This document shows positions 1 to 64,000 of a DNA stretch of 64,000 nucleotides, in pieces. The position numbers and the translations under genes were made by a program. Location: assembly GCA_965226555.1 (NCBI GenBank), contig CBDDDG010000010.1:224001-288000 (forward strand), in the 5' to 3' direction. Below the pieces are notes generated by a model. That model made no database searches and was not told the DNA's origin. It was given only the letters and a program-made list of their open reading frames with translations. The first letter of the stretch is position 1. Every line of letters begins with the position of its first letter. The stretch is from Salinispira sp. (GTDB lineage Bacteria; Spirochaetota; Spirochaetia; DSM-27196; Salinispiraceae).

Positions 1-165
1 GATTTGGAAGGGTGGATTGATGAAAAAACCGGCTACAACCAATTCAGAATAGATAGCGCGCACGATTATAGCGAAGAAAAAGCGAAAGGCGTATTGTCTC
101 AAGTTGGCAACTTCATTGAAGATGCTACAGAAATTTATGAAAAAATGACTGCGGAAAATGAGTAA
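1..165 (+). CDS. C-terminal part of a HEPN-domain (HI0074/NTase_sub_bind-like) toxin, truncated by the window edge
   Basis: Frame 1 is open from base 1 to TAA at 163-165: DLEGWIDEKTGYNQFRIDSAHDYSEEKAKGVLSQVGNFIEDATEIYEKMTAENE. It has an RX4HXY motif (RIDSAHDY) and overlaps the start of an MNT-domain gene. Confidence 0.75.
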   Translation, partial: DLEGWIDEKTGYNQFRIDSAHDYSEEKAKGVLSQVGNFIEDATEIYEKMTAENE

Positions 166-1633
166 AGAACGGCACATTAAAGAAAAGCTCATAGATTTGG
201 AGCCGAAGCAACTACAGTTGCTGAAAACAATTATTACGCGCCACATTCCCAACAAAACCGTTTGGGCCTACGGCTCCCGCGTAACATGGAAGGCATCGGA
301 AACATCCGATTTGGATTTGGTTGTTTTTGGCTCTCATTCAGGCAAAATATTTGACCTGAAAGAATCCTTTGTTGAGAGTTCCCTTCTGATTTCGGTTGAT
401 GTAATGGATTGGGAAAGCATTCCCGACAGCTTCAAAGAAAACATTAGAAAGAAGTATGTGGTGATTCAGCAAAGCTCCGTGCCGGAGGGGTGGCGGGAAG
501 TGAAGTTCGAAAACATAGCCCATTTGGTCAAAAATACATGGCGAGTCGGTGATGAAAAATTACCATATGTAGGACTAGAACATATTGATAAGAACAGACT
601 AAGGTTAAATAGTGTTGGAAATTCTGATTCTATCTCAAGCAATAAATTCAGATTTGCCGTTGGAGATACTCTTTTTGGAAGGTTAAACCCATATTTTAGA
701 AAAGTCATAAAGCCGAAGTTTGAAGGAATTTGCTCTACGGATATTTGGGTTGTCCGACCAAAAGAAAATGTAAACAAAGATTATCTCTTTTACTTTTTTG
801 CGAATCAAGAACTAGTGGATATTGCCTCATCATCATCAATGGGCACAAGTCTGCCGAGAGCAGATTGGGATTTTCTTTCAGAAACCACATGGAAACTCCC
901 CCCGCCCCCCGAACAAAAAGCCATTGCCGAAGTCCTATCATCTCTGGACGACAAAATAGACCTGCTCCATCGCCAAAACACAACTCTGGAAAATATGGCG
1001 CAGACCTTGTTCCGCAAGTGGTTTGTGGAAGATGCGGATGAGGGATGGAAAGATGTTGAGTTAGGTGAGACCGTCAATATAGCCATTGGGAGAACCCCGC
1101 CAAGAAAAGAACATGAATGGTTTTCTAAGAAACCAGGTGATTGGAAATGGGTCTCCATTAAGGACATGGGAAAATGCGGGGTGTATATTTTTGACACCGC
1201 TGAATACCTGACTCAAGCAGCAGTTGAAAAATACAATATCCCTGTCATACCAAATAAAACCGTCATTCTTAGTTTTAAAATGACACTAGGAAGAGTAGGA
1301 ATAACAACCGAAGATATGCTATCCAATGAAGCAATAGCGCATTTCAAGTTTCGTCCCGGCACACCGTATAGCCGAGAGTATCTCTATTTTTTCCTGAAAT
1401 TATTCAAGTTTGCCTCTCTGGGAAGCACATCCTCAATCGTAACATCAATAAACACGGAAATGATTAGATCATTCAAAATTCCCATACCAGATGCAGAATC
1501 TATGTCCAAATTCGAAGGTATCGGTAAACTACTATTTGAGGGAATACACTCTAACCAATCACAAATCCGTACACTCGAAAACCTACGGAATCTGCTTTTG
1601 CCAAAACTGATGAGCGGGAAAGCGAGAATATGA
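158..1633 (+). CDS. hsdS: Type I RM specificity subunit with an N-terminal minimal nucleotidyltransferase (MNT) domain
   Basis: The first ~105 aa carry GSX10DXD (YGSRVTWKASETSDLD). Two TRDs follow, with the conserved linker PEQKAIAEVLSSLDDKIDL and the C-terminus LRNLLLPKLMSG. Confidence 0.92.
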   Translation: MSKERHIKEKLIDLEPKQLQLLKTIITRHIPNKTVWAYGSRVTWKASETSDLDLVVFGSHSGKIFDLKESFVESSLLISVDVMDWESIPDSFKENIRKKYVVIQQSSVPEGWREVKFENIAHLVKNTWRVGDEKLPYVGLEHIDKNRLRLNSVGNSDSISSNKFRFAVGDTLFGRLNPYFRKVIKPKFEGICSTDIWVVRPKENVNKDYLFYFFANQELVDIASSSSMGTSLPRADWDFLSETTWKLPPPPEQKAIAEVLSSLDDKIDLLHRQNTTLENMAQTLFRKWFVEDADEGWKDVELGETVNIAIGRTPPRKEHEWFSKKPGDWKWVSIKDMGKCGVYIFDTAEYLTQAAVEKYNIPVIPNKTVILSFKMTLGRVGITTEDMLSNEAIAHFKFRPGTPYSREYLYFFLKLFKFASLGSTSSIVTSINTEMIRSFKIPIPDAESMSKFEGIGKLLFEGIHSNQSQIRTLENLRNLLLPKLMSGKARI

Positions 1634-4011
1634 TTAAGAAAATATTGAAAATTGAGAATATGGGATCATTCAAGAATTTTGAGTGGGATTCTTCCATGAG
1701 TGATGGTGGTAACAACATAGTTGAATTTAAAAAGGTAAATATATTCTACGGAAGAAACTATTCAGGAAAAACAACGCTTTCTCGAATCTTTCGTGCAATA
1801 GAAAAAAATGAACTGCCACCAAATTATAAAGATGTGTATTTTTCTTTTTCAGATGAAAACAATAATGAAATTTCACAAGACTCTTTGGCAAACTATACCA
1901 AAAACATAAGAGTATTTAACAAGGACTTTATGAAAGAAAATTTGAATTTCATCTACGATGAAGACAGAGATATCAAATCATTTGCAATTCTGGGACAAGA
2001 GAACACAAAAATCCAAGAGCAGATAAATGAATTGGAGAATCAGTTAGGTTCAGAAGAAGAGAAAACAGGTCTTTATGGTAAATTAGCAACTGCCGAAGAC
2101 AAGCAGGAAGAAGCTCAAAACAAGCACACGGAAGCTATTGAGGAATTGGATAATACATTAAGAAATAAAGCTCGTAACATAAAACAGGCAGCTGAGGAGT
2201 TTGGAGATGTAAACTATGATATTAGAAAAATTAAAACAGATATTGATTTGGTGAAAAAATTCTCATATTCACCTATCACTCCAGAGAAGAAAAAACAATT
2301 CAAGGATATCATAAAGGAAAAGGCAAAACATCAAATGATACCCCTCACAGCGATGAGTCTACACTTTGATGATTTATCAAAAAAAACCAATATACTGGTT
2401 GAAAAAGAAATTTCTGTTACAAAACCTATACAGGAACTTTTAAATGACTCCACATTACAAAAATGGGTATTAAATGGAATGGAACTCCATCGCAAAAGAA
2501 ATCGGTGTGGATTTTGTGGGCAATCTCTGCCGAAAGATATATGGAAAAAACTGGAAGACCACTTTAATGAAGAATCAAAAAATCTTACAAGCGAAATCGA
2601 ATCACTTGTGCAAGAAGTAGAGCAAGAAAGAAAAATGGTCTCGGGTTATAGAGAAAACGATACATTGAAAAAAATGAACTACTATTCAAATTTTCATGAT
2701 GAACTAGATACTAATATGACAAGATACAAGAATGAATCAGAAAAATATTGCAAAGCCTTAGAATTGTTAATGAAACAACTTAACTACAGAAAGGAAAATA
2801 TACTCAAACATGGTAGTTTTCAAAATTGCAATTCGAGCGCATTTGAATTACTTAAAGCCGTGAAGAATTTGCTCGGTATTATTAAGAAATCAAACAAATT
2901 CTCCTACTCATTGTCTGACAAGCAGAAGCTGGCAAAAGAATCTTTACGGTTGCATGAAGTGGAGAAATTCATTAAAGACATCCGTTATGATAAAAAAAAC
3001 AAAACAATCAGTGATTTGGAATCTGATAAGTTAGCTGCGAAAAAAGATTACGCCGAGAAATTGGAAAATGTGGAATATCAAATTGAAAAAATAGAACCCC
3101 TGAGAACCGAATTAAAAGATGAGTCCAAAGCTGCAGGAAAAATCAATAGTCTTTTAAAATCTCATTTTAGACATGACTCTTTGTCATTACATGCTATTGA
3201 AAAAGAAGATGGAGATTCAAAAACATATCAATTTGAGATAAGAAGAGAAAATGAGAAAGCATACAACTTAAGTGAAGGTGAATGTAGCCTGATTGCATTT
3301 TGCTATTTTGTAGCGAGTCTTAGTGATAGTGAGACGGGAGAAACACCTCTTATTTGGATTGACGACCCTATATCAAGCCTTGACTCCAACCACATATTTT
3401 TTGTTTATAGTATGATTCACAGCGAAATTGTGAAACCAAAGAAATATGAACAGCTATTTATTGCAACACATAATCTTGATTTTCTTAAATATCTCAAAAG
3501 AATTTCGAAAGATTGGGAAGGAAAAGGTAAAAACAAAAAGAAGATACGCGAATTCTTTCTTGTGGAAAAAGAACAAAAAAACAGTACAGTTTCAGTAATG
3601 CCACGATATCTTAAGGAATATGCCACCGAGTTTAATTACCTGTTTGGAAAAATTTATAAATGCGCCACAGCAGACAAATCTGATGATAGCAACTATCAGG
3701 ATTTCCTCAGCTTTGGAAACAATGCAAGGAAGTTTTTAGAACTTTTCCTCTATTATCGCTATCCCAGCACAATAGAGGATCATGAGAAGCAGAGGAAATT
3801 TTTTGGAAAAGAAGAAAACATTCCTACCATTCTAACAAGGAAACTTACAAACGAACGTTCACATTTATCTGGACAATTGGAACGGGGTGCACAACCCATT
3901 GATACGGAAATAGCAGAAATACAAAATGTTGCTAACCTGATACTCGATAAAATCAAAAAGTATAATAAAGGGCAATATAATGAACTTGTGAAAAGCATTG
4001 GAGCTGATTAA
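1630..4011 (+). CDS. RloC-like AAA_13 ABC/SMC ATPase with zinc hook and C-terminal HEPN (anticodon-nuclease-like)
   Basis: Walker A GRNYSGKT, coiled coil with CGFC hook, signature LSEGE, Walker B/D-loop WIDDPISSLD, H-loop ATHN, C-terminal NARKFLE...RKLTNERSH. ATGA overlap with hsdS. Confidence 0.8.
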   Translation: MIKKILKIENMGSFKNFEWDSSMSDGGNNIVEFKKVNIFYGRNYSGKTTLSRIFRAIEKNELPPNYKDVYFSFSDENNNEISQDSLANYTKNIRVFNKDFMKENLNFIYDEDRDIKSFAILGQENTKIQEQINELENQLGSEEEKTGLYGKLATAEDKQEEAQNKHTEAIEELDNTLRNKARNIKQAAEEFGDVNYDIRKIKTDIDLVKKFSYSPITPEKKKQFKDIIKEKAKHQMIPLTAMSLHFDDLSKKTNILVEKEISVTKPIQELLNDSTLQKWVLNGMELHRKRNRCGFCGQSLPKDIWKKLEDHFNEESKNLTSEIESLVQEVEQERKMVSGYRENDTLKKMNYYSNFHDELDTNMTRYKNESEKYCKALELLMKQLNYRKENILKHGSFQNCNSSAFELLKAVKNLLGIIKKSNKFSYSLSDKQKLAKESLRLHEVEKFIKDIRYDKKNKTISDLESDKLAAKKDYAEKLENVEYQIEKIEPLRTELKDESKAAGKINSLLKSHFRHDSLSLHAIEKEDGDSKTYQFEIRRENEKAYNLSEGECSLIAFCYFVASLSDSETGETPLIWIDDPISSLDSNHIFFVYSMIHSEIVKPKKYEQLFIATHNLDFLKYLKRISKDWEGKGKNKKKIREFFLVEKEQKNSTVSVMPRYLKEYATEFNYLFGKIYKCATADKSDDSNYQDFLSFGNNARKFLELFLYYRYPSTIEDHEKQRKFFGKEENIPTILTRKLTNERSHLSGQLERGAQPIDTEIAEIQNVANLILDKIKKYNKGQYNELVKSIGAD

Positions 4012-4167
4012 ACCGAATTGGATAACAGATAATATTCACAAAAATGATAAAAAAAGATACAAGATTAGACATTTTTAAAACTGCATTATTCATCTTAATG
4101 GTACTATAGTACATGAAACCTCCGTAGGAAATTGACTGTGATGTGAAATGTATTTTATAGTCTATTT

Positions 4168-5103
4168 TTAGTTTAGTAGTCTTCTGTTTTTATTTTCAAT
4201 TCTTTTTTGTGCTTTTTTAGCAATATTAATTAAGTTTAATTTCTTTGGAGCATTACGTTTCAAATTTTCTTCAAATTTTTTCAGATTACCTGAGTCTTTT
4301 GCCGCAGATGCTTTAATAATATCAATTAAATCATCAATTTGTTTAACTCCAATAATCATTCCGCCTGTAACATTGGCTACCCATGAAAAAAAATTGGGAT
4401 GTCCCAGACAAGATACTCTTTCAGAAAAATCGCCGACATCTGTATCTTTCAGTTGTTGTAATTCGTCATCCGAATAACCTCCGCCACAAAAAACACTATT
4501 GACGATAATGTTATTTCCAAACATTTTTTTTGTTAAATCAAAATAACTGTATTGATTAGGACATTGAGCAGGTTCATGAGGTTGGGCATCACCAAATAAA
4601 ACTACAGAACGATTACCAATTTCTCGCCAATTCAAATTGATAATATCATTAAATGCATCTTCCACGGCTTCATCAAATGTGTTATTCCCATTGTGATCAA
4701 CAGAGATACTTTCAATAAAATACTGCAATTGTTCAATATCCTTGGTTAATTGACACACTTTTGTAAGGTAAGGCAGGTGATCATCATGATCTAAATAAAA
4801 AATAATTCCTATTTTCAAATTTTTAATCATAGGGAAAAGTTCTTTACATAAGTCTTTAAATTTATCTTTCAATATCCTATGATATTCTGTCATTGAAGCT
4901 GTCAAATCTCCTACCAAAACCAAATCAAGTCCTTGATTCTTTTGATAAATATCTTGTTGAACTGATTTAGTTTCTTTCATTGCTTTAGCAACAGCTGTTT
5001 TTTTACTTAAATCCAAAGTTTGTATTTTCTTTTTTTTAGTTACTTTAGATAATGAACCAGTTTTTTTAACAGCAGGTAAATTCAATTTTTTGTCATCACT
5101 CAT
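4168..5103 (-). CDS. von Willebrand factor A (vWA) domain protein
   Basis: MIDAS-like DLVLVGDLTASM, then DEAVEDA and VVLFGDAQPH. RBS AGGAGA upstream. Very AT-rich. Confidence 0.75.
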   Translation of the reverse strand: MSDDKKLNLPAVKKTGSLSKVTKKKKIQTLDLSKKTAVAKAMKETKSVQQDIYQKNQGLDLVLVGDLTASMTEYHRILKDKFKDLCKELFPMIKNLKIGIIFYLDHDDHLPYLTKVCQLTKDIEQLQYFIESISVDHNGNNTFDEAVEDAFNDIINLNWREIGNRSVVLFGDAQPHEPAQCPNQYSYFDLTKKMFGNNIIVNSVFCGGGYSDDELQQLKDTDVGDFSERVSCLGHPNFFSWVANVTGGMIIGVKQIDDLIDIIKASAAKDSGNLKKFEENLKRNAPKKLNLINIAKKAQKRIENKNRRLLN

Positions 5104-5123
5104 TGTTTTTCTCCTTGATTGCT

Positions 5124-6488
5124 TTATTTTCTTTTATCATCATAATCCTTTCTTTTATTTTCATCTGATAATATTTCGTATGCTTTATTCAGTTCTTTCA
5201 TTTTCTCCTCTGATTCTTTCTTTTTCTCCTCTGATGCGTTATCAGGATTATCAGGGTGATATTTCTTTGCCAACTTCCTATAAGCCCCTTTTATTTCTTC
5301 GGGCGTGGCATTTTTCTCGACACCTAATATTTCATAATAATCGGTTTGATCTTCTTCACTATTTTCTTCTTCCTGTGACTCATCAAATATTTTAGCTAAT
5401 ATTTGTATTAACAATTCATAATTTTTACATGTTGCCAAACCAAACATAATATACCTGTATGCCGATGAAAACTCCCATGCTTTTTTAGATTTCTCTGCAT
5501 CTAAAAAATAATCATCAATTTGCTCAATCCATTTTTCTACACCATCTATTGGTTCATTTGAAATGGCATGTTCTTTTATCTGTTCTGATTGTATTCTCAA
5601 GTCATCAAATGATACATCAAGTTCATTGAGCGGAGTTGCAAAACCTTGAAACGTCCCTTTGCAATATTTCTCCTGTAATTCGTCAAATTCTTTTGCTTTA
5701 TCTTCCGATAACTTTTTGGCCTGCCTAATAGCTTCTTGTACAACAATTTTAGCTTCTTTACCTTCTTCACTTCTATCAAACTTTATAGCATCTGCTGTAT
5801 CTTTAATTTTTTCTATATCTGCTAGTTTTCTATCGTATTCTTCAATTTTTTCTTTTAATTTCTGTTCTATTTCTCCTCTTTCTTCTTCAAACTTTCTTTC
5901 TCTTTCTGTTATTTCTTCATCTTTTTTTTCAGCATTTTGAAAAATTTTCTTTGACTCTCTTTTTTGACGATTAATATCGGTTTTTCTTTCTTTTAAATTT
6001 GATTCTAATTCTTTTAATTCCTTTTCTTTTTGTACAATTTCACGATTTTTTTGTTCAAATTCTTCTTTTATTTTTTGGGCAGAATTAACCTCTTTTTTAG
6101 CCTTCTTTTCTCGTTTTCTAATATCATCTCTTTCATTATCCAAACTCTTATCTTTTTGTCTAACTCTCGACTCTTCTTGCCTAACAGTAGATTGTCTCGC
6201 TTCAATATTAATTTCGTGTTTTCGTATCTCTTTTACTCTCTCGTCCGAAGAATGTTCTTTTTCTTTTACATTAGTCTCCCTTTGTAAAAGAATATTTTTA
6301 GTTTTGTCATTTTCTAAAACCAGTTGAGTGAGATTTTTAGATTCTTGACCAACTTTTTTAGATTCATTAACAAGTTCAGCACCAATTTTTAAACTACTTT
6401 CTTGAATCTTTGTATTAGTTGCTATTTTCTCATCTAATACTTGTCTTCTATTTTTACCACCGAGACCGAATTTTTTTAACCACTCCAT
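5124..6488 (-). CDS. Long coiled-coil protein with C-terminal J-domain
   Basis: C-terminus DYYEILGV...[11 protein letters not shown]...[10 protein letters not shown] (HPD motif), preceded by ~300 aa of K/E-rich coiled coil. Start placed at MEWLKK (6488) after AAGGA; the ORF track start is 6560. Confidence 0.8.
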
Positions 6489-6784
6489 TCTTTTTCCTTT
6501 ATTAAGAAACAAAAACAATCCATTAACATTAAATATTTCACAAACCTCATTTTTGTACAATAAGAGTATATTGTGCAGACACTAAAAAACAATACTACCC
6601 CATAAATTGTTTGTATGTCGATTTTTATGGAAACAATTTTAAGATAGGTTTTATAGCCAGCTCCCCAAAGAACGAAATCCTGCATAAATCTAATAGAAAC
6701 TTTTGCATTTTGTAAAACTTTTGATCTTGCTTCGATTTAACGGACACTCTTCTAAGCACGATACTATAGGGAGAGGAGAGTGTT

Positions 6785-7069
6785 ATGGAAACACGGAAAG
6801 TCAGAAAATTCTATGATGAGGATTTTAAGGAACAGGCTGTGGAGCTTGCCAAAGAAATTGGCACGAAGCAGGCGACGGAAAAGCTGGGTATAGCAAGTTA
6901 TCATACCCTCGCGAAATGGGTTCGGAACGACCAGAAAGGTCCCGAGTTTCGGGAACTTCAGGAAGCCCTGGCCGAGAACAAACGATTGAGAAAGGAACTG
7001 CGCGCCGAGAAAAAGGCGGTGGCAATACTCAATGATGCAATGGTTTTTTTTGCAGAAAGGAGAACCTGA
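6785..7069 (+). CDS. IS3 transposase OrfA (HTH)
   Basis: RKFYDEDFKEQAVEL...TLAKWV HTH_Tnp_1-type start and leucine-zipper ENKRLRKEL. Confidence 0.9.
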   Translation: METRKVRKFYDEDFKEQAVELAKEIGTKQATEKLGIASYHTLAKWVRNDQKGPEFRELQEALAENKRLRKELRAEKKAVAILNDAMVFFAERRT

Positions 7070-7070
7070 A

Positions 7071-7955
7071 ATGAAGTATCGGGGAATTGAGCAGCTGAAG
7101 CAGACCGGACATGCTGTTGCACCATGCTGCAAACTTCTGAAGGCGTCCAGCTCGGGATTCTATGACTGGCTTAAGCGAGAACCGTCCACAAACACCCGCA
7201 GGGATGATGAGCTTGCGGGTAAAATTCTGCGTATGTATACTGAAAATAAGGGATGCTACGGTTCGCCCCGAATTCACCGGCTGCTGCATCTTCATGGTGA
7301 AGAAATCGGAAGGAACCGGGTCGCCCGGCTTATGAGGGAATCGGGGCTCAATGCGGGGAGAACGAAGGCATATCGCCCGCGAACAACAATGAGCAATCCA
7401 TCCCAGAAGAAGTCTCCGCGGGTGTTTCGCATTGAAAGCTCCACGGTTACGAAAGCGAATGAGGTCTGGGCATCGGACCTCACGTACCTGCCCGCCGGCG
7501 CAGGATTTGCGTACCTTGTTGTGGTTCTGGACATCTATACCCGGGAAATTAAAGGCTGGAATGTCAGTGATTCCATGGAGAGTAAACAGACAGAAAATGC
7601 CCTGTTACAGGCCGTACGGAGAACTCCTGGGGAGTTGAATAGCGTGGTCTTTCATTCAGACCAGGGAACGCAGTATTGCGCGCAGAGCATTCGAGATAAA
7701 CTGGAAATGTTACATATTACCCAGTCGATGTCGAGAAGGGGAAATTGCTACGATAATGCCTTTGTGGAAAGTTTTTTTCACACGCTGAAGAATGAGCTTG
7801 GTAAGCCGAGGTTTCAGAACCTTCAGGAGGCGCGGAAGATAGTTTTTGAATACATCAACTGGTATAACCGAGAGAGGCTTCATTCTTCTCTTGACTATAT
7901 GAGTCCGATGAATTATGCTTTGAAAACAGCAGGAGAATCCTGTTGTGTTGCTTAG
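7071..7955 (+). CDS. IS3 transposase OrfB (DDE integrase core)
   Basis: YGSPRI, WASDLTY, FHSDQGTQY, DNAFVESFFHTLKNE, YNRERLHSSL. AAGGAG precedes ATG 7071; the frame is open from 7032. Confidence 0.92.
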   Translation: MKYRGIEQLKQTGHAVAPCCKLLKASSSGFYDWLKREPSTNTRRDDELAGKILRMYTENKGCYGSPRIHRLLHLHGEEIGRNRVARLMRESGLNAGRTKAYRPRTTMSNPSQKKSPRVFRIESSTVTKANEVWASDLTYLPAGAGFAYLVVVLDIYTREIKGWNVSDSMESKQTENALLQAVRRTPGELNSVVFHSDQGTQYCAQSIRDKLEMLHITQSMSRRGNCYDNAFVESFFHTLKNELGKPRFQNLQEARKIVFEYINWYNRERLHSSLDYMSPMNYALKTAGESCCVA

Positions 7956-8005
7956 CGGATTGTCCGAATTTTCGAAGCAAGATCACTTTCACATAGAATA
8001 ACCCC

Positions 8006-9745
8006 ATGAAATTGACTCTAAAAAAAGAATACAAAAGCATTACCTTAGCAGATAAAAACGATTTTGAAAGCTTAGACCTACCAAGTTTTTCCGTTATAAC
8101 AGGAACAAACGGAAGCGGCAAAACACATTTCCTCGAAGCAATCGACAACACTCACATTTCAATTGATAGCAACAAAGTAGCCATTTTATTTAACTACAAC
8201 AACTTTCTTTTAGACAATACAGTGGGTGAAAATGCGCACGGAGACAAGCGGCGCCCCAAAAAATACAACGATGTTATTGGACTTTTTGAAAATGATATGT
8301 TTCTTGGACTTATAGGACATTGCAATGAAAATACTGCCTGTGAATTAGTTGACGAATTCCTTAACAACGGCAAATCTGAAAAGTTTCATAATTTAATTTT
8401 GAAATGCATCAAACAAGCAGGACACCCGGGAAGAATGCCAGAAGGTATTCAGTGGTTTCGATATAGTTTTAAGGTTTTAGAAGAAAACAACTTCATAAAA
8501 GACTTAAAAGAATCTGGATTACCAACACAAGAGTTTCTCCATAACTATAAAATGATGAGTTTAAGTTCTCTGATAGGCAGGTCTATATCCAATGACTATA
8601 AAATTTACTTGTCAGATTCTTACAATGCTAGACTCAAAAGCAAACAATTTTGCTCAGAAAACACACAAAACTATCAAAACCCCTTGAAGATATTCAATGA
8701 TGTGTTAAAAAAATACTCCTGCAATGATTTTTTGTTTGTTGAGAATAAAAAAATTAAGGATGCCGAACCCAGAGATATCCTATCTTTGGGCGAAACGACT
8801 TCAGAAAAGTTTAAAAAACATCTAATTCAATTAAAGTTGGTAAATCCTGAAGGATTGGAAATTGATGTTGAGCAATTATCTTCTGGAGAAAAAACTCTGC
8901 TCGCCCTGTCTTCCTTTGTGTATAAAAATACTTACAACAGAAAACTAAGCGGAATGTATAGAGAGGACATTGTTTTATTATTGGATGAGATAGATACCAA
9001 TCTGCACCCGTCCATGGTGAAACAAATGTTGGAAGTTATCAAAGATGTATTTGTAGGTGAGTATAAATACGATGTCATTATGGTTACACACTCGCCCACA
9101 ACTATTGCACTCGCGCCTGAAGGATCGGTTTTTGTAATGCGCAGGAAAAACGATGTGGGAAAGCGTCTGGAACAAACAACTAACGAATATGCCGTAAATA
9201 CTCTCACGGAAGGTTTTGCTACTCTAGACAAAGGCATTCATCTATTTGACCAAGTTGCCAGAGAAAAAATCTCAATAATCACCGAAGGAAACAACACCCA
9301 ATACATAGAAAAGGCCTTATCATTTTATTACGAAGGCGATGATATTGGAATATTAACCGGAGCTGAGGGCAGGTCTGGAAAAAACATACTGAAAACTTTG
9401 TTTCAATTGTTTACGAGGTTCAATCATAACAACAAAGTAATTTTTGTCTTTGACTGCGATACTGCTCAAGAAATGTCTTCTTTGAAAGATGAAAACAATA
9501 CCTATGCTTTTGTATTTGAGAAAAACGAAGAAAATGACAAAGTTAAAAAAGGTATTGAGAATTTATTTCCCAAAGAAAGATTTTTAGATGAGTTTTATAC
9601 ACAAAAACCATTAGACGATGGAGGGCAAACAGAACATTTGGATAAAAATTGTTTTATGGATTTTATGTTGAATGATGGAACCGAACAGGATTTTGCGAAA
9701 TTCCGCCCGTTAATAGATAAAATTAACGAACTAAAGAAAGGTTAA
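8006..9745 (+). CDS. ABC/AAA ATPase with C-terminal TOPRIM-like domain (OLD-family-like nuclease)
   Basis: Walker A GTNGSGKT, LSSGE, LLLDEIDTNLHP, VTHSP, then IITEG...VFDCD...GIENLF (TOPRIM E and DxD). Confidence 0.75.
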   Translation: MKLTLKKEYKSITLADKNDFESLDLPSFSVITGTNGSGKTHFLEAIDNTHISIDSNKVAILFNYNNFLLDNTVGENAHGDKRRPKKYNDVIGLFENDMFLGLIGHCNENTACELVDEFLNNGKSEKFHNLILKCIKQAGHPGRMPEGIQWFRYSFKVLEENNFIKDLKESGLPTQEFLHNYKMMSLSSLIGRSISNDYKIYLSDSYNARLKSKQFCSENTQNYQNPLKIFNDVLKKYSCNDFLFVENKKIKDAEPRDILSLGETTSEKFKKHLIQLKLVNPEGLEIDVEQLSSGEKTLLALSSFVYKNTYNRKLSGMYREDIVLLLDEIDTNLHPSMVKQMLEVIKDVFVGEYKYDVIMVTHSPTTIALAPEGSVFVMRRKNDVGKRLEQTTNEYAVNTLTEGFATLDKGIHLFDQVAREKISIITEGNNTQYIEKALSFYYEGDDIGILTGAEGRSGKNILKTLFQLFTRFNHNNKVIFVFDCDTAQEMSSLKDENNTYAFVFEKNEENDKVKKGIENLFPKERFLDEFYTQKPLDDGGQTEHLDKNCFMDFMLNDGTEQDFAKFRPLIDKINELKKG

Positions 9746-9778
9746 ATCGAAATCGAATATGACCACCATCTACGAATC
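9736..9778 (+). repeat. 43-bp direct repeat copy 1 (gene end + hsdR-like start)
   Basis: GAAAGGTTAAATCGAAATCGAATATGACCACCATCTACGAATC matches 10566-10608 with 3 mismatches. Its last 20 nt match the hsdR start at 11850. Confidence 0.9.
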
Positions 9779-9840
9779 TTGCAAATCCGCGTGATAAATA
9801 CGATGATAGTCGCAATCAATAATTAGATAGGGTAAAACTG

Positions 9841-10575
9841 ATGCCAGATATAGATAATAAAACAGTACACGCCGCGTATGCTGAAGCCAAGCAGGTTTAT
9901 GAAGGCTTAGAAAAAAAAGCCGCAGCCGACAAGCGCTTGGTTAAGGAGCACGGCATGAACCGTTCATCGGCAAGCGATTATGTAAAACGCTTCCAGGAAA
10001 TGATGGCGGGTAAAGTATACAAACGAACAATTAATATTTATGCGACCGACTATTATTTGGGTCAAATATTGGCGGACTATGGCGTAGAAAAGTTACGATT
10101 TGCCATCCATTCTGTTAATTTACATATCGCGTACTATAAAAAGAAAACAGGCGCCAATTCAGGTGAAACTCAAAAAATTGTGTCACGCTATGAAGAAAAA
10201 ATGCGATTAGCAGAATTCTCCCATCCTGATGAGCTGGACGAAGACGACAGCAAGCAGATTTTCGAAGGGGCAAAAAAGCACGTGGTAGTCAATTCGTATG
10301 AGCGCAACCCGAAAGGGCGAGTCGAATGCATCGAGTATTATGGCCTTCGTTGTGCAGTGTGTGAATTTGATTTTGAGAAAACCTACGGCACTGTCGGCGC
10401 AAGGTATATTCATGTGCATCATCTAACGCCGATATCGGAAATAGGGCGTGAATACACTCTTGACCCGATTGAAGATTTGCGTCCGGTGTGTCCAAATTGC
10501 CACGCAATGTTGCACAAAAACAAACCGCCCTACACACTAGAAGAGTTGCGGGAAAAAATAAAAACGAAAGGTTAA
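9841..10575 (+). CDS. HNH endonuclease (McrA-like C-terminal domain)
   Basis: YERNP...CAVCEFDF...YIHVHHLTP...LRPVCPNCHAMLH. Confidence 0.88.
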   Translation: MPDIDNKTVHAAYAEAKQVYEGLEKKAAADKRLVKEHGMNRSSASDYVKRFQEMMAGKVYKRTINIYATDYYLGQILADYGVEKLRFAIHSVNLHIAYYKKKTGANSGETQKIVSRYEEKMRLAEFSHPDELDEDDSKQIFEGAKKHVVVNSYERNPKGRVECIEYYGLRCAVCEFDFEKTYGTVGARYIHVHHLTPISEIGREYTLDPIEDLRPVCPNCHAMLHKNKPPYTLEELREKIKTKG

Positions 10576-10608
10576 AGCGAAATCGAATATGACCCCCATC
10601 CACGAATC
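10566..10608 (+). repeat. 43-bp direct repeat copy 2
   Basis: GAAAGGTTAAAGCGAAATCGAATATGACCCCCATCCACGAATC. It includes the HNH stop codon. Confidence 0.9.
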
Positions 10609-10744
10609 CAACATAGAAAAACTTGCCATTGAGCTCCTCCGGCAGCAGGGCTACACCTACATTGCGCCCGATCAGCAGGAAACGGATCGGGACAGCGCCG
10701 CGGAAGTTGTTCTGAAGCCGCGGCTGCAACAGGCAATTGACTAG
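10589..10744 (+). pseudogene. Duplicated hsdR 5' fragment (51 codons)
   Basis: MTPIHESNIEKLAIELLRQQGYTYIAPDQQETDRDSAAEVVLKPRLQQAID* is nearly identical at DNA and protein level to hsdR 11850-12001. Confidence 0.9.
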
Positions 10745-10786
10745 TTCATAAGCCAATTCAACCATACCAGCCCCCCATTCCCGACT

Positions 10787-10880
10787 CCCCGAAAAAAATT
10801 CACAAATTTTGCAAACTTTTTTCAAATTCTTTTCAAAAAACATAGTCAAAAATGACAGTTCTCCCGTTATAGATATAGCA
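10787..10880 (+). promoter_or_regulatory. Conserved leader upstream of Rpn gene 1
   Basis: CCCCGAAAAAAATTCACA...TCAAAAAACA...AAAAATGACAGTT..CCCGT.A.AGATATAG is shared with 36435-36515. Confidence 0.6.
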
Positions 10881-10890
10881 GGAGGTATGT

Positions 10891-11853
10891 ATGAGTAATG
10901 CCGGATACAATATCCATGATATTGCTTTTAAGAGCATCTATGGCACCCCCGAGGCGGCAGCCGACATTCCACGAATAATTTTTCCAAAGAACATCGTTAA
11001 CATTATGGACCTAGATGCTATTCGCATCGAAAACACCATCTACATTGACAAAGGGCGTGAGATGCTCTGCGACCTCATTCTCATTATTCCCCTCAAAGGG
11101 GAATTCGAGGGTTTACGAATTGTACTGCTTATTGAGCACAAAAGCATGTTTGATCCGAAGGTCAGCGAACAGTTCGATAAATACCAGAAAGCCCTCATAA
11201 ACAGCAGGACATTTCAGGCGCAGACCGATCTTCTTGTTCTGGTGCTGTGGTATCATGGCGAAGCACTATGGGAAGGAAATCTCAGTTTTCACAGTTCCCA
11301 AGATATACATACACACATACCGGAAAAATTGTACACAATGATGGAAAAATACCTTGCGAGGCCAAAGGTTCTCAATAGGCCTGTGATGGTCGATTTGAAT
11401 AGGATGAGCGAGGATAAGTTTACCCGGGGGTCAGACGGGGTTGTGTTGACAGGGGGAGCTCTGTGCTATATTATGCGGAAAGTCAGTAAGACAGGCGATG
11501 AAGACTTGCGGAAGGTTGCGAAGTATCTGAAAGAGCTTCCCGCAGAGAATTCCCGAGAGATGATCCCGAACCTTCTGCTCTATCTGAAGGCCTTGAAACT
11601 GGATACACGCTTTGAAAAAATCAACAGGGAAATAAATCCCGAAGGAGAAAGGGTTATGATGAAAAAAGTTCAGATGAGTGATTGGTTTGTCAACCAAGGC
11701 ATGGAGAAGGGCATTGAAAAGACGGCTCGGAATATGATCCGGATCGGAATAGAAGAGTCCGATGTGGTTGCCGCTACAGAACTTTCACCGGAACGGGTGC
11801 GTGAACTCAGGGGACGTGAATTAAACGAATCTGCGGCATCTACAGGACAATGA
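10891..11853 (+). CDS. Rpn family (PD-(D/E)XK, transposase_31-like) nuclease
   Basis: HDIAFKS, CDLIL..LLIEHKS, LWYHG, C-terminal GMEKGIEKTARNM-HTH tail. RBS AGGAGG. Internal AAGGAG-ATG at 11656. Stop overlaps the hsdR start (ATGA). Confidence 0.85.
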   Translation: MSNAGYNIHDIAFKSIYGTPEAAADIPRIIFPKNIVNIMDLDAIRIENTIYIDKGREMLCDLILIIPLKGEFEGLRIVLLIEHKSMFDPKVSEQFDKYQKALINSRTFQAQTDLLVLVLWYHGEALWEGNLSFHSSQDIHTHIPEKLYTMMEKYLARPKVLNRPVMVDLNRMSEDKFTRGSDGVVLTGGALCYIMRKVSKTGDEDLRKVAKYLKELPAENSREMIPNLLLYLKALKLDTRFEKINREINPEGERVMMKKVQMSDWFVNQGMEKGIEKTARNMIRIGIEESDVVAATELSPERVRELRGRELNESAASTGQ

Positions 11854-14800
11854 CCACCCTCTACGAATCGGACATTGAAGAACTTGCCATTGAGCTCCTC
11901 CGGCAGCAGGGCTACACCTACATTGCGCCCGATCAGCAGGAAACGGAGAGGGACAGTACAGCGGAAGTTATCCTGAAGCCGCGGCTGCAACAGGCAATTC
12001 ACGACCTCAACCCGAACCTGCCCGACATGGTCAAAACGCAGGCAATGCGGCAGGTAACCGACCTGTCGTCCGCGCAGGTGGCGGAGACCAACGCCAATTT
12101 TTACAAAATGCTCATTGAAGGCGTGCCGGAGGAATATCAGCAAAACAATAACACGGTCGGCGCGAGGCTCCGCCTTATCGATTTTGAAAATGCGGCAAAC
12201 AACGACTTCGCTGTCTGCAATCAATTCTCCGTGAAGGAGAACAGAACGACCAGACGCCCCGATGTGGTGCTCTTTGTGAACGGCTTGCCGATGGGGGTCA
12301 TTGAGCTGAAAAATCCTGCCGATGAAAAGGCAACCATTCATAGCGCCTTTGTCCAGCTGCAAAACTATAAGCATTCCATTCCCACGCTGTTTCGTTATAA
12401 CGGCATTTTGGTTGCCTCGGACGGGCTGAATGCACAGGCAGGATCGCTGACGGCGGGTGAGGCGCGCTTTATGGCGTGGAAAACTGTTGATGGTACGTTT
12501 GAAGACCCTGCCACAACACCGCAGCTGGAAACCCTCATTAAGGGGATGCTACGCCCCGCTGTTCTGCTGGATATCATACGCTACTTTACCGTATTTGAAA
12601 CCACAGGCAGAGAAGACCCGAAAACCGGTACCATTGCCACAGAAAAAGAAAAGAAAATTGCAGCCTACCACCAATACCACGCCGTTAAAAAAGCGGTGAG
12701 CTCCACCATCCGAGCTGCCGGCGCTGCCCCCCAACTCGGCGCGCCCCAAATAGGCAGCGCGCAGCCCCAACCCGGCACCGCGCAGCCCCAACTCGGCACA
12801 GCCCAACCCGGCACCGCGCAGCCCCAACTCGGCACAGCCCAACCCGGCACCGCGCAGCCCCAACCCGGCGCTGCCCCCCAACCCGGCACCGCGCAGCCCC
12901 AACCCGGCGCTGCCCCCCAACCCGGCACCGCGCAGCCCCAACCCCCCGCAACAGAAACGCACGAAGACCCCGAGGCCTACGGATTGCCCGGGGTGAAAAG
13001 CCAGCCGGCGGGCGACCGCAAAGCGGGGGTACTGTGGCATACGCAGGGCAGCGGTAAATCGTTGTCCATGCTGTTCTATGCGGGGCTACTGGTGATCGAT
13101 CGGCGCATGGCAAACCCAACCATTGTTATCATTACCGACCGCAATAATTTAGACGAGCAACTATTCGAGGCCTTCACCGCGGGCAAGGACCTGCTGCGGC
13201 AGGAACCCGTGCGGGCGAAAAATCGGCGCCAGCTTAAAAACCTGCTCACAACACTCGGCGGCGGCGTGGTTTTCTCCACCATTCAGAAATTCTCCCCCGA
13301 AGACGACAGCGAAGAGTTCGATGTGCTATCGGAGCGGGAAAACATCGTTGTTATTGCCGATGAAGCCCACCGCAGCCAATACGGCTTTGGCGCAAAGACC
13401 CATTTTGTGAAAGACGGCGCAAAAACCCGCTACGGCTTCGCAAAATACCTGCGGGACGCGCTGCCGAGGGCATCCTTTGTGGGCTTTACGGGCACCCCAA
13501 TTGAGAAAGACGATGCCTCCACGCCGGCGGTTTTCGGCAACTACATAGACATCTACGACATAGAACAGGCGGTTAAAGACGGCGCAACCGTGCCGATTTA
13601 CTACGAATCGCGCCTTGCGCGCGTTCATCTCAAAGAAGAATACACCGAAGAACTGGACGCGGAAATTGAAGAAATTGTTGAAAACAGAGAATTAGATGAT
13701 GCGGAAAGAGCCAAGGCGAAATCGGCGCGGCAGGAGGCCATTATCGGGCATGAAGACCGGCTGCGGACGGTTGTTGCGGACATTCTCCAGCACTTTGCCG
13801 AGCGGCGCGATGCCTGCCAAGGCAAGGCGATGATTGTTACTACCAGCCGCCGCATTGCCGTTGCAATGTATGCCGACATCATCTCCCTCCGTCCGCACTG
13901 GCATAACCAGAACGCCGACAAGGGGGCAGTAAAAATCGTTATGACCTCATCATCGAGCGACCCGCCCGAATGGCAGCAGCACTCAACGACAAAAGATGAG
14001 AAAACAGCAATAAGAAAACGCTTTGTTATTCCCGAAGATTCTTTGCAGATGGTCATTGTCTGCGATATGTGGCTGACGGGTTTTGACGCGCCCTGTCTGG
14101 ACACCCTCTACATTGACAAAATAATGAGCGGACACAATTTGATGCAGGCAATAGCGCGGGTGAACAGGGTCTATAAGGACAAGGCGGGCGGGCTCATTGT
14201 CGACTACATCGGCATTGCCTCCAATTTGAAGCGCGCCCTCGCAGCCTACACCCAAAACGGCGGGCGGGGAAGTCCCGCGCTCAAACAGGAAGATGCCGTA
14301 AAGCTCATGCTGGAAAAATACGATGTGGCAGCGAACCTCTTTGCCGGTTTCAACTACAAACCGTACTTCACGGCAGACACCGCCGGCAAGCTGACCATCA
14401 TTTTAGAAGCGCAAGAACACATTCTTGCTCTGGAAAACGGCAGGGAACGCTTTTCGCAGGCGGTCTACCTGCTTGCCAGAGCATTTGCCATGTCCGTTCC
14501 CTCTGCCGCGGCAATGAACATAAAGGCGGAGGTAGGGTTTTTTCAGGCGGTGCGGGCGCGGCTCATAAAGTTTGAACCGACAGGCAGCGGAAAAAGCACT
14601 GTTGAAATGGAAACGGCAATTCGGCAAATTGTCGACAAGGCCCTTGCGGCAGACGGCGTAATCGACATATTCGATGCCGCAGGCATAAAGAAGCCCGATG
14701 TATCCATTCTCTCCGACGATTTTCTGGCAGAAATACGGGGAATGCGGCATAAAAATCTTGCTCTGGCGCTCCTGAAAAAAATTCTCAACAACGAAATACG

Positions 14801-15245
14801 AAGCAGAAGCAAAAAAAACCTGACGCAGGGCAGGAAGTTTTCCGAGATGATCGAAACGGCGCTCAAGAAGTATCGGAACCGAACCATAGAAGCTGCCGAG
14901 ATTATTCAGGAGCTCATTGACATAGCCATAGAAATGCGGGAGTCCGAACAGCGGGGCGCCGATCTTGGTCTGAGCGATAATGAAATAGCCTTCTACGATG
15001 CCCTTGCCGATAATGGCAGCGCTCGGGAAATAATGGGCGATAAAAAACTCAGAACAATTGCCCAACTGCTCACCGACATGGTGAATAACAACGTATCCAT
15101 CGACTGGATAATAAAAGAAAGCGCGCGGGCGCGGCTGCGAACCATGGTGAAGCGGCTGCTAAACCAATACGGCTACCCGCCCGATCTGCAGAAATCGGCA
15201 ACAGAGCTGGTCATTGAACAGGCAGAACGATTCGCCGAGGATTAG
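11850..15245 (+). CDS. hsdR: Type I restriction endonuclease subunit R
   Basis: RRPDVVLFVNGLP..IELK nuclease motif, HTQGSGKS, DEAHRSQY, FTGTP, DMWLTGFDAP, QAIARVNR. Confidence 0.97.
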   Translation: MTTLYESDIEELAIELLRQQGYTYIAPDQQETERDSTAEVILKPRLQQAIHDLNPNLPDMVKTQAMRQVTDLSSAQVAETNANFYKMLIEGVPEEYQQNNNTVGARLRLIDFENAANNDFAVCNQFSVKENRTTRRPDVVLFVNGLPMGVIELKNPADEKATIHSAFVQLQNYKHSIPTLFRYNGILVASDGLNAQAGSLTAGEARFMAWKTVDGTFEDPATTPQLETLIKGMLRPAVLLDIIRYFTVFETTGREDPKTGTIATEKEKKIAAYHQYHAVKKAVSSTIRAAGAAPQLGAPQIGSAQPQPGTAQPQLGTAQPGTAQPQLGTAQPGTAQPQPGAAPQPGTAQPQPGAAPQPGTAQPQPPATETHEDPEAYGLPGVKSQPAGDRKAGVLWHTQGSGKSLSMLFYAGLLVIDRRMANPTIVIITDRNNLDEQLFEAFTAGKDLLRQEPVRAKNRRQLKNLLTTLGGGVVFSTIQKFSPEDDSEEFDVLSERENIVVIADEAHRSQYGFGAKTHFVKDGAKTRYGFAKYLRDALPRASFVGFTGTPIEKDDASTPAVFGNYIDIYDIEQAVKDGATVPIYYESRLARVHLKEEYTEELDAEIEEIVENRELDDAERAKAKSARQEAIIGHEDRLRTVVADILQHFAERRDACQGKAMIVTTSRRIAVAMYADIISLRPHWHNQNADKGAVKIVMTSSSSDPPEWQQHSTTKDEKTAIRKRFVIPEDSLQMVIVCDMWLTGFDAPCLDTLYIDKIMSGHNLMQAIARVNRVYKDKAGGLIVDYIGIASNLKRALAAYTQNGGRGSPALKQEDAVKLMLEKYDVAANLFAGFNYKPYFTADTAGKLTIILEAQEHILALENGRERFSQAVYLLARAFAMSVPSAAAMNIKAEVGFFQAVRARLIKFEPTGSGKSTVEMETAIRQIVDKALAADGVIDIFDAAGIKKPDVSILSDDFLAEIRGMRHKNLALALLKKILNNEIRSRSKKNLTQGRKFSEMIETALKKYRNRTIEAAEIIQELIDIAIEMRESEQRGADLGLSDNEIAFYDALADNGSAREIMGDKKLRTIAQLLTDMVNNNVSIDWIIKESARARLRTMVKRLLNQYGYPPDLQKSATELVIEQAERFAED
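12718..12950 (+). repeat. In-frame C-rich tandem repeat (15/18/21-bp units) inside hsdR
   Basis: Units built on CCCAAC(C/T)CGGC encode AAPQLG/TAQPQPG/TAQPG. Confidence 0.9.
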
Positions 15246-15338
15246 ACGAACTCAAGAAATAGTTCCGTAGTAGATGTATGTAAGAAATTCGCTTATGAAT
15301 TAAGAATTTGTGATACAAAAAATGCTGAAGTAGATTGT

Positions 15339-15782
15339 ATGGAACTGTCGTTGACACAATATGAAGCAGATACCTTATTTGCTCTGGAAAAACATCACAG
15401 AGAAACTGAGTCATACACATTTCCAAGTCTTGGCGGAAGAATAAATATTCCCTTATATTTTGAAGATAGTAGCGAGAAATTCCATATGGATATAACTCGG
15501 AGTCGAATAGAACTCAAGAAATATACCTTCCAAAACCGTGTGCGTAAAACCATTGCATTAGTTAGAATAGATATACATGGCCCGCCACATCGGAATCCAG
15601 ATGGAGAAGAAATTCCATGTCCTCATATGCACAAATATCGCGAAAAATGGGGCGATAAATGGGCGGAACCTTTACCAAATATATTTAGTGAAATATCAGA
15701 TACATGGCAAACACTTGAGCATTTTATGCAATTCTGCAATATTAAAACTAAGCCGGAAATCATAGGGGATTTGTTTACATGA
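15339..15782 (+). CDS. DUF6978-like hypothetical protein
   Basis: LVRIDIHGPPHRNPDGEEIPCPHMHKY motif recalled from this family. It overlaps the next gene (ATGA). Confidence 0.6.
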   Translation: MELSLTQYEADTLFALEKHHRETESYTFPSLGGRINIPLYFEDSSEKFHMDITRSRIELKKYTFQNRVRKTIALVRIDIHGPPHRNPDGEEIPCPHMHKYREKWGDKWAEPLPNIFSEISDTWQTLEHFMQFCNIKTKPEIIGDLFT

Positions 15783-16549
15783 TCATTAATGAAATAGAAC
15801 ATATTCTACAGGATTATACTAACTGGCTTAAAGATAAGACCGTACTGAAACAAATTGATGCGCGCTGGATTGAAATTACCACGCCGTATCTCGACCGCCA
15901 CAATGACTATCTCCAAATATATGCCCGGAAAGATGGAAATAAGTTTGTTTTAACCGATGACGGATACATAATACATGACCTAATCAATTCAGGATGTTCT
16001 CTGAATTCCCCAAAACGCCAGCAATTGCTTCATACAACATTGAATGGATTTGGCATACACATGAAAGATGAACAATTAATTGTGCATAGCGATCCTGAAG
16101 AATTTTCTCAGAAGAAACACAATATCATTCAAGCAATGCTCTCGGTAAATGACCTTTTCTATCTGGCATCACCATATATTGAAAATCTATTCCTTGAAGA
16201 TGTTACAAAATGGCTTGATATATCCAACATACGGTATACCCCAAATTTAAAGTTTGCGGGAAAAAGCGGATATGATCATGTGTTTAATTTCGTTATTCCT
16301 AAATCAAGAAAACAACCAGAGCGCATTGTGCAAACATTGACAAATCCAAAGAAGAATAATGCTGAAAATTTGGTGTTCAAGTGGCTGGATACGCGGGAAA
16401 TGCGATCGGCAGAGTCAGAACTATTCGCCGTCCTAAACGATGGGGATAATGGAATTTCTCATGGTGTTGCGGAAGCATTCAAACGCTATGACATAATACC
16501 AATGGCATGGTCAGAAAGAGAAAATAATCAGGAGAGATTGGCGGGTTAA
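15779..16549 (+). CDS. DUF1828/DUF1829-domain protein
   Basis: ITTPYLDRHNDYLQIY, LTDDG in the N-terminal part. GKSGYDHVFNFVIP restriction-endonuclease-like C-terminal part. Confidence 0.72.
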   Translation: MIINEIEHILQDYTNWLKDKTVLKQIDARWIEITTPYLDRHNDYLQIYARKDGNKFVLTDDGYIIHDLINSGCSLNSPKRQQLLHTTLNGFGIHMKDEQLIVHSDPEEFSQKKHNIIQAMLSVNDLFYLASPYIENLFLEDVTKWLDISNIRYTPNLKFAGKSGYDHVFNFVIPKSRKQPERIVQTLTNPKKNNAENLVFKWLDTREMRSAESELFAVLNDGDNGISHGVAEAFKRYDIIPMAWSERENNQERLAG

Positions 16550-16558
16550 TGAATATGA

Positions 16559-16656
16559 CAAAGTTTTGCAGAATGCAAAACTTTCTACAAAATGCGAGAA
16601 TGCTCAGCACATAGAGTCATTCAAAATGTGAAACTTTTGCAAAATGCAAAAGTTTC
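16559..16656 (+). mobile_element. Palindromic MITE-like element, 98-bp copy
   Basis: CAAAGTTTTGC...GCAAAAGTTTC with three internal hairpins. Flanked by TATGA at 16554-16558 and 16657-16661. Confidence 0.75.
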
Positions 16657-16711
16657 TATGATCATATCACCGGCTATTCCGTTCCCAAAAAACAGCCGTT
16701 GTAATAATATA

Positions 16712-16785
16712 TGGGCCCAGTAGGACTTGAACCTACGACCAATGGATTATGAGTCCACTGCTCTAACCAACTGAGCTATGGGCCC
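16712..16785 (-). tRNA. tRNA with CAT anticodon, most likely tRNA-Ile2 (lysidine type)
   Basis: GGGCCCATAGCTCAGTTGGTTAGAGCAGTGGACT-CAT-AATCCATTGGTCGTAGGTTCAAGTCCTACTGGGCCCA folds as a cloverleaf and resembles Ile2 rather than initiator Met. CCA is not encoded. Confidence 0.93.
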
Positions 16786-16923
16786 GCAGTAATAAAAAGT
16801 ATCCGAATTATCGGCATTACTGTCAATCCTCGAAAATATTTTATCCAATACCCTTTGCATACATATTTTTGTTTGATATAATGATGACTTGTTGTGTTGT
16901 AAAGACACATAAAAGGAGGCTTT

Positions 16924-18564
16924 ATGAAAAAAGTAATAGCCAAAAAAATAATAGCCATACTTGTGTTCACACTTGTATGTTCAATGATCGTAAGCGCAGG
17001 CGGAGATGCGGAAAGCTCTGCATCGGAGTCAGTATCGGAAATGGTGCTGAACTGGAACCTTGCGGCGGATCCGAAAACACTCGACCCAGGCCTAGCCGGA
17101 GCGACTGATGAAGGCGATATTATTGCCAATACCTTTGAGGGTCTTATCAGGGAGCGCGGCGGAATAGTTGAGCCGGGTATTGCCGAAAGTTGGGAAATTT
17201 CTCCCGATGGACAGACGGTTACCTTCAATCTCCGCAGATCACAATGGTCAGACGGCTCCGATCTCACTGCCGATGACTTCGTCTATTCCTGGAAACGGGC
17301 AATTGATCCTGCAACAGCTGCAGAATACAGCTGGATCTGGAAATATACAAATGTTGTGAATGCAGATGACGCAACTTTAGGCAAAGTTTCACCAGACAGT
17401 GTCGGTGTACGGGCCATTGATGACTATACCCTTGAGGTAAAACTCATTGCGCCCACTCCCTACATTATCTCACTAACATCGTTCTACCACTTCATGCCGG
17501 TAAAGCAGTCTGCCGTTGAGGCAGGTCCTGAAGGCGCATGGGCAAAAGACCCCGAACTCTATGTTTCAAACGGTCCCTTCGTGCTGACATCGTACACAAT
17601 TGGAGATGGGCTCACTCTGGAGAAGAACCCCAATTTCTGGAATGCAGGTAATGTCAGTATTGATATGATAAACGTTAAGTTTATTGATGAATCCCCTACC
17701 GCGTACACCGCCTATGAGGCCGGCGAATTCGACTTTCTCAACGATGTTCCTCCTGCGGAAATCCCCCGCCTTGTTGCTGAAAACCCTGAATTCCACATTT
17801 TCCCCCTGCTTGGAACCTACTACTATAACTTCAACATGGATCTGCCTCGCTGGCAGGATCCGCTCGTGCGCAGGGCGCTCACCCTTTCCATTGACAGGGA
17901 GCAGATTGTCGAAGTGCTCGCACGCGGTAATGTACCCGCTCCGGGCTTTGTTCCTCCGGGTTTCCGTGATAATGATGGACGCGACTTTTTCGAAACTGCC
18001 GGAAACTACGGCATTATGACCGATAATTCGCAGTTCGCTGAAGCGCGCAGTCTTCTCGCTGAAGCCGGATATCCGAACGGAGAAGGATTTCCGAAGTTCA
18101 CCCTCATATACAACACCAGTGATGGGCATAAGCTTGTCGCTGAAATAATTCAGGAAGCATGGAAAACCAACCTCGGTATCGAAATTGACCTCGAAAACCA
18201 GGAATGGGCTGTATTTCAGGAAACCCGAAGACAGGGCGACTACGAACTGTCGCGCGGCGGCTGGCTAACAGACTTCTTGGATCCCAGCGGTCTGCTCGCC
18301 ATTTTTGAGACGGACAATAACTATAATGATCCCAACTTCGATAACTCCGCCTTCAACGAAGCAATGAAGCGCTCCCGCGAAGCTCCCGGCACTGCAGAGC
18401 ATTTCAATGCCCTCTATGAGGCGCAGGAAATTCTTATGACCGAGCTGCCTGTTATTCCGGTGTATCACTACACCGATTACATGCTCTCAAGTCCTCATGT
18501 CAAAGGATGGGAACGGAGTCTGCTGAGCGGAACTGATTTCCGCTATGCGACTGTCGAACGCTAA
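16924..18564 (+). CDS. oppA: Oligopeptide ABC transporter substrate-binding protein
   Basis: Signal peptide, TLDPG, FEGL, WSDGSDLTADDFVYSW, SNGPF. RBS AGGAGG. Confidence 0.93.
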   Translation: MKKVIAKKIIAILVFTLVCSMIVSAGGDAESSASESVSEMVLNWNLAADPKTLDPGLAGATDEGDIIANTFEGLIRERGGIVEPGIAESWEISPDGQTVTFNLRRSQWSDGSDLTADDFVYSWKRAIDPATAAEYSWIWKYTNVVNADDATLGKVSPDSVGVRAIDDYTLEVKLIAPTPYIISLTSFYHFMPVKQSAVEAGPEGAWAKDPELYVSNGPFVLTSYTIGDGLTLEKNPNFWNAGNVSIDMINVKFIDESPTAYTAYEAGEFDFLNDVPPAEIPRLVAENPEFHIFPLLGTYYYNFNMDLPRWQDPLVRRALTLSIDREQIVEVLARGNVPAPGFVPPGFRDNDGRDFFETAGNYGIMTDNSQFAEARSLLAEAGYPNGEGFPKFTLIYNTSDGHKLVAEIIQEAWKTNLGIEIDLENQEWAVFQETRRQGDYELSRGGWLTDFLDPSGLLAIFETDNNYNDPNFDNSAFNEAMKRSREAPGTAEHFNALYEAQEILMTELPVIPVYHYTDYMLSSPHVKGWERSLLSGTDFRYATVER

Positions 18565-18667
18565 ATTGTCGATTGGCGCCGATTGCGCCGAATTCCGATA
18601 TTTTGTCGGAATGATGTTCAGGCGCCGGCGGCAGGGTCATTGCTGCCGGTTGTCCTGCCTATTTGTG

Positions 18668-18775
18668 TAGCCCGCAGCGTGCGGCAGCGGCTTGGTATTA
18701 CTCTGTGTAACCCTCCTTATAAGATTGTAGCCCGCAGTATGCGGCGCTACTGCTGCTGCCGCACGCTGCGGGCTA
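18668..18775. repeat. Intergenic inverted/direct repeat between oppA and oppB
   Basis: TAGCCCGCAGCGTGCGGCAGC (18668-18688) has a perfect inverse at 18755-18775 and a second, partial direct copy at 18728. Confidence 0.75.
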
Positions 18776-18803
18776 TGTAAACGTGCTGCCCGGAGGAAAT
18801 TGT

Positions 18804-19733
18804 ATGGTCAAGTATTTTCTTAAGCGCCTCGCGTATTCGCTTTTTACCATCTTCGTTATAATTACGGTACTTTTTTTCGTGCTCCGCTCCATACCGGGCG
18901 GTCCCTTCACCCGGGAAAGAGCCATTCCCGATGAAATTCTCCGTATTATTGAACAAAAATATAACCTTGATCTCCCCCTGTATCAGCAGTATTTCAATTA
19001 TCTTAAGGGACTCATTACCTTTGATTTCGGCCCCTCGTATCAGAAAATTGGGACAAGCGTAAACGATATTATTGAGGCGGGCTTCCCGAACACTGCGCGT
19101 GTCGGCTTTTTTGCCGTTTTGTTTATTATCATTGTCGGAATACCGGTGGGCATTATCTCTGCCCTCAAAATGGGCAAGCCTGTGGACTATATGGTCATGT
19201 TTATGGCCACACTCGGCGTAACTCTGCCGAGTTTTGTTGTGGCAACACTGTTCATTCATTTATTCGCCGGAAAACTTGACTGGGTTCCTCCCTTCGGCAT
19301 AGGCCTTCCCGCCGGTTATATTGGTCCTGTGCTCGCGCTGTCGGGTTATTCTCTGTCCTTCGTGGCGCGTCTTACCCGATCCAGTATGCTTGAAGTACTC
19401 CGTGCCGACTACATTCAGACAGCTCGGGCAAATGGTCTCAGCGAATTTTCTGTTATTGTCAAACATGCGGTGAAAAACGCCATTATTCCTGTCATTACCT
19501 ACATGGGACCAACCATAGCAACTATTCTGACCGGCTCCTTCGTTGTTGAGAGGATATTTGCCATTCCGGGAATTGGGCGCTATTTTGTGGAAAGCGTCAC
19601 CAACAGAGATTACACAACCTATATGGCAGTAACCATTCTTTTTGCCGTCTTTTATGTGTTTATGATTCTTCTGGTGGATATTGCCTACGCGCTTGTTGAC
19701 CCGAGAATTCGTTTTGAAAAGGAAAAGGGGTAG
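18804..19733 (+). CDS. oppB: Oligopeptide ABC transporter permease
   Basis: IPGGPF, DFGPSY, EAA-like loop DYIQTARANGL, VERIFAIPGIG. GGAGG before ATG 18804. Confidence 0.93.
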   Translation: MVKYFLKRLAYSLFTIFVIITVLFFVLRSIPGGPFTRERAIPDEILRIIEQKYNLDLPLYQQYFNYLKGLITFDFGPSYQKIGTSVNDIIEAGFPNTARVGFFAVLFIIIVGIPVGIISALKMGKPVDYMVMFMATLGVTLPSFVVATLFIHLFAGKLDWVPPFGIGLPAGYIGPVLALSGYSLSFVARLTRSSMLEVLRADYIQTARANGLSEFSVIVKHAVKNAIIPVITYMGPTIATILTGSFVVERIFAIPGIGRYFVESVTNRDYTTYMAVTILFAVFYVFMILLVDIAYALVDPRIRFEKEKG

Positions 19734-19736
19734 GCT

Positions 19737-20942
19737 ATGGAGTCACATGATGCGGCGCATTTTGATGCGGCACTTTTTGAAAGAGCATACCAGCAGGCCG
19801 AAAGCGAGCCTGTCCGAGAAAGTCTCACCTACTGGCAGGATGCGTGGAGAAGGCTGAAAACCCACAAGCCGGCCATCGCGGGCCTCCTTGGTGTTATTTT
19901 CATTATATGCTTCGCGGTCTTCGGCCCCCTCTTTTCGTCTGTCTCCTATTCCGATCAGGCAATCGATTTTGCAAATCTTCCTCCCCGTCTCAGTATTTAC
20001 GAACTCGAAAAAGATCTCTTTGTCTTCCTCAACGCCGACTACAAGCTCATTCAGGTCTCGCAGCGCGGCGACATTCTTTCCCGTTTTGAACGAATTGAAC
20101 AGGATAACATTAACAAAATCTATGTCTACAGCAATGGCATTCATGACGTAACTCTGGACTTTTCCTACAACCTCCTGCCGGACAAAATGGACAGCCCCTT
20201 CGACTACAGCTTCATGTACCGAGGGAAGGAATACACCGAGGTAAGCCGGCGGGTACGGAACAGAACCTACCCCTTCGGAACCGACATTGTCGGCCGGAGC
20301 CTCCTTGTGCGTCTCATGGACGGCGCCCGCATTTCCCTCATGGTGGCCTTCGTTGCAAGCCTCGTGAACCTGCTCATCGGCGTTCTCTACGGTTCAATAG
20401 CGGCCTATGAAGGCGGACAAACGGATATTATCATGATGCGCATTGTCGACATACTCAACTCAATTCCTCTTGTGCTCTATGTTATTCTCATTAGGGTCAT
20501 TGCCGGCAACAGGGGACTGTGGACAATGATTTTCGCGCTCGGATCAGTCTACTGGGTTATTATGGCCCGGCTTGTCCGCGGACAGGTGCTCAGCCTCAAG
20601 GATCAGGAATTTGTTCTGGCTGCCCGCGCTCTTGGGGTTCCCCGTCTGCAAATTATTGTTAGGCATCTCATTCCGAACGCCATCGGGCCAATTATCGTGT
20701 CAATGACCATGATGATCCCCACGGCAGTGTTCACCGAAGCCTTTATCAGCTTCATTGGTCTGGGAGTATCGGCGCCCACGGCGTCCTGGGGAACCCTCGC
20801 GAACGATGCCCTCGGCAGCCTTCTGTCCTACCCCTATCAGCTTTTGTATCCTATTTTTGCCATAGCCATTACCATGCTGTCGTTCAACCTGCTTGGCGAT
20901 GGATTGCGGGATGCGCTGGACCCGCGTTTGAGAAAGGGCTGA
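19737..20942 (+). CDS. oppC: Oligopeptide ABC transporter permease
   Basis: YWQDAWRRL, FGTDIVGR, EFVLAARALG, GDGLRDALDPR. Confidence 0.93.
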   Translation: MESHDAAHFDAALFERAYQQAESEPVRESLTYWQDAWRRLKTHKPAIAGLLGVIFIICFAVFGPLFSSVSYSDQAIDFANLPPRLSIYELEKDLFVFLNADYKLIQVSQRGDILSRFERIEQDNINKIYVYSNGIHDVTLDFSYNLLPDKMDSPFDYSFMYRGKEYTEVSRRVRNRTYPFGTDIVGRSLLVRLMDGARISLMVAFVASLVNLLIGVLYGSIAAYEGGQTDIIMMRIVDILNSIPLVLYVILIRVIAGNRGLWTMIFALGSVYWVIMARLVRGQVLSLKDQEFVLAARALGVPRLQIIVRHLIPNAIGPIIVSMTMMIPTAVFTEAFISFIGLGVSAPTASWGTLANDALGSLLSYPYQLLYPIFAIAITMLSFNLLGDGLRDALDPRLRKG

Positions 20943-20955
20943 GGGGAGTAATGGA

Positions 20956-21963
20956 ATGAAAGCCCTGCTGGACGTCAGGAATCTTGAAACATCGTTTTAC
21001 ACCCATCTCGGTGAAATTCAGGCTGTGCGGGGCGCCAGCTTTGACCTCGAAGAAGGTGAGGTTCTTGGAATAGTTGGAGAGTCGGGAAGCGGTAAGAGTG
21101 TTACCGCCCTTTCCATTATGGGACTTATCCAGAACCCGGGGAAAATAAAAAACGGCACCATTACATTCCAGAATCAGGAACTTACCGCCCTGAGCACTAA
21201 GGAAATGTCCATGCTCAGGGGCAGCGATATCTCCATGATCTTCCAGGACCCCATGACCTCGCTCAACCCTGTGTATTCCATTGAAAACCAGATGATAGAG
21301 GTTATCCGCCGGCATCAGAAGCTGAAAAAACATGAAGCCCGCGAACGCGCGGTACATATGCTCAACCTTGTCGGCATACCCCACCCCAAAAAACGGATCA
21401 AAAACTATCCGCACGAGTTCTCGGGGGGAATGCGGCAGCGTGTCATGATCGCCACCGCCCTGAGCTGCAACCCGAAACTCCTCATTGCAGATGAACCAAC
21501 CACCGCTCTCGATGTTACTATTCAAGCGCAGATTCTTGAGCTTATGCGGGACCTCAAGGAGCGCATAAAAACCTCCATCATCATTATTACCCATGATCTC
21601 GGAGTGATCGCCGAAGTCTGCAATTACATTGTCGTTATGTATGGCGGAACCATCATGGAGACCGGAACAGAAAAGGATATTTTTTATAATCCGCAGAATC
21701 CTTACACAATCGGCCTTCATCAGTCCATACCCAAACCAACTGAAAAAGAAAAGCAGCGCCTCATTCCGATCACCGGCACTCCGCCCGATCTCCTTCATCC
21801 TCCTGCCGGCTGTCCCTTTGCTGCGCGCTGTCCCCATGCAATGAAAATATGTCTTGAAAAACGTCCTCCGAGTTTCAAACTATCGGATACTCATACCTCC
21901 GCATGCTGGCTCCTTCATTCCGAAGCTCCAACGGCGGCACCATACACGAATAAAGTTTCATGA
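20956..21963 (+). CDS. oppD: Oligopeptide ABC transporter ATP-binding protein
   Basis: [25 protein letters not shown]-terminal GCPFAARC. Confidence 0.95.
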
Positions 21964-21978
21964 AGGGAGAAGTTGATC

Positions 21979-22953
21979 ATGAGTGAAGATTTACTGGCAG
22001 TTAAAGGACTGAAAAAATATTTTCCCGTAGACAGCCGCATTTTCCGCCGTAATCAGTCCTGGCTTAAGGCGGTTGATGGTGTGGATATCACGATTAAACG
22101 GGGTGAAACTTTCGGGCTTGTCGGGGAATCGGGCTGCGGAAAATCGACAACAGGCCGTACCATTCTCCGGCTCTATGAAGCGAGCAGCGGTAAAATCTTC
22201 TTCGATGGACAGGATATCACCAGTCTTGATGAAAAGAAACTCAAACCCTTTCGCAAGCGCATGCAGATGATTTTTCAGGATCCCTACGCAAGCCTCAACG
22301 GAAGAATGACCGTAAACGATATTATCGGAGAAGGAATAAGCATTCATCATCTCAGTGAAGGACGTGAAAAGCAGGAACGAATCTATGATCTGCTGTCTTA
22401 TGTCGGCCTCAAAAAAGAGCATGCCAACCGCTACCCCCACGAATTTTCCGGCGGACAGCGCCAGCGCATCGGCATTGCCCGGGCACTGGCTGTTGAACCC
22501 GAGCTGATAATATGCGATGAACCCATTTCTGCGCTGGATGTCTCAATTCAGGCTCAGGTCGTGAACATGCTGGAAGACCTCCAAGATGAATTGGGCCTCA
22601 CATATCTGTTCATTGCCCATGATCTTTCCATGGTAAAACACATTTCCAACCGCATCGGGGTTATGTATTTAGGTAAGCTGGTGGAGGTCTGTGAAAGCGG
22701 CGAACTGTACCGGAATCCGATGCACCCCTACACGAAGGCCCTGCTCTCGGCCATCCCCATTCCTGATCCTGATGTAACCAGAAATAACAAGCGAATCATT
22801 CTCAAGGGAGAGGTAACAAGCCCCATTGATCCGCCGAAAGGATGCCGCTTCGCCTCACGCTGTCCCCTGAAGACTGATCGCTGCACCGAAGAATCTCCCG
22901 ATCTGCGGGAACGTGCGCCGGGGCATTTCGTATCGTGCCATAACGTTGGCTGA
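21979..22953 (+). CDS. oppF: Oligopeptide ABC transporter ATP-binding protein
   Basis: [32 protein letters not shown]. Confidence 0.95.
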
Positions 22954-23334
22954 GCGGCGGGCACGGGGCGCTGGTGATCGGCAATTACCGTGAATAATTG
23001 GAATTTCCTGTCGGGACAGTTTTTGCCGGAAGCCATATAAGGGTTCAATAGCCGCTGAGGGCTATGGGTTATGAAACTAATCATTTACCATGTCACCATC
23101 AATGTGTTTGGAAAGAATTTTGCAAAATTGTGAATTTTTTCGGGGCGGGCGGGGAGATGGAGTCTGCTCAAATGTTTATTTCCAATAAAATTCATGTAAG
23201 TAGTTGATATTTCAGATACTTTGTGGTAACCTTTGTATAAGGTTTCAGTGCGTATCTGCAATGAAACATAGACAAAGTTTTGCAAAATGCAAAACTTTCT
23301 AGAGACAAATATTTTTAGAGAAAGAGGTATTAGT

Positions 23335-24612
23335 ATGATGTTTACTTTTAATCCACTACGAAAGTTATGGGGAGGGTTTCCTGGTTTTGTTGCAATAATC
23401 GTGATTCTCATCGCCTTACTTGCTGGATGTCCAATGCCGGAACCAACTCCTGACTCCGAGCCCATGACGGAACCCGAGCCCATGCCGGAACCCGAGCCCA
23501 TGACGGAAGCAACCCCTCCAAGCACCATGGATGCTCCCGCGATCACCGTTGGACACACCCAGCTCACCGCGACATGGAGCCCCCCCAACAATGACGGCGG
23601 CAGTGAAATTACTGCGTACCATGTGCAGCACAAAATAAGCGCCGCAGAATGGCCAGAGGACGACACAACGGACACCGCCATTATCAGTGATACTACTATC
23701 ACAAGCCACCCCATTACCGGGCTGATAAATGGCAACGTCTACGATGTGCGGGTGCGCGCGGTCAACATGCAGGGCAATGGGGTTTGGTCTGAACACGCAT
23801 CAGCAATGTTGCCGATTCCTGTGACACAGACTCCTGCGGGTACGGCAGCGACGGTAAGCCTATCGGCTGCCGCGCGAGCCATTATTGCCGATGAGAGCCC
23901 AACCGTTACGTTGACCATCGTGGAACAGGGTACCCTCGCGGTTAGTGCATCAGGAGTCAGTATCACTCCCGCAACTACGCCCGCAGGGCTTACCGTTCCG
24001 ACAGTTGATTCGGGTACCGGCATGGTTACGGTTGCTGCGGATACAACGGCAGGGACATATCTGGTATATGGCGAAACCGGAACAGGAGATATACTCTTTG
24101 CTGAATATTTCTTTGTTACCGTGAGTCCTCAAGATAAAACCGAACTGCAAGCAATAGTAACTGCGGCGATAGGAAACATCAACGATGCTAATGATTCTGG
24201 AATCTGGGGCGATACTGCCAATCTCAACTACATTATTACTACGGCAGTAACGGATATGTCCAATATGTTCCAGAGTGCAAGTGCATTCAATGGCGATATC
24301 TCGGGCTGGGATGTCAGCGCGGTAACGACTATGCGGTCGATGTTCTTTCAGGCAAGCACATTCAATAGCGATATCACCGGCTGGGATGTCAGCGCGGTAA
24401 CGGATATAGCTTGGATGTTCTATCAGGCAAGCGCATTCAATCGCGATCTTGAGGAGTGGAAGGATCATTGGACACTCAGTGATAACAAATACACCCTTGG
24501 CAAATACACCGGAGCAAAAGGCGGTATGTTTTTGTTTTCCGGCGTGGTGACGAATACGGACGGGTCGGATATGAGTAAGCCTACAGGTGTGGGTGCTCCG
24601 TCATGGTATTAG
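23335..24612 (+). CDS. Surface lipoprotein: Fn3 domain + DUF285/BspA-like repeats
   Basis: Lipobox LLAG-C, PEPMTE repeats, one Fn3 (NDGGSEITAY...VRVRAVN), 25-aa repeats MF..A.AFN.DI.GWDVSAVT. Start taken at ATG 23335 after AGAGG. Confidence 0.82.
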   Translation: MMFTFNPLRKLWGGFPGFVAIIVILIALLAGCPMPEPTPDSEPMTEPEPMPEPEPMTEATPPSTMDAPAITVGHTQLTATWSPPNNDGGSEITAYHVQHKISAAEWPEDDTTDTAIISDTTITSHPITGLINGNVYDVRVRAVNMQGNGVWSEHASAMLPIPVTQTPAGTAATVSLSAAARAIIADESPTVTLTIVEQGTLAVSASGVSITPATTPAGLTVPTVDSGTGMVTVAADTTAGTYLVYGETGTGDILFAEYFFVTVSPQDKTELQAIVTAAIGNINDANDSGIWGDTANLNYIITTAVTDMSNMFQSASAFNGDISGWDVSAVTTMRSMFFQASTFNSDITGWDVSAVTDIAWMFYQASAFNRDLEEWKDHWTLSDNKYTLGKYTGAKGGMFLFSGVVTNTDGSDMSKPTGVGAPSWY

Positions 24613-25549
24613 GAGCAGTTTTATAGCCCGCAGTAACTCTCGAATTTTTATCAATTTTTTTAAGGGGACATTCATCGGTATCGCAAATGTTATTCCCGGC
24701 GTAAGCGGGGGAACAATTGCCGTCATTACCGGTGTATATGAACCGCTTGTGGGCTTTTTCGGCACATCGCTGAACCGTGAGTGGCCGGGCAAATTCCGAA
24801 ACATTATGCCCCTGCTCTTTCCCGTTATGTTTGGCATGTTCGCGGGCATTCTTCTGCTGGCCAACCTCATTGACAGCCTCTTTCTAGTTGCGCCATCGCA
24901 AATTCAGTTCTTTTTCATAGGGCTTATTCTCGGAAGCGCTCCATATGTTGCGAAGCAGGGCAGCAAAAATCAGTTCAAAATCTCATATCTCATAGTCTTT
25001 CTCCTCGCAGCCGCCCTGATCATATGGATGGGCATACGGGCGCGGGAAATGGGCGACCGTTCTACCCTCATTGACACCCAGAACATCATCAGAACACTGA
25101 CCCCCCTCAACGCTGTCATCATCATCAGCACCGGAATACTCACTTCTGCCACCATGCTCATGCCGGGAGTAAGCGGCGCCTTTATTATGGTACTCATTGG
25201 CATGTATGCGACCTACATTGTCATGATTGAGGAACTGAACTTTCCCATTATCCTCACCTTTCTTACCGGCGCAATTGCCGGGCTCTTTCTCTGCGCGAAA
25301 ATCATTTCCACGCTTCTGAATAAATTCCATGGACACAGTTACTACACCATTCTCGGGCTCATGATCGGCTCCATATCCTTCCTCTGGCCGGGGCTGAGTT
25401 TCAATGTATCCGACATTGTCTCAGTCATCGCCTGCCTCGGAGGTTTCCTGCTTGCCTTTTTTCTCAGCAATGGTCACAAAAATGATGACCACCGATATCG
25501 CAGTCAGAACCATCGGATCAGCCAATCGGAAACGGAGAGTAAGCAATGA
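24587..25549 (+). CDS. DUF368 family membrane protein (undecaprenyl-phosphate translocase family)
   Basis: Duplicated motifs ANVIPGVSGGTIA and MLMPGVSGA in a multi-TM protein. Start codon uncertain. Confidence 0.85.
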   Translation: MWVLRHGIRSSFIARSNSRIFINFFKGTFIGIANVIPGVSGGTIAVITGVYEPLVGFFGTSLNREWPGKFRNIMPLLFPVMFGMFAGILLLANLIDSLFLVAPSQIQFFFIGLILGSAPYVAKQGSKNQFKISYLIVFLLAAALIIWMGIRAREMGDRSTLIDTQNIIRTLTPLNAVIIISTGILTSATMLMPGVSGAFIMVLIGMYATYIVMIEELNFPIILTFLTGAIAGLFLCAKIISTLLNKFHGHSYYTILGLMIGSISFLWPGLSFNVSDIVSVIACLGGFLLAFFLSNGHKNDDHRYRSQNHRISQSETESKQ

Positions 25550-26445
25550 GCAGCGAAAAAAACAAAACACACATACTTCGAAAGACAGCCCTGACAATTG
25601 TCATAATTGTCATACTCTGGCAGGCAGCCCGATTAATTACCGGCATTGTTGTTCCTCCCTTTCCGCCGCATCCTCTGCAGGAAAAACCAATGACAGTTAT
25701 CGCGCATCAGGGGGGGAAGAATCTCCTTCCCGAAAATACCCTGCCGGCCTTTGAGAACGCGCTCCGGGTCGGCGCAGATGCGCTCGAAATGGATGTTCAC
25801 CTCACGAAGGACGGACATCTTGTCGTTATTCATGATGATACTGTCGACCGCACAACAAACGGAAGCGGCAGCGTTGCCGAGTTCAGCCTCCGTGAGCTGA
25901 AGGAACTGGATGCTGCCTACCGATGGCAGGAAGGCGATAATTTTCCCTACCGCGGACAGGGCATACGCATTCCGACCCTGACGGAAATTCTTGAGCAATT
26001 TCCCGACACCATAAAAATTATTGAAATGAAACCGGATGACCCTAACATTGCGGCAGCTCTTGGAACCATGCTCAGGGAATGGGAACAGGATGAGCTTGTC
26101 ATTGTCGGTTCTTTCCACATCGATATCCTGAAACGTTTTCGCAGGAATTATCCTGAATTTATGACCAGCGCAGGATTAAATGAGGTTGCCCGATTTTTTG
26201 TTATGAATCATCTTGGTTTTTCTGGAAGTTATCCCTTCCACTTCGGTTTTTTTCAGGTGCCTGTGCAGTATGGACCGCTGAAGGTTGTTACATCTTCATT
26301 CATTAAAAACGCGCAGAGAAATAACATCATTGTTCAGGCATGGACTATTAATGATCCCGATGAAATGCGTGAACTGCTGAATATGGGAATTAACGGTATT
26401 ATTACCGATGACCCTGAAACACTCAAAATGATTTCAGAACAATAA
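25546..26445 (+). CDS. Glycerophosphodiester phosphodiesterase
   Basis: IAHQGG...PENT, EMDVHLTKDG..VVIHD, WTIND, GIITD. N-terminal TM/signal. Confidence 0.92.
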   Translation: MSSEKNKTHILRKTALTIVIIVILWQAARLITGIVVPPFPPHPLQEKPMTVIAHQGGKNLLPENTLPAFENALRVGADALEMDVHLTKDGHLVVIHDDTVDRTTNGSGSVAEFSLRELKELDAAYRWQEGDNFPYRGQGIRIPTLTEILEQFPDTIKIIEMKPDDPNIAAALGTMLREWEQDELVIVGSFHIDILKRFRRNYPEFMTSAGLNEVARFFVMNHLGFSGSYPFHFGFFQVPVQYGPLKVVTSSFIKNAQRNNIIVQAWTINDPDEMRELLNMGINGIITDDPETLKMISEQ

Positions 26446-26484
26446 CAAAGTTTTGCTACTGAAAATTTTGCTCTCAAAAGTTTC
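26446..26484 (+). mobile_element. Short (39-bp) copy of the palindromic element
   Basis: CAAAGTTTTGC...CAAAAGTTTC flanked by AATAA at 26441-26445 and 26485-26489. Confidence 0.7.
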
Positions 26485-26499
26485 AATAAGGAAAGAGAT

Positions 26500-27420
26500 G
26501 TGGCGCTACTTGGCGGAATTGAGGCAGGCGGAACAAAGTTTGTCTGTGTTCTGGGCGATAGTCCCAATAACATTCTTCGGGAAGAACGAATACCCACCAC
26601 AAATCCTGAAGAAACACTCTCACGATCTCTTGAGTTCTTTCAGAATGCCTCTGCCGATTTAGGCAGTACCTACGGACCGCTCAGGGCAATGGGCATTGGA
26701 ACCTTCGGACCGGTGGATATGCGCTCCGAATCGGCAACCTGGGGCTTCGTTACCACCACTCCCAAAGCCGGTTGGCAGAATACTGATATGTGCTCCCTGT
26801 TCTCCCGAAGCCTCGGAATACCTGTTGATTTTGATACCGATGTAAACGCAGCTGCCCTCGGTGAGGGATATGCGGGCGCAGGGCGCGGTTTGTCCGTTTT
26901 CATGTACATTACCGTTGGAACAGGCATAGGCGGCGGCATTATGATTAACGGAAGTCCTGTTCACGGGCTCCTTCATCCTGAGGTAGGGCATATACTTCTC
27001 AGCCCGAAAGAGGGTGATGATTTTTCGGGAAACTGCCCCTATCATGGACGCTGCATGGAAGGGCTGTGCTCGGGACCTGCCATTGAAAAGCGCTGGGGAA
27101 TATCTGCAGAAAAACTCTCCTCTGAGCATCCGGCATGGGATATAGAAGCATTCTACCTCGCGCAGGCGCTCATGTCTTATGTCTTGACTATAAGTCCTGA
27201 GTGTATTATTTTAGGTGGAGGTGTAATGCACCAGCGCCAACTCTTTCCGAAAATCCGCAGATTTCTGAAGGAATTTCTTAATGGATATGTTGCTTCCCCT
27301 GCCATATTGGAAGAAGATGAGAATTTTATTATTCCTTCCGAATTGGGGGATAGGGCAGGAGTTACCGGCACTCTTGTTATGGCGCGTACTATTTTCAGCA
27401 GACAGGACAGGGAGGGATAG
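26500..27420 (+). CDS. ROK family sugar kinase (fructokinase-like)
   Basis: GIEAGGTKF, FDTDVN, YITVGTGIGGG, HPEVGH, CPYHG.C.EG. GTG start. Confidence 0.9.
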   Translation: MALLGGIEAGGTKFVCVLGDSPNNILREERIPTTNPEETLSRSLEFFQNASADLGSTYGPLRAMGIGTFGPVDMRSESATWGFVTTTPKAGWQNTDMCSLFSRSLGIPVDFDTDVNAAALGEGYAGAGRGLSVFMYITVGTGIGGGIMINGSPVHGLLHPEVGHILLSPKEGDDFSGNCPYHGRCMEGLCSGPAIEKRWGISAEKLSSEHPAWDIEAFYLAQALMSYVLTISPECIILGGGVMHQRQLFPKIRRFLKEFLNGYVASPAILEEDENFIIPSELGDRAGVTGTLVMARTIFSRQDREG

Positions 27421-27425
27421 CAGAC

Positions 27426-27977
27426 ATGAGCCCCAGACAGAGAAGAAGAGGAAGAAGAGGAGGAAGAGGAAGACGGAGCTCACGCAATACATTGGATATT
27501 CTCAGCCGGTCATCGGAAAAACAAAACCGGCAGATAACGCAGCGAGACCGGCAACCGGCGTATGTATACCTGCCGCCTCCGGTACCAGAAAAAGAATATG
27601 ATCCCTGCCCCATAAGCGGTGAAGCAATTGATAACATTTACATCGCCATATCAGACCCCGACTCCGGCAAACCCGCCCGCTTTGACAAGGTGCTTGAACA
27701 CATCAGTCAACAGGAAGTGCTGAGCAATAAACAGAGGCTGGCCTACATCGGGGCCGGTAATTTCGCCATTCTTGAAAACAAAACCGAAAACGGAAAAACC
27801 CAGATCCAAGTCATGAAAAAAATCCCCTATGAGGACCCCTACGATAGAAAAAAGTGGCGGAAGGAGCTGAGCCCCGGTATTTCCCGGGATTATGTGCCGA
27901 ATCCGCAGCCCTTAGACGATTTATATACCCGGGAGGAAATAAGAGCCTTCCCCTCCTTTGAATTTACCCGCTTATGA
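27426..27977 (+). CDS. Hypothetical protein with Arg-rich N-terminus
   Basis: 183-aa ORF with RBS GGAGG, co-oriented with the upstream operon. No confident family. Confidence 0.7.
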   Translation: MSPRQRRRGRRGGRGRRSSRNTLDILSRSSEKQNRQITQRDRQPAYVYLPPPVPEKEYDPCPISGEAIDNIYIAISDPDSGKPARFDKVLEHISQQEVLSNKQRLAYIGAGNFAILENKTENGKTQIQVMKKIPYEDPYDRKKWRKELSPGISRDYVPNPQPLDDLYTREEIRAFPSFEFTRL

Positions 27978-27988
27978 TCCTCTCGGGC

Positions 27989-29719
27989 TTACCCAGCGCC
28001 CGCCCGCATCTCGCTGTTTCGCTGAACCCGTGCCCACCCATCTTTCAAGCTGACCGTCCGATTAAACACCGGGCGCTCAGGGCTATGATCAGAATCGGCG
28101 CAGAAATATCCCTGCCGAAGAAACTGAAACTTCTCCCCGCAGGCAGCTCCGGCAAGGGCGGGTTCAATTTTTCCGGTAACTACCCGCAGACTCCGGGGGT
28201 TAACGGCATCTGGAAAATCCGCATCGCCGGGCAGGGCAGCAGGGTTTTCACAGGTAAAAAGCGGTTCATACAGCCGTAGTTCTGCGTCCGGTGCATGGGC
28301 AGCGCTAAGCCAGTGGAGAGCCCCCCGCACCTTGCGGCCGTCCGGACTCCGCCCCCCCCTGCTTGCGGGATCATAGGTGCAATGAATTTCAGTAACCGCT
28401 CCCGCAGCGTCCTTCACTACCCGCCCGCAGCGGATAAAATAGGCATGCTTCAGGCGCACCTCCCTGCCCGGAGCAAGACGGAAAAATTTCTTCGGCGGAT
28501 CTTCCATGAAATCTTCTCTTTCAATGAAGATCACCCGGGAAAAGGGAAGCTCGCGGGTACCGGCGCCCTCGTCTTCAGGATTGTTATCCGCCTCAATCAT
28601 TTCCACCTTCTCTTCGGGATAGTTGTCGATAATCACCTTCACCGGATCAATGACCGCCATAGCTCGTTGAACTGTTTTGTTCATATCCTCACGCACAAAA
28701 AACTCAAGCAGGCTCAGCGCAACCATGCTCTCGGTTTTCGTTACCCCGATATGGGCCACAAAATTGCGGATGGCTCGGGCAGTATAGCCTCGGCGCCGCA
28801 TACCGCTGATTGTGGGCATGCGGGGGTCATCCCAGGAACTAACATATTTTTCTTCCACAAGGCGGCGGAGTTTGCGTTTGCTCATAATGGTATGGCTCAG
28901 GTTCAGGCGGGCAAATTCAATTTGACGCGGCGGATAGGGAAGGTCGATTTTTTCCAGAAACCAGTTGTACAGCGGGCGGTGGTTTTCAAATTCCAGGGTA
29001 CAGATGGAATGGCTGATGCCTTCAATCGCGTCCGATTGCCCGTGCGCCCAGTCATACATTGGGTAGATACACCAGGCATTACCGCTTCGCTGATGCTCCT
29101 CGTGCCGAATTCGATACATGACGGGGTCCCGCATATTCAAATTGGGATGCGCCATATCAATTTTGGCCCGTAAAACATGGGAACCATCGGGGTGCTTGCC
29201 CTCCCGCATCTCGCGAAAGAGGCGCGCATTTTCCTCAACGGGGCGTTCGCGGTAAGGGCTGTTTACTCCGGCTGTGGTCGGGGTACCGCGGTTCTGTGAT
29301 ATTGCATCGGCATTCTGGCTATCCACATATGCCAGATCCTTTTCGATAAGTTCGACAGCCCAGTCATACAGCTGATCAAAATAATCCGAGGTAAAGTAGA
29401 GCCTATCCTTCCAGTCAAAGCCCAGCCAACGGATGTCTTCCTGAATGGCCTCGACAAATTCCTGTTCCTCACTGGAGGGGTTGGTATCATCAAAGCGAAG
29501 ATTGTACACCGCGTTGGGGAATTCATCCGCAATACCATAGTTCAGGCAGATACTCTTTGCATGTCCAATGTGGAGATAGCCGTTTGGTTCGGGAGGAAAT
29601 CGGGTACGCACCGATCCCCGTACAAGCCCATCTCTCAGATCTTCCTCAATAATGGAACAAATAAAATTCATCCTGCTTACGGCAGTAGTATCTTCTTTCT
29701 CTTTCATATTCATGTTCAT
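27989..29719 (-). CDS. glnS: Glutamine--tRNA ligase
   Basis: TRFPPEPNGYLHIGHAK (HIGH), MSKRK, WDDPR, FQFLRQGYF. Confidence 0.96.
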   Translation of the reverse strand: MNMNMKEKEDTTAVSRMNFICSIIEEDLRDGLVRGSVRTRFPPEPNGYLHIGHAKSICLNYGIADEFPNAVYNLRFDDTNPSSEEQEFVEAIQEDIRWLGFDWKDRLYFTSDYFDQLYDWAVELIEKDLAYVDSQNADAISQNRGTPTTAGVNSPYRERPVEENARLFREMREGKHPDGSHVLRAKIDMAHPNLNMRDPVMYRIRHEEHQRSGNAWCIYPMYDWAHGQSDAIEGISHSICTLEFENHRPLYNWFLEKIDLPYPPRQIEFARLNLSHTIMSKRKLRRLVEEKYVSSWDDPRMPTISGMRRRGYTARAIRNFVAHIGVTKTESMVALSLLEFFVREDMNKTVQRAMAVIDPVKVIIDNYPEEKVEMIEADNNPEDEGAGTRELPFSRVIFIEREDFMEDPPKKFFRLAPGREVRLKHAYFIRCGRVVKDAAGAVTEIHCTYDPASRGGRSPDGRKVRGALHWLSAAHAPDAELRLYEPLFTCENPAALPGDADFPDAVNPRSLRVVTGKIEPALAGAACGEKFQFLRQGYFCADSDHSPERPVFNRTVSLKDGWARVQRNSEMRAGAG

Positions 29720-29772
29720 TGATGTGGTATACCTCGTAAAAAATACTGATAGAAACTTTGTGATAGAAACGT

Positions 29773-30393
29773 TTAGTGCGAATCATCTCCAGACAGAATG
29801 TGACGGCGGAAGACGAGCAGATAATCGACAAGCGAGAAAAGGGAGATCCCCGCTGCCGCGAAGAAGCAGGCATGGATGAAAATTTTAAGGCTGTCCTGCC
29901 CCGCAGAGGCGGCGGGCGCTGTTTCAGGATTAATCCACCGCAGGTACATAAACACAAGACTGAGAATTGATACTGCGGAATAGCATAAACTTTTAATTTT
30001 CCCGCTTATGCGCGCGGCAAGAAAGACCTTCTCCTTCGTGAGAACCATGCGGAGAAATACGCTGCCAAATTCACGATAGAGAATAATGAGAAAACTCAGC
30101 GGAGGCATGATGCCGATGACCGTAAATAGCAGAAAATACGATACCCGACTGATAATATCGGAAAAGGGGTCAAGCACCTTGCCGATGTCGGTAATCTGAT
30201 TCGTTTTGCGCGCAATGTAGCCGTCGATAAGATCGCTTGCTTCTATGTACAGGAAAAGCCCCACGAGAATTGGGAACACAAGGGAGCGGGGAACACCTGC
30301 CAACTGCGGAAGAAATGCGCATACAAAGAATGCCGGTGCGAGAATAATTCTGGATATCGTAAAAAAATTTGCAAGATTCATTTTATTGCTCAT
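29773..30393 (-). CDS. pgsA: CDP-diacylglycerol--glycerol-3-phosphate 3-phosphatidyltransferase-like protein
   Basis: NLANFFTISRI, SDLIDGYIARK...GKVLDPFSD, YRE, GKIKS. Confidence 0.82.
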   Translation of the reverse strand: MSNKMNLANFFTISRIILAPAFFVCAFLPQLAGVPRSLVFPILVGLFLYIEASDLIDGYIARKTNQITDIGKVLDPFSDIISRVSYFLLFTVIGIMPPLSFLIILYREFGSVFLRMVLTKEKVFLAARISGKIKSLCYSAVSILSLVFMYLRWINPETAPAASAGQDSLKIFIHACFFAAAGISLFSLVDYLLVFRRHILSGDDSH

Positions 30394-30429
30394 TCTCATT
30401 GACCTGTATGCCCGAGTTCCATATTCTAT

Positions 30430-31413
30430 ATGCGTATGAGAATTGCTGATCATAATAAACTTATTACAAGTATTAATCTATGTGTTTCAACTCTTTTGAT
30501 AATTCACGGAAGTATTTTTATTATTCTTGCGCTCATTTTCATGTTCCCGCAGCGTTTGATTTTCTCATTTATTACCGCGCTGATTCTTTACCATATCATG
30601 TTGATAATTGGTCTTTCCAGACTTTCCGACTTGTTTGTGTATTCACAGACAGGCGGGCAGAACATCGACAGTCAGAAGACAGACCGGCAGGATACCGGCG
30701 AGCATGATCATACTATCAGCAAAAAACGGCTTGACCATATAAACATTCCCATAATTCTCACGCTCATGCGAATTACCAGCCTCGTTACAATTATTGTACT
30801 CATATTCCTCATACATACCTACCCTCTTCTGAATGTACTCATTGTATACATGATTACCGCCTTCATTACCGACCTCCTCGATGGCATTGTCTCCCGCAGG
30901 ACACGGCAGACAACAATAATTGGCGCGTATCTGGACAGCATAAGCGATTATGCCATGCTCTTTACCATTTCCATTGCCTATTTCCGCTTTCATCTTCTGC
31001 CGGATTGGTTCATCATTCTGGTTATTATCCGCTTGGCTTTTCAGGCGACAATTGTTATCGGCATATCAATTCGAAAAGGAAGCATGGAAATTCACCGTTC
31101 AAGCGTGGTTGCGAAGGCAGCTATTTTCCTTGTGATGCTCACATATGCCTGCGCCCTGCTCCGTCTCTTTTCGAATCCGGGACCAATATATCTGCAATTC
31201 ATGCGTATTTTGGAGTGGATATGCACCATAGTTTTGCTTGTATCTCTGATGGAGAAGTGCATGCTGTTTCTTTACGACCTTCGATCCCGAAAACAGAAAA
31301 TGCGGGAAGCGGGAGGAGCGCAGGAAGGGGGAGGAGCGCGGGAAGAGCGCGGGGCGCGGGAAGGGCGCGGGGCGCAGGAAGGGGGAAGGGCGCGGGAAAA
31401 ATTAGGCGAGTGA
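30430..31413 (+). CDS. CDP-alcohol phosphatidyltransferase family protein
   Basis: TDLLDGIVSRR...IGAYLDSISD motif, multi-TM. The C-terminal tail is encoded by 18-bp G-rich repeats. Confidence 0.82.
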   Translation: MRMRIADHNKLITSINLCVSTLLIIHGSIFIILALIFMFPQRLIFSFITALILYHIMLIIGLSRLSDLFVYSQTGGQNIDSQKTDRQDTGEHDHTISKKRLDHINIPIILTLMRITSLVTIIVLIFLIHTYPLLNVLIVYMITAFITDLLDGIVSRRTRQTTIIGAYLDSISDYAMLFTISIAYFRFHLLPDWFIILVIIRLAFQATIVIGISIRKGSMEIHRSSVVAKAAIFLVMLTYACALLRLFSNPGPIYLQFMRILEWICTIVLLVSLMEKCMLFLYDLRSRKQKMREAGGAQEGGGAREERGAREGRGAQEGGRAREKLGE

Positions 31414-32937
31414 GTATACTGCGCGGTATTTTTCGCGCAGATAGTTCATGAAATGGGAAGCATTCAGAGTTTCTCCGCTTATTTCAACCGCAAGCTCCGC
31501 TGCCGTTTTGCTGGAACCGTAGCGGTATATCTTTTTCTGAAGCCATGAATGAATACCGGAGAACTCGCCGGCGGCGATCTGGCTCCCGACATCGGGCAGG
31601 TCCTTCACCATGGCGTTCCAGAACTGCGATGCGTAGAGGTTGCCCAGAGCATAGGTGGGAAAATAGCCAAAAAGGCCGGCGCTCCAATGCACATCCTGAA
31701 GAATACCCTCGGCTGCCGTTGCAGGGACAATGCCAAGCATGCTTTTCATACCCTCATTCCATGCCTCGGGAAGATCCTTCACCGCTATGTTTCTGCTGAT
31801 AATGTCTTTCTCAAGCTCAAAACGGAGCATGACATGCAAACTATAGGTAACTTCATCGGCTTCCACCCGAATAAACGAGGGCTCCACCTTGTTTATTCCG
31901 CGCCAGAATGTATCGGCTTCAATTCCTTCAAGATTTTCGGGGAATAGTTTTTTGAGCCCCGGCAGAAAATACTGCCAGAATTCGCGGCTGCGTCCGATGA
32001 GATTTTCCCATGTCCGCGACTGAGATTCGTGGATTCCCAAACTGGTTCCGCCTGCGAGAAGGTTGCCCCTGATATCCTCTCCCATACCAAGTTCATAAAA
32101 GCCGTGCCCTGCCTCATGAACAATACTGAGCAGGGAGGAATTGAAAAAATTCTCCATGTACCGTGTCGTAATGCGCACATCGTCATCGGATATTTCAGTG
32201 GTAAAGGGATGCGCAGAGACATCCAGACGCCCGCGATCCATGGGGTATTCAAATTTCTTCAGCACCTGACGGCCGAATTCTTCCTGGAATTGCGCGGGGT
32301 AATGCTTTGTAAGAAAGCTATTATCCACCTGAGGAGCATCGGCAATACGCTGTACAAGGGGAACTAATTCCGCCTTGAATTCAGAGAATATCCGATCCAC
32401 TTCCGCCGTTTTCATAGCTGGTTCATATTCATCGAGAAGGGGATCATAGGGGTGATCCTCATATCCGAATGTATCCGCAGATTGAAGCTTAAGATCAACG
32501 ATTTTCTCAAGCCAGGGCTGAAACAGGGAAAAATTATTATCCTGACGGGCGCGCGCCCATGCCGACTGGGCCTGGCTGCATGTTTCAGACAGGGCCTTTA
32601 CGAGGCTCGTTGGAAGTTTTGTTTCGCGGGAATACCTGCGATACACATACCGAATAAACGAACGTTCGGTTCGGGTCATGTCGGCGCAAACGGTGTCGCC
32701 GCCGAATGGCTGCGAGTCGCCCGCCTCCAGTTTGGCAAGCAGATTGCCAATTTCAGGAGCGGTAATTTTTTCATGCAGCAGCGCCGCAACCGCAGAACAT
32801 TGTCGGCTCCGGCTGAGAATGGCCTTTGGGGGCATGGTGGTTTCCTGATCCCAGTCGAGAAGGGCCGATACTCCTGACCATACTGTTATTTCCCTTCCCA
32901 GCTCCATAAGACGGTTCAGTGATTTTCGGGAATTCAT
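31402..32937 (-). CDS. Carboxypeptidase M32 (Taq-type)
   Basis: HPF, DVRITT, HEAGH (HEXXH), HESQS, IRVEAD, QDVHW, YFPTY. Confidence 0.95.
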   Translation of the reverse strand: MNSRKSLNRLMELGREITVWSGVSALLDWDQETTMPPKAILSRSRQCSAVAALLHEKITAPEIGNLLAKLEAGDSQPFGGDTVCADMTRTERSFIRYVYRRYSRETKLPTSLVKALSETCSQAQSAWARARQDNNFSLFQPWLEKIVDLKLQSADTFGYEDHPYDPLLDEYEPAMKTAEVDRIFSEFKAELVPLVQRIADAPQVDNSFLTKHYPAQFQEEFGRQVLKKFEYPMDRGRLDVSAHPFTTEISDDDVRITTRYMENFFNSSLLSIVHEAGHGFYELGMGEDIRGNLLAGGTSLGIHESQSRTWENLIGRSREFWQYFLPGLKKLFPENLEGIEADTFWRGINKVEPSFIRVEADEVTYSLHVMLRFELEKDIISRNIAVKDLPEAWNEGMKSMLGIVPATAAEGILQDVHWSAGLFGYFPTYALGNLYASQFWNAMVKDLPDVGSQIAAGEFSGIHSWLQKKIYRYGSSKTAAELAVEISGETLNASHFMNYLREKYRAVYSLA

Positions 32938-32965
32938 ACTGTCCTCCTGCCTAATGTTTTCCGGT

Positions 32966-33013
32966 CGGCTTCACATGAGCACGGCTTCACATGAGCGCGG
33001 CTTCACATGGGCG
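32966..33013. repeat. Three tandem 16-bp copies of the thrS stop-codon region
   Basis: CGGCTTCACATGAGCA / CGGCTTCACATGAGCG / CGGCTTCACATGGGCG. Confidence 0.75.
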
Positions 33014-34751
33014 CTCGTGAGCATATTTTTTCGGCGATCAGGCGCTTGAATTCGCTGATCGGCATGTTGTCTACACGTTCATTACTGCGTGTGCGGATTG
33101 ACACACTGCCTTCGGCAAGTTCCTTTTCGCCAATGATGATCATGTAGGGAATTTTTTGCTGCTGATGTTTGCGGATTTTGGCATTCATGCGCGCATCTGT
33201 GAGATCGGCAAAGGCGCGGAAACCGGAATTTTTCAGATCTTCCGCAACATCGTCAGCTCCTTTGTGGAAGGGGGGCGCAACAGGAATAACCGCGACCTGT
33301 TCGGGCGCAAGCCACAGCGGAAAGGCTCCGGCATAATGCTCAATGAGAATGCCGATAAATCTCTCAAGACTTCCAAGGACAGCCCGGTGAAGAAGAACCG
33401 GAGTATGCTTTTCCCCATCTTCCGCAATATACACGGCATTGAGGCGCTCAGGCGAAGGAAGTTGATAATCGACCTGCATGGTACCGCACTGCCAGTGACG
33501 GCCGAGAGCATCGACAAGAGTAAATTCAAGCTTGGGTCCATAGAAGGCTCCCTCGCCCCTTGCCAGTTCATAATCCAGCCCCGCCTGCTTACATGCGTCC
33601 GCGAGCGCTGCCTCGGCGCGGTCCCATGTCGCATCATCGCCAATGCGCTTCAGGGGACGGGTGGAAAATTTTACGATAACATTCTCACTGTTGAAACCAA
33701 AGTCGCTGTACAATTCTCTGAGAAGGCTGACAAAAAGCTTTACCTCGTCAACTATCTGTTCTTCTGTGCAGAAAATATGCGCATCGTCCTGAACAAAGCC
33801 CCGAACCCGCATGAGACCATGGAGGGCGCCGCTGGGTTCATTACGCGTACATGAACCAAATTCGGAAATTCTCAGGGGGAGATCACGATAGCTCTTTATA
33901 CCCTTTCTGAAAATCTCAATGTGCCCGGGACAGTTCATGGGTTTGAGTGCAAAGTCGCGCTTTTCACTCTCGGTAACAAACATGTTTTCCTGATATTTTT
34001 CCCAATGTCCCGAACGTTCCCAGAGGCTTCTGCTCATGAGCAGCGGCGTATGCACTTCCCGATACCCCTGCCGGGAAACGGCGGCGCGCACATGGTTCTG
34101 AATGTTCACATACAGGCTCCACCCGCGCGGATGCCAGAATATCTGCCCAGGATTATCATCTTCCATATGGAAGAGAGCAAGGCTTTTCCCGAGATTCCGA
34201 TGATCCCGTTTAGCAACTTCCCTGAGCCGCTCAAGATACATACGAAGCTGCTTGGGATTTTCCCAGACAGTGCCGTAGATACGGGTGAGCATTGGTCTGG
34301 TTGAATCGCCCCGCCAATATGCCCCCGCGATGCGAAGGAGCTTGAAACTCCGCCAGTCAATGTCTGCGGTATTTTCAACATGAGGACCGCGGCAGAGATC
34401 GGTAAAGGTATCGACAGTATACATGCTTACTTCCTCAGCCTCGGGGATGAGATCGATTAATTCCAGCTTGTATGCCTGCCCCGCAAAAAACCGCCTCGCT
34501 TCTTCCCGTGTAACAACAGTTTTTTCAAGTGTATGGTTTCCCCTGAGGATATCCCTCATGGAATTTTCCAGCTCTTCGAGATCTTCCAGTTTGAGCTGTT
34601 CAGGAAGGTCAAAATCGTAGTAAAACCCGTTTTCAATGGGCGGACCAATGGCAATTTTTGCATTGGGGAATTTTTTCAGTACGGCTTCGGCCATGACATG
34701 GGCAGTTGTATGCCGTATAACATACAGGCTATCCTGTTCTTTCGGTGTCAC
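33003..34751 (-). CDS. thrS: Threonine--tRNA ligase (short form without TGS domain)
   Basis: [44 protein letters not shown] start. Confidence 0.96.
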
Positions 34752-36230
34752 TTAGTTCCTCTGCTCTTTCGTGAATGTATTGGTAAGTCGGGTATGAATT
34801 TTTTTGAGCGCATCCGATGAGGTTACATTAAACATTGTAAGCACAACGGGATCAATTGAGCCGTAATCGACTCTGCCCTCATCAACATTGGCAAGGATAT
34901 TTGCAAGATATACGGAAATAGTTACCGGATAACATTCCTTTGGAGCATCGAGCGGATTATGATGGAAACGTATTGCATTAACAAGCATGTCGGGAAAATT
35001 CCATTTTTCAGCAATAGTAGCGCCAATTTCGGCATGACTGAGTCCGATTGCAAAATTCTCAAACTGAGATGTCTCAATCCCCTTCTGCCGAGTAAATTCC
35101 TGAATTTTTTTCAACAGATCGGGATGCACGGTGCCGAAAACAATTTTACCAATGTCGTGTAAAATTCCGCCAATGTACACATCATCCAGAATGTCGTTTC
35201 GTTTTAAGAGCTCGCGGGCCAGCATATAGGCATAGTGCGCGGTGCGATGACTATGTTCCCACAGCATCTGTGTTTCCGGGGTTCCTGAGTCAATGGTTAT
35301 CTGCGCTCCATAAGAATAGAGAAGATTCTTAATTGCCTTTAGTCCAACAAGATTGACTGCCTCGTTGATATTGGTCATTCGTTTGGGAAGCATATAGTCC
35401 ACAGAATTAACCAGTTTCAGCAGATCGGCAGTGAGCGAAGGATCTGTTGATATCTTTCGGGAAACATCGCTGATCTTCGTATTGGGATCATTAAGTGCTT
35501 TCTGAAGGACAACGATGCTCTGCGGAAAATGCGGAATAGTATTAATGTGCTCAATAATTTTTTCAGATACTTCCTGAATTTTCTGGAGCTGCGCAGCCTT
35601 CACGGGAATGGTGATCCGCGCTATTGTTTCACCCCGTTCGGTGTCGACATCGAAGGTATGCTCATCGAGCCCGATCCTCTTGAGCATGAGTATCATAATA
35701 ACAAGTCCCAATCCGGCTCCTTCGCTGTCATCAAGAACACTTTCAAATGCTTCTTCCATATCCGTAAAGGCACGGGCATGAATTATCCGGTCGTAGACTC
35801 TCGATTTTTCCTCACGAGTCATTTCAGTATTGTTTACAACGTAAAGACTGAGAACATTGTTTTTTATGTGAAAAATTATTTTGATATACAGTCCCCGTGC
35901 TTTTTGCAGCTGCAGGTAATGTTGAATGTTCTCCAGAGTTGCCTGCTTGAATGTACTCATGCCCTTTTTGTAATCGTCTTCATTGGTGATATCGAGACCA
36001 AGTTCTTCAAAATATACCCGCTTGGTATTTGCCTTCTTTGCATTTACCGCCAACTCATTGAGGCAGTAAAACAGAGAATCGTGCAGTTCCCGCCTGCCGA
36101 GTTCCTTAAGAAAAATTTCAAGTATTTCATTCAGCTGCGCTTCGGTTGCAGGAGGAAGAATATATGTTTTTATTGCAAGCGGCACAGATCCGCGGGCTGC
36201 CTGCTGAATTTTTTTTCTGTCTATATTCAT
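34752..36230 (-). CDS. HDOD-domain protein with N-terminal HATPase-like domain
   Basis: ELAVNAKKA and GAGLGL (N and G boxes), then DPSLTADLLKLVNS, WEHS, LHDIGK, HAEIG. Confidence 0.82.
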   Translation of the reverse strand: MNIDRKKIQQAARGSVPLAIKTYILPPATEAQLNEILEIFLKELGRRELHDSLFYCLNELAVNAKKANTKRVYFEELGLDITNEDDYKKGMSTFKQATLENIQHYLQLQKARGLYIKIIFHIKNNVLSLYVVNNTEMTREEKSRVYDRIIHARAFTDMEEAFESVLDDSEGAGLGLVIMILMLKRIGLDEHTFDVDTERGETIARITIPVKAAQLQKIQEVSEKIIEHINTIPHFPQSIVVLQKALNDPNTKISDVSRKISTDPSLTADLLKLVNSVDYMLPKRMTNINEAVNLVGLKAIKNLLYSYGAQITIDSGTPETQMLWEHSHRTAHYAYMLARELLKRNDILDDVYIGGILHDIGKIVFGTVHPDLLKKIQEFTRQKGIETSQFENFAIGLSHAEIGATIAEKWNFPDMLVNAIRFHHNPLDAPKECYPVTISVYLANILANVDEGRVDYGSIDPVVLTMFNVTSSDALKKIHTRLTNTFTKEQRN

Positions 36231-36434
36231 TCGATATGCCCTGTGAAAATTTTGCTACTGAAAATTTTGCTCTGCAAAATTCTTTGTGAAAGTTCTGCAA
36301 AAATTTCTCATGCAATAATATAGGATTTTTGTAGGGAATGTAAATAGTTTTTTGTGCAGATGGTGGAATATAAACCTTTGGACAGCCCCCCTCCCGTCCA
36401 CTTATTCCGCATTCCCGAGCCCTCCCTCCCGTAG

Positions 36435-36515
36435 CCCCGAAAAAAATCACACATTATTCAAAATTCTCTCAAAAAACACAATTAAAAATGACAGTTTACC
36501 CGTCACAGATATAGA
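36435..36515 (+). promoter_or_regulatory. Conserved leader upstream of Rpn gene 2
   Basis: Aligns by eye with 10787-10880. Confidence 0.6.
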
Positions 36516-37321
36516 GGAGAGAATTCACCATGGGACCATGTCGCCATGGGAACTCCCCTATTCAGAAAGAAACGTTCAGGAGGATTGTATGATCGATTTC
36601 AAAGAAAAACCCGCCCCCGTTCCCTACGACCAAGGATACCGCTCCCTGCTGTTCCAACCCGCAATAATGCTCCAATTTCTTCAACGCTTTGTTGGAGGCG
36701 CGTGGACGAAAAAACTCCGCCGTGAAGATATAACCATCGAAAACGGCACATTTTTCATCGACCATGCGAAAACACGGATGGCCGACATTGTCTGCAAAAT
36801 AACGCAGAAGGATCACACGGGAGATGTTGTCATTTATGTGCTCCTTGAGCATCAGTCCGGCGTGGACAAAGACATGCCCCTTCGCATGTCGGAGTATACG
36901 AATCTGCTCTACCGGAACATTCACCGATCTGGAGCAATTCCCGATGACTGCGAGTTGGTATTTCTGCCCATTGTGTTCTATAATGGTACGAGAAAATGGA
37001 AGGTGCCAGGGAACGTCAGAGAGCAACGGAAGCGGGAATTCCCGCAGTATCTTGCTCCTTTTCCTTATGATCTGATAAGTGAGAGCGATTATTCTGCGGA
37101 GCAGCTACAGAGTCGGGGAAGAATGTTTGCGGCTGTTATGTACCTTGATCTGTACTCGAAAAATCTGCTGAATACGGATTGGGACATTCGGAAGGTGGAG
37201 AAAGCGATAGCAGAAATGCTGAATGAAGAATCGCTGGAGCTGATAGAGGAATTTATCGGCGTGGTAGATTCGATGTTTGGAATAGTTATAGACTTCGATA
37301 CGCTAATGAAACAATTAGAAG

Positions 37322-37447
37322 CAAAGTTTTGCCAGAGGCAAAACTTTCTATAAAATTGGAGAATGCTAAGCACAAAGAAAGCATTCCAAATTTGAAACTT
37401 TTGCTATTGGAAATTGTGCTTGCACAATTTTCCAATGCAAAAGTTTC
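37322..37447 (+). mobile_element. Palindromic MITE-like element, 126-bp copy inside Rpn gene 2
   Basis: Homologous to 16559-16656 and to the reverse complement of 60678-60804. Flanks AGAAG / AGAAA. Confidence 0.8.
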
Positions 37448-37487
37448 AGAAAGAACAAAAGAACCGAGAGGTAAGGAGGTAGCGAAA

Positions 37488-37832
37488 ATGTTCAGAATGA
37501 ATGCGGAAACATTCAGAGCGCGCATTGCGGAGATGGGTCGGCAGGAAGGCCTGCGAACAGGCCGTGAAGAAGGATTGCAAACAGGTCGGCAGGAAGGACT
37601 TCAGACAGGATTGCAAACAGGCCGTGAAGAAGGACTTCAGAAGGGGCTACAGACAGGTCGACAGGAAGGACTTCAAAAGGGGCTACAGGCAGGCCGCGCT
37701 GAGGGGCATATTGAGGAGCGGAGAAAAAACGCCCGTAGTATGTTTTTGGAAGGCTTGTCGACAGAGGCTGTTCAGAGGATTACCGGGCTGAGCGATGAGG
37801 AAATGCGGACATTGCGGAACGGATCGCATTAA
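37488..37832 (+). CDS. Small C-terminal Rpn protein (Rpn-S-like) from an internal start
   Basis: Strong SD AAGGAGGT then ATG 37488. 12/24-bp repeats encode G(R/L)(Q/E)(E/T/K)G, followed by an HTH-like tail. Confidence 0.65.
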   Translation: MFRMNAETFRARIAEMGRQEGLRTGREEGLQTGRQEGLQTGLQTGREEGLQKGLQTGRQEGLQKGLQAGRAEGHIEERRKNARSMFLEGLSTEAVQRITGLSDEEMRTLRNGSH

Positions 37833-37857
37833 GTTGGAACCGCTCGGCCTGCGCGCT

Positions 37858-37943
37858 AAAACTTTTGCATTGATAAAGTTTCGCCTGAGGCAATCCTCAT
37901 TGGAAAATTGTGCTTGCGCAATTTTCAGTAGCAAAAGTTTCTG
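37858..37943. repeat. Variant palindromic element downstream of Rpn 2
   Basis: AAACTTTTGCATTGATAAAGTTT...GAAAATTGTGC...CAATTTTCAG.AGCAAAAGTTTC, similar to 60810-60884. Confidence 0.65.
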
Positions 37944-38044
37944 GAAAAGTATTGTTGTGAATTGAAAAGACAACTCGGAAAAAAATTTGTATTTTGCAAA
38001 ATTTTCTTGACTAAATGATTAATATTTGCATGATACTGGTTTAT

Positions 38045-40633
38045 ATGTCAGAAAAGTATCTTGTCATCGTTGAATCGCCGACAAAGGCGCGCACAATTTC
38101 CCGCTTCCTGCCCAAAAATTTCATTGTGGAGGCAAGCATCGGGCATGTCCGCGATCTTCCCCAAACAGCAGCCGACATTCCGGCATCGAAAAAAGACCTG
38201 CCCTGGGCACGGCTGGGAATTGATGTTGATAATGACTTTGCTCCCCTGTATACAACACCAAAGGGGAAGGGAAAAATTATTAACACCCTCAAAAGACGGA
38301 TAAAAGAGGTGCGGGGTTTGTATCTCGCTACCGACGAAGACAGGGAGGGGGAGAGCATAAGCTGGCATCTGATCCAGATTCTGAAACCGGAAAAGCTGAA
38401 AATTCCGGTAAAACGAATGGTCTTCCATGAAATTACCCGAACCGCTATTACCGCTGCGCTTAATCATACCCGCGATGTTGATATGGATTTGGTGCGCGCT
38501 CAGGAAACCCGCAGAGTTCTGGATCGGCTGTATGGTTTTACCCTTTCTCCCCTTATTTGGAAAAAAATTGCCTTCGGGCTTTCGGCCGGACGCGTTCAGA
38601 GCCCTGGTTTGCGTATGATTGTTGAAAGAGAACGGCTACGCATGAGCTTTGTGCAATCGGTCTTTTGGGACATTCGGGCTGTGCTTAAATGTTTGGCTGC
38701 CGATCCGGAAAAAGATTTTGAGGCGCGTTTAACACACATGAGGGGAAAACGGCTTGTATCGGGAAAGGATTTTAATCCGGAAACCGGCCTCATCAAAAAT
38801 TACCCTGAAAACAACAGTAAAAATCACCCTGAAAACCAGACAAACAACGAAGACATTCTCACTCTTTCGGAGGCCGATACTACTGCTGTTCGGAAAGCAC
38901 TTCGTGAAGAGAAATGGCGGGTTATTAATGTAAAAGAGCGGGAAAGTCAGAGCCATCCTGCCGCTCCCTTTATTACATCGACCCTTCAGCAGGACGGCAA
39001 CCGCAAACTGGGCATGTCTGCCCGGGAAACCATGCGCACGGCTCAGCGTCTCTATGAAGAGGGCTTCATAACCTACATGCGTACCGACAGCCCGACCCTG
39101 AGCGCCGAGGCAATACAGGGGGCGCGGAATGTGGTTACGGAACTCTTCGGAGAAAAATATCTGAGTCAGCGCACGCGGCAATTCAGCAGCAAAAGCAAGA
39201 ACGCGCAGGAAGCCCATGAGGCAATTCGTCCAGCGGGATCACAGTTCACTCATCCCGATAAAACCGGCCTGAGCGGGCGTGAAAAAGCGCTGTATGAGCT
39301 CATATGGAAACGGACACTTGCCACTCAAATGGCATCTGCTGTTAAATCGGGAAGCACCGTAAAAATTCAGGCCGGCGATGCTGTTTTTCAGGCAAACGGA
39401 ACCAAAATACTCTTTCAGGGTTTTCTGAAACTGTACATGGCAGACGGCAGTAATGACGAGGCAATTTTGCCCGATCTGAAAGAGGGGCAGGTCTGCGCAG
39501 TGCAGAGCCTTGAAAATCAGCGCCATGAAACAAAACCACCTGCCCGCTACACCGAGGCGAGTCTTATTCAGAATTTAGAGAAGCTGGGCATCGGTCGGCC
39601 GAGTACCTATTCGAGTATTATTGGCATACTTCTCGACCGCAACTATGTGCGAAAAAACAAGGACGTACTCATACCAAGTTTCATTGGTATGGCGGTAACG
39701 CAGTTCCTTGAGAAAAATTTCGCGCATCTCATTACATACACCTTTACATCCGATATGGAGACCAGTCTTGACCGCATTTCCACCGGCGATGAGAACAATC
39801 TGAATTATCTGCGGAGTTTTTACTGCGGGTCAGAGGGATTGAAAGCTCAGGTCGATAAGCGGGAAGCCGGTATTCAGCCTGAGGAATCGCGAAAAATTGT
39901 TCTGCCTCGGGCGAGCGGCGGCGCGGAAATACGCGTCGGGCGCTTTGGTCCCTACATTGTTGCAGACGGTCCGGACGGCAAGAAGATTCACAGTACTATT
40001 CCCGAAGAAATTGCGCCGGCCGATCTCAGTCCTCAAGATATAAAAACCCTTATTGACGTTCAGATCAAGGGACCTGAGCCGATCGGCCGCGATCCGAAAA
40101 CAGACAAGCCGATTTTCTGTCTCAGCGGCCGTTACGGTTTCTATGTGCAGCTTGGAGAGGTGAGTGAAGAAGAACCAAAACCCCGGCGGGCGAGCGTTCC
40201 GCGGAATCAAAATCCGCGTGAAATTACTCTGGAAGATGCGCTGAAGTATCTGAGTATTCCGCGTATCCTCGGGACACACCCCAAAACGGGTAAGGACATT
40301 GTTGCAGGCATTGGACGTTTTGGTCCCTTTGTAACCCACGATGGAAATTTCAGAAGCCTTAAAAAGGATGATGATGTGTACAGTGTCGGCCGTGACCGGG
40401 CGCTTGAGCTGCTCAACGAAGCCAAATCTTCCCAAAGACGACAGAGCACCCTTATAAAGGAAGTGGGAGATTTCGATAAGAAAAAAATTGCCCTCTATTC
40501 CGGAAAGTACGGACCATACATTAAATTCGGAACAAAAAACATTCCTCTGCCGGGCAAAGAGAATAATGAGGAAGACATAAAGAAATTGAGTCTGAAAGAA
40601 TGTGTTGATATTATCAGGAATTGGAAAAAATAA
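38045..40633 (+). CDS. topA: DNA topoisomerase I (C-terminal Topo_C repeat type)
   Basis: IVESPTKA, ATDEDREGE, SAGRVQS, ITYMRTDS, QEAHEAIRP, GIGRPSTY, GRFGPY repeats. Confidence 0.97.
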   Translation: MSEKYLVIVESPTKARTISRFLPKNFIVEASIGHVRDLPQTAADIPASKKDLPWARLGIDVDNDFAPLYTTPKGKGKIINTLKRRIKEVRGLYLATDEDREGESISWHLIQILKPEKLKIPVKRMVFHEITRTAITAALNHTRDVDMDLVRAQETRRVLDRLYGFTLSPLIWKKIAFGLSAGRVQSPGLRMIVERERLRMSFVQSVFWDIRAVLKCLAADPEKDFEARLTHMRGKRLVSGKDFNPETGLIKNYPENNSKNHPENQTNNEDILTLSEADTTAVRKALREEKWRVINVKERESQSHPAAPFITSTLQQDGNRKLGMSARETMRTAQRLYEEGFITYMRTDSPTLSAEAIQGARNVVTELFGEKYLSQRTRQFSSKSKNAQEAHEAIRPAGSQFTHPDKTGLSGREKALYELIWKRTLATQMASAVKSGSTVKIQAGDAVFQANGTKILFQGFLKLYMADGSNDEAILPDLKEGQVCAVQSLENQRHETKPPARYTEASLIQNLEKLGIGRPSTYSSIIGILLDRNYVRKNKDVLIPSFIGMAVTQFLEKNFAHLITYTFTSDMETSLDRISTGDENNLNYLRSFYCGSEGLKAQVDKREAGIQPEESRKIVLPRASGGAEIRVGRFGPYIVADGPDGKKIHSTIPEEIAPADLSPQDIKTLIDVQIKGPEPIGRDPKTDKPIFCLSGRYGFYVQLGEVSEEEPKPRRASVPRNQNPREITLEDALKYLSIPRILGTHPKTGKDIVAGIGRFGPFVTHDGNFRSLKKDDDVYSVGRDRALELLNEAKSSQRRQSTLIKEVGDFDKKKIALYSGKYGPYIKFGTKNIPLPGKENNEEDIKKLSLKECVDIIRNWKK

Positions 40634-40662
40634 AAGCTGCCTCATACTGTATGAGGCAGCTT
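40634..40662. terminator. Hairpin between convergent topA and chitinase genes
   Basis: AAGCTGCCTCATAC-T-GTATGAGGCAGCTT perfect inverted repeat directly after the topA stop. Confidence 0.7.
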
Positions 40663-40702
40663 CATGGGTGGGCTCAGCTGTTTTTCGTTAGTTGTTTATA
40701 AC

Positions 40703-43700
40703 TTACTCGGGTAGTAAATATTTTTGTCTTATGACTCTTCTTTCACCACCAGAAATTTGCCATTCAACAGTGACATAATCACTTCCCCCGCCTTCCTTGT
40801 GAAGTACTTCAACGTAATACTTGGTACCGGCAACTAAGTTTTGGGTCACTGATTGCCGTTTGTTATCAGAGGCAATTTTTTGTTTGCTATCTGGAGAAGA
40901 ACCAAAATACAATTCAGCCTGATTATCAGCAGCAATCCAGAACGTATAGGTTCCTGTTACCTGTGGTGTAATATACCCATATATTCTTTGGCCGTAATCA
41001 TTTCTCCAATTTTTTGGAGCGACAAAATCATAAACCACACTGCGATAATCGGGATTATGAGGATAATTTGAATTATTCGTTAAATCGGCAATGCTGTTGC
41101 CGGTAATGTCAAGCCAGAGATCTCTTTTCAGTCCGCCGCCAACGGGGAAAGATACCTTACTCGCAGAAGGTAATCTACGGGTAGGATCCCCAACCTCAAG
41201 CATCGCCCTGAGAAGTGACCGAGGATCTTGTAGTGGAAGATCAAAACCCATTTCCCAGATCATGATTCCTCCCAGTTTTTCATTAATTGCCATATTTGTT
41301 TTTCTCTTGATCAGATCAATATTGTTAATTTTATAGCCATCTACAACATTTTGAGAAGAAGGCATATCAGGATAGTTTGTCCGAATAGTACGATATGAAG
41401 ATTCATATCCATCCCAGAAAGTATACCAGGCCTGTGGCGCTGACGCTGGAGCAACCCCATAGAAGCCAGTCCCAATGTTTAGTTGCTCACGCGCAAATCC
41501 TTTGTCAAGGAATGCATTCATCTCATCTACCGCATCACCATATGTATCATTACCCCATTCACCAAAACTATCCTGGCCCGAACTCTCGTATGCCATAATA
41601 TTCACATAATCAACGGCATTGACAACTGAGGCAGGCGCAGAATCTATTAGGGACAAACCACTAACTACAGCAATTGAGAGTTTTTTCCCATCCGCATTCA
41701 ATTCTGCTTTCAACTCGGTTAAATAGGTAACAAATGCAGGCCATTGACCGCTAGATGGCCATTCCCAATCGATATCAAGACCATAAAAACCGTTATTAAC
41801 AATAAACTCTACTATATTCCGGATATTTTTCGCCCGCTTTGTTGGATTACCTATGATATTGCCCAGTCCGCCGCCGCTGGGTGATGACCCCGCGCTGTAC
41901 CATAGCCGCGCGCTCTTTCCGGCGGCAGCTGTTTTAAAATTCTGCAGCCCATCTGGTTGAGAATCGGGTTCGAGTATATCAATATACGTATGAGCAAGAA
42001 GAATGACATCTGTCAGATAATCAAATATATTATCTTCAACGTAATATTGAGTATTATCCGTAGAATCATTATAATCAAAATCACGATACGGGGTATACCC
42101 GACAATTCGCAGCTTGGGATTGCCGACAGGTGTAGTTGCCGAAGCAGCTTCTGACCAATCACTCAGACCCGCAGCGTTCCGTGCGAGAATCCGCACATCA
42201 TACTTGGTGCTCTCATACAGTCCCGTAATGGTGTAGATCTTGTACGCGGCAATTGGAATTACAATAATAGGAGCAGCATTCATCCAGTTACTTTCCGAGA
42301 GCTTATACTGTAGTTGATACCCGGTAATGGGGGTGCCGCCATTGGCCGGCGCCGTCCATGTTGCGGTAATTTTCCCACTCCTCGCGACAAGACTGGGAGC
42401 AGCAGGCGCAGAAGGAGGACTGAATGTACTCTCCGAAACAGTTTGTGACCAATCACCCAGACCCAGACCGTTCAGTGCGCGCATCCGCACATCATACCTC
42501 GTGCTCTCACGCAGTCCCGTAATCTCGTAGGTGGCGGCAGCGCTCCCAATTACAATCGTATTCCCCCAGCTGCTTGTAGAGTTAGGCTTATACTGTAGAT
42601 GATACGAGCTAATGCGGCGGCCGCCATTGTTCGGCTCCGTCCATGTTACGGTAATTTTCCCACCCCCCGCGACAAGCATAGGAACAGGCGCAGAAGGAGG
42701 ACCGACTGGAGTTGCAACAGCAGGTGCTGACCACGAACTATTGCCCCCCTTATTTACGGCAAGCACTACTACACCGTAGGCAATGGTGTTTGTCAATCCG
42801 GTAATGGTGTGGCTTGTGCCGGTAATTCCCTCAATGCTCCCTATCAAGCTACTATCAGACGTATTATTTGAATCATAATATAACAATTCATACCCGGTAA
42901 TGGAGCCGCCGCCGTTCTCTTCCGGCGCCGTCCATGTTGCAATAATCTGCCTATCACCCGCGACAAGCGTGGGAGGAGCAGGCGCAGAAGGAGGTGCTGC
43001 AGGGGTTGCTGTGGCCGATGCGCCCCACGCGCCCACACCCATCGCATTCACAAAGCGCACCTGTACTTCATAGCTGTTGCCGTTTGTCAGTCCGGTAATT
43101 ATATGACTACATACTTCGTCGACCGTATCCTTGCATATGTTCGTGAATCCGGAGGTAATCTCCGTCCAGCTTCCGCTGCTGCCTTCGCGATAACGCAGGT
43201 GAGAGGCAGTGATCGCACTCTCGCCATCATCGCTTGAGATCCTCAACTGGAATATATGAACCACAAGTTCCGTGTTCCGTATTTCAATTGTCGGAGCAGC
43301 AGGCGCAGGAGGAGGTGCTGCGGGGGTTGCTGCGGCACTTTCCGACGGGGTGCTATTGCCCGTGACATTGACAGCGTACACCTGCACCTCGTACGCGGTA
43401 CCGTTTGTTAGGCCCGTAATGGTGTGGCTTGTCGCGGCAATGGAGGAAATGGTCGTTGTCGTATTCGAATCCAGCCAGCTTCCTGCCGGGCTGGTAACTT
43501 CGCGATACTGTAGTTCATAGGTAATAGGGCTGCCGCCGTCATCGGTCGGAGCCGTCCATGCTGCGGTAATCTGCGTATCTCCTGCTGTGAGCACAAGCGC
43601 GGTCGGCCGCATGGGAAGATTGCCAACAGGGGATGCTCCTGTACTCGGTTCCGACCATTCGCCCTTCCCCATCACGTTCACGGCGCGTGCGCGCACCTCG

Positions 43701-44688
43701 TACGCGGTGCTGTTTGTCAGGTCCGTGATGGTGTGGCTTGTCGCAGTACCTTCAACAATAATAGCGGGATCGTCCGCTTCAGGAATCCAGTTTTCTGCCG
43801 GGCTGGCAACTTCGCGATACTGTAGTTCATACCCGGTAATGGGGCTGCCGCCATTGTTCGGAGCAGTCCAGTGAACCGTGAGTTCCCCATTCCCCGGGAC
43901 AAGCCTGGGAGCAGCAGGCGCGACAGGAGGTGTTGCGGGGGTTGCTATGGCACTTTCCGACGGGGTACCACCGCCCGTGACATTGACAGCGTACACCTGC
44001 ACCTCGTACGCGGTACCGTTTGTCAGCCCCGTAATGGTGTGGCTTGTGTTTATGCCGATGCACGTCGGGGGAAATGGTCGTTGTCGTATTCGAATCCAGC
44101 CAGCTTCCTGCCGGGTCGGCAACTTCGCGATACTGTAGTTCATATCCGGTAATGGGGCTGCCTCCGTCATCGGCAGGCGCCGTCCATGCTGCGGTAATGT
44201 TCGTATCTCCTGCTGTGAGCACAAGCGCGGTCGGCTGCATGGGAAGATTGTCAACAGGGACTCCTCCTGTCGCTCGGTTCCGACCATTCGCCCTTCCCCA
44301 TCACGTTCACGGCGCGTGCGCGCACCTCGTACTCGGTGCTGTTTGTCATGCCCGTGATGGTGTGGCTTGTCGCAGTACTTTCAACAATAATAGCGGGATC
44401 GTCCGCTTCAGGAATCCAGTTTCCTGCCGGTCCGGCAACTTCGCGATACTGTAGTTCATATCCGGTAATGGGGCTGCCTCCGTCATCGGCAGGCGCCGTC
44501 CAGTGAACCGTGAGTTCCTCATCCCCCGGGACAAGCCTAGGAGCAGCCATTTCGCCCGGCGGGGTTGAGACCGCCACCGGCTCCGCCGCCGAATCGATAT
44601 CCAGTATTGGACATCCGGCAAGCAATGCAATAAAAATTGCGCTCAGTACAAGAATAATTGGTATAATATGGGATTTTTTGAAACACAT
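40703..44688 (-). pseudogene. Degraded duplicate of the Fn3x8-GH18-PA14 lipoprotein
   Basis: Near-identical to 45897-49898 but has two frameshifts (+1 near 44269; 12 nt replaced by 22 nt at 44048-44069) and lacks the 56-bp segment carrying the RBS. GH18 motif GLDIDWE is retained. Assembly error cannot be excluded. Confidence 0.75.
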
Positions 44689-44839
44689 ACTGTAGGGTAA
44701 CAGAATGTGCTGGAGAATTGTGGGGTAATTTTTTCTGAAATGTGGTAATTTCTTAACCATTAAACAAAACTGCCGCGCATATTTATGAAGCGGTTCTGTC
44801 ATCCAGATTAATGTTGATTATTTCAGGTAAGTTGCCGTT

Positions 44840-45896
44840 TTACACAGTTTCCACAAACACGTACCATGTAAAACCGCGCGCTGCTATTGATACCGGTATA
44901 TCAATGCAGTAATTTCGGTCGAGAATATATTTCTCATATGTGCGTTCTTTCTCGGATACGTACACATTTTCGGAAAGTCCCGTATAGTAGAGAGGAATTT
45001 TTATACGTTCTTCCAATGTATGTGAAGATGGGTTATAGAATAGTGCTAATCCTCTATTGTATGGTATTTTGTAAGCGGACAAAATGTCCATAACATTGTT
45101 GGAGGTCTGTCCCATGTTCCATCGTATATATTCTGCCGCCCCAGTACTATCTGCCTGTTTCGCGGTAAGCTCCAATTTACCTCTCTGTACCCAACACCTG
45201 TCTGATTTGATCCGGATAGCATATATGAATCGGGAACACGTACATACACACCGCGGGAGCGAAGCCATGTGTAGAAAGCAATTATCGTTTGCCATTGTGT
45301 CCATATGGAATCGCCAAGTCCCTTATGACCAGGATGTTTTGTAGAGGCACATACATCAGCAGGATATGAACCATCATGAACGAATGTTTTTAGATCTAAT
45401 TCTTCAAAAATGGAATAAAGAGAATCAAAATACCTCTGTCCCCATTCTGATCCAAGGCACGGAGAATTTCCAAACCGGGGGGCACCCTTGATATGCAGTA
45501 CTGTCTCGTCTACTTCCTGAATTGCTTCAATGCCCTCTTCGAGAACCGGAGCGCTGATACTGCTGGTCTTACCGGTAAAAGGATTTACGACATCATGTTC
45601 ATCACTTATGCTTCTCGACGCCAGAAGAGAATATCCGCCATATTCTATTTTCTCATTGTCCAGCACATTACCGTATTGTTTCCTGAATTGTTTAAGCATT
45701 TCCATAAATTCTGCATTTGTCTGACTGCCCGTTCCACATCCTGTGCTTTGTTGGAAATGAGATGAAACATTAAAGGATTTTCAGTAACCCATGGGGCAAT
45801 GGTTCTGTACATTTGGGAGCGGGCCAAACCTCTCCGTTGCCTGTCGGTACTGGAATGAATGAGTTGATATTCACGAAATCCGGTAAGTTCGGCACA
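44840..45896 (-). pseudogene. Fragmented glycoside hydrolase (alpha-galactosidase-like) remnant
   Basis: Pieces in different frames: MYRTIAPWVTENP; GNSPCLGSEWG..HDGSYP..GYREVNWSLPR..RQNIYDGTW; GLALFYNP..IPLYYTGL. No 5' end, apparent internal deletions. Confidence 0.6.
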
Positions 45897-48800
45897 TTAT
45901 GGTTCTAAATATTTTTGTCTTATGACCCCTCTTTCACCACCAGAAATTTGCCATGCAACAGCAACATGATCGCCTCCCCCGCCTGCCTTGTGAAGTACTT
46001 CAACATAATACCGAGTACCGGCAACTAAATTTTGGGTCACTGATTGCTGTGAGCTATATTTATCCCATTGATCTACATTAGTCCCTCCCGACTCGGGAAT
46101 GGAGGCAATTTTTTGTGTGCTATTTGGAGAAGAACCAAAATACAGTGCAGCCTGATTATCAGCAGCAATCCAGAACGTATAGGTTCCTGTTACCTGTGGT
46201 GTAATATACCCATATATTCTTTGGCCGTAATTATCTCTCCAATTTTTTGGAGCGACAAAATCATAAACCACACTGTGATAATCGGGATTATGAGGATAAT
46301 TTGAATTATTCGTTAAATTGGCAATGGTGTCGCCGGTAATGTTAAGCCAGATATCTCTTTTCAGTCCGCCGCCAACGGGGAAAGATACCTTACTCGCAGA
46401 AGGTAATGTACGGGTAGGCTCCGCAATCTCAACCATCGCCCTGAGAAGTGACCGAGGATCTTGTAGTGGAATATCAAAACCCATTTCCCAGATCATGAGT
46501 CCTCCCAGATTTTCATTAATTGCCAGATTTGTTTTTCTCTTGATCAGATCAATATTGTTAAAAGCATAGCCATCTGCAACATCTTGAGAAGAAGGCATAT
46601 CAGGATAGAGTGTCCGAATAGTACGATATGATCCTTCATATCCATCCCAGAAATTATACCAGCCGTGTGGCAATGACCCTTCATTGGTATGGCGTCCATA
46701 GAAGGCAACCGCAATGTTTATTTGCTCACGCGTAAATCCTTTGTTAAGGAATGCATTCATCTCATCTACCGCATCACTATAGGTAGCATGACCACCTCCG
46801 CCCCGCCTATCGTATGCCATAACATTCACATAATCAACGGCATTGACAACTGAGGCAGGCGCAGAACCTATATTCCCACTATATGAAGCAATTGAGAGTT
46901 TTTTCCCCTCCGCATGCAATGCTGCTTTCAACTCGGTCAAATAGGTATTAAATGCAGGCCATTGACCGCCAGAGGGGTATTCCCAATCGATATCAAGACC
47001 ATAAAAACCGTTATTAACAATAAACCCTACTACATTCCGGATGTTTTCCGCCCGCTTTGTTGGATTACCTATGATATTGCCCAGTCCGCCGCCGCTGGGT
47101 GATGACCCCGAGCAGTACCATAACCGCGCTCTCTTTCCGGCGGCAGCTGTTTTAAAATTCTGCAGCCCATCTGGTTGAGAATCGGGTGTGAGTATATCAA
47201 TATACGTATGAGCAAGAAGAATGGCATCTGTCAGATAATCAAATACATTATCTTCAATTAAATATTGAGTAATATCCGTAGAATCAGTATACGCAAAATC
47301 ACGATACGGGGTATACCCGACAATTCGCAGCTTGGGATTGCCATTGCCGAGGGGTGTAGTTGCCGAAGCAGCTTCTGACCAATCACTCAGACCCGCAGCG
47401 TTCCTTGCGAGAATCCGCACATCATACTTGGTGTCCCCATACAGTCCCGTAATGGTGTAGATGGGAAACCTGTGCGCGGGAATTTCAATAATAGGAGCAG
47501 CATTCATCCAGTTACTTTCCGAGAGCTTATACTGTAGATGATACAAGAAAATGGGGGTGCCGCCATTGGCCGGCGCCGTCCATGTTGCGGTAATTTCCCC
47601 ATTCCCCGCAACAAGACTGGGAGCAGCAGGCGCAGAAGGAGGACCGAATGTACTCTCCGAAACAGTTTGTGACCAATCACCCAGACCCAGACCGTTCCGT
47701 GCGCGCATCCGCACATCATACCTCGTGCTCTCACGCAGTCCCGTAATGTCGTAGGTGGCGGAGGCGCTCCCAATTACAATCGTATCTCCCCAGCTGCTTG
47801 TAGAGTTAGGCTTATACTGTAGATGATACGAGCTAATGCGGCGGCCGCCATTGTTCGGCTCCGTCCATGTTACGGTAATTTTCCCACCCCCCGCGACAAG
47901 CATAGGAACAGGCGCAGAAGGAGGACCGACTGGAGTTGCAACAGCAGGTGCTGACCACGGACTATTGCCCCCCTTATTTACGGCAAGCACTACTACACCG
48001 TAGGCAATGGTGTTTGTCAATCCGGTAATGGTGTGGCTTGTGCCGGTAATTCCCTCAATGCTCCCTATCAAGCTACTATCAGACGGATTATTTGAATCAT
48101 AATATAACAATTCATACCCGGTAATGGAGCCGCCGCCGTCCTCGGTCGGCGCCGTCCATGTTGCAATAATCTGCCTATCACCCGCGACAAGCGTGGGAGG
48201 AGCAGGCGCAGAAGGAGGTGCTGCAGGGGTTGCTGTGGCCGATGCGCCCCACGCGCCCACACCCATCGCATTCACAAAGCGCACCTGTACTTCATAGCTG
48301 TTGCCGTTTGTCAGTCCGGTAATTATATGACTACATACGTCGACCGTATCCTTGCATATGTTCGTGAAGCCGGAGGTAATCTCCGTCCAGCTTCCGCTGC
48401 TGCCCTCGCGATAACGCAGGTGAGAGGCAGTGATCGCACTCTCGCCATCATCGCTTGATATCCTCAACTGGAATATATGAACCACAAGTTCCGTGTCCCT
48501 TATTTCAATTGTCGGAGCAGCAGGCGCAGGAGGAGGTGCTGCGGGGGTTGCTGCGGCACTTTCCGACGGGGTGCTATTGCCCGTGACATTGACAGCGTAC
48601 ACCTGCACCTCGTACGCGGTACCGTTTGTTAGGCCCGTAATGGTGTGGCTTGTCGCGGCAATGGAGGAAATGGTCGTTGTCGTATTCGAATCCAGCCAGC
48701 TTCCTGCCGGGCTGGTAACTTCGCGATACTGTAGTTCATAGGTAATAGGGCTGCCGCCGTCATCGGTCGGAGCCGTCCATGCTGCGGTAATCTGCGTATC

Positions 48801-49898
48801 TCCTGCTGTGAGCACAAGCGCGGTCGGCCGCATGGGAAGATTGCCAACAGGGGATGCTCCTGTACTCGGTTCCGACCATTCGCCCTTCCCCATCACGTTC
48901 ACGGCGCGTGCGCGCACCTCGTACGCGGTGCTGTTTTTCAGGTCCGTGATGGTGTGGCTTGTCGCAGTACCTTCAACAATAATAGCGGGATCGTCCGCTT
49001 CAGGAATCCAGTTTCCTGCCGGTCCGGCAACTTCGCGATACTGTAGTTCATACCCGGTAATGGGGCTGCCGCCATTGTTCGGAGAAGTCCAGTGAACCGT
49101 GAGTTCCCCATTCCCCGGGACAAGCGTGGGAGCAGCAGGCGCTACAGGAGGTGTTGCGGGGGTTGCTATGGCACTTTCCGACGGGGTACCACCGCCCGTG
49201 ACATTGACAGCGTACACCTGCACCTCGTACGCGGTACCGTTTGTTAGGCCCGTAATGGTGTGGCTTGTCGCGGCAATGGAGGAAATGGTCGTTGTCGTAT
49301 TCGAATCCAGCCAGCTTCCTGCCGGGTCGGCAACTTCGCGATACTGTAGTTCATATCCGGTAATGGCGGGTCTGCCGTTCTCTTCCGGCGCCGTCCATGT
49401 TGCGATAATCTGCGTATCTCCTGCTGTGAGCACAAGCGCGGTCGGCCGCATGGGAAGATTGCCAACAGGGGCTCCTCCTTCGCTCGGTTCCGACCAGTCG
49501 CCCTTCCCCATCACGTTCACGGCGCGTGCGCGCACCTCGTACTCGGTGCTGTTTGTCATGCCCGTGATGGTGTGGCTTGTCGCAGTACTTTCAACAATAA
49601 TAGCGGGATCGTCCGCTTCAGGAATCCAGTTTTCTGCCGGTCCGGCAACTTCGCGATACTGTAGTTCATATCCGGTAATGGGGCTGCCTCCGTCATCGGC
49701 AGGCGCCGTCCAGTGAACCGTGAGTTCCTCATCCCCCGGGACAAGCCTAGGAGCAGCCATTTCGCCCGGCGGGGTTGAGACCGCCACCGGCTCCGCCGCC
49801 GAATCGATATCCAGTATTGGACATCCGGCAAGCAATGCAATAAAAATTGCACTCAGTACAAGAATAATTGGTATAATATGGGATTTTTTGAAACACAT
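45897..49898 (-). CDS. Surface lipoprotein: 8 Fn3 domains + GH18 chitinase-like domain + PA14 domain
   Basis: RBS GGAGG, lipobox LLAG-C, eight Fn3 repeats, GLDIDWEYP (DxDxE), VNVMAYD, GGLMIWE, and PA14 motif GYITP..TGTYTFWIAADN. Confidence 0.9.
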   Translation of the reverse strand: MCFKKSHIIPIILVLSAIFIALLAGCPILDIDSAAEPVAVSTPPGEMAAPRLVPGDEELTVHWTAPADDGGSPITGYELQYREVAGPAENWIPEADDPAIIVESTATSHTITGMTNSTEYEVRARAVNVMGKGDWSEPSEGGAPVGNLPMRPTALVLTAGDTQIIATWTAPEENGRPAITGYELQYREVADPAGSWLDSNTTTTISSIAATSHTITGLTNGTAYEVQVYAVNVTGGGTPSESAIATPATPPVAPAAPTLVPGNGELTVHWTSPNNGGSPITGYELQYREVAGPAGNWIPEADDPAIIVEGTATSHTITDLKNSTAYEVRARAVNVMGKGEWSEPSTGASPVGNLPMRPTALVLTAGDTQITAAWTAPTDDGGSPITYELQYREVTSPAGSWLDSNTTTTISSIAATSHTITGLTNGTAYEVQVYAVNVTGNSTPSESAAATPAAPPPAPAAPTIEIRDTELVVHIFQLRISSDDGESAITASHLRYREGSSGSWTEITSGFTNICKDTVDVCSHIITGLTNGNSYEVQVRFVNAMGVGAWGASATATPAAPPSAPAPPTLVAGDRQIIATWTAPTEDGGGSITGYELLYYDSNNPSDSSLIGSIEGITGTSHTITGLTNTIAYGVVVLAVNKGGNSPWSAPAVATPVGPPSAPVPMLVAGGGKITVTWTEPNNGGRRISSYHLQYKPNSTSSWGDTIVIGSASATYDITGLRESTRYDVRMRARNGLGLGDWSQTVSESTFGPPSAPAAPSLVAGNGEITATWTAPANGGTPIFLYHLQYKLSESNWMNAAPIIEIPAHRFPIYTITGLYGDTKYDVRILARNAAGLSDWSEAASATTPLGNGNPKLRIVGYTPYRDFAYTDSTDITQYLIEDNVFDYLTDAILLAHTYIDILTPDSQPDGLQNFKTAAAGKRARLWYCSGSSPSGGGLGNIIGNPTKRAENIRNVVGFIVNNGFYGLDIDWEYPSGGQWPAFNTYLTELKAALHAEGKKLSIASYSGNIGSAPASVVNAVDYVNVMAYDRRGGGGHATYSDAVDEMNAFLNKGFTREQINIAVAFYGRHTNEGSLPHGWYNFWDGYEGSYRTIRTLYPDMPSSQDVADGYAFNNIDLIKRKTNLAINENLGGLMIWEMGFDIPLQDPRSLLRAMVEIAEPTRTLPSASKVSFPVGGGLKRDIWLNITGDTIANLTNNSNYPHNPDYHSVVYDFVAPKNWRDNYGQRIYGYITPQVTGTYTFWIAADNQAALYFGSSPNSTQKIASIPESGGTNVDQWDKYSSQQSVTQNLVAGTRYYVEVLHKAGGGGDHVAVAWQISGGERGVIRQKYLEP

Positions 49899-50130
49899 AA
49901 TGTAGCCTCCAGCATAAAATTGTTTGGATTATAGGTACATTTCCTATAATATATTCTGTAGGGTAACAGAATGTGCTGGAGAATTGTGGGGTAATTTTTT
50001 CTGAAATGTGGTAATTATTTTAAATAACCGGCTGTCTGAAGACAATCAGACAACCATGAAGTGTATCAGCCTCTCTCCCATCCACAAACCTGTCCTGCCA
50101 ATATGCTCAGAAAGGGCATGTCGATAGATT

Positions 50131-52143
50131 TTATTCCCTGAAGTATTTTTTGCGCAGCGCATGCTGCCGAAGGGCTCGCAGGAGGCGGGCGGACGATTCA
50201 GGGCGGAAACCCCGTTCGATGTTCAGACTGCTTATTGCGCTCACCATACGCCAGTGCCGCAGCAGATGAACCCACGCAGTGAAAAGGTCAAGTTCGTATA
50301 TGTGGGCAGGCTCACTGTTTACCCCGTTAATTTCAATAATGCGAAATTCGCCCCGCTCCAGCGCGCGGATGTTTCGGGTTTTTACATCGAAACGTCCAAG
50401 ATAAAACTCGGGGATGCAGTCTGCGAGCGGAGCAAAGACCTTGAGCAGAGCCGGACTGATAAGGTGATTCCCGTTTCTGAAAGTTACCCCGCGGGCATGA
50501 TTCCCTATGTCCATGAGTACGCGTTCCTCTCCGGCGCTGAGAATTTCATGCAGATTGAATCTGTGCAGCTTTTCAAGCCGCCGCCGATGATAGCGAGCGC
50601 GGGCGCCCCGGCGGATGAGCTGCGCGAGGGTGCTCACGCCATCTCCCTGGACACTCAGGGGCTCCTTGATAACCAGAGAAGTTATGCGCGGCTCGCCCGA
50701 AACCGGATTCTTCACGACCATGACTCCGTACTCCTCTCCGCCGCTGATATTTTCCTGCAGGATAATTGCAGGCCCCATAGAAAATTGCAGAGGAGATTGC
50801 AGAGAAGATTTCATGCCGGCTGCCTCATGGTATGCGCGCAGATAGCGCAGAACTTCGCTTCGCCCATGCACGCGCTCTACTCCCATACCGCGTTCGCCCA
50901 TGTCCGGCTTGAGAAACACAGGATATGCCAGCCCGAGTTTTTTCATAATACCTTCGATTTCATCTGCGCCGCTTCCCGATCCCGAGTTTCCCGAGCCCGA
51001 ACCGGGAAGTTCCTTAAAATAGTGGGTCTTCGGGAGGTAGCGGGCTGGAATTCCCTCAAACATTGCCGACTTGGAATATTCTAGGAGCCCTCCGAAACGA
51101 AGCCCGGGATTCGCGCTGAGAAAATGAAGAAGCGATCCTTTTCTGAGTCCCTGCGCAATAAGCCAGACGGCAACGGGCAGGTACATAATCCAGGAAGGCC
51201 AGAATTCCCATTTCAGTATTTTCGGGAGAATCATAGGGGCGCCGCTGGTCGGGTGCTGTCGCGGCGGTGGCGCCGCTGTCGGGTGCTGTCGCTGACGGGC
51301 GCCGCTGGCGGGAGTGCTCGCCTGTTTGAGGGCGTAAACTCTGCGGCGTATTTCCGCGTTGATGTCTGCGTTGATTGACGCGCTATTCCGAATAGTGTTT
51401 CCGGCATTATCGCTGGCGCATAGTTCGGCAGCGGGGATCGGTGTACCAATTCGAATTTCCAGCGTCTGCCCCTGTTTACGGAACATTTCATCGACCAGAA
51501 AGAGCATCTCGACATTGAATGGAATTCTGAACCAGCGGCGCAGGTTGGCGATGGTATAAAAACGCCGGCTGTTTTCTCCGAAGAAACGGCACGGGACGAT
51601 GGGCCGGCTGTTTTCCCGACAAAGGCGCACATAGGACTTGTTCCAGGGGAGATCTTGCACACGTCCGCCTATCCGGCGGCTGCATTTTCCAGCCGGAAAG
51701 TGGAGTATGGCAGCGTTGCCGCTGAACAGTTCCCGGTATCGTTCCCCATGCCGATAATTGCTCATTCCGCCGTCCATCTCCTTACTCACGGGGAGAAAGA
51801 GCTCCTCCATCTGATGTATATTCATAAGAAGATCATTGACCATGAGCCTGACTTCACTGAAATAGGTGAAAAGCAGAAAGATGAGCGCAAGACCATCCAG
51901 CCCCCCAAGGGGATGATTGGAGATTAAAACCGGGCGCTCAAGCCCCGCCAGATGCTCCGTTCCATGCGCGCGCAGCCTCACATCAAAATAATTCAGGGCA
52001 GCGCGCACAAAGTCCGCGCCCCGCAACTGCCCAAACTCCCGGAGGGCAGCATTAATTTCACGCTGATGAATAAGTGACGCAAGATATCGCAGGATAAAAT
52101 TGGGCAGCCGTAGCTCTGCCGTAATTTCCCTGACATCAATCAT
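50131..52143 (-). CDS. Fused PlsC-family acyltransferase + ATP-grasp ligase
   Basis: N-part NHPLGGLDG (HX4D-like), FPAG. Repeat linker, then C-part WEFWP, ANPG, LKPDMGERG.GV, GRFDV, IEING..SEPAHIY. Start MIDVRE (52143) overlaps the upstream stop. Confidence 0.72.
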   Translation of the reverse strand: MIDVREITAELRLPNFILRYLASLIHQREINAALREFGQLRGADFVRAALNYFDVRLRAHGTEHLAGLERPVLISNHPLGGLDGLALIFLLFTYFSEVRLMVNDLLMNIHQMEELFLPVSKEMDGGMSNYRHGERYRELFSGNAAILHFPAGKCSRRIGGRVQDLPWNKSYVRLCRENSRPIVPCRFFGENSRRFYTIANLRRWFRIPFNVEMLFLVDEMFRKQGQTLEIRIGTPIPAAELCASDNAGNTIRNSASINADINAEIRRRVYALKQASTPASGARQRQHPTAAPPPRQHPTSGAPMILPKILKWEFWPSWIMYLPVAVWLIAQGLRKGSLLHFLSANPGLRFGGLLEYSKSAMFEGIPARYLPKTHYFKELPGSGSGNSGSGSGADEIEGIMKKLGLAYPVFLKPDMGERGMGVERVHGRSEVLRYLRAYHEAAGMKSSLQSPLQFSMGPAIILQENISGGEEYGVMVVKNPVSGEPRITSLVIKEPLSVQGDGVSTLAQLIRRGARARYHRRRLEKLHRFNLHEILSAGEERVLMDIGNHARGVTFRNGNHLISPALLKVFAPLADCIPEFYLGRFDVKTRNIRALERGEFRIIEINGVNSEPAHIYELDLFTAWVHLLRHWRMVSAISSLNIERGFRPESSARLLRALRQHALRKKYFRE

Positions 52144-52990
52144 TCGGGAAATACTGTTCCGCCAACTCCACGAGAGCTGATTCATCGGCACTGCGGGTGA
52201 GCACATGATCTGCGATTGCCTTGAGTTCATCGCGGGCATTTGCCACGGCAACACCGAGACCGGCAGTTGTAAGCATTTCAATATCGTTATTGCTGTCGCC
52301 GAAGGCAATGCAGTTTTCAATAGGAATGTTGATATGCCGGGCGAGCATTGTAAGGGCTGTTCCCTTATTCACTCCCGAGGCGACAACTTCAAGGTACATT
52401 GGTTTGGAAAAGAACATATCGAACTTTCCCTGAGCAATGGGCGCCAGCGCCTTCTGTAATGTACAGAGCTTTTCATGCTCTCCGATAATAAGAAGCTTAA
52501 TACTCCCGTTCGGAAGAGCAGATGGTATGTCATCAACATAGGCCCAATTCATATCGGTGCTGCTCACATAATAATCAATCCATTTCTGCTGGGTACTATC
52601 GCGCCGTTCCACAATGAAGCCCTCGCTCCGGTATGCCTGAACATGAAGGTTCGCGGCACGGGTCTGCGTGAGAATTTCAGCAATAAGCTCCTGACTGAGT
52701 ACCTGCTCAAAAATAATGGTATTGCTGCCGGCGGTGCTTACTCTGCCTCCATTGTAGGAAATAAGATATTCATTGTCGCTGCCATTATTATTGGGGGGGA
52801 TGATGCGGGAAGCGACAGCGCGCAGACTTGATGTTGCCCTGCCGCTGCTGAAAACAATCGTGATACCCCTGTCGTATAGTTCCTGCAAAGTTTTTTGCGT
52901 TGCCGCCGGAAGTGTTCCGTCCAGCGCCAGCAAGGTGTCATCGACATCTGTTGCAAGAAGCCTGTACATATCAGAATTGTCCTCCGCCAA
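52136..52990 (-). CDS. Cof-type HAD-IIB hydrolase
   Basis: ATDVDDTLL, SSGR, VNKG, AFGDSNNDIEM. Confidence 0.92.
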   Translation of the reverse strand: MAEDNSDMYRLLATDVDDTLLALDGTLPAATQKTLQELYDRGITIVFSSGRATSSLRAVASRIIPPNNNGSDNEYLISYNGGRVSTAGSNTIIFEQVLSQELIAEILTQTRAANLHVQAYRSEGFIVERRDSTQQKWIDYYVSSTDMNWAYVDDIPSALPNGSIKLLIIGEHEKLCTLQKALAPIAQGKFDMFFSKPMYLEVVASGVNKGTALTMLARHINIPIENCIAFGDSNNDIEMLTTAGLGVAVANARDELKAIADHVLTRSADESALVELAEQYFPND

Positions 52991-54539
52991 TGTTTATTGT
53001 CGTGCTAAAAGCAAGTTTTCCAAACAGGTTCTTTCTGTTAAGAATACCGTTGGCAGGTCCGTACTCACTCTGGGTATCGCCGTAGGCATTGATCATGGCA
53101 ATGCTGAGTGAAAATCCGTCAAAAAAACGGTAGCTTATACTTGTATTAAATATACCGCTGATATCTGACCAGTTGGCCTGCCATACAGTCGAAATAGTCA
53201 AGCCTTCGAGGAATAATTCCCGAAGACTGATTGAAAGCGCTGTATAGTGCATGCCGAAATTCTCCACTGCCGATGGGTGCAGACTGCCGGCGCCGCTTGA
53301 AATTTCACGCAGGGCAGGAGCGAGAAAATCAGAATTTTCATAACCCTCACCCTGAAAATAGTACTGGGCAATAATTGCCAGATCAATAGTGGTATCAAAA
53401 ATATTTGTTGGGAGAAAACTCAAGCCAGCCGTCGCGCTCAGGTATGGGGTTTCATCATCTTCCTCAATCTCCAGTGTCGGCTCTCCCTCCGCTGTCTCCA
53501 TTACCGAGAGGATTTTTCCTCCCTGACGGCCGAAACTCAGGCGCCCCTCCAGAAAAAAGTTGACATTCCGCAGCGGTAGTCTGATGGCGCTCATAATGCG
53601 GAATGGTCTGTCTTTTTGAAAACCAAAACCGAGCTGGGTTTCAAAGCCCAGATCTCCAAGATCAATATAAAAATTTCCCCGAGCTGCGTAGCCCAGGTCT
53701 GTCAGCGCCTTTACCGAAGCATCGGCGATAACATAGGCGCTCAGTTCATGAATTCCAATTGGTACGGAGGCCTTTAAGGCCACCGGTCCTTCCCGCTCAG
53801 CCTCGGGGTCATCGGGGTCTATGGGAACAAGGCTGATGAAGTCTCCCGGGCTCCAGAAGTAGCCGACGCCCCAGTTCACGGTCTGCTTGCCAAAGCGCAG
53901 GAATAATTGTTGATTAAAATTTACATCGGAGTAGAGCTCAAATATCGTTGCATTGAGGGTGCCGATTGTCTCGGAGTAGATCTCAAATATCGTTGCATCG
54001 AGGGTGTCGATTATCGCCGTCTTTTCAATCTGCGGAGTCATGGGATCGTCGGGAACAAGAACATCATTGGGAAGAGTAAAGGGATAGGTGGTCTTCACTT
54101 TTGCGAATACTCTGAAGTCGGAACTGGGGCGCGCATTCAGATACACATCGGCGCCCAAATCCACAAGCAGGCCCTCGGTGACCTCATCGCCGAGGACATC
54201 GGGATCATCCGGCAGGCTCTGCCAACTCCAGAATGCGGAAGTTGACGATCTGAGGCTCCCGCCAATTTGAACCTCATCGCTTGAAAGAAATTCAAGGTAG
54301 GCCTCCCCGCCTTCGGTTTCTTCCTCGGTAATTTCTTCAATCATGCTGTCGCCGAAAAGATCATCTTCCGAACTGCCGAAAATATCATCCTCGGAGCTGC
54401 CGAAAAGATCATCTTCCAGACTGCCCGAAGATTCATCGTCATCAATTTCCTGACCCGGCGCCTGAACAGCGATCATACAGATTAGGGTAAGTATGAGTAT
54501 GGCTCCTCTATTATATTGCAGCGATTTCAGCGATTTCAT
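52971..54539 (-). CDS. Putative outer-membrane beta-barrel protein
   Basis: Signal peptide, acidic EDDLFG repeats, amphipathic strands, LRFGKQTVNWGVG motif, C-terminal Phe. Confidence 0.6.
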   Translation of the reverse strand: MKSLKSLQYNRGAILILTLICMIAVQAPGQEIDDDESSGSLEDDLFGSSEDDIFGSSEDDLFGDSMIEEITEEETEGGEAYLEFLSSDEVQIGGSLRSSTSAFWSWQSLPDDPDVLGDEVTEGLLVDLGADVYLNARPSSDFRVFAKVKTTYPFTLPNDVLVPDDPMTPQIEKTAIIDTLDATIFEIYSETIGTLNATIFELYSDVNFNQQLFLRFGKQTVNWGVGYFWSPGDFISLVPIDPDDPEAEREGPVALKASVPIGIHELSAYVIADASVKALTDLGYAARGNFYIDLGDLGFETQLGFGFQKDRPFRIMSAIRLPLRNVNFFLEGRLSFGRQGGKILSVMETAEGEPTLEIEEDDETPYLSATAGLSFLPTNIFDTTIDLAIIAQYYFQGEGYENSDFLAPALREISSGAGSLHPSAVENFGMHYTALSISLRELFLEGLTISTVWQANWSDISGIFNTSISYRFFDGFSLSIAMINAYGDTQSEYGPANGILNRKNLFGKLAFSTTINIGGGQF

Positions 54540-55288
54540 TATCGGTTCACCTGTTCAAGATAGGACTGCGTGAAAACCGTATCGGGAATGTTATTAAAGC
54601 TGACGCCGCGGACTGTTATCTCGCTTTGCTCGCCGGGGGAAAGGTTGTCGACCTGAAGAATTTTCGTTGGAATGAAATAATCGCCATAGCGTCCATAGGT
54701 CGGATAGTACACGGTACGCACAAGACGGTCTGACAGGCTATAGTTCTCTTCCTTCAGTGGAAGATAATTATCTCTCCGCACCCAGTAACGGATTCTCGGA
54801 AATGTAACGGTATCGGTAACCGCTTTGAGATCGAGCACATACACCGGATATTTTCCGAGCATTGCTTCCTCATATGAGTCGGCTTCATAATCGTCAACCA
54901 GAGAGGTTTCGGCAAAATCGCTGTTACGGCTTTCGGTATCTTCAAAATTATCGCTGAGATTGAAAATTGAAAATTCCCTACTCTCGGGATCATATGACCA
55001 TGCAGTGTCATCGACACTGAGATACCCCTGCCCCCTCCTCAAAAGCGGATCGACAATGAGAATGAGAAATTTATCCTCTCGGTCTCTCCTGAAAAAACGA
55101 ACCTTTGTGACGCTCCGTTCTTCCTCGGGTTTATCGCTCACAATGGTATATTCGGCGGTAAAATCCTCATTCCCGAACGAATCGAGTGCATCTATTTGCC
55201 GGATTACTTCATCTGTGTCCAGTCCCTGAGCATATAAAACACTACACAGAGTAAAACACACAAGTAAAAAACCTTCTTGAATTCGCAT
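54539..55288 (-). CDS. Outer-membrane lipoprotein-sorting (LolA-like) protein
   Basis: Signal peptide, GQGYL..DD..W.YDP, SDF, ENYSLSDRL. Operon context with LolD/FtsX-type genes. Confidence 0.75.
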   Translation of the reverse strand: MRIQEGFLLVCFTLCSVLYAQGLDTDEVIRQIDALDSFGNEDFTAEYTIVSDKPEEERSVTKVRFFRRDREDKFLILIVDPLLRRGQGYLSVDDTAWSYDPESREFSIFNLSDNFEDTESRNSDFAETSLVDDYEADSYEEAMLGKYPVYVLDLKAVTDTVTFPRIRYWVRRDNYLPLKEENYSLSDRLVRTVYYPTYGRYGDYFIPTKILQVDNLSPGEQSEITVRGVSFNNIPDTVFTQSYLEQVNR

Positions 55289-55358
55289 TATTATTCTCCT
55301 AAAAATTTGAATGATCTATTAGAAACTTTTGTATTAGAAACTTTTGCATAACTTTCTC

Positions 55359-56693
55359 TTATGATCGCAGAGCATCTGCCGGAGATAATTTTGCAGCTCT
55401 ATTGGCAGGCGAGTTTGCTGCGAGAACGGTAAAAATTACGACCAGAAAATAATTAAATATGAGGCTCGTCAGATTAAAAGGAAAGGTAAATTTCCCATTC
55501 AAGGTGAAAAGACTCAGGGGATTGTCGGTTGGTATGGTAATGAGCTTCAGAAAAAGGCTCAGAACAGGCGCGAGTATGACACCGATAATATACCCCACGG
55601 TTCCGAGACCGAAGGCTTCCCACAGGAAAATACGGCGAATGCCGCCGCGCTGCACACCAACGGCGCGCATGGTACCAATTTCCTTTACCCGCTCAAGCAT
55701 GACCATTCGGAAGGTGTTGGCAACACCAACGGTGATAATGACAATAAGAATGAGCAAAAACACCAAACTTGCGGCATTGACCGTATTAATAAGCTGATCA
55801 ATCTGGGTAGTAAATTCAATAACATCGGTAACTTCATACAGCCCCGATTCCCATATGGAAAGATCCGCCTCATCTTCAGTGAAATCGTCAAACACTCTCT
55901 GACCGCCGCTGAAGGCAAAACTGGCGCTCAGCGTTTCCTCAACCTCGGGAAGCAGCCGCTGTTCATCGCTGAGTTTCTCTTGGATGATATTACTTACTCC
56001 TTCAGTCATATTCAGCGAAGGAAGTCTGAGATGTAAATCCTGATAACTATCTTCACCGATGTTGATCATTGTGTTTACCCGCTGTATATGAGCATAGCTG
56101 GAAAAGGAGCTCAGGAATCCTGAACCGGTCATAATACCCTGCACAATAAAGCTCCCGACATTTTCCTGACCAGTAACCGTTGAAGCCTGAAGGGTAACTT
56201 CTTCACCAATGTTCACGCCGAGCCTTTCAGCAGCTTCGCCGCTGAGAACAATGGCGTAGGGATCGGAAATAATTGATTCGAGCGAACCTTCAGCCAGACC
56301 AATGCGCTCCTGAAGGCGGGTCTCACTATCCCAGTTCACACCAGCTACTAACTGACCAGACTTGCGTCCATTAAAGATGACGGTTGCAAACATGCTTGAA
56401 CGTTTTACTAAATCATCTCTCGCATAGCCTAAGTCGGAGAGAATGTTGAGAATAGTATCTTCATCTCTAAATTCAGGGATTATTTCACCATCGTCCCGCC
56501 TTCTCTGTTCGGAGATAAACACGTTTCCGCCCAGAAACTCTACGATGCCTTCTTTTATGTTTGTTGTCATACCGGCGAGGAAGGCATTGACAAGCGTTAT
56601 AATGAGAATGCCGAAGGCAATGGCTCCGCAGAGAAGCAGACTTCGTTTTTTCTGCCGATTCAAATTTCGCACGGCGATATTAATATATTTCAT
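55359..56693 (-). CDS. FtsX/LolE-like ABC permease
   Basis: IAVRNLNRQKKRS, ERVKEIGTMRAVG, PANRAAKLSPADAL. Confidence 0.9.
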   Translation of the reverse strand: MKYINIAVRNLNRQKKRSLLLCGAIAFGILIITLVNAFLAGMTTNIKEGIVEFLGGNVFISEQRRRDDGEIIPEFRDEDTILNILSDLGYARDDLVKRSSMFATVIFNGRKSGQLVAGVNWDSETRLQERIGLAEGSLESIISDPYAIVLSGEAAERLGVNIGEEVTLQASTVTGQENVGSFIVQGIMTGSGFLSSFSSYAHIQRVNTMINIGEDSYQDLHLRLPSLNMTEGVSNIIQEKLSDEQRLLPEVEETLSASFAFSGGQRVFDDFTEDEADLSIWESGLYEVTDVIEFTTQIDQLINTVNAASLVFLLILIVIITVGVANTFRMVMLERVKEIGTMRAVGVQRGGIRRIFLWEAFGLGTVGYIIGVILAPVLSLFLKLITIPTDNPLSLFTLNGKFTFPFNLTSLIFNYFLVVIFTVLAANSPANRAAKLSPADALRS

Positions 56694-56702
56694 ACCCGTC
56701 TC

Positions 56703-58277
56703 CTACACAGACTGCATTGCTTCCAGAGGTTGTATTTTGAGCGCCACACGAACCGGATACAGGCTTGAAATGAAACCAATACCGAGCATGACCGCATAAC
56801 CAATAAAGACTGTTGTGATACTGAATACCGGCCGGAGCACCTCTCCTCCAAACAGAGATTGAATAAAAAGGTTCGGCGCCGGAATTCCCACTGCATTAAG
56901 AAGCGCAACAATGAGAAAACCCAGTATGAGACCGACGCTGCCGAAGATAAGCGATATGCTCACACTTTCGGCAATGAACATATACCGAATGAGTTTTTTA
57001 TAGGCGCCGAGGCTCCTCATGGTACCTATTTCTTTTCTCCGCTCAATAATCGATATAACGAGGGTATTCATAATAATGATGACGGCAACCACCGCAAGAA
57101 TAATAACAAGTATGTAAAAGAATATTCGGGTGGCATTGCTGAACTGAGCCGCCCCCCCCGAAGCAACAACCCAATCTACTGCCTCGAGAGGCCAGCCCTG
57201 TTCATCAAAATAGGTATTGAGCTGCGCTATTGTCGCATTCGTCTGAGAATCTGCATTGAGCCTGATGAGCAGGTATGACCAAGCGCCGGCATCCGGCACA
57301 CTTGCCTGGTTTCGTTCGGAAAGATCGCCAAGAATGTTAAACACATCGGTATCGCCGGCAGCGCCGGTGCCCGCATCGCCGGCAGCGCCGGTGCCCGCAT
57401 TGCTGTTAGCGCCGCCCGCAGCGTCAATGGCAGCATCGGAGAAGAATGAATCATCGCCAAAGAGGGCGTCATCGCCAAAGAGGGCATCATCGCCAAAGAG
57501 GGCGTCATCGCCGGCATCGGCAGAGAACATAGTACTGTCGAGGAGGCTTGTATCTGCTTCATCAATGTTAACAATGTCAACAGTTCCGACCACCATCCCG
57601 ACAAGCGATCTCATATTTGAGGCATCGATGAAGGCATTGATGTTTCCGCTGGCATTGGAATATTCGTACACTCCGCGAAGAACCAGACGCCGAATTCGTA
57701 ATCCTGCATTACCGCCCCCTTGGAGCTTTATTTCATCGCCAATTTGAAGATCAATGCCGAGATCATTTCGTATGCTGTCTATTGTTTCCTTATTAACAAC
57801 AATGCCCGATTCACCGGGTTCGAGAAAACGTCCTTCGAGAACATTCACATTTTCGGGAAACATTTCCCGGTAGCTATCTGGTTCAATGCCGTATACCGCG
57901 AGTGATACGCCGCGGTCACGGTCTTTTTCGCTGAAGTCGATGTTTGCGAAGGCGGTGATCTGGGGGTTGGCAACCGCCGCCTGAGGCAGGGAGGTAATGT
58001 ACTCGTAGAGATCGGCATAACCGCCTATGCTCTGGCTGGCGACATCGGGATTGAAGGAACCGTTGATAGTAACAGCATCTTCCGATTGGGTTCTTACAAG
58101 TATGTTACCGGTGAAACTATCCACATATGAACGCTCAACTCCCTGCCGCGCAGTATCCAGAATGGAATTGCCGAGGGTAAGAATGAGTATTCCTAAGGTA
58201 ATGAGCACGCCGATAATGAGGCTCTTGGATTTGTGCTCTCTGAGGTTTCTGAGGGCTATTCGGAAAAGTACCGCCAT
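56703..58277 (-). CDS. FtsX/LolE-like ABC permease
   Basis: IALRNLREHK, ERRKEIGTMRSLG, YPVRVALKIQPLEAM. Periplasmic loop with DDALFG and GTGAAGD repeats. Confidence 0.9.
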   Translation of the reverse strand: MAVLFRIALRNLREHKSKSLIIGVLITLGILILTLGNSILDTARQGVERSYVDSFTGNILVRTQSEDAVTINGSFNPDVASQSIGGYADLYEYITSLPQAAVANPQITAFANIDFSEKDRDRGVSLAVYGIEPDSYREMFPENVNVLEGRFLEPGESGIVVNKETIDSIRNDLGIDLQIGDEIKLQGGGNAGLRIRRLVLRGVYEYSNASGNINAFIDASNMRSLVGMVVGTVDIVNIDEADTSLLDSTMFSADAGDDALFGDDALFGDDALFGDDSFFSDAAIDAAGGANSNAGTGAAGDAGTGAAGDTDVFNILGDLSERNQASVPDAGAWSYLLIRLNADSQTNATIAQLNTYFDEQGWPLEAVDWVVASGGAAQFSNATRIFFYILVIILAVVAVIIIMNTLVISIIERRKEIGTMRSLGAYKKLIRYMFIAESVSISLIFGSVGLILGFLIVALLNAVGIPAPNLFIQSLFGGEVLRPVFSITTVFIGYAVMLGIGFISSLYPVRVALKIQPLEAMQSV

Positions 58278-58278
58278 A

Positions 58279-58974
58279 TTATTCTTCCCGACGTTCTTCG
58301 TGAATGATTTTGCCATCTTGCAGCTTGATAATGTGGTCGGCTATGTCGACAATGGTTGCGTCGTGGGTGGAAAAAATGAAGGTGGTCTCTTGGTCGCGGT
58401 TTACTTTTTTCATGAGTTCAATAATTTGTTCACCGGTTTTGGAGTCGAGGTTGGCGGTGGGTTCATCGGCGAGTACTACCTGCGGCTTACAGACGAGCGC
58501 CCGCGCAATGGCTACCCGCTGACGCTGTCCGCCCGAGAGCTCATTCGGCCGGTGATTACGCCAATTACTGAGCCCGACCTCTTCAATAAGATAGTCAATC
58601 CATTCCGTCTTCTCGTTCTTTTCCATTTTTGTTTTTCCAAGCAGAAGAGGAAATTCAATGTTTTCAAATACATTCAGCACGGGAATGAGATTAAAGCTCT
58701 GAAAAATAAAACCAATGAAACGATGACGAAGCTGGGTAATCTCTTTGTCTTTTAATGTCTTTGTATCGATCTCATCGATAATAACTGAACCTTCGGTCGG
58801 AATGTCGATGCAGCCGAGAAGGTTTAAAATGGTCGACTTGCCCGAACCTGAGGGTCCGGCAATGGAAATAAAGTCTCCCTTCTGAATTTGAGAACTCACA
58901 CCCCGAACTGCGTGAATTTCAGTTTTGCCAAGCGGATATACTTTATGTATATCTTTCATTTCTACAATAGCCAC
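58279..58974 (-). CDS. ABC transporter ATP-binding protein (LolD/MacB-like)
   Basis: GPSGSGKS, LSGGQRQR, ADEPTANLD, STHD. GTG start. Confidence 0.93.
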   Translation of the reverse strand: MAIVEMKDIHKVYPLGKTEIHAVRGVSSQIQKGDFISIAGPSGSGKSTILNLLGCIDIPTEGSVIIDEIDTKTLKDKEITQLRHRFIGFIFQSFNLIPVLNVFENIEFPLLLGKTKMEKNEKTEWIDYLIEEVGLSNWRNHRPNELSGGQRQRVAIARALVCKPQVVLADEPTANLDSKTGEQIIELMKKVNRDQETTFIFSTHDATIVDIADHIIKLQDGKIIHEERREE

Positions 58975-59091
58975 AGATATCTCCCCATTACGTACTTCAA
59001 GAACATTTTACATTGATAAAGTTTTGCATTGATAAAGTTACAAAAATACATGGGGTTTGTAAAGTGAAATTTTTGCTTTATTCAAACATTT

Positions 59092-60657
59092 CTATTCTTC
59101 AATTTCTTCAAACAGGGTGTAGGCATAGAGTTTAGCGCCCCCAGCAGTAATAGGAGGAGTAGTAGAAGTACCAGCACCATTCACATCACTTGCTATCCAC
59201 ATCGTTCTTCCATCTGACCAGATACCGGTATTATCTGTGTTTTCGATATCATTGAGTGTGAACGTTTTTGTTGGATCGGAGGTTCCGTCACTCATCTTGT
59301 AGGCGGCAATCCGAGTTCTCATAACATCGGTACCCATATCATCAATGGTAACATCAGCCAGTATCCACAGTGTGGTTCCATCTGACCATATACCTTCGAG
59401 CCTACCCAGATTATCGCTTAGGTTGATATCTTTTGCAGAATCAGCTTCTCCGGTACTCAGCTTGTAGGCATAGATTTTTTTATTACTACCATTAGTATCT
59501 GCCACCCACATTGTCGTTCCGTTCGACCAGATGCCTGCGGGAATTGTGCCTGAGTACACTCCGCTTACGGGATATGGAGCGCCACTGACAGTGAAACTTT
59601 TGTTTGTGTCTGGCATTGGATCAAAGTTTCCGTTACTCATTTTATTATGGGCGTGGATGTTAGCATGAGAACCATATTCTCCCTCTGTCACCCACATCGT
59701 TTCTCCATCTGACCAGATATACAAGGGTTGATAGGAGAGATTGATATCACTTCCTGACATACGGGTTTTGTCACTCACTTTGTAGGCATAGATTTTTCTA
59801 TTATCACTAGTATCTGCCACCCACATTGTCGTCTCATCCGACCAAATGCCGTAGGGGTAACTGATTACGGCACCCGCCATATCCAGACTATCGAAATTCT
59901 TACTTTCGTCATAGGCGCCGACAAATTTCAGCCCTCCGGATTGAGATGGAGACCACGCGCCATTGCCCTGCGCATTGGCGGCGCGGACACGCACATCGTA
60001 GCTCATGCCGTTTTCGAGGTTCATAATGGTGTGGGTTGTAGCTGGCGCGGCGACAGTAATAGCAGCGATGCTCGTTGTGTTATCTGGCGGCCAGTCATCG
60101 GCGCTGAGTTTGCGCTGCACATGGTACTCGGTAATGGCGCTGCCGCCATTATCTTTCGGAGCAGTCCATGTAGCAGTGATTTCCCCATTCCCCGCTTCGA
60201 GGGTTGGAGCATCCGGCGCGGCAGGAACGGCAACAGGGGTTGCGACGGCAGATTTCGACCATGCGCTGGGTCCCTGCGCGTTAACGGCGCGCACCTGTAC
60301 TTCGTAGGTGTTGCCGTTTGTCAGTCCGGTAATGATCCGGCTTGCGCTGGTAATGCCGGAAATATCCGTCCATGCTCCGCCGCCTGTGCGATATTGCAGC
60401 TCATACCCGGTAATGGCGCTGCCGCCATCGTCCGGCGCAGTCCATGTTGCGGTAAGTATCGCATTCCCCGATTCAAGGGTTGGCGCAGCCATTGTGCCCG
60501 GCACAGTTGGATCGGGTGGATCGGGTTCCGGTGTTGGGCATCCGCTGAGTACCAGCGCCGCAACAATGAAGGTAAGTATCGCTCTGAAAAAACGGAACTT
60601 GTGTTGTGTTGTGTTGTGTTGTGTTGTGTTGTGTTGTGTTGTGTTGTCTGAAATCAT
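59092..60657 (-). CDS. Surface lipoprotein: 2 Fn3 domains + GIWSDG-repeat beta-propeller; SSR in the signal peptide
   Basis: RBS AAGGAG, lipobox VLSG-C, two Fn3, five (G/Y)IWS(D/N)xxT(M/L)W repeats. Confidence 0.82.
   Translation of the reverse strand: MISDNTTQHNTTQHNTTQHKFRFFRAILTFIVAALVLSGCPTPEPDPPDPTVPGTMAAPTLESGNAILTATWTAPDDGGSAITGYELQYRTGGGAWTDISGITSASRIITGLTNGNTYEVQVRAVNAQGPSAWSKSAVATPVAVPAAPDAPTLEAGNGEITATWTAPKDNGGSAITEYHVQRKLSADDWPPDNTTSIAAITVAAPATTHTIMNLENGMSYDVRVRAANAQGNGAWSPSQSGGLKFVGAYDESKNFDSLDMAGAVISYPYGIWSDETTMWVADTSDNRKIYAYKVSDKTRMSGSDINLSYQPLYIWSDGETMWVTEGEYGSHANIHAHNKMSNGNFDPMPDTNKSFTVSGAPYPVSGVYSGTIPAGIWSNGTTMWVADTNGSNKKIYAYKLSTGEADSAKDINLSDNLGRLEGIWSDGTTLWILADVTIDDMGTDVMRTRIAAYKMSDGTSDPTKTFTLNDIENTDNTGIWSDGRTMWIASDVNGAGTSTTPPITAGGAKLYAYTLFEEIEE
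60601..60645 (-). repeat. Pentanucleotide simple sequence repeat, 9 units
   Basis: (GTGTT)9 on the + strand, 12 nt after the start codon. Encodes NTTQH x3. Confidence 0.95.
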
Positions 60658-60677
60658 ATAATCTCCTTTGAATATCA

Positions 60678-60804
60678 GAAACTTTTGCTGCTGAAAATTG
60701 TGCAGAGCTCAATTTTCAGCAGCAAAAGTTTCCGATCTGGAATGCTTTCTTTGTGCTTAGCATTCTCCTATTTTATAGAAAGTTTTGCATTTTGCAAAAC
60801 TTTG
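60678..60804 (-). mobile_element. Palindromic MITE-like element, 127-bp copy, followed by a variant copy (60810-60884)
   Basis: Reverse complement aligns along its length with 37322-37447. Flanked by TATCA at 60673-60677 and 60805-60809. Confidence 0.78.
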
Positions 60805-60983
60805 TATCAGAAACTTTTGCATTGATAAAGTTTTGCCTCAACGGAAAATTGTGCAGAGCTCAATTTTCAGCAGCAAAACTTTCCATATCTTGAGAAAATC
60901 AAGAATATCACAAAATTTTCTATAAGTATACTACGAAAACCATATAATTGCAATTTTTCAATAGCCAATGCGATTCTGTGAAA

Positions 60984-62609
60984 TTAATACCATGATGGCA
61001 GCAGATCACCTATTACGCCGGAGTCAATGAACATGTCGACTTTGAGTCCGGTATATGTGCCGTTTCTATTGATGCCGACAGTATTGGGGTCAGCATCATT
61101 ATCGGGCATCCAATAATCCTTCCATTCCTCAAGATTTTGATTGAATGCAGATGCACTCCGGAACATATGGCTCATATTTGTTACCGAGCCGACATCCCAG
61201 TCCGAGATATCGCCATTGAAGGAGCTTGCGCTCTGGAACATCCCGGACATATTCCTTACCGAACTGACAGTCCATTCCGAGATATCGCCATTGAAGGCGC
61301 TTGCCCCAAAGAACATTCCAAGCATATTCCTTACCGCGCTGACATCCCAGTCCGAGATATCGCCATTGAATGCGCTTCTCTCGAACATCTGCTGCATATT
61401 CGTTACTGAGCTGACATTCCAGCCGGAGATATTGCCATTGAAGGCGTTTGCGCCATCGAACATATATCCCATATCCGTTATTGCTGTGGTAATAATGTAG
61501 TTGAGATCGGCAGTATTGCCCCAGGTTGATATTCCCGCAGCTACCGCTGTTTTCAGTGCCGCGTTATCAGCAGGACTCACGGTAACATAAAACTTTTCGG
61601 TAACCCGTGTATTCTTATCGGTTCCGTCTATGACAGATACATTGTATGTTCCAGCCGTTGTACTCGCGCTAACGGTAATAACTCCGGTACTTGAGTCAAC
61701 TGTCGGCGGGGCAACCGATCTCATGGAAGTAACCCCAGCCACAGTAACGCTTGGCTTCTCCGCATTGGCAACTGCCTCATCAATGGCAGCCGACAGAATG
61801 ACGGACATTGCCGCACCACCTGGAGGAACCTTCGGAACCTGCCTCGCAAGCGGCCGCAGTGTTCTTGTTGCGGATGCAGACCATTCGCCATCGCCCTGCG
61901 CGTTGACAGCGCGCACCCGCACATCGTAGGAGGTGGTACCGTCGTTCGTCAGTCCGGTAATGGTGTGGCTCGCAACAGTACCGGCGATAGGGTCGGTGAC
62001 CGGCGTCCAGTTAGAACCGCTGTCTGAACTATACTGCACATGGTACTTGGTAATGTCGTTGCCGCCGTCATCTGGCGCAGCCCATGAGGCGGTGAGCTGG
62101 GTGTCTCCAACTGTGAGCGTGGGAGCATTCGGCGCGCTGGGAACGGTATCGTAGATTATGGTTACTATCAGGTAGCTGTTGCCGGAAGGATGAACAAGCG
62201 GCGCCTCGACGGCAGCCTTGTATGCGTGAATGCTGAGTCGGTCGCCTAAAAGTGTGAAGGGGTTTTCTTTATTTTGCGTTGCGCTGGTAATGCCGTTGTA
62301 TGCGGGAATTTCTGCAAATGAGTCGCCAAATGCATAGTGTATGACTGCGCCGGGAGTATCTGACTGTGCGATAATTTCCACATTATTATATTTGACAGTT
62401 ATTTCGCCTGCCTTGGGCTCCCAAAGATCAGTGCCTTTTTTGCGGACATACCATTGCGGCTTCTGCGCGCGCTCAACATTGTTGTTAACGGCGCTGGGGG
62501 GAATGCGGTCGTCTTTATTGGGAATGTAGACAAAGGCTGAGGGGCAGGCCGCAAGTATGAGCATGAAAACACAAAGAACGGTAATATATAGTTTTTTCCG
62601 AACATTCAT
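60984..62609 (-). CDS. Surface lipoprotein: Ig-like/Fn3 + DUF285/BspA-like repeats
   Basis: GGAGAG before ATG 62609, lipobox LAA-C, SDTPGAVIHY, one Fn3, five ~25-aa MF..A..FN.(D/N) repeats. Paralog of 23335-24612 (shared WG.TA.LNYIITTA and PSWY end). Confidence 0.82.
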   Translation of the reverse strand: MNVRKKLYITVLCVFMLILAACPSAFVYIPNKDDRIPPSAVNNNVERAQKPQWYVRKKGTDLWEPKAGEITVKYNNVEIIAQSDTPGAVIHYAFGDSFAEIPAYNGITSATQNKENPFTLLGDRLSIHAYKAAVEAPLVHPSGNSYLIVTIIYDTVPSAPNAPTLTVGDTQLTASWAAPDDGGNDITKYHVQYSSDSGSNWTPVTDPIAGTVASHTITGLTNDGTTSYDVRVRAVNAQGDGEWSASATRTLRPLARQVPKVPPGGAAMSVILSAAIDEAVANAEKPSVTVAGVTSMRSVAPPTVDSSTGVITVSASTTAGTYNVSVIDGTDKNTRVTEKFYVTVSPADNAALKTAVAAGISTWGNTADLNYIITTAITDMGYMFDGANAFNGNISGWNVSSVTNMQQMFERSAFNGDISDWDVSAVRNMLGMFFGASAFNGDISEWTVSSVRNMSGMFQSASSFNGDISDWDVGSVTNMSHMFRSASAFNQNLEEWKDYWMPDNDADPNTVGINRNGTYTGLKVDMFIDSGVIGDLLPSWY

Positions 62610-62772
62610 TGGTAATACTCTCCAATTTCGTAATGGCTGAAACGGCTGAAAAAAACTGACTATTAAGAAAGTTTTGCAAAATGCAAACATACACATTATA
62701 TATCCTGTAGCGGGAAAAATCAATACTAATCCCAAAATCGCCAAAAATCAGCAAAATACATGCAAAAATTTC

Positions 62773-63969
62773 CTAAAAATAGACAATTGAAGGCTCATTC
62801 ATGTTATCGATCACGTCCTTTTTTATTGTTCCAAGGTTTTCAAATGTGTCGATGTCGGGCTTGAAACACAGCGTGTAATGCTCCATGAGCCCATTCATAA
62901 TTGAAACATCGGGATTGATGTATTCGGCCATCGGTAAGAAACTCACCCGATAATTATTCTGCTTAATTTTTTCAACCAGCACCGCAGATGGAAGATGAAG
63001 TTTCAATTTCCTTCCGTGCACAAGATCAATGCCGATTCGCGATTGTCCGCATCCGAGTATCCAGGCAGACCCGGGCAGAAAAATACAGCTGCGTCTGCCT
63101 GTTTTTGAAAGATCGACACGAAGGTTTCTTTCTGTGCCGTCATGATTCCTGCTGCGCAGTGTCAAGGTTCTGCGCATGGACACCTCATCCCACAAAACAA
63201 GCATTTGGGGAATGTAGCGGAGGACAGTATGATCCTCAACAATCCAAGGATGCTGAATGTAGGTATCCAGATAGAGTTCTCGGTTATTGTTTACAAGGAG
63301 AAAATCGTTGGAAATGCGGCCGCTGATCTTGGTGCCGGGAACTTCAAGGCTGAGAATCTGCCGTAATCCGCGTATGCCCCCATCTTCAACCGCAACGGCA
63401 TTCTCTATTTTGAAGGCATGTTTCCGTCCAATTTTTCCTCTTCTGAGGAGGAAAAGAGATGATATGCCGCCCGGAAAAACAAAGGTTCCGCCGTTGTACA
63501 CCATTCTGTCGATGTTACCCTGAGTAAAAAACACCGTAAAATCCTGTTCCCGCAGTTCCACATCGCCGAGAAGGCTCAGGGTAATTGTCCGCCAGAAACG
63601 CGGCTCTTCCGTATGATCCGGATGAGGAAGGGGAAATATACTGCTGAACGATGCTTTTCGGGAAGGTTTTTTCCCGGGCTTCGAAAGAAACTGGGAGATA
63701 AATTCCGGACCGAAGTACGGAGGATCAAATTCCGGCCAGTCCACCGAGAGCTCTTCTTCCGAATTACCCGCGGCATGAAGCGGCCGAATTTCTCCTCTTC
63801 CACAGATAAGTTCATGCTTTTTCTTCGACAGCGCCAGAAATGCCTCCAATATTCTTTTATGCTCCTTGTCTCCATTAACCATAATAATGGTGTCCCAGTT
63901 ATCTTCTTTTTGAAAGATTTCCCGGTTCATGAGCTGCAGTACTTCATGCCTGCTTTTTTCAATCTTCAT
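62773..63969 (-). CDS. Hypothetical protein
   Basis: 398-aa ORF with no recognisable motif. Confidence 0.6.
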   Translation of the reverse strand: MKIEKSRHEVLQLMNREIFQKEDNWDTIIMVNGDKEHKRILEAFLALSKKKHELICGRGEIRPLHAAGNSEEELSVDWPEFDPPYFGPEFISQFLSKPGKKPSRKASFSSIFPLPHPDHTEEPRFWRTITLSLLGDVELREQDFTVFFTQGNIDRMVYNGGTFVFPGGISSLFLLRRGKIGRKHAFKIENAVAVEDGGIRGLRQILSLEVPGTKISGRISNDFLLVNNNRELYLDTYIQHPWIVEDHTVLRYIPQMLVLWDEVSMRRTLTLRSRNHDGTERNLRVDLSKTGRRSCIFLPGSAWILGCGQSRIGIDLVHGRKLKLHLPSAVLVEKIKQNNYRVSFLPMAEYINPDVSIMNGLMEHYTLCFKPDIDTFENLGTIKKDVIDNMNEPSIVYF

Positions 63970-64000
63970 TCTCAGTCCCGATGCAAAATGCCGGGCGCTG

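Follow-up and report, generated by a model that had tools for sequence, protein, structure and literature searches.

REP/BIME-RAYT and IS200/IS605-derived palindromic elements are modular hairpins with compensated stems. The family analysed here resembles them in its modular hairpins with such stems and in an old subclass without target duplication. Unlike them, it is accompanied by no Y1 transposase found in this genome, its young class duplicates the target, and a fixed 4-5-base target motif is not evident beside its non-duplicated sites. Rickettsia palindromic elements, according to the part of PMC10969869 used here, are frequently in-frame fusions with conserved genes; like this family they are palindromic repeats of 100-150 bp, some of them in coding DNA, but the copies in this genome lie in intergenic DNA or interrupt rpn and IS genes. 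An earlier, sequence-only reading of this DNA had noticed a likeness to these Rickettsia elements, which is superficial, because the copies lie between genes or break rpn genes, as does the 126-bp copy that frameshifts an rpn gene in the window.

Closer relatives are found among IS5-type elements. MITEPsy1 of Pseudomonas syringae, as far as the consulted part of PMC3189936 describes it, has one size and six copies, makes a 4-bp duplication and transposes in vivo. On the same partial source, MITEPsy1 and ISPsy2 resemble the present case in a gene-less element of ~100 bp, IS5-type ends, a target duplication and a resident IS5 as the presumed mobiliser in trans, and differ from it in that the family here duplicates 5 bp, has hundreds of copies of 27-225 bp and contains a non-duplicating subclass. 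For ISAba23, the portion of PMC4110982 drawn on here gives a 5-bp duplication. ISAba23-type IS5 elements (NF033581) share with the present case the ends GAAACCTTTGC and the 5-bp duplication, and the resident transposase is 46% identical to that of ISAba23. Unlike them, the MITE has neither a transposase nor internal homology to the IS, matches its ends over just 10-11 bp, and carries further end-like half-sites internally. The pair of a MITE and an IS5 is of an ordinary kind, and what is unusual is the size, down to 27 bp, and an older subset that does not copy its target. We consider it probable (about 0.7) that this is a genome-wide MITE family that inserts with a 5-bp duplication, that the resident element IS5a likely moves it in trans, and that its 27- and 54-bp forms are likely collapsed full copies.

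Copies in the window

Four copies of 98, 39, 126 and 127 bp were reported from the window, which is the whole stretch of 64,000 nucleotides analysed, and their coordinates, lengths, shared ends and 5-bp flanks are all as claimed. The copies, their relatives and the associated genes are listed below.

6696..6721, forward strand: 27-bp-type hairpin split by IS3; its last base is at 7990, after the IS3
6722-7985: IS3 inside this family hairpin, CTTT duplication
16559..16656, forward strand: 98-bp copy (27-bp hairpin, 44-bp middle, 27-bp hairpin), intergenic; TATGA at 16554-16558 and 16657-16661; a tRNA gene follows
23273..23299, forward strand: complete 27-bp copy, 4-bp duplication TAGA; an empty paralogous site exists
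26446..26484, forward strand: 39-bp collapsed copy, AATAA/AATAA; the stop codon of a GDPD gene ends the left AATAA
36260..36307, no strand assigned: degenerate copy upstream of the rpn gene
36589..37353, forward strand: N-terminal part of an interrupted rpn (PF04754) gene, ended by a TAA within the element
37322..37447, forward strand: 126-bp copy within the rpn gene, flanks AGAAG/AGAAA
37488..37832, forward strand: RpnS-like C-terminal ORF that has 4-aa repeats and an AAGGAGG site of its own, intact downstream of the 126-bp copy
37858..37941, no strand assigned: degenerate nested copy directly past the rpn stop codon
55322..55356, no strand assigned: 35-bp family match, absent from the earlier reading
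59011..59095, no strand assigned: decayed half-site remnants
60678..60804, reverse strand: 127-bp copy, TATCA/TATCA
60810..60883, no strand assigned: second, nested-type copy, adjoining the 127-bp copy across a shared 5-bp TATCA
62667..62690, forward strand: truncated 27-bp hairpin

Family matches are present where partial relatives had been noticed, but that at 23273-23299 is a complete copy with a 4-bp duplication, and that at 60810-60883 is a second element. The IS3 has a 4-bp duplication and ends unrelated to the hairpin family, as had been stated. At the site of the 126-bp copy, the empty allele of the paralogues is AGAAA, and 10 paralogues have the same insertion. A contig of sequencing run X4 contains 30 gapped letters across the 39-bp copy, in a read overlay dominated by other repeats. 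Run X1 agrees with this genome in every letter and may be what it was assembled from. The tRNA is the sole Rfam match, and one sigma-70-like match within the 126-bp copy is not significant (0.5 expected).

Long copies were proposed to be three hairpins in series, and the 98-, 126- and 127-bp copies fold in this way, with DNA folding z-scores of -6.1, -8.7 and -10.8 respectively (0/200 shuffles as good). The 39-bp copy does not fold significantly better than its shuffles (z -1.7, 14/200 as good). A full copy consists of the left end SAAAGTTTTGC, hairpin 1, a middle hairpin of 44-45 bp, hairpin 3 and the right end GCAAAAGTTTC. The two ends form terminal inverted repeats matching at 9-10 of 11 positions, and hairpins 1 and 3 are themselves composed of end-like 11-mers. 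The short hairpin has a palindromic 11-5-11 layout. The loops of the hairpins in long copies vary and the stems stay paired, as noted earlier; stem co-variation, judged from counts of paired variants, is seen at the closing pair of the short hairpin (paired in 186/207; C-G 95, A-T 91) and at inner stem positions (371/421). Much of the loop variation occurs in reverse-complement pairs (AAAAT/ATTTT, CTGTG/CACAG), i.e. by loop inversion. Duplicated copies range from 27 to 225 bp, and a transposase gene is absent from the element.

Duplications and empty sites

The family occupies 520 loci, or 1.25% of the genome, and 364 of 519 elements lie outside genes. The genome contains 1051 hairpin units, as compared with 0 in a locally shuffled copy, and AAAGTTTTGC occurs 719 times, as compared with 48 expected from an order-5 Markov model. 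When the genome is searched with the end motifs, 5-bp flanking duplications are in excess: of the 756 end pairs separated by no more than 300 bp, 92 have a perfect one, versus 16 of the 2517 pairs that are longer. A perfect 5-bp repeat stands at the exact boundaries of 33 of 116 CAAAG..GTTTC pairs, and of at most one when the boundaries are shifted unequally. The duplicated 5-mers include GC-containing ones, such as TCCCC, CGACA and CCCGT. T is first or A is last in 76% of MITE targets (78 independent sites), versus 31% in the flanks.

The duplication proposed for the family is present in young copies but is not universal. Full copies of young subfamilies have a perfect duplication at 32 of 59 sites, and stand-alone 27-mers and 54-mers at 17/60 and 18/76 respectively, but the older m4 subfamily at 1 of 26 independent sites and the m3 subfamily at 0 of 2. 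Full copies with the right end exactly GAAACYTTTG have a perfect duplication at 31/53 sites and the remainder at 2/34, a link to which age and wrongly called boundaries of degenerate copies may contribute.

Empty sites are found both in paralogues and in a related strain. Paralogous sites are present for 206 of the 520 elements, of which 95 overlap by 5 bp, the modal value, and empty paralogues are known for 34 independent sites. At position 458632 of contig C10, the contigs from runs X4 and X5 have a gap of exactly 32 bp, with 5 ambiguous bases; this gap corresponds to 27+5 bp missing in the related strain, and represents one site in one study at a contig depth of 4-5. The excess of duplications and the empty sites together confirm that these are real gene-less mobile elements that duplicate 5 bases on landing, non-autonomous as had been proposed. 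The label MITE is also appropriate for elements that are short, gene-less and multi-copy, with inverted ends, duplications and empty sites.

The hairpin element is not found in 30 relatives (blastn) or in viral contigs (0), and none of 400 genomes from the phylum has the 27-mer pattern; in metagenomes, one contig matches, in an unrelated repetitive context. A search of the openly accessible literature gave no description of this hairpin family, and the consulted parts of PMC3184786, PMC5350276 and PMC3454330 add nothing on it.

IS5a and the short forms

The earlier statement that a cognate transposase is missing is correct within the window, but elsewhere the genome holds IS5a, whose ends are nearly the same as those of the MITE and which shares its duplication length and target bias. 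IS5a is an IS5-family element of 1340 bp with the ends GAAACCTTTGC…CAAARGTTTC and seven full intact ORFs at 99-100%. Its protein matches NF033581 above the cut-off, and from a reading of its motifs is presumably of the DDE type. Seven of the 10 copies that have the left end are flanked by a perfect 5-bp duplication; A is last in all seven and T first in six, the same T-N-N-N-A bias as in the MITE. The right end of the MITE, read inwards as GAAACTTTTGC, matches the left end of IS5a at 10 of 11 positions, and some right ends of IS5a share CAAAAGTTTC exactly with that of the MITE. The left end of the MITE matches the IS5a end at 8-9 of 11 positions, never exactly and mostly with 1-2 mismatches in 10. 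IS5a homologues in Acinetobacter and Moraxella have the ends GAAACCTTTGC, with 5-bp duplications at 5 of the 17 loci examined; IS5a itself is not found in 40 relatives at 1e-30.

These similarities suggest that IS5a likely moves the MITE in trans. The middle of the MITE has no homology to IS5a, its local alignment score being within those of shuffles. This result lowers the probability that the MITE is a deletion derivative of IS5a, but not that it is moved by IS5a. A long copy with exact MITE ends enclosing a transposase, which had been suggested as a thing to look for, did not stand out among pairs up to 12 kb apart. Because of the GAAACC at its end, IS5a escapes this search; protein families with multiple copies revealed it. 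A second element, IS5b, with the ends GAGACCATTGC and 5-bp duplications in 5/5 copies, could contribute to the mobilisation. A preference of IS5a or IS5b for sites adjoining MITE ends is not seen by a strict test (0/15); two of their copies adjoin an AAAGTTTC. IS3, IS982-, IS30- and IS1182-like elements, IS5c and two more IS families have ends unrelated to the MITE.

According to the mechanism we propose, copies of 98-169 bp insert at c-TWNWA-g targets with a gain of 5 bp, as is observed, and the DDE enzyme of IS5a would be the mobiliser, as its ends, duplication length and target bias suggest. Slippage between two left-type or two right-type half-sites would then delete the middle, and template switching would flip the loops. 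The 27- and 54-bp forms are probably post-insertion collapses of 98-169-bp copies. In line with collapse, perfect duplications are less frequent at stand-alone 27- and 54-mers than at young full copies. Alleles of 126, 55, 54 and 25 bp occur at one site among paralogues, and of 54, 126 and 153 bp at another. Of the 16 duplicated 27-mers, 12 are exactly what one deletion in a full copy would leave; of the duplicated copies of 39-59 bp, only 5 of 24 derive exactly from a present full copy.

Non-duplicated junctions and other explanations

The model of IS5a mobilisation and collapse leaves the non-duplicated junctions of the m4 subfamily unaccounted for. Members of this older subfamily, often within rpn (YhgA-like) genes, gain 5 bp of which the inner bases are not from the target. 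Among 22 unselected sites with a 5-nt empty allele, six are perfect, and mismatches number 31 at inner and 4 at outer positions, which random decay does not predict. A possible but doubtful explanation is a second chemistry, which would coexist with IS5a mobilisation rather than replace it: a circle or tandem-dimer junction (right end-DGTRM-left end) would cross over between bases 3 and 4 of the 5-bp target core, so that 5 bp are gained without duplication. At nine hand-picked sites without outer mismatch, the left flank is target bases 1-3 plus AA, AC or GA, and the right flank is AGT, GGT, TGT or TGG plus target bases 4-5 (e.g. CCTAA/GGTAC, empty CCTAC). The right flank starts with DG(T/G) at 14 of 31 rpn-internal sites, versus 34 of 313 outside ORFs, and end-to-end junctions with 5-bp spacers exist (9/10 junctions). 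However, m4 copies look old, with more diverged middles and more paralogous copies, so gene conversion among elements or rpn paralogues may have rewritten their junctions, and the same site is occupied by different element types. This chemistry would be the work of the IS5 transposase acting in a way not yet described, of a lost element, or of an Rpn nuclease; IS110 (PF02371), Y1 HUH (PF01797) and resolvase families are not found in this genome, which is 93.5% complete, and the part of PMC10400941 used here judges Rpn proteins very unlikely to be transposases. Tyrosine recombinases give three matches, one of which adjoins what we take to be hslV- and dprA-like ORFs and is presumably a housekeeping Xer. 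Inversion, hairpin extension, flap retention and a TA-duplicating enzyme were compared by hand with the hybrid junctions, and none fits all sites.

It is unlikely that IS5 both moves bare 27-bp palindromes as cruciforms and integrates end-to-end junctions by a 5-bp-spacer crossover without duplication, events preferentially recorded in the 200-locus rpn expansion. Both IS5 behaviours would be undescribed, and 27-bp substrates are far below ordinary MITE size. For the short forms alone, with IS5a still as the enzyme, it is quite unlikely that a lone 27- or 54-bp palindrome transposes as an extruded cruciform, each arm serving as one IS5 end, with both 3' ends joined to the target at a 5-bp stagger before the arms re-anneal. 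Such transposition agrees with the sizes of the 78 independent perfectly duplicated sites, where 18 are 54-55 bp and 16 are 27 bp (in at least one case hairpin 1 of a longer copy), and with the 27+5-bp indel in the related strain, the compensatory stem changes and the fact that, of 24 mid-size copies, 19 cannot be derived exactly from full copies now present. However, stand-alone 27-mers are mostly chimeras with a stem-centre mismatch (47/60), as collapse predicts, the stem centre being mostly paired in hairpins inside full copies, and length changes in place are seen among paralogues. Duplex DNA does not, to our knowledge, allow synapsis of two ends that lie 5 bp apart, which also counts against it.

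It is highly improbable that Rpn/YhgA-like nucleases mobilise the whole family. The genome has about 200 rpn loci, this expansion and the repeat are both missing in the relatives searched, and 122 of 520 elements overlap rpn loci, as compared with a mean of 43 (maximum 54) in 30 random placements; 44 overlap other ORFs, by eye mostly spurious ORFs or over-called N-termini. However, the 111 copies inside rpn genes represent no more than 31 independent sites, rpn genes are broken rather than bounded by elements, long end pairs with duplications are few (16/2517), and IS5a already accounts for the ends, duplication and target. The rpn enrichment may instead reflect tolerated insertions that were later copied along with the paralogues. 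A fixed protein-binding operator or terminator with chance flanking repeats in AT-rich DNA, for which the 11-5-11 palindrome and the 364/519 elements outside genes might speak, is refuted as the origin because empty sites exist, and the GC-containing duplicated 5-mers TCCCC, CGACA and CCCGT also contradict it.

The presence of enzyme and substrate in the same genome, with a natural size series of 27-169 bp, makes the minimum substrate size of a DDE enzyme testable, and likewise hairpin extrusion in place of looping. The junctions that lack a duplication, with inner bases specific to the element, stand out as a clean anomaly not predicted by standard cut-and-paste. In addition, the family documents how a very large rpn expansion decays; in one case an antitoxin-like C-terminal ORF has stayed intact behind a truncated nuclease.

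Target duplication and abundance of the hairpin element

A non-autonomous element with shared ends, variable length and flanking 5-bp direct repeats had been proposed from four copies. Rereading of the sequence gives the same ends and flanking 5-mers for all four. These copies and other features are as follows (window positions).

16559-16656: copy, 98 bp
26446-26484: copy, 39 bp
37322-37447: copy, 126 bp
60678-60804: copy, 127 bp, inverted
6696-7990: IS3, inserted in a hairpin of this family, with the claimed 4-bp duplication (CTTT)
10891-11853 and 36589-37832: rpn (YhgA-like nuclease) loci
158-16549: defence-like island ending at a tRNA gene (type I restriction subunits, AAA/AbiEii-like ATPases, HNH nuclease, DUF6978, DUF1828/1829)
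12729-12956: irregular 15-21-bp tandem repeat within hsdR
60597-60647: (TTGTG)n run at a lipoprotein gene start
23287-24612, 40703-49898 and 59092-62744: fibronectin-III and DUF285 lipoproteins of large paralogous families, two of which, with GH18 and PA14 domains, lie in a 5.2-kb tandem duplication

The hsdR repeat and the (TTGTG)n run are possibly phase-variable tracts.

The three long copies fold into three hairpins in series, as proposed (z-scores of -6 to -11), but the 39-bp copy folds no better than shuffles. The stems are compensated and the loops occur as reverse-complement pairs, in agreement with the claim that stems stay paired while loops vary; both features would fit template switching at the DNA level. 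The window corresponds to positions 224001-288000 of contig 10 (C10). The genome (2.98 Mb, 26 contigs) contains 1168 exact half-sites, which are end-like 11-mers, and, by a looser hairpin definition, 520 loci of the family (37 kb, 1.25% of the genome). The locally shuffled genome contains 0 hairpin units by this definition. The family is not found in the relatives searched.

Among 116 pairs bearing the exact ends, a perfect 5-bp repeat is present at the proposed boundaries in 33, and in at most 1 when the boundaries are shifted unequally. Equal shifts give up to 17 perfect repeats, probably from these very sites: a C that also ends the element frequently stands just before the target. Genome-wide, for all end types, 5-bp duplications flank 92 of 756 pairs at most 300 bp apart and 16 of 2517 longer pairs. 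A paralogous site exists for 206 of the 520 elements, and its empty form most often shows a 5-bp overlap (95 elements; 4 bp in 35); this set reduces to 34 independent sites. An empty orthologous site is found at the 27-bp copy at C10:458632 (C denotes a contig), where contigs of a related strain, from two public runs belonging to a single study, lack precisely 32 bp; five bases there are ambiguous. Nearby, one of these contigs bears a 57-base insertion absent from this genome. The duplications and empty sites refute the reading of the motif as a fixed operator.

Size variation and junctions without duplication

A full copy consists of hairpin 1, a middle hairpin and hairpin 3. The outer hairpins are 27 or 54 bp each, which gives 98, 126 or 153 bp, and a 168-169-bp form is a full copy plus a 42-bp cassette. 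Because hairpin 3 repeats hairpin 1 in direct orientation at both half-sites, a single slip between them could delete the middle and would leave a 27- or 54-bp chimera inside the original duplication. Such collapse is supported by paralogues with 126/55/54/25 alleles at one site and 54/126/153 at another, by the exact derivation of 12 of 16 duplicated 27-mers from a full copy, and by a mismatched stem centre in 47 of 60 stand-alone 27-mers. In addition, the duplication is kept in 17/60 27-mers and 18/76 54-mers, versus 32/59 full copies of the young subfamilies (m1, m1L and m2). The exact-derivation test, which loop inversions and point changes can defeat, succeeds for just 5 of the 24 mid-size copies, so a lone hairpin may also, though less probably, move directly as the transposing unit. 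The 54-bp hairpin may have arisen from an m4 copy (older subfamily) nested in a 27-bp loop, as is seen at C1:162383.

At 87 independent full-length sites, perfect duplication is found in 24/44 m1, 4/6 m1L and 4/9 m2 copies, which form homogeneous subfamilies, and in 1/26 m4 and 0/2 m3 copies. Of the 34 empty-site loci, 22 have a 5-nt empty allele, and 6 of these are perfect; mismatches number 31 on element-adjacent bases versus 4 on outer bases, a count that leaves out the other 12 sites. Where the pattern is clear, target bases 1-3 followed by AA, AC or GA make up the left flank, and AGT, GGT, TGT or TGG followed by target bases 4-5 make up the right one. These junctions have gained 5 bp, but the gain is element-borne. 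The pattern looks like the result of a crossover in the spacer between elements joined end to end, and joints of this kind do occur in tandem copies; a distinct chemistry is nevertheless somewhat less likely than not. No IS110, Y1 or resolvase enzyme is found in the genome (93.5% complete). Alternatively, conversion could have rewritten old junctions.

A second, GC-rich hairpin repeat (41-42 bp, at least 56 matches, including C14:99133, C19:23821 and C11:59893-60010) forms tandem arrays and is located inside the 168-bp form. Inserted in the transposase gene of IS5b, another IS5 element of this genome, it lengthens the reading frame by 14 residues without shifting it; in one IS5b copy it is absent. 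IS1182-like copies at C23:12934 and C1:190838 end 3-4 bases from half-sites, which suggests that these elements may target the hairpins. In a copy of IS5c, a further IS5 element (C6 about 3250 versus C21:310740), a remnant of the left end runs directly into the sequence downstream, which introduces a stop; this looks like the footprint of an imprecise loss of the hairpin element.

Elements within rpn genes

The genome contains 140 matches to PF04754 and 202 rpn loci by our own profile; seven family relatives have 0-4. The roughly 200 loci occupy about 185 kb, or 6% of the genome, and their C-terminal part carries variable 4-aa repeats. PMC10400941 cites a Bacillus strain with 26 Rpn copies and makes the case for Rpn proteins as toxin-antitoxin nucleases rather than transposases. 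Only 48 loci retain a single full-length ORF, and an element lies inside 67. Elements overlap rpn loci in 122 of 520 cases versus 43 at random. Tolerance and co-duplication are enough to explain this enrichment, because the 111 rpn-internal copies represent at most 31 events, versus 313 outside ORFs.

Because of the copy at 37322, the nuclease part ends after 254 residues; an internal AAGGAGG and an RpnS-like, C-terminal antitoxin-like ORF remain intact. This insertion is common to 10 paralogues, and the RpnS-like frame is kept in 9. Inside the element (37329-37356), TTGCCA-16-TAAAAT followed by AGGAG is promoter-like, at a level not above chance in a scan. The paralogues C2:40577, C14:104555 and C26:17064, from three divergent subfamilies, carry elements of differing type and orientation at the same codon, directly before an I-E-x-K/Q motif, all with the right flank GTATT.

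IS5a as the candidate mobiliser

Proteome clustering reveals several multi-copy IS families. One of them, the IS5-family element IS5a (1340 bp), starts with GAAACCTTTGC and ends with TCAAAGGTTTC or TCAAAAGTTTC. A perfect 5-bp duplication flanks 7 of the 10 copies having a left end (TTATA twice, ACGTA, TATTA, TAATA, TATAA and TCATA), and seven full-length ORFs, 99-100% identical, pass the IS5 model NF033581. The nearest named relatives of its transposase are ISAba23-family transposases (46%), whose loci have the ends GAAACCTTTGC...GCAAAGGTCTC and a 5-bp duplication in 5 of 17 examined; PMC4110982 describes ISAba23 as an IS5-family element of 1249 bp that makes a 5-bp duplication.

The 78 independent, perfectly duplicated MITE sites have the consensus c-TWNWA-g, with T first or A last in 76% versus 31% in the flanks, and IS5a sites have the same target pattern. 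Full copies with the exact IS-type right end are duplicated at 31 of 53 sites; other full copies, at 2 of 34. Judging from these sequences, IS5a is likely the enzyme that moves the MITEs. Counting against it are the 1-2 mismatches of the MITE left end to the IS end and the unrelated MITE interior; IS5b, which also makes 5-bp duplications, counts against IS5a as the sole candidate.

The family behaves like an IS5-family MITE and has the testable features of one; the nearest described pair is MITEPsy1/ISPsy2 (PMC3189936). The suggested likeness to Rickettsia palindromic elements is superficial: copies of this family lack the in-frame placement within genes that PMC10969869 describes for those elements. 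A probable mobiliser of conventional type is present in the genome, which makes the family less unusual; what sets it apart from ordinary MITEs is its 27-bp size class and its junctions that lack a duplication.
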